NCBI RefSeq assembly: GCF_021028975.2
Contig: NC_059426.1
Location: 78,678,001 to 78,742,000 of the forward strand
Direction of reading: 5' to 3'
DNA length: 64,000 bases
Origin: Sphaerodactylus townsendi
Lineage: Eukaryota
Below, one piece after another: positions 1 to 64,000 of the stretch. Position 1 is the first letter of the stretch. Each line of letters opens with the position of its first letter. Position numbers and translations under genes: made by a program. The notes under the pieces are model-generated. The model searched no databases, was not told the origin of the DNA, and worked only from the letters and a program-made list of their open reading frames with translations.

Positions 1-1584
1 AAACTGCATAGTAGGATTGAAGCTAAACTGACAAACTGCATAGTAGGATTGAAGTGCGTTCTGTTTCTTGCACAAGGTTCCACTTGTGGCTGTGTTGATG
101 TCAGTTAGAATGTCATAAGACCCAGTTCTCCAAATCAAGCACATTTTTATGCTTCATTCAAATGATGCTAAATGCTTTATTCACGTGATGCCATTGAAAC
201 ATTAACCAGGTGTGGGAGGTGTTTAAGCCCTCTCAAAGCCCTATAGCTCTGGATTCTTATGGCAACCTCATCCAGTGTGCAAGGGGCCTTGAAGGCAAAT
301 TTATAATGAATCTGGAGAAAAGATATATTGATTTTAAGCACCCAGCAGATGTTTAGGTAATTCACTTTTTTCAGATTAATTAAAAATGGGAAAGGTAATG
401 CCTGCCAGCATACCAGCCAAAGTCCACATGCACAACACTTCACCTCGAATGCACATACTTTGCAGTGCAAATAAATAAACTAAGATTTGCTACACAAATA
501 AATAAACTAAGATTTGCTACACACTTCATGTGACAGTTGTATTTGTCATGGATGTGCCAATGTTTTATGTTGTTAACCTGTTAAGTATACAAGATAAGTA
601 TAAATTTCCATACTGTGATTAGCCACGTGTGTCCATGGTTTTTTCAGAAGCGCACGTCTCCCTTTCGTACATCCTTTCTAATGCTTGTGTAGTCATAGCA
701 AAATACAACAATGTGAGTGGTTAATTTTAAAAAATCACTTTATTTTAAAAGCCGCCTATAATGTTTGGAAGTGTTTTGCGTGTCAGGACTGCAGGCAGAT
801 ACAGCCGCTAATGTGTTTGGTGTACATGACACCTGCTCATGTCTGAAAGTTTGGTAATGAAACTGAGCCTCTAGATAGCTGAGTTTATTGTTTTTTCATG
901 GACAAATGGGTCAGAATAATCAGCAAGGTAGGAGAGAGTGTACATTTTCTAATGGAGGTAAGCTATCCCTTGCTACTTCCGTGCCAGCAAGCTTTTTCTT
1001 TCTTTTATCCTCTATCCACTGCACTTGCCCCTGTGCTTAGAACATCTGCTAATAGCAGTATAGCCTTTATTTTGGGTCATTCCAAGATTTTTTTTTTCTG
1101 ATAGGCCCAGACAAAGTGTTGAAATTGTTGCTCCACAGGGGACTTTCTAAGGCATCTGAAGGTGAGCTATTAGGAGAAACTCAGTGTCTTAACAGCTTTC
1201 TATCCCTCTTGCAGTGTCTCTCCTGTTCAATAGTCAATGCAATACAAATGGATTTCTCAAAAGGTTTTTTCCCTCCCAATGTTCTCTTGCTCCAGGCAGT
1301 GACTCTTCACTTTCATTGAGCATTAGGATCTTAAGGGTCATTAATTAGAAGCAGATTCTTTATGGCAAAGTTGTAGCCTTAATATTACTTCAAAGAGTAC
1401 CTATTGAGTGAAGGAGAATGGCTGACTTCTCTCTTCATGTAGCCTTTACTCTAATGATGATCATTAAGAGAGGAGCTCTTCTGAGTCAGCCTGTGATTCT
1501 TCTCTCTACATGGTGTGTGATCCAAGACAGGGAACCTTCAACAAGAACCAAGAAGGACTAGGCTTCATCTGTTATATTCTAGGA

Positions 1585-1745
1585 CAGGGGTAGGTAATTC
1601 CTGCAGTGCTCTTCCGGACAGCCTCCAGGAACTACCACTTCCTCATCAGCTCTCTGTGTCAGCATAGCCAATTGGCCATGCTGACAGAGGCTGATGGGAA
1701 TTGTAGTTCCTGAACATCTGGAGAGCCGCAGGTTCCCTACCCCTG
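1585..1745. mobile_element. Palindromic non-autonomous hAT (Buster/Charlie-type) MITE
   Basis: TIRs CAGGGGTAGG.../...CCTACCCCTG, a nearly fully palindromic body centred on GCCAATTGGC, and a perfect 8-bp TSD ttctagga (1577-1584, 1746-1753). Confidence 0.9.
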
Positions 1746-1872
1746 TTCTAGGACTTCTGGTGCAGTGAGTCAGTTGCTTTGCCATCTGCTTTCCACTCCA
1801 GAGGGCCACAGACTTCTGGCATAGTGGTGACATCTCAGCACAAGTCCTGCAAGCGTGTGAGATAAAGCCTAG

Positions 1873-2516
1873 TAGAGGTGAAGGGACATCCTTGGACCAT
1901 GCCAAGCCATCTCCAGAGGCATACCAGCCAAAAATGGATCCTGATGCAAGACCTTATTTTGCGCCCTCACCGTGCTCTTGCCTGGCCCCATTTATGGCCC
2001 CCCAGAAGCCACCCTTCCACCTCTATTGGAATCCATGCCTGCCTTGCTCAAGCAGGTGCAGCCACCAATGGAGGTGGGAGGGCGGCAGCAGCTGGCGTCG
2101 GGTCAGGAGCCTGCCATGGGTCCACTGGGCTGCTGCTGGCACCCCACCTCTATTAAAGGCTGCGCCTGCTCAAGCAAGGCAGCCACAGCCTCCAATAGAG
2201 GTGGGGGCCCTGGTGCTGTCTGCTGCCCGGCCAGCTCCCCCACCTCCATCGGAGGCCACACCTGCTTGAGCGAGGCAGGCTCAGCCTCCAATATATAGGG
2301 TGGGTGATGCCAGCAAGCTGCTGTTACCAGGTCGGGCTCCCCTCACTTCCATTGGAGGCCACGCTCGCCTGCTGCAGGCAGGTATGGCCTTCAATAGAGG
2401 GGGGGCCCCTGGCAGCTTGATCACATGGGGTGTGATTTTGTGCCCCCCACATGATAAAATGGGTGGTGCCTGGGCACATGTGACCCCCTGGCCATCTCCC
2501 CACCTATTTCTTCAGT
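1873..2516. mobile_element. Degenerate non-autonomous hAT-like element with four internal hairpin repeats
   Basis: GC-rich island flanked by aagcctag/aggcctag (7/8 TSD). Its left end resembles CAGAGGCGTAG, and its right subterminal motif gattttgtgccccccacatgat...cctggg is shared with the element ending at 13278. Confidence 0.6.
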
Positions 2517-3519
2517 AGGCCTAGGATCATGTCAGAAAACTCCTGCCCAGTCGGAACTTTAGGCTCCACCCTAGATTCCTGGAGCAGAACTATGCACAAA
2601 GCCTGACTTTCAAAAATGACAGTCCCATTGCCGCCTTTAAAAAGACTGGAATCTAAGTCAGAAACATAGAGGATCTGAAAAAACAATCTTAGTACTTGAA
2701 GAGAGAGAAAGAGAGATGTGGATGGAAGTCCCATTTTTTCACTAGTTTTTTTGCTGTTGTCGCTGTCCCTTGCATATACCTCTACTCTTGCACTGTCTTG
2801 CAAACTTTTTGTTGTTTCCTCATACCCATAAACAGAGGAACATATATAAAAACAACTACCACACATAAAGAAACAAGGCATCTCAGTGGTTGGTAATAAG
2901 TTTTTAAATTGATTGTGATGTTTGCTAGGAGTGGTAACAGCTTGTTTATTTCTATCCTCCTTGCAAGCAGAGCTAGATCCTGCCCCAGCTAGTGGTTGAA
3001 ACAGATAGTTATAATGGTGTGACACTGCCCAGACTCATACATGCAAATTTATTCCATGTGGGGCTGCTCAGATGCAGTATCATATGAGCTAGATGTTCCA
3101 TGCCAATGTCCTATTTGTGTCTGTTTCTCCAGAAGGTTGGCCCAGAACCAGTGGGATGAAATTAAATCAAAAAAGTTTTCAAGTAAACATCAGGAGGAAC
3201 AGCTAGGTAGTTTCTTAGAGGAACAGACTTACTCAAGATTCCTTCTTTTGAGCTTTTAAAGCAGATGCTATATGGCCCTTTGGCAGCAATGATGATTCTG
3301 TGAATTTAGTCAGATCACGAGAGGGAGGGCAAGGAAGGGTTGTGAAAGGGTTTGGATCTTGTGGCCTTGTCTTACATGCCCATGGAAATGCCAGTCGACA
3401 CTTTGGGGTCAGGAAGCGATTTTCCTCCAGGCCAGTTTTGCCAGGGATCCTTTTTTGCCATCTTCTGGTCATGCAGCAGCAGTCAGTGTGGCTGGGGGGT
3501 GGGGAGGAGGTAGTTGTGA

Positions 3520-3603
3520 ATGTCATTCCTTGTTCAGGGGGTTGGACTAGATGACGCTGGAGGTACTTTCCAACTGTATGATTTTATGATTCTATGATTC
3601 TGA
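3520..3603 (+). mobile_element. CR1 LINE 3' end fragment
   Basis: gggggttggactagatgac...ttccaac followed by a (tatgattc)n-like tail, the typical CR1 3' terminus. Confidence 0.8.
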
Positions 3604-3797
3604 TGGAGAAAACATGGGAAGGTATCTTCAACATGAATATATATCAGTGTAAATCAGGCAGAAATACTGATCTCATACATTACTTCCTTAATGTGGTAAT
3701 GAGTTATTTGCATAGATGAATAGCATTGACTTACCTGACTTTCTGCTGCTCTTCCTTACTCTTTTCCACCAAAAGATCTAAGTGGAATTGTAATTTC

Positions 3798-3964
3798 ATC
3801 CACCACATGCTGGACCATCTTTGTTGTAGAATGCTCCTTTTGGATCCTAGTCCCTGCCTACAGTAGGCACTGGGACCCAAAAAGAGCATTCTAAAACAGG
3901 CATTTTAAACAAAGAATTCTAAAAAGAGCATTCTAAAACAAAGACAGTCCAGTATGTGGTGGAT
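3798..3964. mobile_element. Palindromic MITE-like element
   Basis: Arms atccaccacatgctggac...agaatgctc and gagcattct...gtccagtatgtggtggat are reverse complements, with a local internal duplication in the right arm. Confidence 0.65.
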
Positions 3965-4502
3965 TAAGTTACAATTTTACTTACAGATCTTTGGGTGGAA
4001 AAGAGTATAGGGGGAGGGCGGTATATAAGTTTAACCAATAAATAAATAGAAGGATGGCTAATTGCAGCATCCAGAAAGTTAGAGCAAACACAATTTAGTT
4101 TCAATGTACAGATGCTGTGAAAAATAGTAACTGATGATTCAGGGCTAAGTAAACATCTTAACAATAACATTAATCCTAACTGCTGTTAGTATTGTGAGAT
4201 TAGAAATAAGTGTACGAGTTTATAAAGACATACTTATCTAATAATGATTTAATCAAAAAGGAGTGAAGAATTCCTGAATGGATTTAATAATTTTTTCTCT
4301 TGAAATGCTGCTTTAATTCAACAATGCTACTTTGTATTAGACCTCACACCAGCATTTATCCAACTGAAGTTTGAAGGTCCTTGACAGTGTCCAGAGATCC
4401 TTTAAAAAGACAGAGGATTAGTTCCTCTCATGTCTAAAACAAAAACAATGCCTCTTTATTTTTAGCTTCTTCAACTCTTGGGAGGTAGAGAATAGATTTC
4501 AC

Positions 4503-4600
4503 TTGGGGTGTTGTGTGGTTTCCGGGCTGTATGGTTGTGTTCTAGTAGCATTTTCTCCTGATGTTTTGCCTGCATCTGTGGCTGGCATCTTCAGAGGATG
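4503..4600 (-). mobile_element. Penelope-like element terminal fragment with decayed hammerhead motif
   Basis: Near copy of 43163-43258; CpG decay has changed the GAAACGTC core to AAAACATC. Flanked by a duplicated agatttcac (4494-4502, 4614-4622). Confidence 0.75.
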
Positions 4601-7600
4601 CCTTCAACAATACAGATTTCACCTACTTTCTGAGGTTTTTGACCTTGTAGAATTAATCAGCACTCACCACTATCTAGCTTCCAAATCACTTTAAAAGCAC
4701 AAGCCGGAAAATGTGCTTATTAGTTGTTGAGATCCAGTAGCTCAGGAACTCTGGCTTAGGGGTACCAAGGATGTGTGGTTCTAATTCAGCCCATCGTTAC
4801 TTCAGGTCTAAAACTGAAATGGCTTTCACTCTGTTTTCCAATCCAAAGCATTTCACAAGAGTTAGAGAGAGTCTACTCTGCATCTATAAACAATAATAGC
4901 CAGCTGCAACTTTCAGCAGAATACCGGAAGATTAGTTTTTGTCTGACTCTGATTTTATAAGTTTTCCAGGTCCCTTAACAGCTGAGTTCAACTGGCCAGC
5001 TAGAAATTGTTAGCCAGCAAAGAAGATTCTTGCTCGCTCTGATGCATAGTCCCATCCAACCGAGGGTGAGACTGATTAGAACTTGGGTCAAGGTATTTTT
5101 GAGTTGTAACCTCATATTGTCACCCACCCACTGAGCCCTGATCCTTTAGAACATGTACAGGTATACAAACCTCTTCCTTAGATTTGTTACAAAAGTGTGG
5201 CTGATGTGGTTCCCACTGTGTTCTTATAACAGAAGCTTCTATGGGGGCTTGGCATACACTTGGAAAGGGGATATACAGTGCAAGGCATACTTCAGTGGTG
5301 GAGCAGGGGATGTAATCAGCATCAGCAATTTTGTAAAAATCAAAATGGTTTGCTAAAGATTGAGAAGTTTTAATAACCTGCAGAAATTCAGCTCTCCTTC
5401 TTCATTTCCCTCCCCAAGACAGCAAAGGAAGTATGTATGTAAAATTGGCAAACATAAAATTGCAGTAAAGCACAACTGCATTATGAATTTATAACATGAG
5501 GAGATAAAGTAATAAAAAGCTATAAATTTAGTATCAGTCAGTCTCCTTTATCAATCTGTGTAAGCAGTCTGTGCACCAGGCAATGAAAGAGGACGATTAA
5601 AATGTCATAACATCCATGGGCAGTTTGCTGAGGCTTCCTGTCAGAAGTACGGATAGTGCAACATAGAAAATGTTTCATATTAGACTAAAAACATACACTT
5701 GCCAGGTTCTGATCCAAATTTTTGAGTCTCTGGGAAGATCCTGTGGATGGGCCTTATGCAAAATGTGAGCACATTGTGGAGTCCCCTGTGATAATATTGA
5801 TGCAGACATAATCTGTATGTTTCCTGTATTTCACTTCGCTGAATAAACAGACTTATTACCTCAATAAGCCTGTTGTGGCTTATTGTTAGATTCCTTGAAC
5901 CAAGTAGAAAGGCAAGATATAAGTGTTCAAATAAATAAAATACCAGGAAATATTCTTCTATTCTAGGTATGTTGATGAAAAGGCAAATAGTTTCATGAGG
6001 ATGCTACAATGCAAAGAAGGGATTGCTTAGTTGGTATGTGATACTGTTAGTGTATTGCTAACTTATATCAGGAGTATTAAAAACACTGGACACAACCCTT
6101 GAGATAATAGTGAGTGTACACTTCAAAAACTCAGTTGTGTTTCACTGTTCTATTTTTATAATTACAAAGAGAAACAGTGTAGCATATAGAGTGTTGAAAC
6201 TGTCCAAGGGGATGAGGGTTCAAATTTCCACTCCAGCCTGAATCTTACTGGGTAGCGTTCAGCATGTCCCTTACCTCTGTCATGGGGAAATGACAAATTA
6301 TTCATTTGCACTATATTATGCAACTATCTTATTTAAGATCTCACACTTCCTCAAAGGTGCACAGGACAGTATGCATGGAGTGCTCCCACTTTCCCCTCGA
6401 ATCCATTCAACATGAGATGGGAAAATCAACATCTCAATCCTTGCACACTGTCCTGTCCATCCTTGAGAAAGAATGAGATGCAAACATTATATGATTAAAT
6501 AACAATGATATTTGCTCACATAATGTAAGTGGATAATTTGCCATTTCCCTTTGGCTCAAACTAAAAAAAACCCCACAGGTTCACAGTTATTTTACTTTCT
6601 AATGAATTTCAAAGCCATCTTTGCTTTGTGAAATGTCACTGCTTGTTAATACAGTGTGATTATTGCTCATAAGGCTGCTGTTGATCAAGTCAATCAATGC
6701 TTCCTGCTGCAGGGGCACGTCTTGCCAAGGGTTAGGAAAGTTGCACAGTATTTGAAGAACATGTTTAAAAGCTGTTTGCCCATAAAGAGCAAGCTTGTCC
6801 TTCTGCAGCACCTTGTTATAAAAGGCATGAAAGTGTTTTCAGTCAGAATCTTTATTTTATGGATTTCATTAACATTATTCATGCTTGGAAGCACTTAAGT
6901 ATTACATGTTTTGACACGTTAAGTATCTACAATAACAATATAAATGTGTATGTTTACAGTGGAATGTGTGCCATGTCATGCTTAAGACACTGGTTAGAAA
7001 AACATAATCCTTTTGCCTTCACAGGGACTTTGGATCATGCTTATAACTGGGAAGAGAAATATATCATATATAATACGATAGAGAGATCCATACATAATAT
7101 ATATCCATATATAATAATTTTCTGTGTCTTCATTAATAGCTTCAGTCCCTTACTGTGGTGCAGAGGTAAAAAAATGGCAGTTTAGTATTGTGATCTTCTG
7201 ATTTGTTTTCTGTGGAGCTCCTGTATGTGGAACTCAGTCCTGATGACATGTTGTTCACTTCAGCTAATGAATGATTAGACAAGCACATGGATGTCATTTA
7301 AGGACAAGTTAACAGAGATCAGCCATCATTTGAGTAAATCTTCATGCCACCTGATAGAAGCTACTGGGTTATGTCAACTCTAGGGAAGAAAGTGGGGTGA
7401 ATGGTTTGTGTGTCTGTGTGCAGGTTTGTTTCTGCAGGCTTCTGAAGGTATTTAAAACTTCAAGATGGGTCTGTTATCTTGGAATGCATATTGTGCTGAT
7501 GTACTTAAATTGCAAGGACTGGGTTCATATTAAAAAGAGAGAGACACTTCGTGCATTAATGGTGATGTGGTAGACAAACCAAGTCGATTTGTAACCTTCT

Positions 7601-7699
7601 TTTCCCCTTAGAAATTTAAGCAGCATAGAATAAGGTAAAGATGATCTAGTAGGACTCCAGGGAAGGCTCTCAGATAATCAGGAGTTTCCTATCATTTCT

Positions 7700-7788
7700 T
7701 ACCAGCATGGCCAATTGGCCATGCTGACAGAGGCTGATGGGAATTGTAGTTCCTGAACATCTGGAGAGCCGCAGGTTCCCTACCCCTG
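7700..7788. mobile_element. Half copy of the palindromic hAT MITE
   Basis: Essentially identical to the right arm of 38236-38391; ends ...ccctacccctg followed by aacTAgtg. Confidence 0.85.
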
Positions 7789-10250
7789 AACTAGTGCGAT
7801 AGGGAAAAAAGTTCTTGGAACCCACCTGCAAGCCATTAAAGCCAAAATTAAGAGCAACAACAGATCTCCTGTCAAAGTCTATAATTCAGCACCAAGGACA
7901 GTGGCACCCAATCCTGCCTTGCAAGCAAGTCTTTTATTTAGATATGTATGGTTTTTATTGGGGATATTTTAAAACCTAGTTAGATTTCCCCCATTGCTAT
8001 GCAATTGGAGATCCTTGTATGCTCACTCCACTCTTAAAAAGTTAACTCAGGCTAACTAAATAAATTGGCCAAGGTCATATGAGGATAGGGCTTATCTCTT
8101 TGATAATCTAGCTGTTTGTATTTCAGAGTGATAGGTTTTTCCCCCTTTTTATGTTACAATTTATTTCAGCATTTTAAAATGCTATTACTGTCAGACTTGT
8201 CTCTGATTTACGCATTATCAGATTTTATAAGCAGTTGAAGAAGCAGATTTGTATGCTAGAAAAATATTTCCTTGTTTTACCAGAACTGCCTTGAAAAACA
8301 TCAAATAACTCTGTGTTTAGGGAATGTGGATCGTTTTAATCATATGTAATTTCTCATTATTTTAAATCTATTCTCTGATACTAATCTCCTTGATACAAAT
8401 CTTCTCCTCCCCTGAGTTGCTCAACCCAGGAAGGCATAATATATTATAACTATAAGGCACTGGCGGGGGGGGGGGTGTGTGATTTAAATTGATGGAATTT
8501 TTATTGTTATATGACCAGAAGTATATTTATATATGTATTTGGACAAGAATGGGTAGAGTATAAATCCAATAAATATATAAATAAATATTTTTCTTCATAG
8601 TCTTTTACATCAGCTCTATGGCATGTATCATTGGGGGCACATCTATGTTACCCTAGTTCTAGGGAGAAGTACATTTACATTCTCACATGTAAGGGCATTT
8701 CCCAGATAAAAGAATGGGACCTGTTGTAAAAAAGGTTAACTGTTATTGAATACAAATGGGTAAATTGAAGGCAAGACAGAAAGGAAATTTAAAAGGCAGT
8801 AGGCAATCAAAATACTAATTAAATACAATAGTGTAAGTATCTGATTTGGTAAGTCCTAATTGAACTATTGGTAGACTTTGATAACAGGTTTCAGCTGTGT
8901 CTTATTTGTAGCTAGTTATAAGAGAATTGTGTAAATGTGTGAATGTTTATGAGAGAAGGAAGGCGAGAAAAGAGGGGGGGAAAGGATGAAAGATAATGCA
9001 AGGAGGAGGCTTGGGGATATGAGTGGAAAAGCTGGAGTCTTGGATAAAGTGTGGGTTGACAAGAGTTAGAGTACCAGGGGATCTGGAGAAGGGCTTTGGG
9101 GGAAAATAAAGGGAAGCTCGGCTCCATGGTAGATGCTGTGTCAGGCAATGTGGAGTAAGAGGGCAGAGGCCATAGTGAGAAAAATAGGGACAGATGAAGA
9201 AAAAGAGAGAAGTTAGATCACAGATGGATTGTCATAGAGAACATGTATCCTTAAGAGTTATCCTATTTCTTTTGCTAATATTTGTTTGAGACAAAGCTAA
9301 CTGTTGGCAAGAGTTGTTCTTAATATTGTGATTAACTAAAACATGACTGAATGTTTGTTTACATATATGTTGGAACTCAGGATCTGAGTTTGTGCCCTTA
9401 TAATTAGCTGAGGGAGGAGACCCAATTGCTTTATTTGATGTCTTAAGAATTGTCTTATCGTTGTCTTTCGAATCCCTTTAAGTCTTCTATAATATTTGTC
9501 CTCTGTTGCCACTAACAATAACCATTGTTTGTATGGCTGGAATCAGGAATGATCTTAACTAGCCAGGTTCCTTTGTTTTTAGCATATTTTTTCTTGGAAA
9601 AGGGTGGCCCACTTAACATTTTATCTGAACCCAAGCACCAAGCATGAAACCGATACATGCTACTTCTTTCCCTGGACTTATGGCATTTGTTCTATGGGCC
9701 TGAAAGCAAGTTGGGATCCCTTTAGCTATCTCTTTTCTATGTTCTGGGACAGCCTGAGGCCCTAGATGACTGTTGGGGTACAGATATAACATCTGTTCTA
9801 CAGATATGTGTTGGTTCCAGTGATCTTACAATGGAAGGCACTGATGTGTATACATCTTCCTCTTCTCCCATTTATCTGCTGCAGTCCTTTCTGACCTGGA
9901 AAAGTTCATTCTGAGGGTCACAGGGCCTGTGTGGGTTAATAATCATGTGGGTTGGAGGGCTACTCTGATGATTTCACTGTCAAAAGAGGTAGTAGTGATT
10001 TCTCTTCCTTCCCTCTCCTTATTGCAGCTCCTCAGCATGGTTATAACTTTCCCAAGGCCAGATAGGGTTTCTGAGGGAAAGGAACAAAGGAAAGATCTAT
10101 GATAATTTGAACATATGAATCACTGAATTCAACTCAAAGTTCCCAAGGCTAGAACTGTAATTTGGCACACAAACTGACCTTCTCTCAAATGGTTAAGTGC
10201 CACAATAAAATTTACATTGCCTAACAAGTGGGCTTCATAGTGACTAGAGT

Positions 10251-13200
10251 CAGAGGCGTAGGAATGGGTCCAGGGAAACGGGAACTCAGACGGCTAGAGC
10301 GAGCGTGGAGGAAGCTCCGTGACAAAGGGACGCGAACAACCTATAGGACGTTTATGAAGGCCTATGAGTTGGCGACACGGAGGGCGAAGAATGCCCATTT
10401 CTCGTCCTCCCTCGCATCTGCTAGCTCCCGCCCAGCACAACTTTTTCGGATTGTTCGATCCCTCACCTCCTTGGTGGAAGGGTCTACAAATTCTCAATTG
10501 GCGATTGGCTGTGAGGCATTCCAGAGCTTTTTCGTAGATAAAGTCGCGTCCCTCCGCCGGGACCTTCCGGCCACATTTGATACAGTAATGGAACTCGAGG
10601 CTCTCTCGCCGTCTTCGGGTCCTAGTTTGGACCGATTTTCCCTACTCTGTGAGTCCGATGTTGACAGGGCCCTAGCTGCTGTTAGACCTACAACCTGTCC
10701 TCTGGATCCGTGCCCCTCCTGGCTGATTAAAGCCTGCCGGGAGGAGTTACGACCCCACCTGTTGAATATAGCTAACTGCTCCCTTGAGCAAGGAGTATTT
10801 CCGGGTGGGTTGAAGGAGGCGGTGGTCCACTCTTTGAAAAGACCATCTTTAGATCCTGAGATCTGGCTCACTACCGCCTCAAGCGAACTTGTCGTTCCTC
10901 GGGAAGGTAATTGAGAGAGTGGTGTTGGAGCAGCTTCAGGGCTTTCTGGAGGACACATCGGCGCTCGATCCCTTCCAGTCCGGCTTCCGTGCTGGGCATG
11001 GGACGGAGACCGTCCTCATCGCCATCACGGATATGCTCCGCATGCAGCTAGACCGAGGCGGATCGGCGCTGCTGGTGTTGCTTGATCTCACAGCAGTGTT
11101 TGATGTGGTCGACCACGACCTTTTGATCCACCGCCTGGCTGCCTCTGGAATATGAGGCACTGTCCTTCAATGGATTGCCTCGTTTCTCCAGGGTCGGGGC
11201 CAGCAGGTATGGTGCGGGGATGAGGCCTCCCACAGAGCCCCACTTAACTGTGGGGTTCCTCAGGGGGCCTTGCTCTCCCCGCTCTTATTTAACATCTACA
11301 TGCGACCCCTTGCTCAGCTGGTGCAGAGTTTTGGGCTGGTCTGTCACCAATACGCGGATGACACCCAGCTCATTCTGTTGATGGAGGGGGGAGCGGCCTC
11401 CGCCCCTGCAGCTCTACAGCACTGTTTGGAGTTGGTTGCTGGTTGGTTGAGACAGAGTAGGTTAAAACTTAATCCAACGAAGACGGAGGTCCTTTGGCTG
11501 GGCCGGGGCGGGGGACCGGGGGAATTTCAGCCGCCTATTTTGGAGGGGGTCGTGTTGACCCCAACATCCCTGGCTCACAGCCTGGGGGTCTGCCTGGACT
11601 CTTCATTATCAATGGAGAGCCAGGTGGCCCATGTTACCCAGGTTGCGTTTTTCCATCTCCGCCAGGCGCGGCGGCTGGCTCCCTATCTCTCCCGGTCCGA
11701 CCTGGCCACTGTGATCCATGCGACGGTCACCTCGAGGCTGGATTACTGCAACTCGCTCTACGCGGGCCTTCCCTTGCGACTGATCCGGAAGCTGAAGCTG
11801 ATCCAAAATGCAGCGGCACGGCTTTTGACAGGTGGTGGTTATTCAGACCATATCACCCCTGTGCTGTGCCGCTTGCACTGGCTCCCGGTGGAGTTCCGGA
11901 TCGTTTTCAAGGTGTTGGTACTAACCTTTAAGGCCTTACGCAGCATGGGGCCCACATACCTGCGGGACCGCATCACCCCTTATGTCCCACATAGGTCGCT
12001 GCGCTCGGCAACGGCAGATCTGCTGGTGACTCCTGGTCCCACGATGATACGGCTGGCCTCGACCCGGGCCAGAGCCTTTACGGCTCTGGCCCCCGCCTGG
12101 TGGAATGCTCTACCTCCAGCTGTCCGGGCCCTGCGGGACCTTGGCGAGTTCCGCAGGGCCTGTAAGACGGAGCTATTCCACCGGGCTTTTGGGGAGGCCG
12201 GCCGTGGACCTACTGCCCCCTACCGGAACTGCAATCGAAACTGAAGCTGCCGTTTCCATCCTATTATGGCTGGACCTGATTTGTTTTATAGATTCCATCG
12301 CAGGCCCTGCCTACTTCCTCCCCTTCTTCTTCCTGGCCTTTGACTGGGCGCCTGTTTTTAAACAACTTTGTTTTATAAGTTGGGTTGTTTAATCTATAGT
12401 TTTATTGTTGTAAACTGCTGCTTAGGTTTTTATTGATTTTAATGTTTTATGCTGTTGGTTTGCTGCTTGATCGAACAGCCATGTTGTGAGCCGCCTTGAG
12501 CCCTTCGGGGATAAGGCGGCCTATAAGTTTAAGAAATAAATAAATAAATAAATAAACACTCCCTGTGCCCCCCGTTCCACTTACCTCAGCCAGCTATGAT
12601 GCCACCATCATTGATGGCCTCATCATTTCACTCAGCTGCAGGAAGAGCAGCGCCCCCTCCACCGCCCGACTCCTACCCTCCACCAGCAAGGCCCAGCAGC
12701 AGGAGGCAGTTGCTGTGGCAGCATCTACGGTCCCTCAGGAGTGGCAAGGCCTTGTGGTGGCAGGCCAGGCACAGCAGGAGTGCGGCAGAAGCCGACCTGT
12801 GGGCAGAGCCGTACAAGAGGTAGGAAGGCAGATCAGGCATCCTGCTGTACCCCATGTCTCCCTCATGGACAGCCCAGAGGAGGCTGACTCCTGCTACTCG
12901 GCTCAGCCCCCTCCATGTCCTCGCCCTATATGCCTGAGCGCTTGTGGAAGCAGACAGGAGGTCACCAGATGGCCTTGGCCAGGCAGCAGGAGTCAGCCTC
13001 CTCTGGGCTGTCCATAAGGGAGATGTGGGAGACAGCTGGAGGTCTAGCACACTGCCTTCCTTCTTCATGCACTGCTCTGTCCACCTGCCAGCTTCCACCA
13101 TGCTCCTGCTGCACCTGGCCCACCTCGCTCCCGACTCATGTGCTGCCCCTCAGGGAAGGAGGCAAGGAGGGAGGGGCCACTGCTGGGCCTCGATTTTCTG

Positions 13201-13278
13201 CCCCCCCCCCCCGCATGATTGAATAGCGACTACCTGGGGCATTTGTCCTCAGATGTCCCCTTGGAAGCTCCGCCTCTG
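10251..13278. mobile_element. Non-autonomous hAT element split by an L2 insertion
   Basis: TIRs cagaggcgtag (10251) and ctccgcctctg (ends 13278); perfect 8-bp TSD actagagt at 10243-10250 and 13279-13286. Confidence 0.85.
10276..12556 (+). mobile_element. 5'-truncated young L2 (CR1/L2 clade) LINE, ORF2 reverse transcriptase plus 3' UTR and (TAAA)n tail
   Basis: ORFs 10228-10914, 10889-11155 and 11270-12244 give PTTCPLDPCPSWL, QSGFRAGHGTET, LLDLTAVFDVVDH, GVPQGALLSPLLFNIY, YADD, LKLNPTKTE, SRLDYCNSL and LHWLPV. There is a frameshifted zone near 10830-10890 and one in-frame TGA at 11153-11155. CpG-rich, with tail aataaataaa... ending ~12556. Confidence 0.95.
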
Positions 13279-14531
13279 ACTAGAGTGTTGGACTCACTAG
13301 TAAGACCCAGGGTTATGTGTCATTTTTCCCTTTTCAAGCTAATAACAGTTTAGCACTCCTTCCACATTAGTGCTTTTCTGATCAAATCAGGAGCCCCTGC
13401 AGCTACTTTGAATGGGCAAATCTAATTATGAGTTTCTTGCACCATATCTTTGATTGCTGGGTGATCTTGGGCTTCTCTCTCTCTTACTCAACCCCCCTCA
13501 CGAGATAATTTTTGTAAGGTAGAATTGGATGAAGCCTTCTTGGAATTTCCCAAATGAGTTAAAGTTTTGTTAAAATTATAGCATACTTGTACCCAGGCAT
13601 ATTAATTGTGCAGTACATACGAAAGAGAGAAAAATGTATTACACAACTCGTTTTCCTTTTTAATGAATGAAACTGTAAGAAATCTTTTTGCCAAACCCTG
13701 ATTGAAATTTGGTGAGGTCATTAAGTGTCAGATAAAATTGCTTTAAGAGCCAGATTTAGAAAACAGATAGCATGGGGGTTAACCATCCTTCTTTTTAAAC
13801 CCACAGTAAGCTATCATAGTATCAACCATTTGTTGTTCATTACATTCTCTGTTGAATTCCTCTGCAGAGCAAGAGCTCCAGAGAACTGCTTCTGACCTGC
13901 TAGTTCTAGTTGACATTTCTGAACAGATAGAATTTGATCAAATTGGCTTCAGACTTCATAATTTGAACCTTCCATGTGAATGTACTGATTTCATTATGGT
14001 CAAAACCCAGCTGCATTTTGGAAATGGTATTTGAGAAGTGAATGACTAAATTTTAATGTTTTCAATTTTGCATTAGCTAAAACTAGAACCTACTGCAAGT
14101 ACATAATTTTCCCTTACTTTGTATTCTTTCCTCTTTTTCTCTGGCATACATATCCAGTTTTCATTTTCAGTTGAAATTGCCTTTACCTTTCCACTGTGCT
14201 CAAAGTCTGTGCTCCATTTTAATCAGAATGTGAGAGTATGCAAGTTTAACTGTTGTGAGAATGTTAAACATCAGCTTCAGAATTTTATATTCCAGAGGAG
14301 TAGATGTGCTAGTCTTGTTATCAAACCGGACCCAGAGAAGGGAAAATTAGCTTTAAAAAGGGTTCCAGAAAGGAAAAACATGAGACCTTGCAGGCTCTGT
14401 ATACAAGGATGGCTCTCAGTAGGAGTACCCTAAAGTAAGATTATGAAGAGAGTGAGGGGGAGTGATTCTAAACACAAACTACTGTATATTAAATGAATTA
14501 ATGAATGAACCTAAACTGAGCACCTGAGAAC

Positions 14532-14794
14532 NNNNNNNNNNNNNNNNNNNNNNNNNNNNNNNNNNNNNNNNNNNNNNNNNNNNNNNNNNNNNNNNNNNNN
14601 NNNNNNNNNNNNNNNNNNNNNNNNNNNNNNNNNNNNNNNNNNNNNNNNNNNNNNNNNNNNNNNNNNNNNNNNNNNNNNNNNNNNNNNNNNNNNNNNNNNN
14701 NNNNNNNNNNNNNNNNNNNNNNNNNNNNNNNNNNNNNNNNNNNNNNNNNNNNNNNNNNNNNNNNNNNNNNNNNNNNNNNNNNNNNNNNNNNNNN
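14532..14794. other. Assembly gap (N run)
   Basis: 263 consecutive N. Confidence 1.
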
Positions 14795-15389
14795 AAAGGA
14801 AGAAGAAAATAAATTGTGAAGTTTTAGGGAAGGGTCATCCAACTTTAAAGCTGAGGCTTAAGGTATGGTGGAGTCTGGGAGTAGTTGCAGCTGAGGTCCA
14901 AGCAGCAGAGCCTGGCAAAGCAAGGAGGAAAAGCCGGCAGAGTGCAGCGGGGGTTTTCAGAAGGAAACCTGAGTTCTGACCAGCAGAGATCTGGACCACA
15001 GCATTGAGGAATCAGGAGTTAGTTCTTGAACTAGCAATGTCCTTGGGCTGGTCCAGTGATAGATGTCAGGATATTGGATGATGTCTTCTGTGTTGAAAAG
15101 TCTTTTGCTATTGAGAAGATTTTTCCACTGAGCTGAAGAGACTGTGCTTTTTCTGCTTTCCTTGCAGCAACACCTTTAATCTTCATTCCTTGGATTTTTC
15201 GGTGTCATGGATAAACCCAGGTGCCTTATGATATTCCCCAAGTTTTAGACTTTCTGGCACTTAGGCTCTAAAAAAGAATGTCTATTAAGTCCAAAATAAG
15301 TGGAAATCCTACTGTCCGTGAGGTCTTGGCTGGAGGATGCGGGGTCCTCCCAGTCTGTTGCAGCAAAAACAAGTGCCTCCTGGCACTTT

Positions 15390-15915
15390 TATTTTATTTA
15401 TTTATTTATTTATTAAACTTTTATACCGCCCCATCCTCTAGGGGCTCTGGGCGGTGTACAGCATAAAACATGGTAAAACAAGTCACTAAAATCTTTAAAA
15501 CAGCGGTAACAAACATTAATAGTAATCCATAAAATAGCTTAAAACTCATAAAACAGCAAAAAAACCATAATACATAATAAAAGGCGTCCGACCCCAATTC
15601 CACTTAAAACCTCACTACCCTCCATGAGGGGATGGCAGGAAGTTCCCTCAATATGAGGGGGACTCCTGATGTAACTGCCCTAGGGAACGCAGGGGCAGTA
15701 AGAGGGTACCATATCAGCAGCTGGACACTCCAAAGGCCCGGTGGAACAACACAGTCTTACAGGCCCTGCGGAACTCACCCAGGTCCCGCAGGGCCCGGAC
15801 AGCTGGAGGAAGGGTGTTCCACCAGGCCGGGGCCAGTGCCGTAAAGGTCCTGGCCCGCGTGGAGGCCAGCCGCATCATAGAGGGGCCGGGGGCCACCAGT
15901 AAGTTGGCCTCTGCA
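15390..15915 (-). mobile_element. L2 LINE 3' fragment
   Basis: Minus ORF APGPSMMRLASTRARTFTALAPAWWNTLPPAVRALRDLGEFRRACKTVLFHRAF matches the C-terminus of the 10276-12556 L2; (ttta)n tail on the + strand at ~15390-15415. Confidence 0.92.
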
Positions 15916-15934
15916 GATGAGCTGATTTATTTCA

Positions 15935-16008
15935 GCATGAGGTTTTGCAGACTAGAGGCCACTATACATGTCTGATGAAGTGGGCTCTAGTCCACAAAAA
16001 TCTTATGC
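15935..16008. mobile_element. Palindromic Penelope-derived element with decayed hammerhead arms
   Basis: Inverted arms gcatgaggttttgcagactagaggccact and agtgggctctagtccacaaaaatcttatgc. The right arm reads CTGATGA-a-GTGGGC-tcta-GTCCAC-aAAA, with the GAAA core mutated. Confidence 0.6.
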
Positions 16009-19000
16009 TAAAAGGCATCTATTGAGATTTGTGGCACCTTATTGATTTGTCTTCAGATTGTTCTGTTATTTTTCACACTTTATCTTCTATAGCCTTCATA
16101 ACTATCTTCCTCTATCCCTTTTCTGTATTGGATTATCTGACTTCATATTAAGATCCAATTAAATTGAACAGAGATTACTAATGCTAATGAATCAGGTCAT
16201 TGATCTTTCTAGCCCAGTACAGTCTAGCGTTATCTAGCCCAGCACTGAGTCTGATACTGTCTAAGGAGCAATTTCTGCTCCTTGTTCTTCTTACTCAAGG
16301 CCCTTCCCTCACCTACACAGTTATTCCTCTGTGCAGTCCTGTTACCTGAATTGTTCTGGCCTGCTCCTTTTAGTTTGGGGAATTTGAGCGGAACAGACCT
16401 TACAATGCGAGAGGCTGGACAGGGATCTTACACCTGTGTTTTATAGATGTCTTTCCCTTTAGAAATCCACACAAAACCAGTAGAGAGAGGTGAAGGATAG
16501 AAGAGGGCAATGAGAGAATGGTGATATTTACTGATCTAAAAGAGGTCCAAGGAAGTGAGGTCCGGCACTAGCATTATTTACAGGAAAATGACATTGGGCA
16601 CAATGAAGCAAGGTCCAACTGTGAACCAAGGTTCTAAGTTGCCTTTGGTTGGAAGGTCTAGTTATAGGAAAAGTTAACCCTCTGGCAATAATGAGAGGGG
16701 CTCCAAAGCAGAGTTCCATTCCCAAGCAGGTACAATGCTATGGAAAAAGGCTTGAGTGGTTAAAATCTGGGAGCACACATTTCCTGATTAGGTTTAGGTT
16801 GCATTGAAGGTATTAGGACCAGAATGAGAAAGACCATTCTGGCTAGAAAGACCAATGACCTGATTCATTAGCACTAGTAATCTCTGTTCATTTTAAATCA
16901 GAATGAGCCTAGAAGGCTGGACAAAGAAACTTCAGAAGGTTGATGGTTCTTTGATAGTTGGACAAGGGATTTAAGATTAAATTAACATTTGGAGGGTTCA
17001 GGATGAGCTAGCTGGACTCAAGGCTGCGCTGTTCTTATTCACATCCAAGTTGCTGAGCCTTCAGGAAAGGCATTGTCTACTGCTATGCATACTTGATTGA
17101 GAGGGGGAAAGCACATTCAGGCAAACCCCTCTTAGTATAAAAGTCCAAGAATTAAGATGGCATCTATCTAAGTGCAAACTATCTATGATGCCAAAACATG
17201 GCTGGAAGGGCATTTTAGAAAATGCCCCACCTTTCTTGGATCTGTCTGCCAACAGTCCCATGACCTAATGAGTAATCTTTCCAAGGGCTGAAAGGGACTA
17301 TAAAAGCAGAGAAGAAAGAGGGGAAACATGGTGTGTGCTGTGCACAGAGTGGCATAATATTACCCAACAAGTACTTTGCTGAATAAGAAAGCAGGAATCA
17401 AAACCACTCTTCTATATTTAAAACTATAATAATTGTTTTGACTTCATGTAATGAATTTACAGAGGTTGCAACACTCTTATACCAAATATGCAACTGAAAC
17501 GCTAATAGTTTCTTACCAGAATATATTTATTTATTCACAAAACCAATGTTCCTTCTTTCTACCCTGACAAGGTATACAAAGTATCATGGTTGTGAATGAA
17601 AATGGTCAACCAGAATCAAGAACCATGACAACCTGAGCCCTACCACATGACAAATGCATTTTTAATAATAGTGACCAAAATACTTTAAATACTTGGACAT
17701 TTGTTTTGATACTTAGCCATTACTTATGATTTATGAAGGTCAGATACTTTATGTTAGTTGACAAGATAATATTCAGAGCAAAAGCTGCAGCAGATGGTAC
17801 TGCTGAATAACACACTGACATTTGGAAAATGGGGAAAGGTGCTGGGAGTACAATGCAATGGATCTATCTCTGGCATTCTGGTAGGGATGAGCTGGCTGTC
17901 ACAAGGCTGGGAACCAAAGTAAGTCCTAAGACCAAAATCAAAGGCAGAACTATATAATCTTGAATTCCTGAATCTAATAGTATTTCCACACTACCTTAGG
18001 AACTCTAGGCAGCAGTTTGACAACCACAGTTCTAAAATTGTCCAAAAGGGATCACTGGGTAGGAAGCAGCTCACACAAACATATGTAATATTTTCATGGG
18101 GGAGGGGGGAACAGGAATAAATGACAAGGATAAACAAACTGTTAGCCTGCAACTGCACCACAAGAGGCTTGAACTTCTGACGCAAGACCTGCTAGAATAT
18201 TCCAGAAATTGAGATCAAACTAGGAGGACCCCAGTCCTTACATGTCTAGATCTTGAAGTCCAAAGCCCTGGGTTTCAGGATAGAACTTCATATGTGTAGT
18301 TCTATTATTCTTTTTACTACTGTTTTTGATTTTATAAGAAAAGCAGATTCTAGAACTGTGTTTTTAAGATTGGCATGGGAGGAGGGTCAACTTACCCCTT
18401 TGAGCCATTTTCCCATTAAAATTGCCCACTTACAAGCTTTAGCCTTGTTGGGAAAAATAAGTATCTGTAAGTGGTCCCCAGAAGGGTTAAAAACAGTTTG
18501 TGGGATGGATATGGGGGAAAGGGGAGAGGTTAAGTATCTCTTCTCCCTTGTACTCTCCACTTCCAATTGCAGCCCTAGCAGTTTTGTAATTAAAAAAAAA
18601 TTCAATTACTCATAATATGTCATTTGACCTTCAGTTTATCATTGAAACAAGAGGTGTTATCGTAGAATATAAACTTTACACTTTTCTTCTCCAAATTATA
18701 ATCAATATATCTAATTTTGAGCATAGCCCTTGAACATGGATAAAAAAATCTCTGCGATGAGGCCAGGTTTGCAGAAAAATTCAAAAAGAAAAATATGAAG
18801 TGAACTCAAATTCTCCCAAACCAGAGCATGCCAACTGAGCTCTCATGAAAGATTGCAATTGTGGGGTTACCTAGCAACTGAAATGGTCATTCTTGGCCTA
18901 GACAACTTCAGCATGGCTGCAGTCTTAGGGGAAAGTAACAAAAGTGAGGAGAACAACAGAAAGCGCTGAGCAGGCTGAATGAGTGAAAAATGCAGGGTAA

Positions 19001-19302
19001 AGAGGAGGGGGAAAGGGAGGAGAGTGAGCTGGGACACAGGGGAGAGAGGGGGCTAAGAACAGGGAGGGGGACAGTTTTGGGGTGAGATTTCCCTCTCTTG
19101 TGGGTTTTATGGGTCCCAGTTTATCTGTTTATAACTCAATTAAACTCCATGCATCAACCACCCATGCTTCCCTCCTGCATAGTGGGAAAAAACATGCTGG
19201 AAGTTAATGAAGAAAATCACAACAATTCTTTTGTGGTGTAAGCAAGGGTAGCGGTGATTTTAGTGTGCTGAGTTTTGTAGCTGTTTAGCTTCTTATACAC
19301 TA

Positions 19303-20044
19303 CTAGCGGGGCCTGGCCATGCGTTGCTGTGGCTTATTGTGGTGAAATGGGAAAGGAAGAGTAGCAGCAAATCAATTGCAGAGGCCAGCAGTACGTGCTC
19401 ATTGAAACGTGCAGGCTGATACTGTGCGATGTCATTGATGTTTGTGACCGCATCCTCCCTCACTTCTCTTCCCTTGCATGGCACCCCTCCCCCTACCTAC
19501 CTCCCCTTTCCCTTTGCTAGAGTGGGTGGGTCATATCCAGATGCTGTGCCCCCTTCCTCCCCTCCCTTACATGCCACTCCTCACTCTCTGTCCCCTCCCT
19601 CACTTCTCTTCCCTTGCATGCCTCCCCCTCCGTCCCTTCCCTCGCCCTCTGCTGAATGTGTATGAGAGTAGGTGTGTTTTGTGGTAGCAGTGGGTGAGGC
19701 ACAGAGAGTGAAAGGTACCTGCATGTGAGGGAGGGGAACTCCACCTGGTCTCTCACATGGCAACGTGTGTATGTGTTTCAAGTCCACTCGAGTTATTGCC
19801 TATTTCACTGCTCATATCTGGCCATCTGAGCAAACATTCTAAGGGCACGAACATTCTAAGGGTGACAGTTACACACAGGCAGCTTCATGGCTGGCTCAGG
19901 TGTGTTGTCTGACAGCGGAAGGTACGTAAGAACACAGTCGGGGGAGTGAGTAAGTGTCTGTGAAATTTTCAGAGTGTTTGGGCCAGCAGGTGCAGGGTTA
20001 TTCTCAAAGCAACGAACACATGGTTCCATTTTTATATATAGAGA
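19303..20044 (-). mobile_element. Non-autonomous Helitron with complete termini
   Basis: Minus strand reads A|TCTCTATATATAAAAATGG at the 5' end and ...GCCACAGCAACGCATGGCCAGGCCCCGCTAG|T at the 3' end (subterminal hairpin plus CTAG). Inserted between A and T with no TSD. Confidence 0.88.
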
Positions 20045-20988
20045 TTCCAAATCATAGCCAGATTTTGAAGCTCAGAATTGCATCAGCATTCCACAGTGTC
20101 ACTGTGTTTCAAACTGATTTTTCAAGCCAGTAAAGAGAATGTGGGATGGCACGCTAAACAATTAGTTTCAAAGAGCTTTTAATTTTTAATCACCACACAC
20201 AGTTTATCATCTTCAGGGCTGCAAGGAGTGGCAGCTGTAATTCTCTCTGATTTACTCGATCCATACATCAGAAACTCATTTTATTCCTCAGGGCTATGGG
20301 AAATCTTGATGCAATGGGACAAAAGAGAAATAAATGACTCTTGGACGAAATGCCGGAGTGTTAAAACAAAAATACTGCAAGCAATAGATTTTGTTGTAAA
20401 CTAATGCCAGGAGACCCGTCAAGGAGAAGCAGCTGTTGCGTGATGTGTTATTACTTATGGTGGTGAAGTCTGCGTGCCTGGCTGAAGTGCTGTTTGTTTG
20501 GAACAAAGGGTGAATGCGGCTTGGAAGCAAAGCAGGCAAGAGGAAGAGCACAGTTGGTGGGAGAACGGATTATCTTCCTAGAGCTTGGCACGCATATCAT
20601 GGCAGCTTGCAAGTGACTTCTTCATGCTCTTCTTATGTGTTCGTTTGTTTAATTAACGTGTTTGTAACTGGCCCTTCCTATTGCTCAGAGCATCTTTCAA
20701 TAAAATATAGAAACAAATTCATAAATTCTACTTAAAGGATAGTTGAAAATAAAAAATTTACAGGACAGAATAAAACATTTTCAACAGTGTACCTTCCAGA
20801 CAACCCATCATCCTTCCATGTAAAGGCCTTTACTAACACATAGACCTTGTATGACTCAGGAGAGAAAAATACAAGCACATCTCTGAGAGGAGGTCATTCT
20901 ACAACTCTGGAGTAACAACAAAGAAGGCCCTATACCTTGCAGGAGATGTTCAGACTTCCCCAAATGAGACGATATGTATTGCGAAATT

Positions 20989-21275
20989 GAAGAAAAAGAT
21001 TTATATCCCCCTTTCTCTCCTGTAGGAGACTCAAAGGGGCTTACAATCTCCTTGCCCTTCCCCCCTCACAACAAACACCCTGTGAGGTGGGTGAGGCTGA
21101 GAGAGCTCCAAGAAGCTGTGACTAGCCCAAGGTCACCCAGCTGGCATGTGTGGGAGTGTATAGGCTAATCTGAATTCCCCAGATAAGCCTCCACAGCTCA
21201 AGTGGCAGAGCGGGGAATCAAACCCGGTTCCTCCAGATTAGAGTACACCTGCTCTTAACCACTACGCCGCTGCTG
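20989..21275 (-). mobile_element. tRNA-derived CORE SINE (Squam3-like)
   Basis: Minus-strand head with A box ggcgtagtggttaag and B box gggtttgattccc, CORE motif gggtgaccttgggctagtcac...ctctctcagcctcacccacctcacaggg, and a (ctt)n-like tail. Sits in an old L2 remnant. Confidence 0.85.
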
Positions 21276-22664
21276 CTGCTGCTTGAACCCCTGAAGATGA
21301 TCTCAATAGGCATGTGGGCTCTTACAAGGAATTTAGACTAAGGCCAAGTGGTACTATTGCACTCTTCAATATAGTCAGCCTCCCAACAGATGCTGTAAAA
21401 GGACATAGAAGGAGCTTTCTGACAGACTGGTCAGCAGTTCCTTCTTAGAATGCATTGACTTTACTTTCGACCTCCTCTGGCATTCTCCCCCCCACCCTTT
21501 GTCTTTTTCATCTCTGACTGTTCAAATTCTTCTGCCTGTTGGCTTCTGACTCTACTATGCTGCCTGTATTCCTGATTGTCCCTTGGAGCAGACACAGCTC
21601 TTTATTGTATCCAGGCCCACAGGCCTTCCATCTCCAGTCCAGGTGGGTAACAAATGCTTGCCACCTATGCCAGTTCCCTCTGGATATAGCAAAAAGCCAG
21701 ACCTGCGTTTGTGCTGTGTTGCTGCCCCTGGCTCAGTAGACATGATGCAAAATTAAAACAAGGGCAGGAGCTGGATGTGCACCGTCGTGAGTGCAACAGT
21801 GGCATACTTTGAGCTTGCTTTTGGGCATACGTGCCAAAAACAGTTGGCTACTGCTAATCTGTTTGATGTTCCTTTGCTTTGTGTCATGTATTCTTCACCC
21901 GTGAAAAGGGAACAACTGACTTTACTTCTTGGTTCTGATTGAATCTTGAGAGCTAGGAATACACTTTCAGCTCATGGCTTAACAGTCTGTAGCTGTAGGT
22001 CCATGTCTGCTGTCAAGAGTTCAGTGTTAGCACATAATCTCTGTTGGGAGCTAACTTCTCTTTGATGACTATGAAATCAGATAAGCTTGGATAGAATCCT
22101 TATTACCACTTAAAACAATCTGGTTTAGATACTAATGCTTCTGAAGGGAATGTGTGAAAACCTTTTCATTTTAGCTAATGATGTGGAGGATTTAACTGTT
22201 GTTGGGACTTAAGGGAATCTTGTTTTCTCACACATAGAGTAGTATGAGCTACATTTCCACTGGGTGAGAAGATGAATAGGAGAGGTGTTTGGCTAATTCG
22301 TTCTAATCTCTGCCCCCACCATCCTTGGGGAGCAAGCTGGTATGAGACAAATCTTGCTATGCAAATAAAAATTAGAAAAGCGTCTGCTTAAAGTTGGTTT
22401 TTAAATTCTTGTATCATGAACTGTTCCTTAAATGGGAAAGAAATGGAAGTTGTACAATGCCTTAATTTTATTTATTACACTTTATCTGGGAAATTGTACT
22501 AATTTGCATGAGTAACAGTCATTAGAGGTCATTGCATCAGTCTAGGACTGAAGAGATCTGAATTCAAAACCATTGGCACAACCACATATACACGTCCTTT
22601 CCAGACCCTATGGAGACTTCTGGGTAACACTGGTCTCTTTGCTTTGGTCCTTAGCCAGTGCAGT

Positions 22665-22990
22665 CTGGCGATAGGCTTAGGAAAATATTTTTTATATTTT
22701 TCTGGCGGTAACACTATTAAATTTGATAAAGAGCTTCTGGTGAGTGACTATATCAAAAGCTTTTTGGATGTTTGAGTATATAAGATTTGCTGATTCACCC
22801 TTGTTTACTCCTCTGTTGACCCTCTGAAAGAATTCTAAAACACTGGTGAAACAGTGCTTCTCTTTCACCAATCGTTCTGGCTTGTCCTCAAGAAGGCACA
22901 TTCTTCTTTATGTATTTAACAATTCTGGTTTTAATATTGCTTTCTACCAATTTTGCCTAGAGCAGACAGTAGGTTGACAGAGCTATAATC
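22665..22990 (-). mobile_element. Old CR1 ORF2 fragment
   Basis: Minus-strand translation ...CFTSVLEFFQRVNRGVNKGESANLIYSNIQKAFDIVTHQKL resembles the CR1 RT motif (VDIVYLDFQKAFDKVPH). Confidence 0.8.
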
Positions 22991-22991
22991 C

Positions 22992-23035
22992 TGTGTGTGT
23001 GTGTGTGTGTGTGTGCGTGCGTGCGTGCATGCGTG

Positions 23036-23068
<33 letters not shown>
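22992..23068. repeat. Compound microsatellite (TG)n(TGCG)n(GA)n
   Basis: Direct reading of the sequence. Confidence 0.95.
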
Positions 23069-23071
<3 letters not shown>

Positions 23072-23570
23072 AGCTTTATCCATTACATATTCCTTACAGG
23101 GTCTGTTCAGGTATGTTGATGAGAGCATCATGGTTATGACCTCAGGCTTTTGCTGGGCTGCATTCTGGAATGTCCAAATTGCTCCCATGGAAATAATAGA
23201 AAACTTTCACATGTTAAAACTGTGGGTACATTGTAACATGGTGAATAGAAACAGCCTCTGGCAGTGTGGTATGGCTCCAGTTGTATGGACCTTCCCAATC
23301 AATAGCCCCTTTGCAAGGAGATTTTTTGTTGGGGTTGTTAGAAGGTCAGCATCTTAGAACTAATCGCTTCTTAAAGTTGCCAGGGTATGTGATAAATTTG
23401 AGCATTAGAGGTACAACAATATAGAGTTATTTAAAGAGAATGGGGCCAGCAGCTGCTGTTACAAATACTATAAATGCTATTACAATAATATTATGTTGTA
23501 AAAAAGTACTTTATTATCCTTGTTAGTTAAGATTGTAAGAGAATATCCTCACAGAAAATTAGCCAGAATT

Positions 23571-23710
23571 GTCAAAGGCTCTCACGGCTGGATTCAGCTG
23601 GTTCTGGTGGGTTTTCCGGGCTGTGTGGCCGTGGTCTGGTGGATCTTGTTCCTAACGTTTCACCTACATCTGTGGCTGGCATCTTCAGAGGTGTGTCACA
23701 GAGGGAAGTC
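23571..23710 (-). mobile_element. Penelope-like element terminal fragment (second subfamily) with hammerhead motif
   Basis: Shares ttccgggctgt.tggccgtg...cgtttc.cct.catctgtggctggcatcttcagagg with 43163-43258; minus strand reads CCT-CTGAAGA-T-GCC...GGT-GAAA-CG-TT-AGG at 23651-23691. Confidence 0.75.
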
Positions 23711-24113
23711 ATAGACAAATAAATGGATGTGAAATACAGCTGAATAGAATGATAGGCTTTTCTCAGAAACACCCTATGTATAATGCATGACAAGTATTAG
23801 CTGCTTTTCTGGATGCAAAGGGGCTTACTTATAACTGAGTAAGCAGTTTGTATGGATCCTAATCTGATAACAAACACATGAGCCACTGATTAGATGCATT
23901 TTCAAGACAATACAAATCATTTAGATGCACCCAGACTGTTAGGATGAACAATGAGGCAGTTTCTCCTGCTGCTGTTGTATAGCATGTACAAAACTAAATT
24001 CTCCAATTGTATGCTTATATTAGTAATTATTTGGGATTACTTTGTTTAAATGGTGGACAGTCAATCGAAGAATATGCATTTCAAGTTTGAGTAATTCACT
24101 TTCTAACCTCTTT

Positions 24114-25666
24114 ATAAGAACATAAGAAAGAGCCTGCTGGATCAGACCAAAGTCCATGTAGTCCAGCACTCTGCTACTCGCAGTGGCCCACCAGGTGCCT
24201 TTGGGAGCTCACATGCAGGATGTGAAAGCAATGGCCTTCTGCTGCTGCTCCCCCCCGAGCATCTGGTCTGCTAAGGCATTTCTAATCTCAGATCAAGGAG
24301 GATCAAGATTGGTAGCCATACATCGACTTCTCCATAAATCTGTCCAAGTCCCTTTTAAAGCTATCCAGGTTAGTGGCCACCACCACCTCCTATGGCAACA
24401 TATTCCAAACTTCACACATTGTGTGAAGAAATGTTTCCTTTTATTAGTCCTAATCCCCCCCCCCCCAGCTTTTTCAATGTATGCCCTCTGGTTCTAGTAT
24501 TGTGAGAAAGAGAGAAAAATTTCTCTGTTAACATTTTCTATCCCATGCATAATTTTATAGACTTCAATCACATCCCCCCTCAGACGTCTCCTCTCCAAAC
24601 TAAAGAGTCCCAAACGCTGCAGCCTCTCCTCATAAGGAAGGTGCTCCAATCCCTCAATCATCCTCATTGCCCTTTTCTGCACTTTTTGTATCTCTTCGAT
24701 ATCCTTTATGAGATGTGGTGGCCAGAATTGAACACAGTACTCCAAGTGCGGTCGCACCACTGCTTTATATAAGGGCATGACAATCTTTGCAGTTTTATTC
24801 TCAATTCCTTTCCTAATTATCCCCAGCAAAGAGTTTGCCTTTTTCACAGCTGCCATGCATTGAGTTGATATTCCCATGGAACTATCAACTAAGATGCCCA
24901 AATCCCTTTCCTGATCTGTGACTGATAGCACTGACCCCTATAGCGTGTATGTGAAGTTTGAATTTTCCCCCCCTATGTACATCACTTTACATTTTTTTAC
25001 ATTGAACTGCATTTGCCTTTTCTTAACCCACTCACCTTATTTATAAAGGTCCGCTTGGAGTTCTTCACAATCCTTTGAGGTACACCCTACATAATTTGGT
25101 ATCATCTGCAAACTTGGCCACCACGCTACCTACCCCTACTTCCAGGTCATTTATGAATAGGTTAAAGAGCACTGGTCCCAAAATGGATCCTTGGGGGACA
25201 CCACTCCCTACATCTCTCCATTGGGAGAACTTCCCATTTACACCCACCCTTTGCTTCCTGTTTCTCAACCAGTTTTTAATTCATAGGAGGACTTCCCCTC
25301 TTATTCCTTGATTGCTGAGTTTTCTCAAACGTCTCTGGTGAGGAACTTTGTCAAAAGCCTTTTGGAAATCCAAGTAGACAATGTCCACTGTTTCCCCCTT
25401 ACCCACATGCCTGTTTACATCCCCAAGAACTCTAGTAAGTTTGTGAGACAGGACTTGCCTCTGCAAAAGCCATGCTGACTCTTCCTCAGCAGGTCTTGCT
25501 TTTCTACATGTTTAATAATTTTATCTTTAATGATAGATTCTACTAATTTGCCAGGAACAGATGTCAAACTGACTGGCCTGTAATTTCCTGGGTCCCCCCT
25601 AGATCCTTTCTTAAAGATTGGTGTGACATTGGCCATCTTCCAGTCTTCAGGGATGGAGGCTGATTT
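24114..25666 (-). mobile_element. 5'-truncated CR1 LINE (RT to 3' end)
   Basis: Minus ORFs give [71 protein letters not shown] and [12 protein letters not shown]; (ttcttatg)n-type tail; possible TSD ctcttt (24108-24113, 25667-25672). Confidence 0.95.
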
Positions 25667-28600
25667 CTCTTTGAATGAGCAAGGAGTTCTGATCACTCAT
25701 CCCCTTTTCCTTCCATAATTTGAGTGCACAAGATGAAGGAGTATAGCTCCAGCATGGGAATCATTTGCTTTTGGGTGAGGGGGCAGGGACAAGGATGACT
25801 TTGGGCAATTGGGCCCAGTGCTGGCCATGAGCCAGTCAGCTCTCAAACAGCTTCCTGCAGCCTCCCCTGAAAGTCAACCCATCATGGGACAGTTGCGACT
25901 TGCAGACTTGTAGGCTGCAGGTTCTCTCTGGTCAACCACTCAGATTGAAAGCAGCAGGGCTGAAGAGGTGTTTGGCAATCCACAAGTCTCTCTTGACAAA
26001 GAGAAGTTCTCATTTGAACCCCTTACTAACTCAGAGGACAAGGCTAATTATAGTGTATTCTTTCATTTCCACCCCTAATACCACTCCTCTTCTCTCAGTT
26101 ACTCCATCAAGAGGGTTGCAGAAGGTGCTGACAGCAGTTGGGCTGTCAATCTTACTCACAGCCTATGCTGTGCCAAGATCTGAGGAACCTGGAATCAATA
26201 AAGTGTGGCTGATTCTTCCCATTGTGTTTGTCTGTGCTTCTCTCCCCTACCCCATGGGTTAGTCCCCATCCTGGCACAACGGGAGTCTGTGCTTTGTTGA
26301 ATGTGTCAAGCCTGTTTCTTTAAAATAGCATTTCCAGTTGAGCTCTAAAAATTCAGAAAATGTGCCGGTCATTTACCCAGTCAAAATGAGAGCCCTGGTT
26401 CATATCTTAGCTCACAAGGCCAGAATGAATACACACTGACTTGTTCACAGATCTGGCCTCCTTATATTACATTAAAAGCTGTCCAGAGAATATAGATAAG
26501 AAAGAGAGCTGGCGGAAGTGGTGTGTATTTGCTGTAAGTGCGTGGATATAAGGGGGTGTCAAAAGTAATTACTCAGTACCAGCATTCAGAACTTACTGCA
26601 CTTTTAATTCAAGATGGGGTAAATGCTGCCGTCATCAGGATGCTAGCTGAAGGTGTCATCTTTGATAAACACGGCCAGCTTCACATATTTCCTGTGAAAT
26701 CAATATAGGCTTGGTACTTATTTGCTAATATATCATGCCATCTCTGCAGTTCCCCCCCCCCTTCTTTGTCACTCTGTTTTGTTTCAGTGATTAGTGTCTC
26801 CTTTCACTGTGGCAATGTGAGAGCCTTCCAGGAAAGCTATCAAAATCATCCCTGTTAGTGGGTTTGTTTGTGTTTTATTCCACACAGCAGCAAACTCTGA
26901 AAGCTGTCAGGAGCCATTGTCTCATCACTCTTCTATGAATTGTTTAGCACCACAAACAAGGGATGGCGTGCGATCAGGGAAAGGGGGGAAAGCGCTGTAT
27001 TAATAACCAAGTAAAATTTCCCACAAATCTGAAGTCCTCAGATGTCAAATGGAAGAAATCAAAATGGGCAGCCAGCAGAGAACAGTGGGAGCATGAGTTT
27101 TTATGCTCATCAGTCTCATCAAAGTCTTTGCTATTCTAATTCTTATGTATAGTAGCAATTTAACAAGAACAATATTCCAATTATTTTATACATTTGGTAT
27201 CCTACAAAACCTGCAACATTATAATATATATTTAAAGCATAAATAAAAAACAAACAAATTGAATAAACTGTTGTATTGATATGCCCAAAACTGTTTCCAA
27301 AAATTTTGCTGAATAGGGAGAAAACGTTTAATGGCACAGTTGCTCAAACGTCAGTGGCTCTTTCTATGGACAATATGTTCCACTGGGCGGAATTCATTAT
27401 TCTGGTCACAGGATGTATTCAAAGAAAACATTCAGAAGGGTACTTTGCTAGCAATGTGACTATTTTTCTTGGCCATTAGTTCAGGCCTTCCTAATTTCTA
27501 GCTAAAAGCTTTTCATTCCCTTGTTGATAAACCAAATGAGACATGCTTCAAATTTTCTTCCAGAAGGCTCTGTTGTTTAGTTATTTCTGTAGTTTTCATG
27601 CTTTTCCCTCTCTTTTTTTCTTTTGGAAGTAAGTTGTGTGGTGACATTGTCAGTATAGTTCAAGTTTTCCTCTCTGCTGAAGGAAAGATTTATCTTTGAG
27701 GTGCTAATATGAGCAGTCACATTCCCTGCAATCAAGGAGTGCTCAACAATGCTCTTCTTAATCTTGCTGGTAATGCACATCAAATGTTGCCATTCATGTT
27801 CATCCAGACTGTGACAACCATGGCAGTCTGTTATCATCTTAAAGAAAGGTTTGATTCTACTCTGCAATAATTAAATAGAAATGTAAAGCAGTCTTCAAGC
27901 CTTATTTTTCATTGTTTATTTTTCATTGCAAGATAATTGAATAGTACTTGTTTATGTTAGTTGAATATCAAACTACGCCGGTTTATGTAGTCAGTCATAC
28001 ATTCATTTATTTTTACTATTGGATCTTATGCCTGTTATTATTTTATGGGCCATCAGTCTATCTATATCAAGCTTGTCACCCACCAAACCAAACCAAAAAC
28101 ACCTTCATAGTGTGCCCTGCAAAGCACTTGATATCACCCCTGTTTTGCAGTCCCAGGCAGGCAGTTAAAACAGGAGGTTCACCATGCTGTTAGTAGGCTG
28201 TCATTACAGACATCACTCATGAGCATCGTTCAACAGGGCAGCACATGAGTTGTCCAAACTTTGATCTGCATCAGTGCAAAAAACTTAGGAATGGTTTGTC
28301 TATACTTGGGTGACCCAGAAGATGAATGTAAAGAAATTGTGAGTACCCAGATTCTCAGTAGAGATTTCATCTCTTCTATGCTGATTGCTAAGGGCATGTG
28401 GTTAGATCCTGTGATGCATCAGTAAAAATGGTCACATCTTTCTTTCATTCCCTTCCCCAAGCACTCCTTTCTGATTCTGGGAAAAGGTATTAATGGACTC
28501 ATAGGACCCAATGGAGTAATAGTCACTTGGGTTGGGAGACTGTAGTTAGATCAGAACTGCTGTTCCTGCCTCTCCCATCAGTACAGCTCTGCTGGTGGAA

Positions 28601-28821
28601 AAGTGAGGAGACATCAGTTTTGCATCTTTTGCACTCCCCAGTGCAGCCTTCTGACCTGTTGGCTGTTACCCCATATGGGTCCTACATCCCTGAAAATAAA
28701 TATTCCTTGGTCTGAAAAGGTTTGCTAGGGGAGTGGAGGGAGACTGAGGAGAGATCCATGATCCTTGTGTCTGCCAATGTGATATAGAGTTATAATGTTG
28801 GATCTGGGATACCCAAGTACA

Positions 28822-29045
28822 AATATAAAGAATGAGCCAGAAACAGTACGGATATATGAAGAAAAATTACTCCGCCTGGCGCAAAAGAACATCAATAAAA
28901 CCATACACTTTAATAGAAATGATTAAAAGCACTATATCCTGCGCATGCACGGGCTGGGTCCTGGCATGGGCAATGATGCGGCTTTTGCCGGGGGGCCCTT
29001 CCGTCCCTCAATGGTGGACCATGCACCAGCCGTGACCACGCCCTC
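28822..29045 (-). mobile_element. Possible degenerate Penelope-like terminal repeat fragment
   Basis: CpG-rich patch in AT-rich flanks. The minus strand contains a decayed hammerhead-like ccattgagggacggaagggcccccggcaaaagccgcatc. Family assignment is from resemblance only. Confidence 0.3.
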
Positions 29046-31345
29046 CAAAGGGATCCCCAGCAGCCCTAATGAGAGCAGAGCTCAGCCTCCCTTTGATTAG
29101 AGCTCATGCCATCTAGCAATTTTAAAATCCTGGAAGAAAAACATTGCAGCTGACCCAGACTTGTTTGGCCTAAAAACTGTTCTGGCCTCTTTTACATTAT
29201 TCTTTCTTGGTACATCATTCCAGATAATCTTCTAAGGTCTCCAGCAAATAATACTGATCTGCAACACAGGATCTACAAAGGGGATGCTGTGATAAACAAA
29301 GAGGCAATCTCTCAGGCAAAATCTGCCCCATAGTATGATGTAATTAAAAAAGATCACTCCAGAGCTTTGTATTTGGTATATTTGTTTATTGGTAAATAAA
29401 TAAGACTAGTATTCCCCTCACTAAAATTTCAGACAATGCCATTGCCTTTGCTCATTGGGAAATACATTCAAACGCTGTTTGCTTCAGTATCTTTGCATAT
29501 GGAGGAACTCTGTCTTGATCGTCTTCATTATGTCCTGACCTGTCCCTTATATTGAGATCCCAGGAAAAAAATTCTTGATAAGATTATTCCAAGGACACAC
29601 CCATTTTCTGATCCTAACAAACTAGCATTCTCTTCTGTTCATTAGTACTAGCCAAGTGTTTTGCCTTGCCCCAGCAGTACTAGAGGGAAAATTTAAGACG
29701 ATTCCTTGGGCAAAGAGAGTCTGTCCATGTAAATATGGGGAGGTGGAAATCCTAGAACATGTATTTTAAAAATGTTTAAGTGAGGAACTAAATTCCCCAG
29801 CAGCCCTTACTCTGACCTCGGTAACAGTTACCTTTTTTCTGATATGGGGAGGGAAAGTAAAGAGAAAAGGGGGAGGGAATTGAGAGAGCAGATATTTGAG
29901 GTGGTAAAAGGCAGGACAGACAGGCCTGTGAGAGCTTCAAAGACACCAGTGGGGTCTGTGGAAGTGAAATCAGAGGATATGAACTTTGGCTTTCAAACTG
30001 GTATTCCAGGCAGAGGCTTTTTATATTGCCTGTGCCAAGAAAGCCATGGAGGAAAAGTCCAGGAACTTGGGAGGGCATTACTGCAGCTTTGGTCACTTAT
30101 ATTCTATTATGCTACAGAGGTTATGATTTTAACTATTGCTTGAAATTGTTTTGTGTCATGTTAATGTTGTAATAATCTGCAAGAGTATTTAGGGAGTAAA
30201 ATCCTAAGATGATATCTTGCTATGAATCCACTTTGACTGTAACTGACAGACTAGAGATGTTGTGCTATGAAACAAGTCACAGATCTCTGTGCATATTGTT
30301 TGCCTCTTACCTGCTCCCTTCTCATGCATCGCCCTGGTGGTTGTGATGGTAGGAGTGCTTGCTGGTTCCTCATATCAAAGAATGGGAACTGGAGACCCAA
30401 GTGCCACACTGGTGATTTTTCTCAGCTCCTTGAAACTGCTCTTTTCACGCAGAACTACTTCTTCCTTGGCAGATGCCCCTCTCTCAGCAGGGGAGCCTGC
30501 ACTGCAAGCCAAGTAGCACTTCATAATATGGCATGGATAAAAATGGCAGGTGCCAGGAGAATCACACACTGCTTTGTCCTTGTAGTCATTCCTTCCACTG
30601 AGAAATAAGTAGTCACTGGTGAAGACTGGTGGATCAAGCTGCTTGGCCAGGGAGAATCAGCCCTCCCTCCTGATTGAAGAATTTGCCTATGCCTGACACG
30701 TAGTTGGATATGAAATAGCCCCTGCCTAGTCTTTGCCCTCAGCAGTGAGCGGGACTGCAGTTGACAGTGACTCCAGAAGACAAACAACTAAACTGCCTGA
30801 TTTATTCTGTGGCTCCTGTTCAGTCTTCAGCAACACCCAGGCGTCATTAGTTTGTCTCAGTCCATGCATATCCTGTAAGTGAAAAACATCAATTCTAGCA
30901 AAGGCACTCAGTTGAAATCCTTGAGCTTAATTTCAAATCCTATCCATGTGACAAGCACTCTTTGTGAAGCTGGTCCAAATCATTTCCATTTCTTGCTGTG
31001 GAATAGGGATAACAGCACTTTGATAACTCTGGCTCTTTCTCTCCCCTGGTCTCTTTCATGTGAAAGCTTAAGGGATAAGAAACCATCTCTTACTGTGCAC
31101 ATGTTAACTGTACTCAGCTTGACTGGGTGCCAGACGAAGGGCCAGCACAAGTACAATTTTGGTATGATTCCAATGGGCATACGTATGAATAACTAAGAAA
31201 AAACACAGATTTATTTTAGTTTTCCTTGATAATGTTGCTTTAATTAATGATTATAAGAGAAGAATAGCAGGGGTGACAATTACAATAATAGCATCTTTCT
31301 TGGTTCTGAGTCTGAGTTATCTTCTTTCTCTTTGTGTCTTTCTAG

Positions 31346-31537
31346 CTGGGAGGCTGTGGAATCCTTGGAGTTGGCATATGGCTAGCTGTTACCCAAGGGA
31401 ACTTTGCGACTCTGTCTTCTTCCTTCCCTTCCCTGTCAGCAGCCAACTTGCTGATTGTCACAGGGACTTTTGTAATGATCATCGGCTTTGTGGGGTGCAT
31501 AGGAGCCATCAAAGAAAACAAGTGCCTCCTGCTCAGT
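31346..31537 (+). CDS. TSPAN4: Tetraspanin-4 internal coding exon (end of TM1, EC1, TM2, inner loop)
   Basis: Polypyrimidine tract plus tctAG acceptor at 31344-31345 and GTGAGT donor at 31538; 192 nt, phase 0-0. Translates LGGCGILGVGIWLAVTQGNFATLSSSFPSLSAANLLIVTGTFVMIIGFVGCIGAIKENKCLLLS. LGGCG, ATLSSSFPSLSAANLLI and FVGC fit TSPAN4 better than its paralog TSPAN9 (LCGCG, ATFSPSF, FLGC). This frame is not listed in the ORF track. Confidence 0.93.
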
Positions 31538-33714
31538 GTGAGTACAAAACAAGTAGTTTCCTTTGTCTGCCTGCAGTTTGTCTTGTGATTGTCATGCTTT
31601 TATACACATTAGGTTTAAAACTCAGCACACTGTTAGAATTGGAGTCCATGTTTACAAGTTTAGTGTTTCACCAAGCCTTGCTGCCTATTCTGAAAATGGC
31701 TAACCATTTTTAATAAGGTACCCATCACTGGATTACTTCAATTATATGTAATGTTAAAAGTATATGATCTACTTTTCAATATGACCAAATCTGTGGATAT
31801 TTGAATCTGGAGACTGTAGCCATCAACAGACAAGATGGATCTTTGTATGAACTGGAAAATACCTCAGGTTTGCCAAACAAATTGAAATCTGGAAAAAGTA
31901 CAGGGAGGGATTGACATGCTCCTCACCCCCCACCCCAATAATAGAAACAGCCCCTGTAGCCATTGCAGCCATTGCTAAGCAGCTACAACAGTATTACCAG
32001 CCCTCAGGCCTTAGTTTCTTCCACTAAAAAGCAGGGGGAGGAGACAGCACCCTTCCCAGCACTGTTTTGGCATTTGAGGGAGAACTCCTCAGAGCCAGGC
32101 CTGGCAGCAACCTCTGGGCAACTTGATAACATTCAACTTGCGTTACTCACCCAGGCCTGGTACTTGTCACTGTTTAATGGCAGTCACCCCACAGAATCTA
32201 GTGTGGTGTAGTGTTTACAGTTTTAGGATCTGGGAGTCCCAAGTCAACATTTTTCTATGGAAACTCACTGAGTGGCTATCAGGCCTCTTCTCTGTGGGTG
32301 GGCAAGGAGTGGGGCCTCCCCTTTGACCAAGACTGCAGGTGGATGGGGGAGGAAAAGGAGGGATGGCTGCTGCTGCTCACGTTCTCTGTCACTGAGGCTG
32401 CTGATGCCAGGCCCATCACCTCAGAGCTCTTTCTGTTTGAAGGCATGCCATTTGGAGACTGCTCGGTTAAGCACAGGTAGTACTTGCCACTCAGTATTAC
32501 TGAGCTGGAATCATTTTCTCATTTTTCTGAAGAAGGGATCCTTAAGTTAATAAGCCATCCTGGATTTATCTGAAGAAAGGGTTCAGAACTGTCTCTGGAG
32601 GAGGAGATTACTGCTATAGTTTAGGAGCAAGAGATTCTTATAGATATCTGAAACTGCACAATTTCAAGGTCATTATTTACCATTCAGTGCTAACAAGTGC
32701 ATCTCATTCAGCAGTCACCCACAGGGAAGGCTTGTTTGTCAAAATACTCTTGAGTATGTGGATATCTGGAAATCAGAACCAAGAATGCCATGACCTTGAC
32801 TGTACCAGCAGCTTATTGTATATAGAAGCATAATCAAATTCATTTGCATGCACGCCTTCTGCTGAAAAGCTAATTGCTTAGAATCAGTGCAGGCTGTCTA
32901 TAACACTGCATAACACTGCTGTTTAAAAAATTGCTCTGGGAAGTCCCAGGGTTTCATAGCTTCATTAGGATTCTTCAATAAGAAGATCAGAAATGGTGGA
33001 CAATTTTCCCTGTAAAATTGCTTTACTTTTTCTGTTGAAGTTCCCCTGCAATTTGCTATGGTACACAGTTCATGATTATTGGTGAGTAATGGGAAGGGGC
33101 AGAGATTCAGGAAGGTTTTTCATACCCAAGATAGGAATAGCTAAACTAATTGTCCAGGAGTGGCAGCCTCACCTCCATACTCACCTGATCCAGAGGAGGC
33201 TCTAGCAGAGGACACCATTGCTATGGCACTACTAAGGCAGCCAATCCAACAAGGAACTATGGGAAAGGGGCAAGGGAAAGGCCCAGCAATAGCTTCAGAG
33301 GTTGGATCCAGCACAAGCCTCAGATGGGAGGTCAGGCTCAGGTAGCAGGCTGTACTTGGCAACATACCCAAGGAAGAAGTCATCAGCTGCTGGGGCCTGT
33401 TTAGGCAGGTAGAGCAGCTTTTTGAAACCTTAGGCCCTAGGGGAAGGGAGCAGAGAGGAAAGCCCAGCTGGGGAGACTAGTAGGCCAGATTCCTGTCAAT
33501 CACCACAAGTCCACCCCTGAAGAAGGACATGGGAGATTCAGTGTCAACCTACCCTCAGATCTATTCCATGTCAGGGAGAGGTTGCTGGTGAGAGTCCACA
33601 GTTTTTGGCAAACCTTCCCCCCCCCTCCCCACACACCTTTTACATTCTGAAACCTTTTCTGACATGTGGATAACAGAAAATACACCTGGAGGGTGAAGTA
33701 GCCCTGGACCCAAT

Positions 33715-34910
33715 CAGGGACGTAGGTATAGATTTGTTATGGGGGGGGGTTCGGAGGTGAGGCCATGCCCCCACCCGCCCCTGGGGGCATGGCCACACCT
33801 CCCCAAGCCCCACCCCATCCTCAGTGCTTATAAAAGCAGCTCTCTGAGGCTGGGGACAGCAGACTCCCCTGCCCCACCCTCCCCAACCCTCCCTCCAGCT
33901 GGGCTCCCAACCAGCAGCCAGCAGCCCCTTCTGCCTTCCCTTCTGGGCAGAGGCATAGTTAGGGGAAATGGAGCCCAGTGCAAAATCTGCGTTTTACGCC
34001 CCCCCCCCCCCACAATGGGCTGCCACTGTGATGCTGGAATCCACCCCCAAACAGCATCACTTTCAATGGTGTTTGAACTAGAGAGCCCAAATTCTCCTTT
34101 TAAATCCACCTTAAAGGGAGAATCTGGAGTCCCCAGTTCAACAACATTGAAAGTGATGCTGTTTTGAGGTGGATTATCCCCCACACAATGTTGTTTCAAC
34201 TGGGAACCTCACATTCTCCCTTTAAATCCATGCTGAAGGGGGTGGATTTAAAAGGAGAATCTGGGGAAACTTGGGGGGTGCCTGCTGTCAGGGGTATAAT
34301 TGTTAAGATAGCAGCACCAAATTCTCAGGGTATCTTTAGGAGACTCTCATAATGATACCACCCAGGTTTGGTGAAGTTTGGTTCAGGGGGTCCGAAGTTA
34401 TGGCCCTTCAAATGTGTAGCCCCCATCTTTTATAGCTCCCATTGGAAACAATGGGAAATGGGGCACCCCCTTGGGAGTCCATAACTTTGGAACCCCTGGA
34501 CCAAACTTCACAAAACCTGAGTGGTATTAGTAAGAGACTCTCCTGATAGTACCAGCCAGGGTTGGTGAAGTGTGATGCAGGGGGGTCCAAAGTTATGAGC
34601 CCTCAAATGTGTAGCCCCTATCTTCTATTAGCTCCCATTGCAAACAGTGGGGATGGGGGCACCCCCTTTGGGAGTCCATAACTTTGGACCCTCTAAACCA
34701 AACTTCACAAAACCTGGGTGGCATCATCAGGAGAGCCTCTCAAAACATCCATGAAATTTTGGTGCTTCTAGCCTAAAAATGCACCTCTTGCAGGCCAAAA
34801 ACAAAAAATGCTTCAAAATATCAAAAAACCACAAACAAGGGGGACAGAGCTTCAGTCATGAATGGGGGGGTTGAACCTGAGGAACCCCCCCCCCCTTACC
34901 TACGTCCTTG
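33715..34910. mobile_element. Non-autonomous hAT element (~1.2 kb) with tandem palindromic interior
   Basis: TIRs cagggacgtaggta and tacctacgtccttg (13/14); perfect 8-bp TSD gacccaat at 33707-33714 and 34911-34918. Confidence 0.9.
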
Positions 34911-37099
34911 GACCCAATCCTGGACACTAATTCAGCAACATATAGAATCCTGCTTATGGTATTTTGGGATGAAGAGGCAAAATGTGGAATGCAAAATCAT
35001 GTGTGTTTTTGCTACAAAACTCATATCTCTGCTCTTCTTGGCTATACTTAAGAATTCTCTCCTTTTTAAAAAAAATGTTGTCTGCCAAGAAAGAGAAATA
35101 TAACCTGTCAGTTGAACTTCTAGGGACTTTGAGTCAATGCGAGTGACAACACTCAAATTAATGAATGTTGGAGTATTATTACATCATAGGGTAGTTGAAG
35201 GACATGAAGGCTGCTTTATTTTCTGTTGGTTGTACATTTGTTTTTCAGTATTTGTAATTAATTGCAAAAGCACTTGACATCTAAGGCATTTTTCTAGTAC
35301 TATATACTATTAGAAGATTGTCATGTATTATTTCCTATAATATTTGCAATACATGTAGTAACAGCTGGATGCTTTGATAGCTATCCTGATTCCTAGCATT
35401 TGCCTACATAGCATCTGCTCTCATTTTAGCGTTCTGACTCCAGAATCTGTGAATGAACTGATTGGTGGGAGAGTAGTGGAGCATTCAGAGATTTGTTTTG
35501 AATGTGGTTTGTATGGGGCACAGAAGACCCTTTACACTCTCCTTTGATTTTTTGCAGAACACTTAACAAAACAGCATATCCCCTTTTGTAACTTGCAGTA
35601 CCATCCTAATCAGAATTTTGTCCTTCTAAGTTCATTGGAAAGGGTATGACTCTGTTTAGGGGGGTGCTATTAACTTCTTCATTTTTTTAAAAAAATGGCA
35701 GTTCATTTGATTGTTAACTTTGGAATATTATAAACAGAATCAGTTTTTTGTACTTAGAACCAACATTATCCAGTGAGTGGAATACTTTGGTAGGTCCTCA
35801 AGTCTCACCTGGCTGAAATAGTTTCTTATAATCCCTGTCTGTCTGCAAGAGGCAGAGAAGGGAACATAAGCTGCTACTTTTCATTCCAGAGCAGTCATTC
35901 CTGTTAAATCACTCCCATCAGTGCAATTTAGAGCAGACTGAAAGCTAAAGATGAGAGGCAGAAGAAAGTTAGCTTTAAAGCAATTTTGTTTCCATTGAGA
36001 ACGCATTGTTTCTTGATTTTTGTGAAGTATGGCAAGCCTGAAATTGAATCCTTCCATACCTGAGAGAAAAGCTTTCACCATGTCCTTCCATCTGTGTCTA
36101 GCATAGTGTGTTGTGCTTGTATAGTTGGGTAGCTTGTGCTTTTTGAGATAGTTGGATAGTGTCGCTTCTTGCTTTGTAGCAGTCAGAAAATTGCAGTGCA
36201 GTATGTTGGCTAATATTTAAAAAGTTAGGTTATTCCCCAAGATACAGTGAAACTGCCTGGGGAAACCAAAATGTAAAGACACTGACTGTTCCTTCCCACT
36301 AAACAGGGAGTCTTCCATTGGAGAAAGGGTCCTTCCTCCAAATAGCAGGAGTCTTCCTCCAATTAAAGATTCCTCTTAGCAGGAAGAAAAGATCAGATCC
36401 AACCCTATTGAAGGCATGATTTGGAAAACTGGCTTCATTGCATGAGGACACAGACTTTCTGTTGGAACATCTAGTTCCTGTACAACAGAAATGGGGAATT
36501 TTGTGCCTCCTCTGGTCAGCTTTGTAATTTTTAAGGATAACGAACATATGTGGTTCTACCCATGCACACATATTTCCTCATCCCTTCATCAGCACCAGTT
36601 TATATGGGGACTGGGGAGAGCAGGGTTTGCGGAGGGGAAGGTATTCAGGGATCAGCTGTAATTCTGAGAGAGCTACAGCCCTCAGATGGAGTTTTGCAAC
36701 CCTGGCTACAGGGCTTCCCCTCACAGGAGCTTGGTGACCACTTTGTTACCCTGGGAAAAAAACAAGCAGAAATGGTGGCTGAACTCTTACAGTAAGAAAG
36801 GACACCAGGAACTGACTAGACTGCTGGGCTGGTTTTAAAGAAGCCTTGGGAATGGCAGATGGGAAAAGACTTAATCCCCTCTGACAGCTGATTAGGGGTA
36901 GCAGGTGGAGTTGGCTGGTTGCTAGTAAAGGGTAAGATGGGAGATTGCTGCTACCATTACCATCTGAATCTGCTATTTGAACTTGTATCATTATAGACTT
37001 GTAGTTTTGTGCACTATCACAAATCACCTCAATATGTTTTTGATGCAAATGCAACTTCAGTTGTTCCTGCTTGTGTTAACCTGCTCATGATAACTAATG

Positions 37100-37300
37100 G
37101 GGATATTTAATTCATTTATACCCTGTCATTCTCCCCAATGATGACCCAAAGTGGCTTACATAATTTGCCTCTCCTCCATTTTATCCTCCCAGCAACCCTA
37201 TGATGTAGGTTAGGCCGAGAGAGTGACTGGTCCAAGGTCAGTCACCTAGTGAGTTTCCATTGGCATGAATGAAATTTGAACCTGGGTCTCCCAGATATTC
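37100..37300 (-). mobile_element. Older CORE/tRNA SINE
   Basis: atttataccc...ttttatcctcccagcaaccctatgatgtaggttaggccgagagagtgactggtccaaggtca...tttgaacctgggtctcc is the reverse of the SINE body and B box. Confidence 0.75.
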
Positions 37301-38235
37301 TCAACCATAGGATATTATAGCCTCAATATTTTAAACAACTCATCTTCCAATCTACTAGTATTGTGGCTTTTAACTTGTTTAAAAGTATACAAAAATATGA
37401 GATTATGTATTAATCTATGACAGGCTTATGTATTAAGAAATCAAGAAAAGAAACTTGATGTTTAAAAGTGTTCTGCTTCTAACGCTGGACTTTATCAAAG
37501 AATTGACAGCAGAATCTCTGCCAGTAGCATGGAATGTATTCAGGGAGATGTAAAAAGGTGTTTGAGAGAGTGGTTGAAATTGTCCCATGAATGATTTCCT
37601 GTCAATAGATTTCACACAGAGAGATGCAGATATTGATCCATGTCTACTGTTTCAGCTTCTATTGTTTTAATAGCTTGCGGCAGGAGCTGAAATGGAGGAA
37701 GGTGATATTGACAAGTCAGTGGGCTGGCATGAGACCACTTCAGTGAGCAGAAAGAGGAAAAGGGGTTGGCCTTCTCAAATATCATGTTGTAAACCGCAGG
37801 ACATTCTGTATCCACTGTTAACTTTTCTCAGATCTGATATGAGGTAAATTCTTCAGTGCCAGGAATCCATGTGTCTAGTCATGGATGAATCCATTTCACC
37901 TCAATATAGAACTGGATCGACAATTACAAGCATCATTAGAGGCCACTAAAAGTATAAACTTACTAGTGATATATTGCTTTCTCAGCAGAAGCAAAAAACT
38001 CCTCACACAATAAACAGACAAATGAAAAAAGGAAAATGTATTAGGAGAGTGTGGAGAGACAATTATAATGCCACGGCAATGAAGGCTGGAAAACTTTCTG
38101 GAACTTTGACAGACAAACTTTCTGGGATTGTGTGACTACTTTTCCAAAGGCTCTGGAGTATTCCTGGACTTACCCATTGTTTACTGGAACCTTCAGATAA
38201 ACAGTTCTGTCTTATAATTTCTGGTTTACCTAGGA

Positions 38236-38391
38236 CAGGGGTAGGGAACCTGCGGCTCTCCAGATGTTCAGGAACTACAATTCCCATCAGCCCCTACCAG
38301 CATGGCCAATTGGCCAATTGGCCATGCTGACAGAGGCTGATGGGAATTGTAGTTCCTGAACATCTGGAGAGCCGCAGGTTCCCTACCCCTG
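38236..38391. mobile_element. Very young palindromic hAT (Buster-type) MITE
   Basis: Outer arms of more than 50 bp are perfect reverse complements (caggggtagggaacctgcggctctccagatgttcaggaactacaattcccatcagcc); perfect TSD acctagga (38228-38235, 38392-38399). Confidence 0.95.
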
Positions 38392-39623
38392 ACCTAGGAG
38401 GATTGATGACTTCTTCCTTCCTTAAGCTATGTAACAGACAGAAGTGAATGGGGTGCTAAAGGCAGCAAGAGATAGTTTCTGGGCAGGGGGGTGGAAGCAG
38501 AGAAGGGAGGGAATATTTACTTTTAAACTGGGTTAAATTTAAAGAGGAGCTTATAAAGTTGGGTTGGCTATTGTATGAGGTAACTTCCACTGGGAAATCC
38601 CTGACAGTATGGTAGCCATACCATATATTTTCTGAGGTCACATTGTTTATATTGCTACCATGTATTTTCAGAGGTTACATGATTTATATTGCTGCCATGA
38701 GAGAAAGGAAGAAGAGAGGCGAAGATTGGAGTCCCTCCCCCCCCCCCTGCATCATTGAGAATTTTGATGATATGGGACAAGGGTTTCAAGACATCTTAGT
38801 GCCTGAGACTTCCCCCACCCCACCCCCACCCCCACACATACATATAGATCTTGTGTTTTTCATGGGTAAAAATATAAATTACGGTAGTTCAGTCGTTCCC
38901 TAAGACTTCTACCTTGTTCTGCCTAATAGTACTGCCATTATTTGAAAAATGGGGGCTGTCCCCTTGACCTCCAACCCTGTATTTTGAGTGAAAGAACATG
39001 CAATTGGCTAGATTGCTCAACCTGAAAGGGAGAGTGTGCCTGTTTGTGTGTGTATCATATGGTGAGTAGGTCTGCCTATCAGCTGTTTAAATTTCTTTGA
39101 AGAAATGTCCTCACACGCTGTGCTGGTATAAAACAATTTATTTCCCTACTTTTTTATTTCAGTGCTGGGAAATAATGTGTGCTTATTCCTTCAATTCAAC
39201 CATGGCTCTTCTATAGACTTCTGTTTGAATTGCATAATCCATACTGCAGGTTCCCAGCCATTATTTGTAACTGCTTTGGTATTTCCAAGACAAAGCATTT
39301 AGAATTCCTTCTGCAGAAAATTCCTCAGCAGCCATGAGTTCTTGAAGCCCCCATTAAAGAGTAGGAAATAAGCTAGTTTTCTCTTGCTTAGTGTCTGACT
39401 CACTAAATCTTAAAGGGCTATCACATGGAGCAAAGATGCTTATGTTTTTAAATTTCAGTGGCTTTGTTTAAAATAGATATTCCACACAGCTCTAGAAAAT
39501 GCTCCATTGCCGTATTAAAATCAATGACCTGTAAGTTCCAAAGTAGGATAAAACTGGTCCTTTAATCCAGATGTGAAAGGCTGTGATCTCCTTTAACTAT
39601 GCTGGAAAATCACAGCCTTGAAA

Positions 39624-39775
39624 GGGACACTTTTGCACATGCAGAATAATGCACTTTCAATCCACTTTGACAATGGTTTGCAAATGGATTTTGCTATTTC
39701 GCACAGTAAAATCTAGCTGCAAAGTGGATTGAAAGTGGATTGAAAGTGCATTATTCTACATGTGCAAAAGTGCCC
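39624..39775. mobile_element. Palindromic PIF/Harbinger-like MITE
   Basis: ggg...ccc termini, long arms gcacatgcagaataatgcactttcaatccacttt and aaagtggattgaaagtgcattattctacatgtgc, and 3-bp flanks aaa/aaa. Confidence 0.75.
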
Positions 39776-40382
39776 AAAGTTTTGGATGGTTGAGAAATAT
39801 TCTCAAAAAGATACTTTTATAGTCCAGATGAGATGAGAATATTAGACTCTCAGCAGGTGGTTACAGACATTATGAGTCTTAAGAGATGATGTTGCTAGTA
39901 TCTATGTTTTGCTTTGGAAACTGGTTAGTCCCAGTATAAACTTCATGTTGCAGCTATAACTTGTCTGGAGAGTAGACTATCAATGTCCTATTACAGATTC
40001 CTAACCTGCCTTTATCTTTTAAAGTAATTTTTGTAGCATCCTTGCTGTCATTCATCTTTTATTTTTGGAAAGTATACAAATATTCCTAATAATTTTCATA
40101 AGGAAATGTATTATTTTCACTGAGAATATGTAGCCTAAGTCTCACAAACATCAGATGCAGTAAAGCTGTCTGGGCTGTACCATTGCCGACTGCAACTGCA
40201 GCTTACCGGTATATGATTGGCTACTTCTTCATACAAAACCAAAACAGAACAAAGCCTTTCACATAGAAATGTAACATGTCAGGAAGAAGGATGGGTTCTT
40301 CCTTGGCCATTTCACTTCCTTATATGCAGAGCATAAATGTGAGCTTTCTTTTATGTTCTGAAGCGGAACAGTCCAAACACAT

Positions 40383-41790
40383 GTTTATTTTTGTTGGTTT
40401 GTTTGTTTCACTTAATATACCGTCCACCCCCGAAGGGCTCTGGGCGGTGTACAGTAACATAATAAAATGGTACAATATAAAACCCCATAAAATACAATAA
40501 AACTATACATTATTTTAGATGGGACATCTAAAGATAGCGAAGAACATTTCGTTCCATGGGGCTGGCCCAGATGGTATAACCACAGAATAGAATACATGGT
40601 GAGATGGAACAAATTACAGGGATGGCACACAGTCAACGGCTACCCCCTCCAAAGGCCCAGTGGAATAATTCTGTTTTACAAGCCCTGCAGAACTGTTCCA
40701 GATCCCACAGGACTCTAACAGACAATAGTAATGAGTTCCACCAGTCAAGGGCTAAGGCACAGAAGGCCCTAGCCCGGTTGGAGGCCAGCCATATCATGGA
40801 GGGGCCAGGGGCCACCAGTAAATTGGCCTCTGCAGAACACAGAGGTCATGTGAGAACATATGGGGTGAGATGGTCCCTCGGGTACGAGGGCCCCAGACTG
40901 TGGAGTGCCTTAAAGGTTAATACCAACCTTGAAGGTGATCCAGTATTCTGTTGGGAGCCAGTGCAGCCGGCGCAGCACAGGAGAGGTATGAGCTGGACCA
41001 ACTTCAGCTTCCGGATCAACCGCAAGGGAGGCCTGTATAGAGCAAGTTGCAATAATCTAGTCTAGAGCTGATCATAGCATGAATCACAGTGGCCAAGTCG
41101 ATCTGGGAGAGGTAAGGGGACAGCCATCGTTCTTGGCACAAATGGAAAAATGCCACCTGGGCTGTATGGGCTACCTGAGTCTCCATGGAAAGAGAAAAAT
41201 CCAGGTGGACCCCCAGGTTAGGATCCAAGGAGGTCAGTGATAGAGGGATCCCACTGAGCATTGGTGGCTGAAAACCCTCCCCTCCCCCTTCATGACCCAC
41301 CCACAGGATCTCCATCTTAGATGGGTTAACCTGCTTTGCTGCAACCAACCAGCAACTGCCTTCAAACAGTGCTGTAGAGCCGCAGGGCAGTGGCCGGCCT
41401 TCCCTTTATCAACAGAATGAGCGGAGTGTCATCAGCATATTGATGACAGATCAGCCCAAAACTTTGCACCAACTGAGCAAGGGGTTGTATATAGATATTA
41501 AACAACAATGGGGATAATAGGGCCCCCTGCAGCACATCGCATTGAAGTGAGCACCACTGAGAAACCTTATCCCCAACCCTCACTTGCTGACTCTGTTTCC
41601 AAAGGAATGAGGCAACCCATTGCAGGGTCACGCCCTGGACCCCAGAAACGGCCAGCCAGTGGGTCAAAAGGCCGTCATCGACCATGTCAAATACTCGGTA
41701 AGGTCTAATAATACCAGCAGCACCAATCAGCCCTGGTCAAACTGCATGCGGAGTGTATCTGTGCCAGTGGTCAGGATGGTTTACCACCTT
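40383..41790 (-). mobile_element. Older L2 LINE (RT to 3' end), multiple frameshifts
   Basis: Minus ORFs give QGALLSPLLFNIY, QYADDT, SRLDYCN and APGPSMIWLASNRARAF; same family as 10276-12556 but CpG-decayed. Confidence 0.93.
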
Positions 41791-41930
41791 GTCTGCTTTT
41801 TGTGAATGTTAGACCCTATGTCAAGCTATAGCTCAGTCATCAGTAAAGACTGCTGATTTGGCTACAATCCTCAAACTACAATAAGAGTTGCCAAAGTGAT
41901 CCCAAAGAATGTGTGTCCATGCAGCCCAAT

Positions 41931-41958
41931 CACACGCGCACGCGCGCGCGCACACACA
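41931..41958. repeat. Alternating purine-pyrimidine (CA)/(CG) tract
   Basis: cacacgcgcacgcgcgcgcgcacacaca. Confidence 0.9.
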
Positions 41959-42991
41959 AATACAAATGTAAGTCCTTTGACTTCAGATAGGCTTACACTG
42001 AAGTAAATGAACACAGGATTTCAACTTTGGAAAGATTTCCTTATGCAACCTGAGTGGGGGAATGACCTATCAGTGAGTCTACTTGATGTACCACTGGTCT
42101 GTCAAAGGCTATAACAATGGAACCTCCAAGCGATTCAGAGACAATGTATCTTCAGAGATAAAATGCTGGTGGCAGATATTAGTATGGAACTATTTTTTTA
42201 CTATACATTAGTATGGAACTATTTTAAGGTGGATATAACCCTAGCACCTTTTAGGGACATATAGAAGATCAAGCTGAATGCCAGTAAAGGCAGCTGAGTA
42301 ATTTACATGAAAGCCATAGTGAATGTGGGAAGAAGGTGGAGACTGCAGCACTGAGAAACTGCTATGATCAACAGTGTAGCGGCAGCAGTAGTAAGTTATG
42401 CAGTAAACTACTTCTGCTCCCCCCCATACCTTCTGTTGAGTCCCAGCACACACCAGGGCCTTTTAAAAAAGCAGCGTAGTGAATCTTAGCCTATAGGCAC
42501 TACCTCAGCAACCTCCTCCTGATACCATCTTAGTCACAGAGAACTTCTGTGGTGAAATATGTCTCACTGTGAAGAAAGATTAATCTTCTTTATGAGGATC
42601 TAGGTGAATGCTTTGCATTGGGATTGTGTTGTCTCAAGGCATAAATCTTTGTTATATCAGCAGCCTGCAGTCCCACTGAACCAGAGCAAAGCTCGTTTTT
42701 ATTCTCCTTCTTATTTATCATGTGGGTTGGAAAGTTCACTTAAGAAAGAACTGCATGATTTTTTTAAGGGTTTGCTTGTATAGTCTTCATTGCTCCTTGG
42801 CCCATTCTAGTTATTCTTCAAACTTGGTTGGTCCCCTGGATCTGACTATTTTCAGAATCATAATAATTAAAGGTGTCTATAAGTGATATTTGAAAGGAGG
42901 TGGAAATTCTACCAACAAGCTATGACTATAGTAAGCTATATGACTGTGTATAGTAACACTCCTTAGTATGAAACTATTTTTAAAAAGCACA

Positions 42992-43133
42992 GGCCCCTTC
43001 CGCACATGCAAAATAATGCGTTTTCAAACCACTTTCACAACTGTTTCCAAGTGGATTTTGCTATTCCGCACAGCTTCAAAGAGCACTGAAAGCAGTTTGA
43101 AAGTGCATTATTCTGCATGTGTGGAATGAGCCC
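42992..43133. mobile_element. Second copy of the Harbinger-like palindromic MITE
   Basis: ggccccttccgcacatgcaaaataatgc...gcattattctgcatgtgtggaatgagcc; same family as 39624-39775. Confidence 0.75.
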
Positions 43134-43162
43134 CAGATAAACCCCAAAAGCTTTGTCTTTAG

Positions 43163-43258
43163 TTGGGTGCTGTGTGGTTTCCGGGCTGTATGGCCGTGTT
43201 CTAGCAGCATTCTCTCCTGACGTTTCGCCTGCATCTGTGGCTGGCATCTTCAGAGGAT
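43163..43258 (-). mobile_element. Short Penelope-like insertion with 12-bp TSD
   Basis: 96-bp insert flanked by ctttgtctttag (43151-43162, 43259-43270); homologous to 4503-4600 and 23571-23710. Confidence 0.85.
43215..43257 (-). ncRNA. Minimal type I hammerhead ribozyme motif (Penelope-type)
   Basis: Minus strand UCCU-CUGAAGA-U-GCC[agccacagaugca]GGC-GAAA-CG-UC-AGGA: helix I UCCU/AGGA, intact core, 3-bp helix II, palindromic ACGU in place of helix III, GUC cleavage triplet. Activity not tested. Confidence 0.75.
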
Positions 43259-44355
43259 CTTTGTCTTTAGCACTTACAATTTGTCTTTAGCACTTACAAA
43301 GACCTTCATTGGAAATCACTGGCAATCAAAATAACCATGTAACTTCTTGTATGCCCTGCACTTATCCTATCAAATACACAATCTAACAGATGGGATGTGC
43401 ATTTGAATATTTCCAATCCAACTGTTGGGTTTCAGATCAGGAATTCCCCAAAATGAAGTTGGGTACATACAAAATTTGGGTATATCCAAAATTCATCTCT
43501 TGACATTTCAGGATTGTTACAAGTTATTTTGGCAGTGTTCATTCTGAGCCCAGGTCTACTTTCATTGTTTTCACTGAATGGCACACATGGCCTCCAGATT
43601 TTTATTTATTTTGCCATATTTTTATCTCGCCCTTTCCAAGATACGAGAATCTATCCCCCTGCCCAATTTCCATGTCTAGCATCCAGACAGAGGCCAGATC
43701 TCCCCAAACCCAATATTCTTGAAACAGATTTTAGAAATAATACCAATATTCCCAACATTTCAGGAAAACAATAATCCCAACCTTTCTGAAAAATCAAGTT
43801 AAAAAACTTTTGAAGTGAGTACATGTAACAGGACACTCAGCTATTATTATTAAATACATGTCTGTAAATACAACACAATACATTTCCAGCTCAACATAAC
43901 TAAATTCAGTAGACTTATTTGATATTGGAACCCATTTTTTGAAGAAGAATGGAGGTGGCATGTGAAAGAGCCATATGTCGCTCTTACGCTGCAAAATGAA
44001 TACCATTAGTTTAGCACAGTGGTATCATTGTAAAGATGGCCAAGATGACAAAATTTTATTCCCATCTTTAAGATCTAAAATCAGGGAGGACAAGAAAGGG
44101 AGGGAGAAAAGATACATAATCAGAGAAGACAAGAATGGGGTGGGGGTGGGGCAGATTAGTAGGTTGGATCCAAAATCCCCCTTCTAGGTATGGAAGGACA
44201 CTTGCACTTGTACAAATGGGGAAGCAATCTCCCCACTTTCCCACTTTCTCTTGCCGACTTCCATGTCATTTTTCAAGAGCCTGCTGACCCTCATGAGCAG
44301 CCTTTTGAGGGGCACAGGGGTGCTGCACCAGAACAAGTGATTTAGGAAATCACTA

Positions 44356-44645
44356 GAGAGCCAGCACGGTGTAGTGGTTAAGAGCTATGGACTCTAAGCT
44401 GAAGAGCAGGGTTTGATTCCCTACTCCTTCACATGAGCGACCAACTTTTATCTGGCAAACAGGTTTTGTTTCCCCTCTTCTACAAATGAAGCCTGCTGGG
44501 TGACCTTGGGCTAGCCACAGTTCTTTTCAAATTCTCTCAGCCCCACATACCTCACAAGATATCCGTTGTGGGAAAGGAAAGAAAGGAGTTTATAAGCCAC
44601 TTTGAGACTCCTTATGGGAGAGGTGGGATACAAATCCCAACTTTT
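44356..44645 (+). mobile_element. tRNA-derived CORE SINE (Squam3-like)
   Basis: A box ggtgtagtggttaag, B box gggtttgattccc, CORE gggtgaccttgggctagccacag, tail gtgggatacaaatcccaacttttct. Confidence 0.85.
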
Positions 44646-46113
44646 CTGCCAGTATAGTTCCCCTTTTAGTTCTTGATGTATGATCTAATAATGGGTGCCA
44701 GCCAAAGTGCCTTTAAAAAAGAGTTAAATTAATTCATAAAGGACAAGTCCAACAATGGATACTAGTCATAATGGCTAAATGGGAACTGCAAAAAAAAAGG
44801 TTATTGCCTTCCCCCCTTTTTATACAAGCTTTCTTGGCATATACCCTATCATGTCATTTAAGTTTCAGAATTTTAAATAAAGGAAAATTTGACGAATCAT
44901 TTTGGGAGACAGAGGGCTGAATTAGATGACACTTTGATCTGATACAGGATGATCACTCTCTTTGTAATCCAGTTTTCAGCAAATGCTATCGAGACAGTTT
45001 GCAATAAAACAATTACAAATCAATAAACAATCAAATTTCAAAAATACATACAAAAATCCCCACCATTTACCTTAGATATGCCACTGGTAGAATGCTGTGG
45101 AGTTCACCCTCCAAAGAAGCCATTTTCTTCAGGGAAATTGATAACTGTCCACAGGGGAACGGCTGTAGTTCCAGGAGATCTCCAGGCTCCACCTGAAGAC
45201 TGGCTACCCTAATCCAACAGGTGGATTGGCAGGATGAATCACTGTTAGTAGTCTGACTGTCCACTGCACTGCTGTCCTTTATCTCCCTTTTTGGCTGGTC
45301 TCCCCTCTGGGCAAAAGAATTAAGCAAATTAGCAAAATAATGGTATGCTTTACTTCCATGGTAAACTTTTGAATGCCAATGCCAGAAGGCAATGTCAGGG
45401 AAAGGGCTCAGCCTCTATGTCCTGTTGTTGGGCCTCCAAAGGAATTGGTTGGCTTTTTAAATTTTATTCTGGGAATTTGCAAATTGAAAGGTTTGACATT
45501 TACTCATCAAATGAGACCTTAAGAGCCTTGATTGAGCCTTCTCAACCATAGAAGTTTTAGGAGCTTCAAGTTGAAGGCATAGTAGATTTTCACCTCCTAG
45601 AATGAGTTTGCTTGCTGCTGGTTCTGTCGCACAATTTGTGCTCTGTTCTATCAGCATACGTTTGTTAGCTGGAGGAATTGCTGACTCCTGCTTCTTTTTT
45701 TGTAGACGAATAGCTTTCTCTATAAAACTCAGTTGAAGGAGCTACCTAGAAGTATGCAGATGGGACAATAACCAAAGGTCACCGAAAACCACGGGAGCTC
45801 TTTTCTATGATTTCAGAAAGGGCGACTGCTGCAATTCAGCAGCTTTCAGCTTCATGTGACCCCCATGCATCTGTGAACCATAGTGGTTTTTTATAACACA
45901 CAACTTCCTCTGCCTGCAGTCTTTAGATATATTTGGGAGTCATCATTTTATTTAATACATTGTCGTAAAACAGTTTTATTTGTTTATTTTCCACCCTATG
46001 AAATGGCTCAAAACAAAAATGATTTAAAAATCATAAAAGTCACTGCTGTTTAAAATAGCAAAGTGATTTCAATGAGCTGCGGTACACACAAAGCTAGTTC
46101 AATCCACAATGGA

Positions 46114-46301
46114 TAGGGTTGCCAGCTCTGGGTTGGGAAACACCTGGAGATTTGGGGGTGGGGGCAGAGGAGGGGGTTGAGGAGGGGATGAACTTTAGTG
46201 GGGTATAATGGCATAGAGTCCATTTTCTGCCATTTTCTCTAGGGGAACTGATTTCTGTTGCCTGGAGATCTCCAGCCATCACCTGAAGTATGGCTGCCCT
46301 A
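46114..46301. mobile_element. hAT MITE with TAGGGTTGCCA-type TIRs
   Basis: tagggttgcca...tggctgcccta with degenerate TSD acaatgga/gccatgga. Related pieces at ~45070-45211 and 61548-61698. Confidence 0.75.
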
Positions 46302-46627
46302 GCCATGGAAATTTCTGCCTTGAAAGGCTTGGAGGAAAAAAATATATGTGTAAACTAAGTGCCTACTAAGTGGTTTTAGATTGAAATAGCTTGTTAGATT
46401 TTTCTCTTGTGTTCCCTGTCCTTAGAAAAAGTTCAATCTTACTAAATTAAGAAAATTCTCCGGAAAGGGAGAACGATGCTTAAAGGAATCTCTCTACAGT
46501 TGCCTTCTTTTTCTCTGTTTATGGTGTTCCAACTGCAAGACACTAGTTCTAAAATATGAGAAAGGTTCATATACCTTTAGATATACTGTGCTTGGGGCAG
46601 GGTATAGAGCTATCCAATGTTTGTACT

Positions 46628-46842
46628 TTTTTTTGCTGACAAGTCACAGCCTACTTACGAACCCCCTGTAATGTTTTCACGGCAAGAGATATTCTCATAT
46701 TCACAGCTAGTTTGCTATTGCCTGCATCCGCATAACAACCCTGGACCTCCGTTGTCATCTCCTATTCAAGTATTAATCAGGGATGACTCTGTTTAACTTC
46801 TGAGATCTGCTGAAATCAGGTTAGCCAAGGGAAGCCAGATGG
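46628..46842 (-). mobile_element. 5S rRNA-derived SINE with Sauria/RTE-type tail
   Basis: Minus-strand head ctgatttcagcagatctcagaagttaaacagagtcatccctgattaatacttgaataggaga resembles the 5S rRNA internal promoter region; it is followed by gcaggcaatagcaaa...tctcttgccgtgaaaac...gtgacttgtcagcaaaa, a Sauria-SINE/BovB-like tail. Confidence 0.7.
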
Positions 46843-47690
46843 GATAAAACTACATACATGGCCAGAGGTTGTTTGAGCTCTCTTCTGTAACCACTTGCAC
46901 AGGAGGCTGGGGAAAACTGCTTTCTAGGTTAAAAACTGGCTTGCCTGTTGAACAGTGCAAGTGGTTCCACAGAAATCTGTAGTCTTGGCATCATGCATAA
47001 TCCTTTTGCGTGTACTTTTTCAGAATTTCAGTCTGACTCTGCAATTCCATTCCATTGTAAATGTGGGTTAGGATTGACCTCTAAATGCATCAATGTTATG
47101 TATTGAAATCAGTAAGACTGAAAAAGGTTCAGTGTGGCTTTGGTAGTCCAACTTTCTCTACTGAAGTGTTTTTTGCTACACTGAACACTCTGTGCAGAGT
47201 GATGTGTAGCCTCATGGAAAGCAATACAAGTAAACAAACTGGCTCACCTTACACAGGTACATAAGCCTAGGTATAACCAGAGGCATTTTTAGCAGAGGAA
47301 GAGGTGGGAAAGATTTTGCTAGCAGTAGCTGACTACCATCTGAACTGAGGTTTTTTCTCCTCTGGACAAATCAACACGTCTTCTGGTGTATCATACTGTT
47401 GGTCCATCACAGTCATCACTGTAAGTCATTTTCAACGTATCGTACTAATCTTGGTCAGTAAGCATTTAATATGATCCTGCAACAGTTCTGATTTATACTG
47501 TATTGTTCAGATCATTTTTTGAAGCTGTGCATCCTGTGTCTCTGCCTACAAAAATGAGGGGGTTGGTGATCAGTGGCTTTTTTGGGGTTGGCAACTCACC
47601 TTTGGAATGCCCTCTCCCTTCAGGCTTGTCAGGAACCTGCTTTATCTTCCAGGTCAAAACATTTCTCTTTACCCAGATTTCTAACTAAGG

Positions 47691-47838
47691 CCATGGTGGT
47701 GAACCTATGGCACTCCAGATGTTCATGAACTACAATTCCCATCAGCCCCTGTCAGCATGGCCAATTGACCATGCTGGCAGGGGCTGATGGGAATCGAAGT
47801 CCATGAACATCTGGAGTGCCGTAGGTTCACCACCACTG
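47691..47838. mobile_element. Palindromic hAT MITE (sister subfamily) inserted in an old L2 3' remnant
   Basis: Same core ctccagatgttcatgaactacaattcccatcagcc but different TIRs (..tggtggtgaacc / ggttcaccaccactg); perfect TSD aactaagg (47683-47690, 47839-47846). Confidence 0.9.
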
Positions 47839-48924
47839 AACTAAGGTATTTCCCTTTTTTAAGTTGTTTTTTTGTTATCTGCTCCTGAGGACTGTTTTTT
47901 TTTCTGTATCATTTTACATTGCTTCATTTTATAGACTTTTATATGCCATGCTACTTAGCTTTACAAAATGTAAAAGGGGAAAAAATCTGCAGATTTCACA
48001 TTGACTTGTCACAATGGACAATGCATCAGAGATAGCTGACTTTATAGAACTTCAAGATGTTCCCTTTTTCACTTTGGAGGACCTCTTCTTAATAAATATA
48101 GCCACAGAAAAGCCCATGTTTGCACATACACTTCTTTGTTCTTTTACCATAGTTGAAAGTGATGCTATTTTATCTTCTCTTCAATTGTCTAACACTGAGT
48201 TGAAGTTCATCAAGCATTATTTTTATGGAAGTGAGATTGGCTTGCTTAGCAAAAGAAGCTCTCTAGAGAACAAGGGGAAAAACCAGAGGCAGCAAACTTT
48301 TTTTCTGCTAAAGGAAAGGGAACAAGAAAGCAATCCTAGCAGAACTGGGGTGGGATGTATGCACAGGAACAGCAGGAGTCAGCGAGATCCAAATATTAAA
48401 TTACTTTAGATTTTTTCAAAGGAAATTGCTAAATTAAGTATCTGATCATGTCACCTCTATCTGAAAACTCTCTGCTATTGAATGCAGCAAAGAAAATCCT
48501 ACCCACTTGATTAGCCTAAGGAGAGATGAAACTGTGAAATATTAGGCAGGCATATCCCTGGTGTTTTAATTCCCCAAGTCTGGTTGAGGCAGATTCAGTT
48601 TTTCCTGCACATTAAATGTTGATATTATCTTGATTCATCTCCCTGACTTGCCTGCCCTACAAGGCTACAAGCTTCTGAGAGGCTGGGGAATGGAATGCAT
48701 ATGACGAACTGGACAGTGCCTACTTGCAGGGTAACCCTGGTCCTTGCCCTTTTATGCTGGTAATCTTGCTGCCATCATCTGGACTAGCACTAGATCATTT
48801 GGGGTAGGGGGATAAGGGGCTTCTGCCTTCTCCCTGTACTGTTTTCCTGAGTCAAAATGGCCCCTGTGGCACTTTTTGTCTCCTTATAAGACTGTGGTCT
48901 CACTTTAACACCATTTATAATCTA

Positions 48925-50019
48925 CTAGAAGGGCACCCATGGTTCGCTACGGATACTTCATCACAGACTCTCTATGAATTTTGGGGTGACATTCAACATA
49001 CTTCTTTACAGCCTGTTTGTGAACTTTGGGGTGACATGCAGCATATTTCCTCACAGGCTGTCTGTGGACTGATGGGTTTGTTTTCACATTATTTTGCAGC
49101 AGCTTCCTGTAGTTGTCTTTTTTAATGCAACGTGTTATTGCTCTCTTTCACCTGGTGGGCTCCAAAACATGTCATTTGGAAGCAGCCGATGTATTTTCGG
49201 GATGCAGGAAGGAAGTGTTCTGCCATTGGATGCTGATGAGTGAGAAGGCTGTGAAGAGGTTCAGGGTAGGGTTGAAGGACAGGGAGCTGGACTGTACAGC
49301 CACTGCAGCACATTCCTGGGGACTCATCCCACCACTTCAGAGCACGACACCAAGCACAGGGTGATCGGAGGCCGAGAGCAGTAAACTTGTCTCCACGGTA
49401 ATCAGTCTGATGTCCATATGCAAAACACGACAAATGTTTAGTAGTCCAAGGTGATAGTGTGGTTTGTAATCTGTTTTGATTGTATTTGGCTGTAGCGGTG
49501 TTGTTAACGTGAGGGTGGGTGAAGGAGTACTTTTTCACAGCCTGTCTGTTAACTTCGGGGTGACATTCAGCACACTTCTTTGCAGCCTGGTTGTGAACGT
49601 TGGGGTGACATGCAGCATATTTCCTCACAGCCTGTCTGTGGACTGATGGGTTTGTTTTCAAATAGGTTCACATGCATTGTGGAAGACGGTGTTAGAGTGG
49701 CACACTATGGTGAAGGACATGAAGCTGGTGGTGTTTAACTGTCACCCTTAGAATGTTCGTGCAGCATGTCTGTGGACTGAGGGGCTGGTTTGCCCTTAGA
49801 ATGTTCGCGCAGATGGCCAGAGATGAACAGTTAAACAGTAAATGTGTAACAACTCAAGTAAAACTGAATATTTTGGAAAAAAAAATCCTTTCTTAGTGAG
49901 CACCTAAACCACATAATGAACCGGTGTGCCAAATTTCAACTTTGTAGGTTCGGTGGTTTTTGAGTTCTTTTGATGAGTCAGTGAGTCAGTCAGTAGTATT
50001 TCACATTTTTAGATATAGA
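48925..50019 (-). mobile_element. Internally deleted Helitron with both termini
   Basis: Minus strand 5' end A|TCTATATCTAAAAATGTGAAATACTACTGACTGACTCACTGACTCATC...CTACAAAGTTGAAATTTGGCAC; 3' end ATCCGTAGCGAACCATGGGT hairpin plus GCCCTTCTAG|T; contains a RepHel fragment. Confidence 0.9.
49122..49661 (-). pseudogene. Helitron RepHel N-terminal fragment (15-aa repeats plus Cys-rich zinc-finger-like region)
   Basis: CAWCRALKWWDESPGMCCSG.VQLPVLQPYPEPLHSLL...HFL...RKY..CFQMTCFGA matches the typical animal Helitron pattern CxxCxAxKWxxExPGMCCxxGKVxLP..PEPL..LL..HFL..IRKYN..FQMTSFGA. Rep and helicase motifs are absent. Confidence 0.88.
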
Positions 50020-50962
50020 TTTTAGTATCCAGTTGTTAATGGATTTTCTGTGTGGCATTTCAGACAGTTTTGGGATCCTGGCTGCCAACATATTTTTTTT
50101 AGCCTTTTCATACAAAGTTGCTTGCGTCCTATTCACAGAGCAGAGCTGAACTTTTTAAAAAAAATTTCCTTTCTTTGGTTCAGGTCTTCTTTGCACTTCT
50201 GAATCGCTGTGAAGTGTGGTTTGAAATGTCTGCAGCGCTTCTGAAAGTGCTGCTCCCCCACCCTGCCTTTTCCACAGTGTGTTCTTTTCTTTCTTAACAT
50301 TTAGCATTCAAATTTTTGCGCTATAGTGCTAGGCCAATATAGCAATTCAGTTCTATACTGCTGGCAGTCAGAAGCTTGCTGAATGCTGGCAATGTAGCAC
50401 TGAGTTGCTATGTATGTGCTATAGCCCCAAAGTTGGAAGGTTTAAAAAAAAGGCTGAAAGGAATATTCCAAAAAAGCTGCTGGAAAGAAGCTGCATAGTT
50501 TGAAATGGCCAGAGTGCTTCAAACATGACTCATTAACAGATTGAAATACACTGTATGAAAGCTTCATCTCAGTGTCATTTTACGTGGAATTGGGCCAACA
50601 AATGATAACAACCAGATTAGAATGGCAAAGTGAAAGGGGGCTGCATGTACAGTGAATAGTGCACCTGCAATCCAGCAACTGGGAAAGTAATTCCTTCTCC
50701 AGCTTTGATAGTTAAAAATGTATTATACCTGAGGCAGGTAATGAAAAAGTGATATTGTAGTAGATCAGGTGGAAAATGGTAACCTGGGTAGTCTCATTGA
50801 AACAAGATTCATACCATAAAATAAGAGCATGAAGGAACATTTCTCCACTGATCCCATCCTCCCTGACTACTGTGGTATGTTTGCTCCTTGTGGCTAAAAT
50901 AGCTTTGTTATATTCGTGTTATTGAGGTTCTCTCCCTTCTCGATGAGGATAAGGAATAGGCA

Positions 50963-51522
50963 CAGATCGAGGGAAGTAATTGTATCACTCTACTCTGTAT
51001 TGGTCAGACCTCACCTGGAGTACTGTGTTCAGTTCTGGGCACTGGAATTTAAGAAGGATATTGACAAGCTGGAATATGTCCAGAGGAGGGCAACCAAAAT
51101 GGTAAAAGGTCTAGAATCCATGCCCTATGAACAGAGACTTAGGGAGCTGGGGATGATTAGTTTGGAGAAGCGAAGGTTAAGGGGGGACATGATAGCTATG
51201 TTTAAATATTTGAAGGGATGTCATGTCGAAGAGGGAGTAAACTTGTTTTCTCCTCAGAGACAAGTACATGGAGCAATGGATTCAAGGTGCAGGAAAAGAG
51301 ATTCCACCCAAACATTAGGAAGAACTTTCTGACTGTCAGGGCTGTTTGACAGTGGAATTCACTGCCCCGGAGAGTAGTAGAGTCTTCTTCTTTGGAGGTT
51401 TTTAAAGAGAGGCTGGATGATCATATGTCGTGAGTGCTTTGATTGTGTGTTCCTGCATGGTAGGGGGTTGGACTTGATAGCCCTTGTGGTGTCTTCCAAC
51501 TCTGTGATTCTATGAATGATTC
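50963..51522 (+). mobile_element. CR1 LINE 3' fragment
   Basis: [41 protein letters not shown] plus the CR1 3' end gggttggact...ttccaactctgtgattctatg. Confidence 0.92.
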
Positions 51523-51934
51523 TGTTGACACTGTATTTCTTAAAAGAAAGAAAATCAGAGTTATACAACAATGATTTTTTTCATGGTGATGCAACCGACT
51601 TTTGTTTATGTAGGAGTAAATTATGGTGCTTTAAGATCAAACAGGGATTTTTATCTATGGGAGGTTTTTCTTAATGGGGTTGGATCTGTGTCATGTTCCC
51701 TTATAGTATTCTTTATAAAATGGGTGGATCAGAACTGAGCCAAATAAGGTTCAAAGTGTTGCACAAAGGAAACTTTTTTTCAAAAACTGTTTAATTTTTT
51801 GTAAATATTTTCTTTATATATATATATACAGTCATTTTTTTCTCAGTCTGCTCCTTTGATGCAAATTTTCCTATAATTACTGGGTTATTTCCCTGGTATA
51901 ATGATATCCTCTGCCAATTAGGAATCACCTAGCC

Positions 51935-52012
51935 CATAGGTGTCAAACTCGTGGCCCTCCAGATGTTATGGACTACAGTTCCCATAATGGGAACCAGCAG
52001 TCCCTACAACAT
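51935..52012. mobile_element. Partial hAT MITE of the same palindromic group
   Basis: cataggtgtcaaactcgtggccctccagatgttatggactacagttccca, preceded by accTAgcc. Confidence 0.65.
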
Positions 52013-53249
52013 CTAATACAAACTATGAAATGGACTACCTGTTTCGAGGCCTCAATCAAATGGGGCTATGTGATGTCGTTATAGAAGGCAAGCAAAGCCA
52101 GACATGAGTGTGGGCAGTATTTCCTGGCAAAAGTTAAATGGTCTGAACCATTTACGGATCATGCAAAAAAATAGGATGATATAATTCTATGCAGCCAATC
52201 CAGTTCCAACTATATGGCCATATCACTCAAGGCAAACAAGTCAATGCAGACTGAAGGCAGTATTTTCTGAATATTCATATCAATCTCTTCCCTCCTTCCA
52301 AAAATGCAAAATGGTGGATATTATTCAATACTATAGACAATGTTTGAAAAAGTCACCACTTTTTGGTTTCGCTCTGGATTTGATCCATATATCTACAACC
52401 TTCTGCCACTGAAGACAGAATAGTGGTATTCCATTTGTATGTCATAGAAGCCTACCAACTGTGCATATCAGGAGTACAGAGGTCCCCCAATGTACCTGAT
52501 ATGTATCTGTCCCATAATGTGTGAGTTAAGCATTGCATGGATTTTCCATGTGGGAGCAGCTTTCATTCACACTATCCAAAAATCCTGGGAAAACAGGGTT
52601 CTGATTCATATAAAAAAAAGCTGTACCCACAAAGAAAATTTATGCATTGACCAGTTCACGCATTACAGGATCATAAGCATGGGGTGAATTGCAGGAACCT
52701 GCATGTTTCCAACATGTGCAACTGATGGGCTCCTGCAAGACATAAATGAAGTGCAGCTGCAGTGTTTGCAGATGGCTAATATTTTTTACAATTCTGCAGG
52801 TGCATTGCATTTTTGAATTATCTAAATAAATATTATTATAGGAGAAGGAATCTTAAGTGAATCAGATCATAGTTCCTGCTTGATATACTCCATTAAGGTA
52901 AAACACACATACACATTCCTTTTTCTCCATCTCTATTAAAATGGTAAGTATGGTGAATTTCAAGTGGTTTGATTAAATTATTCTGTCAAATCTGGAAGCA
53001 GGCGTAGTCCTTTTTAAAAAGCCTTGTCACTGGGAACTAGAATCCTGATTAGAACAATCACAGAGGGCATTTTAGGTGTTTCATGAAGAACCAAAGACCC
53101 ACAATCAATATTTACATGTTTATCTATACAATATACATGTAATATACTATACATATACTATACATGTAATCTATACAATATAGTTGCCAGTTTACTGGCA
53201 TATGGTGGGGTGCAAGACCACAGAGAGTGGGCATGCTTTGCCCATGTAG

Positions 53250-53460
53250 TTGTGAAGGTGTTTGACTAGCAGCTGGGAGACCCAGGTTCTAGCATCCACT
53301 CTACCATGTAGCTTGCTGGGTAACCTCCATCTATTCAATCTCTTTCTCTCTCAGCATAACCTACCTCACAGGATTGTAAGGAAAGTAAAATGGATATTGG
53401 GAGAATCATATAAACTGTTTTGAGCTCTTTGGAGGTAGGAACAAAAATGTAGTTAGATAG
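53250..53460 (+). mobile_element. Old CORE/tRNA SINE
   Basis: ctgggagacccaggttc...gcttgctgggtaacct...ctctctcagcataacctacctcacaggattg. Confidence 0.7.
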
Positions 53461-54049
53461 AGGCTGTGAAGGCAAGTAAACCAAATGATTTGAGTGTGCA
53501 TGTGTGTCATTGATTTCCAGAAAATGACTGTTGAGAAGCACAGTCTGTCTCTTCTCTCCTGCTGAGTGTTTCAATCAGTTGAAGCTTATTCCCATGTCTC
53601 AGCTCATGAAATGTACTTGGAAATCACGAGTTTGGCAACAAAACAAATGCATGGTTCTTTTCATTCACTTCCTAGCTTCATGAGTCTTTCAGGGCCAAAC
53701 TAAATGTGATGTATAACTATGTTTCTGCTCTCCTGATCTTTTAAAAACAACAAGCAATCCAGAAAAGCTGAAGTAGGAAAATGGCAGGGGAGCGGGTGCT
53801 CATCCTCTCCTTTGTGGCTAACCCCCCCCCCCCCCAGCTTTTTTTCCAGTTGGGAAAAATACTTTGGGGGAAGGCAAACAGGAGATGATTATGTGCGGGG
53901 AAACTGCCAGATGGGAAAGGATAGAGCTACTTCCCACTGTTGTTCTATCTTTCTGCAGCTGATCTTGGTTTAAAAGGAAAAAGTTGGAGGAAAAATGCAT
54001 GTTTGTATGTGTAACATCCTTTGTCATCACAACTATGATCACATACAAA

Positions 54050-54185
54050 TAGTGATGGGATTCAGCCTAGTCACACCACTTCAGGGGAACCGGTAGCTAA
54101 TTTTTTATCTAGTTCACAGAACTGGTTGTAATCTCACCAGAGTCCTTTTGGAACTGGTTGTTAAATTATTTGAATCCCACCACTG
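54050..54185. mobile_element. hAT MITE (CAGTGGTGGGATTCA-type TIRs)
   Basis: tagtgatgggattca and tgaatcccaccactg; internal gaac(c/t)ggt repeats; degenerate TSD catacaaa/cattcaac. Confidence 0.7.
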
Positions 54186-54227
54186 CATTCAACCATCATG
54201 TTAGAAGCATATTAGTTATTTTCAACA

Positions 54228-56029
54228 GTAGAAAAGAGCAAGAGACATAAGAACATAAGAACATAAGAACATAAGAACAAGCCAGCTGGATCAGACCAAA
54301 GTCCATCTAGTCCAGCTCTCTGCTACTCGCAGTGGCCCACCAGGTGCCTTGGGGAGCTCACATGTAGGATGTGAACGCAATGGCCTTCTGCAGCTATTGC
54401 TCCCGATTACCTGGTCTGTTGAGGCATTTGCAATCTCAGATCAAGGAGGATCAAGATTGGTAGCCATAGATCGACTTCTCCTCCATAAATCTGTCCAAGC
54501 CCCTTTTAAAGCTATCCAGGTTAGTGGCCATCACCACCTCCTGTGGCAGCATATTCCAAACACCAATCACATGTTGCGTGAAGAAGTGTTTCCTTTTATT
54601 AGTTCTAATTCTTCCCCCCAGCATTTTCAATGGATGCCCCCTGGTTCTAGTATCGTGAGAAAGAGAGAACAATTTCTCTCTGTCAACATTTTCTACCCAT
54701 GCATAATTTTGTAGACTTCAATCACATATCCCCCCTCAGCCGCCTCCTCTCCAAACTAAAGGAGTCCCAAACGCTGCAGCCTCTCCGCATAGGGAAGGTG
54801 CTCCAGTCCCTCAATCATCCGCTTGTTTGCCCTTCTCTGCACTTTTCTATCTCCTTAATATCAGCTTTTTTGGCGAGATCTTGGCTGACCAGAACTGGAC
54901 ACAGTTACTCCAAGTCGCGGTCGCACCCACTTTTAGGCTTTTATATAAAGGGCATGACAATCTTTGCAGTTTTATTATCAATTCCTTTTCTAATGAATGA
55001 TCCCCAGCACATAGAGTTTGCCTTTTACAGCTGCCATGTATTGGAGTTGACATTCCCATGGAGCTATCAACTAAAAGACACACTACAGAAATCCCTTTCC
55101 TGGTCTGTGACTGATAGCACTGACCCTGTAGCGATGTTAATGTGCCAAAGTTTGGATTTTTTGCCCTATATGTTGCATCACTTTACATTTTGCTACATTG
55201 AACTGCATTTTGCAGGCATTTTCTGTAGCCCACTCACCTAATTTATCCAAGGTCCGTACAATGTGGATAACTCTTACTTAATCCTTAAGTGGTTCTCCAC
55301 CACCCACATAATTTGGTATCATCTGCAAAACTTGGCCCACCCAGCCTACCCACCCCTCACTTCCAGGTCAAATTTTATGAATATTAGGTTAAAAGAGCAC
55401 TGAGGGTCCCCAATCACCGGATCCTTGCGGGGACACCACTCCCAACATCTATCTCCATTGTGAGAACTTCCCATTTACACTCACTCTTTGTTTCCTGTTT
55501 CTCCAACCAGTTTTTTAATCCCATAGGAGGGACTTCCCTCTTATTCCTTCATTGCTGAGTTTTCTCAACTTAGTCTCTGGTGAGGAGACTTTGTCAAAAA
55601 GCCTTTTGGAAATCCAAGGTAGACAATGTCCACGGTTCACCCCTGTCCACATGCCTGTTTACACCCTCAAAGAACTCTAGTAAGTTTGTAAGACAGGATT
55701 TGCCTCTGCAAAAGCCATGCTGACTCTTTCTCAGCAGGTCTTGCTTTTCTACATGTTTTATAATTTTATCTTTAATGATAGATTCTACTAATTTACCAGG
55801 AACAGATGTCAAACTGACTGGCCTGTAATTTCCCGGGTCCCCCCTAGATCCTTTCTTAAAGATTGGTGTGACATTGGCCATCTTCCAGTCTTCAGGGATG
55901 GAGCCTGATTTCAGCAGGATCTTCAAGACAAACAGAATTTCTGGCAGAATTTCTTCAGAAGAAGTGCGCTGTGGCTTAGGAAAGCTCATACCTTGCTATT
56001 GGTGCTACTGGACTCTTGCTGTTTTCTAC
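54228..56029. mobile_element. Palindromic Penelope-derived element split by the CR1
   Basis: Left arm gtagaaaagagcaagag (54228-54244) is the reverse complement of ctcttgctgttttctac (56013-56029). The right part has a decayed hammerhead cAgaaga-a-gtgcgc-tgtg-gcttag-gaaa-gc-tc-atac. Confidence 0.65.
54245..55912 (-). mobile_element. 5'-truncated CR1 LINE, same family as 24114-25666
   Basis: (acataaga)n tail at 54245-54279; minus ORF SGSIPEDWKMANVTPIFKKGSRGDPGNYRPVSLTSVPGK...; the middle part is full of small indels. Confidence 0.95.
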
Positions 56030-57030
56030 AACTACAAACAGACTAACACAGCTACCTATCATGTAGTTATTTTTCAAACAGCCTTCTTGCATTTTCAGTT
56101 CCCTTTGGAGTTTGGCTAGAGGATCTCAGGTATGCAGTTCTCCTTCCATTTAAATATCTCTTTCCTCATCTCAGAGCCACAATATGAGGGTTTATATATA
56201 TATACCAAAAAGACTTTCTCTTTTTAAAACAAGATAGCCAAATACAGCTGCAAAGGTAGATTAATATCTGTCAGTAAAAGACACTGTCAATTGTGAAAAG
56301 GCCACAAGTACCTTACCTCCACTCTTGATAAAGTTAATGTAAGTACAGCTGCACTTGAAAACAGGTCTGCTGCATGTCTGGATTTGGTTCTCCTCATGGG
56401 TTTTTTTGGTTTCTTTTAATTTGTACCCCACCCACAGGACTAATATGAAGTTGACTGAAATATTTTTGTCCACAGGCTTCCTTGTCTTTCTGTTCCCATT
56501 GTGAACCAAAATGCCCCTGCAAATGCTGCACATGGTGGTTGGGGGATCCCCAGGAATAGCTTGGGAGGTTGGTCATGGGAAGGCCAAACTGGAAAAAATC
56601 AACCCTGCCTCAGCCATAGAAACACACACAGCCATAGACACACATAATCTGTGCATAGCTCTTCTTGATGTTGTAAACAAATTCCTGAACTATACCACTT
56701 CAGACTGCAGGTGGAATTCTCTTGATTGCATATGCCTCTATACAAAACCATGCACAGCATGCAGAAAGCTAGCCTTGACTTTTTTTTGTAATGTGTGCAA
56801 GAACTGAAGAGTATGGAAGAAGTGGTATACAGGTGCATTCAATCATGTGGGCTGTAGTTTGAAGTGGGGCAACCAAGACACACAGCTGTTATTTCAGTGA
56901 GAAATATGTCTGATTGAGACCAATCTTGTTTGCATGGATGCTTCTGTTGTGCAATATAAGGAAAATTAAACAGGTTTTGATGTCTCTGGGCTTCTGTTTC
57001 TTTCCCACCCACCCCCTCTTTTCTTGACAG

Positions 57031-57105
57031 TTTTTTATCATGCTGTTAATTATATTCGTGCTGGAGCTCACCGTTGTGATTCTCTTCTTTGTGTACACGG
57101 ACAAG
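57031..57105 (+). CDS. TSPAN4: Tetraspanin-4 next coding exon (TM3)
   Basis: Acceptor ccctcttttcttgacAG and donor GTATGT at 57106; 75 nt, phase 0-0. Translates FFIMLLIIFVLELTVVILFFVYTDK, which continues directly from ...KCLLLS and has the conserved TM3 Glu and the TSPAN4-type YTDK end. Confidence 0.92.
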
Positions 57106-59009
57106 GTATGTCAAAAGATTTTTCCCCCTCTTCTCTCCCCTTCAGCAAATTTGTATGCAACTTTCCTTATACATAAATCATGAAGCCTTTGGCTTGACAT
57201 GGATATCATGTTTTCTTAAGGCATTCCCTTTCAGGAACAGTGTACTTGGAATACACAAACAGTGTCTGTGATATGGGTTCTTTGCACCCCTCTCTCTCTC
57301 CAGCTCACTTGCAATTCAAGGTCAAGTTTATGAGCAACACAATGACTATTCAAATACAAAGAACTCTAATCAGGGAAAGCTGATGAGAAATCAGGCTCTT
57401 AAAAGCTGATATTTGTCAGCAAATATGAAATTCTGAAATGGACACTCTTTGGCATGGAATGCTTACCTCGGGGCTCTTAGCTGTGCAGTGGGGCTGTAGT
57501 GTAATCTCCTTGCATTTTTCTGTTTACATGCATTTACTGCCTGCCCTCCAGCTTGCTTGCTGAACTCTCAAGGCATTTGCTTTTCCTAGTTCTCTTAACT
57601 CTGCCAACTATTTCTAAAAGGCACAGAACTTATCCTACCCAGTAGTTGCAAGTAGAGCACTTTGTTACAACCCTTTAAATTGCAGTCATATCAATATACC
57701 TGTAATTGCAATTATATCAGTATTTTAGCCCTTTTCCAACCCCCCCCCCCCAAAAAAAAAAAGGAAAGAGGCAAAGCAATTCCCTGGACCACACTCTGCT
57801 CAAGAAGGGCACCATTTCCTAGAACAAATATCTCCCTTCTACACACACATTTGCTGGTTTTCAAATGCAATAAAAGACAGTGATTTTGCACTGATTCTAT
57901 GTTTATGTTGATATATTGATGTACCAATATAATAAATAACAAAAATTGAGGTAATAAATCTGAAAAAGGGAAAGGGGAGAGGTATGCATAGGAGTATGAG
58001 GGAGTGGGAGGGGCTGGTGGTGGGCGGAGGGAAGATGCCTGGGCCCTAGGGCAAAGCTGTGTTCACTGGAAAATTTCCCCTGCTCTGGCAGCAACTGCAC
58101 AAACACAGGTGTCTTGTAGCCAGATAGGACACACTTTGGTGCCAGATTCTGATTCCAGTTATTGGACAAGTTCAAACTTGAGTTCAAAATAAAGGATTAC
58201 TTCTGTTCCAATTCTGGAAAGAAGGATGTGGACAAGGTGAGTGGACTACTATGTTAATCAGATGGGCCAAAGTGGGTGGGAGGTCCCTGGTCCTGATAAG
58301 ATTTTCAAAAAAGAAAAAGAGTGGGCTTATTTGAATGCAATTTTTGGCTACCAGATCAGTCCAAATTAGATCATTTTGTGCGGAGAACATTTTAGTGAGA
58401 ACTGCTCATATGAATTGAAGCCTTCTTATGGCAAAGTACTACTATAGCAGGATTCTTTTGTAGCTAAGTGTTATCAGTAATTACTGAGAAGCTTTGATTG
58501 ATGGTCCGATAGCAAAGAACAATACAAGGCTTGAGTTCTGTCTGGAGCTGCTGTTCTTATCATCACTAATTGTGATGATTAGGGACAGATCTATTAAGTC
58601 TGCACTATATGGTGGAAATGGCCAGAAGCCATGTTATTCAGCCCAGAGTGCCATGCCATGCCAAGGAGCTGGTACCATCCTCAATAGGGAAGGGGCACAT
58701 GAATCAAAGTAGAGGCACCTTAGCAGCAACACTTGGTATTTACTGCTTCTTCAAACTGGGCATCATGACTTGCTTCATCTTTCTACAGAATATGCTATAA
58801 CATGAAACCAGCACTAACATGAAGCTATATTACTGCTTTGCATTTTATAGAGAATGCCAAAAGACAATGTCTCAACAGAATGACCTGTACAGTCTGCTTC
58901 TCCCTGCCCCCTCTATTTGTTAATATTTGAAATGTTGAACCTAATTAAGAGTTCTGGTGAGAGTATGAAAACTCTCACAATGTTTTGTATCAGTTTGGTT
59001 GCACCATTT

Positions 59010-59710
59010 TTTAATTTGTGCCCTCCTTTTTTTGCTAGATCAAAGCATCTGACCAGTAATAATCAAAATATAATGGATAAAAACAAAATAACTTAAAACT
59101 CTCAAATATGCTTGTTGTTCATAGCCCGTCCAAAGCCCTGGCAAACAAACAAGGCTTGTAGCACTTCCTGAAAGAGGGGGCTCACCACACCTTCAGGGAG
59201 CCCATTCCACAGAGCGGGAGCCATGAGGGAAAAGGCCTAGGGGGCCGCTGAATGTATGGGCACACAAAGTAGAAGTTGGTACATGGGACCGTATGAGAGA
59301 TTGTCCTTCAGATATGCAGTCCTCAGGCTGTGAAAGGCTTTAAAGGTCATAAACCACGCTTTAAACTGACTTCGGAAACAAACGAGCAGCCAGACAGATT
59401 CCATTGGCTGGCCCCTGAAGATAATTGGGTTGTAGCTTTGTAAACCAGCCACAGTTTCTGAGAAATTTGATGCTTCCAAGAAGTTGAAGAAGCATGAATC
59501 AGGGTTGCTAGATCAGCTGAGTGTAAGAAAGGAGGCAAAGCTGGTAAGTTAGGTACAACTGAAAAAAGGCACTCCTGGCTCTCATGCCAAACTGCTTTTC
59601 AAACAGGAAGGCTTGGGTCCATGAGCACCCCATGCTTTTTAACCTGCTCTGCAAAAGTCAACTGCTTTTTATCTAGGACAGGTGGATTCATCTAGGACAG
59701 GTGATCCAAT
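59010..59710 (-). mobile_element. Old L2 3' fragment (divergent family)
   Basis: Minus-strand translations PFLHSADLATLIHA and WLLVCFRSQFKAWFMTFKAFHSLRTAYLKDNL; terminal remnant near 59020-59060. Confidence 0.8.
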
Positions 59711-60299
59711 CAAATAAAAGGTATTATATAGCGGTTATTCTTGGTTTTAGATGTGCCAGAGAAGAGCACTTAGATGACATTAAGAGGGATTATTGTAACA
59801 ATACTGATGAACAAGGAGCCAGTTTTTCAGTGGATTTTGTCACGTTGTTCTTGTTATGTTATAACATGTTGGTATGGATTTCCAAGGGTCCCCAAATCGC
59901 AGAGTTGTGCACGTTCACTGCCATGAGACTTAAATAGTTTTCCCCTTTGTGGTCACTACAGACACTGGGGACTCTCTTTAATTCTTGACTTTTGCTCCTC
60001 TGTGTCCCATGAAATTCAACAGAAGATCATTGGAGAGAAAACATCTGGGATGAAGACTGAAAAAACCCCATTTAGGGTGGAGTTTGATGATCCCACTCAC
60101 TCCTCATCAACAACTCTTTCTCTCATTTTTACCACTTGGGGATACTGTGCCCTCCTCTCTTGCTTCATAGTGACTGGGAAATCATGGAGGCTATTTGTGT
60201 GGGGCAATTGTTACTAGCTACCTTGAGCTTTTGGGGGTGGATGGAGTGCAGATGTTTAAACTAAATATAATCTATTCCTCTTCTCTTGTAGTGAGTGGA

Positions 60300-60505
60300 G
60301 ATCCAGTGTGGTTTAATGGTTAGTGTGTTGGACTGAGCCAGAGAGGAAGGAGTTCAAGCCCCCATTCTTCTATAAAACTCAGTCCCACACTCTGAGTATA
60401 CATCTTACCTCCCAGTGTTGTTGTGAGGATTGGGGGGGGGGGGCAACTGTATATGCTATTGTGACCCTCTTGTCAGAAGGAAGGCATAAATGTTAAACAA
60501 ATAAT
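60300..60505 (+). mobile_element. Old tRNA/CORE SINE
   Basis: cagtgtggtttaatggttagtgtgttggact...gagttcaagcccc...ttacctcccagtgttgttgtgaggat. Confidence 0.65.
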
Positions 60506-61769
60506 TTATTATTTTCTATTACCTCTGCCCTGAGGTTCTTTCGAGCTTCAGAAGCTACCCATGAGGAAGCTTAGGCTGAATTATTTGACTTATCCAGAGT
60601 TTCATATGAATACAGAAGCTGCCTTATACTGAATCAGACCATCAGTCTATCTAGGACTTCTAGACCAATATTGTTTGGTCAGATAGGCAGTGGCTCTCTG
60701 GGATATTTGCCTATTACCTGATCTCTTTAACTAGAAACGAGGGAATTGAACTTGGGACCTTCTGCATGCCAAGTGGATGCTGTACCACTGAGGTTCAGCT
60801 TCTCCTAGATCTGAACCCAGCATATTTGAAAGTCCAAGATTTTTATTTTATTTTATTTGTACTTAATACAAATAGTGAAAACTCAAAGCTTGTTCCAGAA
60901 GGACTTAAGAAGCAGATTGCCTCCCAGATAAAAATCCAGAGTTGTCATGCAAGAGGATTTGCATTGCGAATGATAATTTTAAATCACTCATATGCTGCAA
61001 TGGTTTAGGAATTAGTTGTAACCTCTTCAAGCAAAAGGCTTATGCATAATAGAAGTTAGATTAATGAAAGGCTGTGCACAGTGTGCAACATTATTTCAAA
61101 AAAAGAAGGAAAGAAAGCATTGGCAGGGCTAAGAAATGAATCAATATAAAGAACTTTACCATGGGAATCATTTACAGGAGACTAAAACATGAGTGGTATC
61201 CATCCTTCCCCTTCTCCCTGCCCATAATCTCTGAGAAGGCAATGACATTTTTAGAAAGTCTTGGCTAAGAAGGTGTTGCAAGCATCAGGGAGATTCCATT
61301 TGGGGAAACTAATGAAAATCTTTACTTATGGGCTACACAGAAAAATGGAACAGATTTAAAAAGGAAAACACACTTTTATAACAGCATTATGATGTCATGA
61401 AACTTCATAGTTAACTTTGTTCTGCATTGTGACTTGGTCAGTGAAACCTCACCACAAGCATCAAATGTGTGAGAGAGAAATGACAGGGAGATAAATCTTG
61501 CCATTTCTTGAAGTTCTTCTGATTGTTTAGTCAATCACTGCTGAAAGTAAGGTTGCCAATAGCCTGGAGAAAAAAACACTTTAAAGAGTCTTATTGGGTG
61601 CTACCTCCATGCCATGAAAGCTTCAACTGCCCATTTCCATGCATTAAGCTTCTAGTGAAAGGACATAATATTTATTTGTCTTGGTTGTTGGCAACCTAGG
61701 TTTGTGCTGAATGTCAACATTCAGTATCTGCTTTTGCTTAATGCTTTCCGTTCGGTCTTTTCTTTTCAA

Positions 61770-62318
61770 CAGACCTACACTGGTCTGAGCTAGAAAAAGC
61801 ACTGGAGAGGACAACTAAGATTATTAAAGAGTGGGAACATGTTTGCTATGCAGAAAGACTGAAGAGTCTGGGACTTTTCAGTTTAGAAAAGAGAACACCA
61901 AACGAGGACATGATAGAAGTTTATAAAATTATACATGGGTAGAGAACTTTTTCTCCATAAATATTAGAACTTAGGTCATCCAGTGAAATTGGTGGGCAGT
62001 AGTTTCAGGATGGGACAAAAGAAAATACTTCTTGACACAGTGAATGATTAAAATGTGGGACTCACTGCCAGAAGATGTACTAATATCCATAGACAGCTTT
62101 TGAAGGAAGTTAGAGAGATTCATGGAAGATAGATCTATCAGTGGCTACTAGCCATGGTGGCTAAAGAGAACCACCACATTCAGAGGCAGTAAACCTCTGA
62201 ACATTAGGCAAAGGCCTCCATTTGTATGCCCTGTGTTTGACTCCTTTGTGAGGTAGAATGCTGGACTAGATGAACGTCTAGTCTGATCCAGCCAAGGTTT
62301 TTCTTCTGTTCTTCTTAT
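61770..62318 (+). mobile_element. Old CR1 3' fragment
   Basis: gaggacaactaagattattaaag...ggacatgatagaagtttataaaattatacatgg...ctggactagatg...tctgatccagc plus a ttcttctg tail. Confidence 0.85.
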
Positions 62319-62716
62319 ATCTGTCTCCTCCCTCTTGTGTTGGTCACCCTTCCTCTGCTACTGAAGTAAAAAAGAACATCATACCATTGAATTTACTGTC
62401 CAACAGCTCTTCCTCCTCAGAGTCAAACAAGGGTTTTAAAATGGAAACAAATGTCACATGGGTCCACAATTCATATCAAGGTCATGGAGAGGGAATTTGA
62501 CACTTCTCCCCTGGTCATACCTTTGCTGAATGAAACTGACCATACTTCATTTATAGCTCAGCTTCTTACAGAAACTCAAGACAGACCATTTCTCCCATCT
62601 GTTCTCTTTCAGGACTAATAACAGTCAAGATGGGGTAGAAACTGCAGGTGAAACTGCAGGTCTTACCTGTGTTCATTGCCTTGCCAGGATATCCTGGGGC
62701 TTTCAAGTGGAAGTAA

Positions 62717-63003
62717 AGAGCCAGTGTTGTGTAGTGGTTAAGAGCAAGTGGACTGTAATCTGGAGAACCAGGTTTGATTCCCCACTCTTCCATATGAGCG
62801 GCAGAGTCTTATCTGGTGAACCAGATTTGCTTCCATACTCCTACATTCTAGCTGGATGACCTTGGGCTAGTCACAGTTCTTTCAGAACTCTCTCAGGTCC
62901 ACCTACACCAGGTGTCTGTTGTGGGGAGAGGAAGAGAAAGGAGTTTGTAAGCCCCTTTCAGTCTCTTTACAGGAGAGATATAAATCCAAACCCTCCTTCT
63001 TCA
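62717..63003 (+). mobile_element. tRNA-derived CORE SINE (Squam3-like)
   Basis: A box gtgtagtggttaag, B box ggtttgattcccc, CORE gatgaccttgggctagtcacag, tail atataaatccaaaccctccttctt. Confidence 0.85.
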
Positions 63004-63166
63004 CCTGAACTAGACCTATGCTGATTTACATATCTATTCTGGGTGGTGAACAATCACTGTAATGTGATGTTTACTTATTTATTATGGTGATAATGTTTTC
63101 TCACCTCTACTTTGTGTTTATGTCAATGGAATCTAGTGGTGTCAATTGGTGAAATTAGTTCCTCAT

Positions 63167-63167
<1 letters not shown>

Positions 63168-63214
<47 letters not shown>
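63168..63214. repeat. (GA)n microsatellite
   Basis: About 23 GA units, flanked by a 22-bp inverted repeat. Confidence 0.95.
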
Positions 63215-63216
<2 letters not shown>

Positions 63217-64000
63217 ATAATGTGGAACTAATTTCACCAGATAAAGGCACAATTAGAATAAATATAAAGAAAGGAAATTGATACCAATACGTTCCCATGA
63301 CATTTCAAACAAAACAATGCCTTGTTGCATGAAGAAAAAACTGTTGATCACTTATCAACAGGGACAGAAGTTTACATTGGAAGGTCTTTTCATACTGTTC
63401 AAGAAATTCTAGCTCTGCTGTGCCATGAGAAATTATTTGGCCATGTCATCTGTCTGCTTTGTTTCCTGATGTCTAGTTTTCTCTGTGGAAGGAATTGCTT
63501 AGATGGAGGAGCATTCAGTCATCTTGCAGTCTAAAGTGGTATAGCTGTGACATTGATTTTGCAGTGTCAGTGAGAAATAAGACTAGATCTCATTCTAAAG
63601 TATGCTAAACAAACTGATTAGATGAAATGAAAGGGCCTGATAGGTAGAATATATCCATACAGGGATATTATAGTCCCCATTTTCAAAAAGATTTATTTTC
63701 TGTATTCCTGCCCTGTTTAACAATGAGCTTTTTAAAAAAATCCAACACCCTGAAAATAGCATTTGCTCACAGCATGCATAGATTTATGTGTCAAGCCTCC
63801 TGCTGGCATAGAGGTGAAAAGTATTGTTTACCTACTGTTGTGAGGAATGCAACATAAAGGAGGTCACTTAGAATCTGATTACCAAGGTATTCCTATTAAC
63901 ATAGCTCACTGGAATATCTTTAAATGCCTAGAATATTAGCACTTGTACATCCAGTGCAAGAAGCATTCGGTTTATCTTTCAAACAGATCAGCCTCAGTTA

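Follow-up and report, generated by a model that had tools for sequence, protein, structure and literature searches.

Two Helitrons lie some distance apart in a window of 64,000 nucleotides from Sphaerodactylus townsendi (contig NC_059426.1), and they share an internal segment that reads in opposite directions relative to their own ends. How did part of one element come to lie backwards inside the other, and does it do anything there? A preliminary description of the locus proposed inverted capture of one family's leader module by another, with silencing or a cis-acting function as possible consequences. Our answer, which we hold to be very probable, is that a piece of the B type, from Helitron lineage F2, was copied once, as filler DNA and by template switching; it now lies inverted in three families of a second lineage, F1, where it has since been a neutral passenger.

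Elements A and B

Both elements run from TC to CTAG on the minus strand between a flanking A and T, with the ends originally assigned to them. They belong to two abundant non-autonomous Helitron1 (HLE1) families, with consensus lengths of 778 bp (A) and 1087 bp (B). The 5'-TC and CTRR-3' ends are present in the window copies and in most family copies of each. Both window copies are inserted between A and T, with no duplication of the target, and a T follows CTAG in nearly all family copies compared. Each consensus has, as judged by eye, a GC-rich palindrome just before the 3' end. The parts of element A are as follows.

19303..20044, minus strand: element A, a non-autonomous Helitron1 of lineage F1 (742 bp; family consensus 778 bp); its ends, TC and CTAG, are flanked by A and T
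19891..20044, minus strand: 5' terminal region, with homology to RepHel-coding F1 elements at their 5' ends (scores 97, 74 and 73 against three of them)
19777..19890, plus strand: inverted F2/B 5' piece; 14-mers at 19833-19846 and 19850-19863, 17-base spacing
19651..19776, minus strand: F1 leader core; it comes after the inverted piece in all three families (A, C and D) and is also found in module-free F1 elements
19454..19650, minus strand: GA-rich internal repeats, common to family D by sequence comparison
19303..19453, minus strand: 3' terminal region, where the GC hairpin and CTAG lie; it shares 93.6% identity with the 3' end of L172, an F1 copy that bears RepHel

Element B is built as follows.

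48925..50019, minus strand: element B (1095 bp, subfamily B2), which is non-autonomous and arose by deletion within lineage F2; its ends, TC and CTAG, are flanked by A and T
49698..49868, minus strand: donor-equivalent segment of the F2 5' region in native orientation; 14-mers at 49792-49805 and 49744-49757
49763..49793, minus strand: 31-base filler between the two 14-mers, a copy of the F2 RepHel N-terminal coding repeat
49122..49667, minus strand: 181-aa fragment from the RepHel N-terminus, with 75% identity to F2 copy L130 (which carries Helitron_like_N)
48925..49147, minus strand: 3' region, in which the RepHel N-terminal repeat occurs a second time, followed by hairpin and CTAG (sequence comparison)

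The RepHel reading frame at B had been taken for that of an autonomous element; in fact B is non-autonomous, and what it holds there is the 181-aa N-terminal fragment. RepHel-coding relatives exist for both elements: A shares its 3' end with L172 (93.6%), its 5' end being only about 70% identical to F1 copies, and the 5' end and RepHel fragment of B match L130, L173, and L122. The dispersed copies with precise ends suggest that A and B were mobilized in trans by their cognate RepHel proteins. The window copy of A has lost 29 bases of its 5' region, those that hold the junction hairpin discussed below (L246 against other copies; loose ends at 19891).

Two Helitron lineages

The preliminary description regarded the B lineage as the autonomous partner of A. 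This pairing fails: the ends of A belong to a separate lineage, F1, and B belongs to F2. PF14214 and PF05970 are matched on reading frames of both lineages, the transposases of which are only 45-56% identical. Among 22 PF14214 and 35 PF05970 matches (19 and 14 stretches examined), none was a RepHel-coding element that shares the 5' end of A, nor was there an autonomous element among the best 30 matches to that end. Because no such coding element was found, an autonomous F1 subfamily may already have carried the piece. Upstream of RepHel in one F2 copy (L120) lies an OTU-like stretch, which has no Pfam match at E <= 10.

The shared segment

Aligned in opposite orientation, A and B score 97, against 22.3 +/- 2.3 (maximum 32) in 200 base shuffles. 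In the same orientation no alignment exceeds 28, a score that reflects merely the terminal TCTATA...AAAAATG. The inverted sharing noted at the outset is therefore real, over about 120 bases, whereas its limits required correction, to about 19777-19890 (A) and 49698-49868 (B). An alignment of the family consensuses spans 125 columns and contains 13 mismatches and one 31-base gap. In full, the piece measures about 170 bases and is found inverted, with identical junctions, in three non-coding F1 families: A, C, and D. (The last 20 or so bases of the B segment are retained by family D alone.) As anticipated, it is fixed in the 742-bp family, being present in 29 of 30 A copies retrieved by the 5' end alone.

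Could the piece be a small repeat in its own right, inserted separately into each Helitron? Its occurrence in four families and in both orientations might suggest so, but it has neither termini nor a target duplication, it contains filler from F2 coding sequence, and it replaces F1 sequence rather than interrupting it. Module-free F1 leaders can be aligned with A, C, and D on either side of the piece, and comparison with L242 and L113/114 shows that about 600 leader bases are gone; the leader core that follows the piece lies some 730-860 bases from the 5' end in module-free elements (base 728 in L242, base 862 in L113/114). Moreover, 197 of the 198 occurrences in the retrieved loci are either inverted in F1 (135) or in sense in F2 (62), and the last lies inside an F2 copy (L119). 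An independent repeat thus deserves almost no credence, and a nested transposon with its own ends, the case that the preliminary description named as fatal to its proposal, is largely refuted: no occurrence is free-standing or lies outside the two Helitron contexts (0/198).

Donor and direction

That the A lineage took up the piece from the B lineage in inverted orientation is upheld by two observations. First, 7 of 14 C-type matches, and 9 of the 23 D-type copies that carry the module, keep the full 48-base spacing of the 14-mers, with antisense F2 coding filler in between. L130, L116, and L122 contain the RepHel N-terminal repeat that this filler matches. Second, a midpoint-rooted tree of the module (152 columns; rows L040 and L166 left out) places the 23 inverted copies in one clade (98/91) within a clade that holds all 12 B copies (97/88). 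The F2 copy L120 groups among B2 in this tree. Because C and D copies keep antisense F2 RepHel filler and the inverted clade nests inside B, transfer evidently ran from F2/B to F1. The capture is older than family A and is common to C and D.

The donor itself was not the RepHel-coding element first envisaged, but a non-autonomous one of the B type. Family C with full filler differs from subfamily B1 at 6 of 148 columns, and from F2 coding copies at 17/89, at best, to 32/99; identity of the piece to B1 is 92-96%.

The reverse transfer, in which B acquired the piece from the A lineage, is highly improbable. The tandem 17-mer of A is indeed the simpler form of the duplication. However, older F2 coding copies contain the piece in a more diverged form that has just one 14-mer, and F1 coding copies lack it; the inverted copies nest within B; and filler-bearing C and D copies refute this direction, barring later gene conversion that returned the filler. 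An exact pattern search for B-type sense elements with A's 17-base tandem gave none among six matches, all six being of the F1 type.

The 14-mer is duplicated in both window elements, as had been noticed, with a spacing of 17 bases in A and 48 in B. Among family copies the spacing is variable (17, 29, 41, or 48), and two A copies carry one 14-mer. The suggestion of an orientation-independent cis element fares less well: doubling is absent from all eight F2 copies that retain leader sequence and from mobile F1 elements, so a needed cis role is unlikely. By these comparisons the doubled 14-mer is a derived scar.

Junctions and proposed course of events

The piece resembles filler DNA in each respect compared: it is internal, its source can be identified (B1), a junction shows short homology, and the acceptor has lost about 600 bases. 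Families A, C, and D can form a hairpin at one junction (-9.2, -9.2, and -9.0 kcal/mol, against -0.5 to -4.6 in five of five module-free F1 copies), with z-scores that are modest (-2.6, -2.7, and -1.5; one module-free copy reaches -1.4). Microhomology there spans an observed 7 bases; the 1-2 bases at the other junction are within chance. Together, the fold-back hairpin and 7-base microhomology point to template switching. Fold-back strand switching recurs in these Helitrons, in which three hairpin or inverted junctions are seen.

Two other sources of the arrangement were rejected. End bypass (3' transduction) does not fit a piece that is inverted and near the 5' end, with no CTAG end before it. 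The F2 leader repeats its own 5' end in inverted form; this repeat is ruled out as the cause of the inversion because the captured piece stops at a B-type junction that lacks it.

These features suggest the following sequence. The piece is native to F2 elements, at bases ~145-320, with one 14-mer. An ancestor of B acquired a second 14-mer, the two being separated by a 31-base filler that matches the element's own RepHel coding repeat and was presumably copied from it. During repair or replication of an F1 element, the growing strand would have folded back at a motif conserved in F1, around base 150-165, and copied about 14 bases in reverse; it would then have moved, through the 7-base microhomology, onto a B template, copied this in antisense, and rejoined the F1 leader at the 1-2 base overlap. 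The product has the form seen in the F1 families: B-type piece and filler in reverse, about 600 leader bases gone, and fixed junctions. Tree and junctions suggest a single event, and capture as a DNA-repair patch is likely. Later loss of filler through 3-base microhomology may have produced the 17-base tandem of A, and F1 subfamilies may have swapped termini, giving rise to families A, C, and D. The F1 transposase would have spread the carriers through their F1 ends, the piece itself remaining idle.

Does the piece matter?

Common origin leaves room for the piece to have been retained as an aid to transposition, whether as second-strand origin, promoter, or transposase-loading site, in either orientation. 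We consider this quite unlikely. In its favor, three F1 families with differing ends keep the same core of about 270 bases, and an F1 helicase stretch gave 61 first-look candidates, compared with 4341 for A and 3053 for the core of C (these are not copy numbers, and the queries overlap). The core includes F1 leader too, however, and therefore its retention need not involve the inverted piece. Carriers also predominate among 30 D-ended copies, 23 against 6 without the piece, even with a module-free query; drift or short length explains this surplus, as would an advantage. Against such an aid, F1 elements with both ends but no piece have spread as well (all eight family-E copies; copies of 692, 853, and 931 bp), and 14-mer spacing and number vary as described above. 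No constraint on the piece was seen (3.0% versus 2.5% divergence, p = 0.14); post-insertion divergence gives no measure of constraint on the source elements.

Captured fragments can provoke small-RNA conflict, according to the portion of PMC12001565 consulted. Here, antisense RNA or piRNA from the inverted piece would target the F2 5' region and so allow F1 families to suppress their rival, a reading to which we assign very little probability. Its 92-96% identity to B1 would suffice for small-RNA pairing, and A-family sequence occurs in RNA reads of a related sample. Yet F2 was not shut off, because B amplified at an age similar to that of A and C (mean divergence 4.5%, 4.8%, and 5.3% for B, A, and C). 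B copies, lying on both genome strands, would yield antisense read-through even without A, and the reading presupposes a putative 5' promoter in A as well as a place for the piece in the F2 transcript. In three RNA runs of the related sample, reads cover all of A with strands about equal in every bin. Either unstranded libraries or copies in the two orientations would account for this, and it carries no weight on silencing. The piece is likely an inert passenger rather than a silencing device.

More broadly, it is unlikely that the inverted piece gave F1 carriers an edge, be it a replication aid or anti-F2 antisense RNA, and was for that reason passed between at least three F1 terminus pairs. 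If true, this would be a transposon armed with a competitor's fragment.

Significance and known systems

Donor, direction, junctions, and intermediate forms are all preserved within one genome, making this an unusually well-resolved filler capture. It shows that two Helitron lineages with transposases 45-56% identical exchange DNA when jointly active, and that family libraries will cross-annotate F1 and F2 on opposite strands. The case would weigh more if the piece boosted transposition or silenced the rival lineage; natural variants with the piece, without it, and with filler allow direct testing of its function.

Searches of the open literature (subscription papers and Repbase/Dfam being outside their scope) found no report of inverted filler DNA by template switch in non-autonomous Helitrons, of Helitron antisense or siRNA with gene-fragment orientation, or of Helitron fold-back hairpin junctions; on chimeric Helitrons with antisense captures, nothing concerned a cross-lineage inverted piece.

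Several systems offer partial parallels, compared here from excerpts of each report. In Anolis carolinensis (PMC3014272), too, two autonomous Helitron families have abundant non-autonomous derivatives that captured other repeats, and termini and core are exchanged between families, as shown there for hobo/hAT. Its Helitron families differ in that they are reported as internal deletions of one parent; the excerpts describe one composite family with Poseidon and SINE pieces and do not mention a cross-lineage Helitron piece. The Pack-TIR gap-filling or FoSTeST model (PMC8277862) likewise invokes template switching guided by microhomology (1-36 bp), followed by amplification through transposition, but concerns terminal-inverted-repeat transposons that take host DNA. 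Helraiser and Helibat (PMC4778049) share cross-mobilization of non-autonomous Helitrons through terminal sequences. Their end bypass, in contrast, adds flanking DNA at the 3' end on the same strand, and therefore cannot account for a piece that is inverted and takes the place of leader 170 bases in from the 5' end.

Filler-DNA capture by non-autonomous Helitrons, with short junction homology, is already described for Hel1 of Spodoptera frugiperda (PMC6544945). Hel1 also has an internal acquired segment, short homology to the source at the junction, stepwise gain, and later amplification. The present piece differs: it comes from another Helitron lineage, stands inverted in place of leader DNA, and has a fold-back hairpin at one junction. 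The present case is a clean example of this already known filler-DNA capture.

An inverted segment common to two Helitrons

The window contains two non-autonomous Helitron1 copies, A and B. Their positions and minus-strand TC...CTAG ends, as put forward in a preliminary description, are confirmed in its sequence:

19303-20044, minus strand: element A, TC...CTAG, between the bases A and T
48925-50019, minus strand: element B, TC...CTAG, between the bases A and T

The sharing of a segment in opposite orientation is likewise real, and well above chance: local alignment of A with B in that orientation scores 97, against 22.3 +/- 2.3 (maximum 32) in 200 shuffles, whereas in the same orientation only the first 20 bases are common (score 28). 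Self-comparison of the window resolves the segment into two inverted matches, 19800-19847 and 19845-19889. (It also returned a 1.6 kb direct repeat, 85%, at 24114-25667 and 54263-55912; a 1.2 kb inverted repeat, 70%, at 11026-12209 and 40632-41763; and short palindromic, MITE-like dispersed repeats at 1579-1753, 7686-7794, 38227-38399, and 47695-47848.) Contigs from run X5 span both A junctions (19150-19325, 5 differences in 176; 19995-20200, 4 in 206), and the A insertion is therefore common to the X5 sample.

Searches yielded 48 matches for A and 46 for B, with 40 scored for each from 4341 and 2796 first-look candidates, respectively; these are not copy numbers. Consensuses from the top 30 loci each are 778 bp (A) and 1087 bp (B), from which copies diverge by means of 4.8% and 4.5%. 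Family B comprises two subfamilies, B1 and B2; the copy in the window belongs to B2. Fixation of the inverted module in family A, a check proposed at the outset, was assessed using only A's first 130 bases as query, which avoids selecting for the piece: it is present in 29 of 30 loci (one with its last third only, one with it interrupted), and the one other locus breaks off at base 145.

Two autonomous lineages

Across the genome, Pfam searching produced 22 matches to Helitron_like_N and 35 to PIF1; 19 and 14 stretches, respectively, were fetched around the better ones. These RepHel stretches form mainly two groups, F1 and F2, with protein identities of 45-56% across most aligned blocks. One F1 copy (L113:1418-5977, minus strand) has a 1520-aa open frame with both Rep and PIF1 helicase domains; its leader nevertheless contains insertions.

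Element A is homologous to F1 in three places: the 5' end, bases 312-428, and the 3' end (93.6% to F1 copy L172). Its shared piece is unmatched in three F1 leaders (scores 20-26 in either orientation). The 181-aa frame of B is 75% identical to F2 locus L130, and B is an F2 deletion derivative. F2 elements have the piece in sense orientation, at roughly bases 145-320. Leader sequence is kept in eight of ten F2 loci scanned (the region is gone from L115 and L122), and none of the eight has two copies of the 14-mer, the short motif doubled in A and B, closer than about 780 bases. The B lineage had been proposed as A's autonomous partner. F2 is therefore not that partner, and the doubling is a derived state.

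In F2 copy L120 the RepHel frame extends upstream past its presumed start. This extension (L120:5551-6198, minus strand) includes a short stretch that resembles the OTU-protease histidine motif; it has no Pfam match. Older F2 copies (L116:3268-3483; also L119, L121, and L177) have, upstream of the RepHel frame, a B-like 3' end made up of a coding-repeat copy, a hairpin, and a degenerate end; the long F2 element thus seems to contain an internal terminator that it reads through.

Other carriers of the piece

A search pattern joining A's tandem to the B-type bases after it gave six matches, all of F1 type, and exposed two further families. Family C (about 1000 bp) has ends resembling F1 copies L118 and L126, and carries the piece in 30 of 30 loci. 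The 5' end of family D resembles F1 copies L185 and L242; among 30 loci found with it, 23 contain the piece (22 by strict pattern, plus L302), one has the junction only, and six are without it. Families A, C, and D have in common a core of about 270 bases: F1 motif, inverted piece, F1 leader. In module-free F1 elements (L242, L113/114) the two F1 parts sit about 600-700 bases apart; the piece thus replaces leader DNA.

Donor and direction

Between its 14-mers, B carries a 31-base filler matching the coding repeat at the N terminus of F2 RepHel. Family C carries this filler in antisense, either whole or shortened; the shortened form gives a 41-base 14-mer spacing (29 counts in 30 loci). A filler-pattern search returned 15 matches, one in B and 14 of C type, seven of the latter with the full 48-base spacing. 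The 23 piece-bearing D-type loci include nine with full filler, ten with a 17-base tandem, two at 29 bases, and two with a single 14-mer detected. The tandem in A corresponds to what remains once the filler has been lost between two GCA triplets.

Compared with full-filler C, B1 shows 6 differences in 148 columns, B2 shows 12 in 148, and F2 coding copies show between 17 in 89 and 32 in 99. In a midpoint-rooted tree (41 copies, 152 columns; L040 and L166 left out), the inverted copies, 23 in all, group as a single clade (support 98/91), nested within a clade of 12 B copies plus L120 (97/88). Capture of an inverted module from another Helitron lineage, as first proposed, therefore stands as to B-lineage origin; the donor was of B type, close to B1, rather than one of the more distant coding copies. 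Most likely, a non-autonomous F1 ancestor took up the segment once, inverted, as filler DNA from a B-type element, and three families spread it.

Junctions

The 5'-nearer junction consists of an F1 motif, a 4-base loop, and the reverse complement of that motif (12 of 14 bases), whose last 7 bases double as the first 7 of the B-derived piece. The 50-base junction folds at -9.2, -9.2, and -9.0 kcal/mol in A, C, and D (z -2.6, -2.7, and -1.5), against -0.5 to -4.6 kcal/mol (z -1.4 to +0.8) for the same region in five module-free F1 copies. The other junction shares 1-2 bases. (In the window, a 29-base deletion has removed the hairpin from element A.) From these features we infer a fold-back and template-switch origin, in which a strand would fold back on itself at the F1 motif, switch to the B template, and, after copying B, return to the F1 leader.

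Comparable scars are present nearby. A second hairpin lies where C leaves F1 homology (-8.5, versus -1.1 in L242), and in three of seven F2 copies tested the element's 5' end recurs, inverted, in the leader (scores 95, 43, and 39; shuffle maximum 31):

L130:3831-3899 (also in the L169 and L177 leaders): 5' terminus of the element repeated in inverted orientation, about 320 bases downstream of the 5' end

Such leaders have the module flanked by two 5' ends in facing orientation, an arrangement that could give rise to double-stranded RNA or offer another site for nicking.

Function and occurrence

There is no sign of a function for the piece. Its non-CpG divergence (97/3199 sites, 3.0%) compares with 165/6559 (2.5%) for the neighbouring F1 parts (p = 0.14). 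Among 198 distinct occurrences in the fetched loci, a non-random sample, 135 are F1-inverted, 62 are F2-sense, and one is within F2 copy L119. Among short F1 elements, those with the piece are more numerous than those without it, which counts against a neutral reading; an advantage conferred by the piece is judged unlikely. As to the silencing trigger first suggested, reads from three RNA runs cover the whole of A in about equal numbers on each strand, as expected of unstranded libraries or of copies lying both ways round. Some short F1 copies lack the module yet keep both ends, and family E (L291-L298; F1 ends, 2.2-6.5 kb with insertions) is dispersed with the piece in none of eight copies.

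Family E is an F1 deletion derivative whose leader holds a variable array of about 114-base repeats. Helitrons also occur as head-to-tail or adjacent pairs: C directly followed by D (L164/L212, L223), D by C (L225), and E by C (L204). D lies near C in L284 and L290.

Relation to known systems

A search of openly accessible papers turned up no report of one Helitron lineage containing an inverted segment from another. Published work describes related processes: filler-DNA capture with 2-13 bp junction homology in insect Helitrons (PMC6544945); microhomology template switching in Pack-TIRs (PMC8277862); composite non-autonomous families with exchanged termini in the anole (PMC3014272); internal blocks of varying order and orientation in rice Mothra (PMC4683698); and cross-mobilisation and end bypass by Helraiser (PMC4778049). 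Genes captured by Helitrons are reported to be biased to the Helitron's own orientation (PMC12001565). The defining features of HLE1, and an OTU upstream of its RepHel, are reported in another source (PMC11417382).
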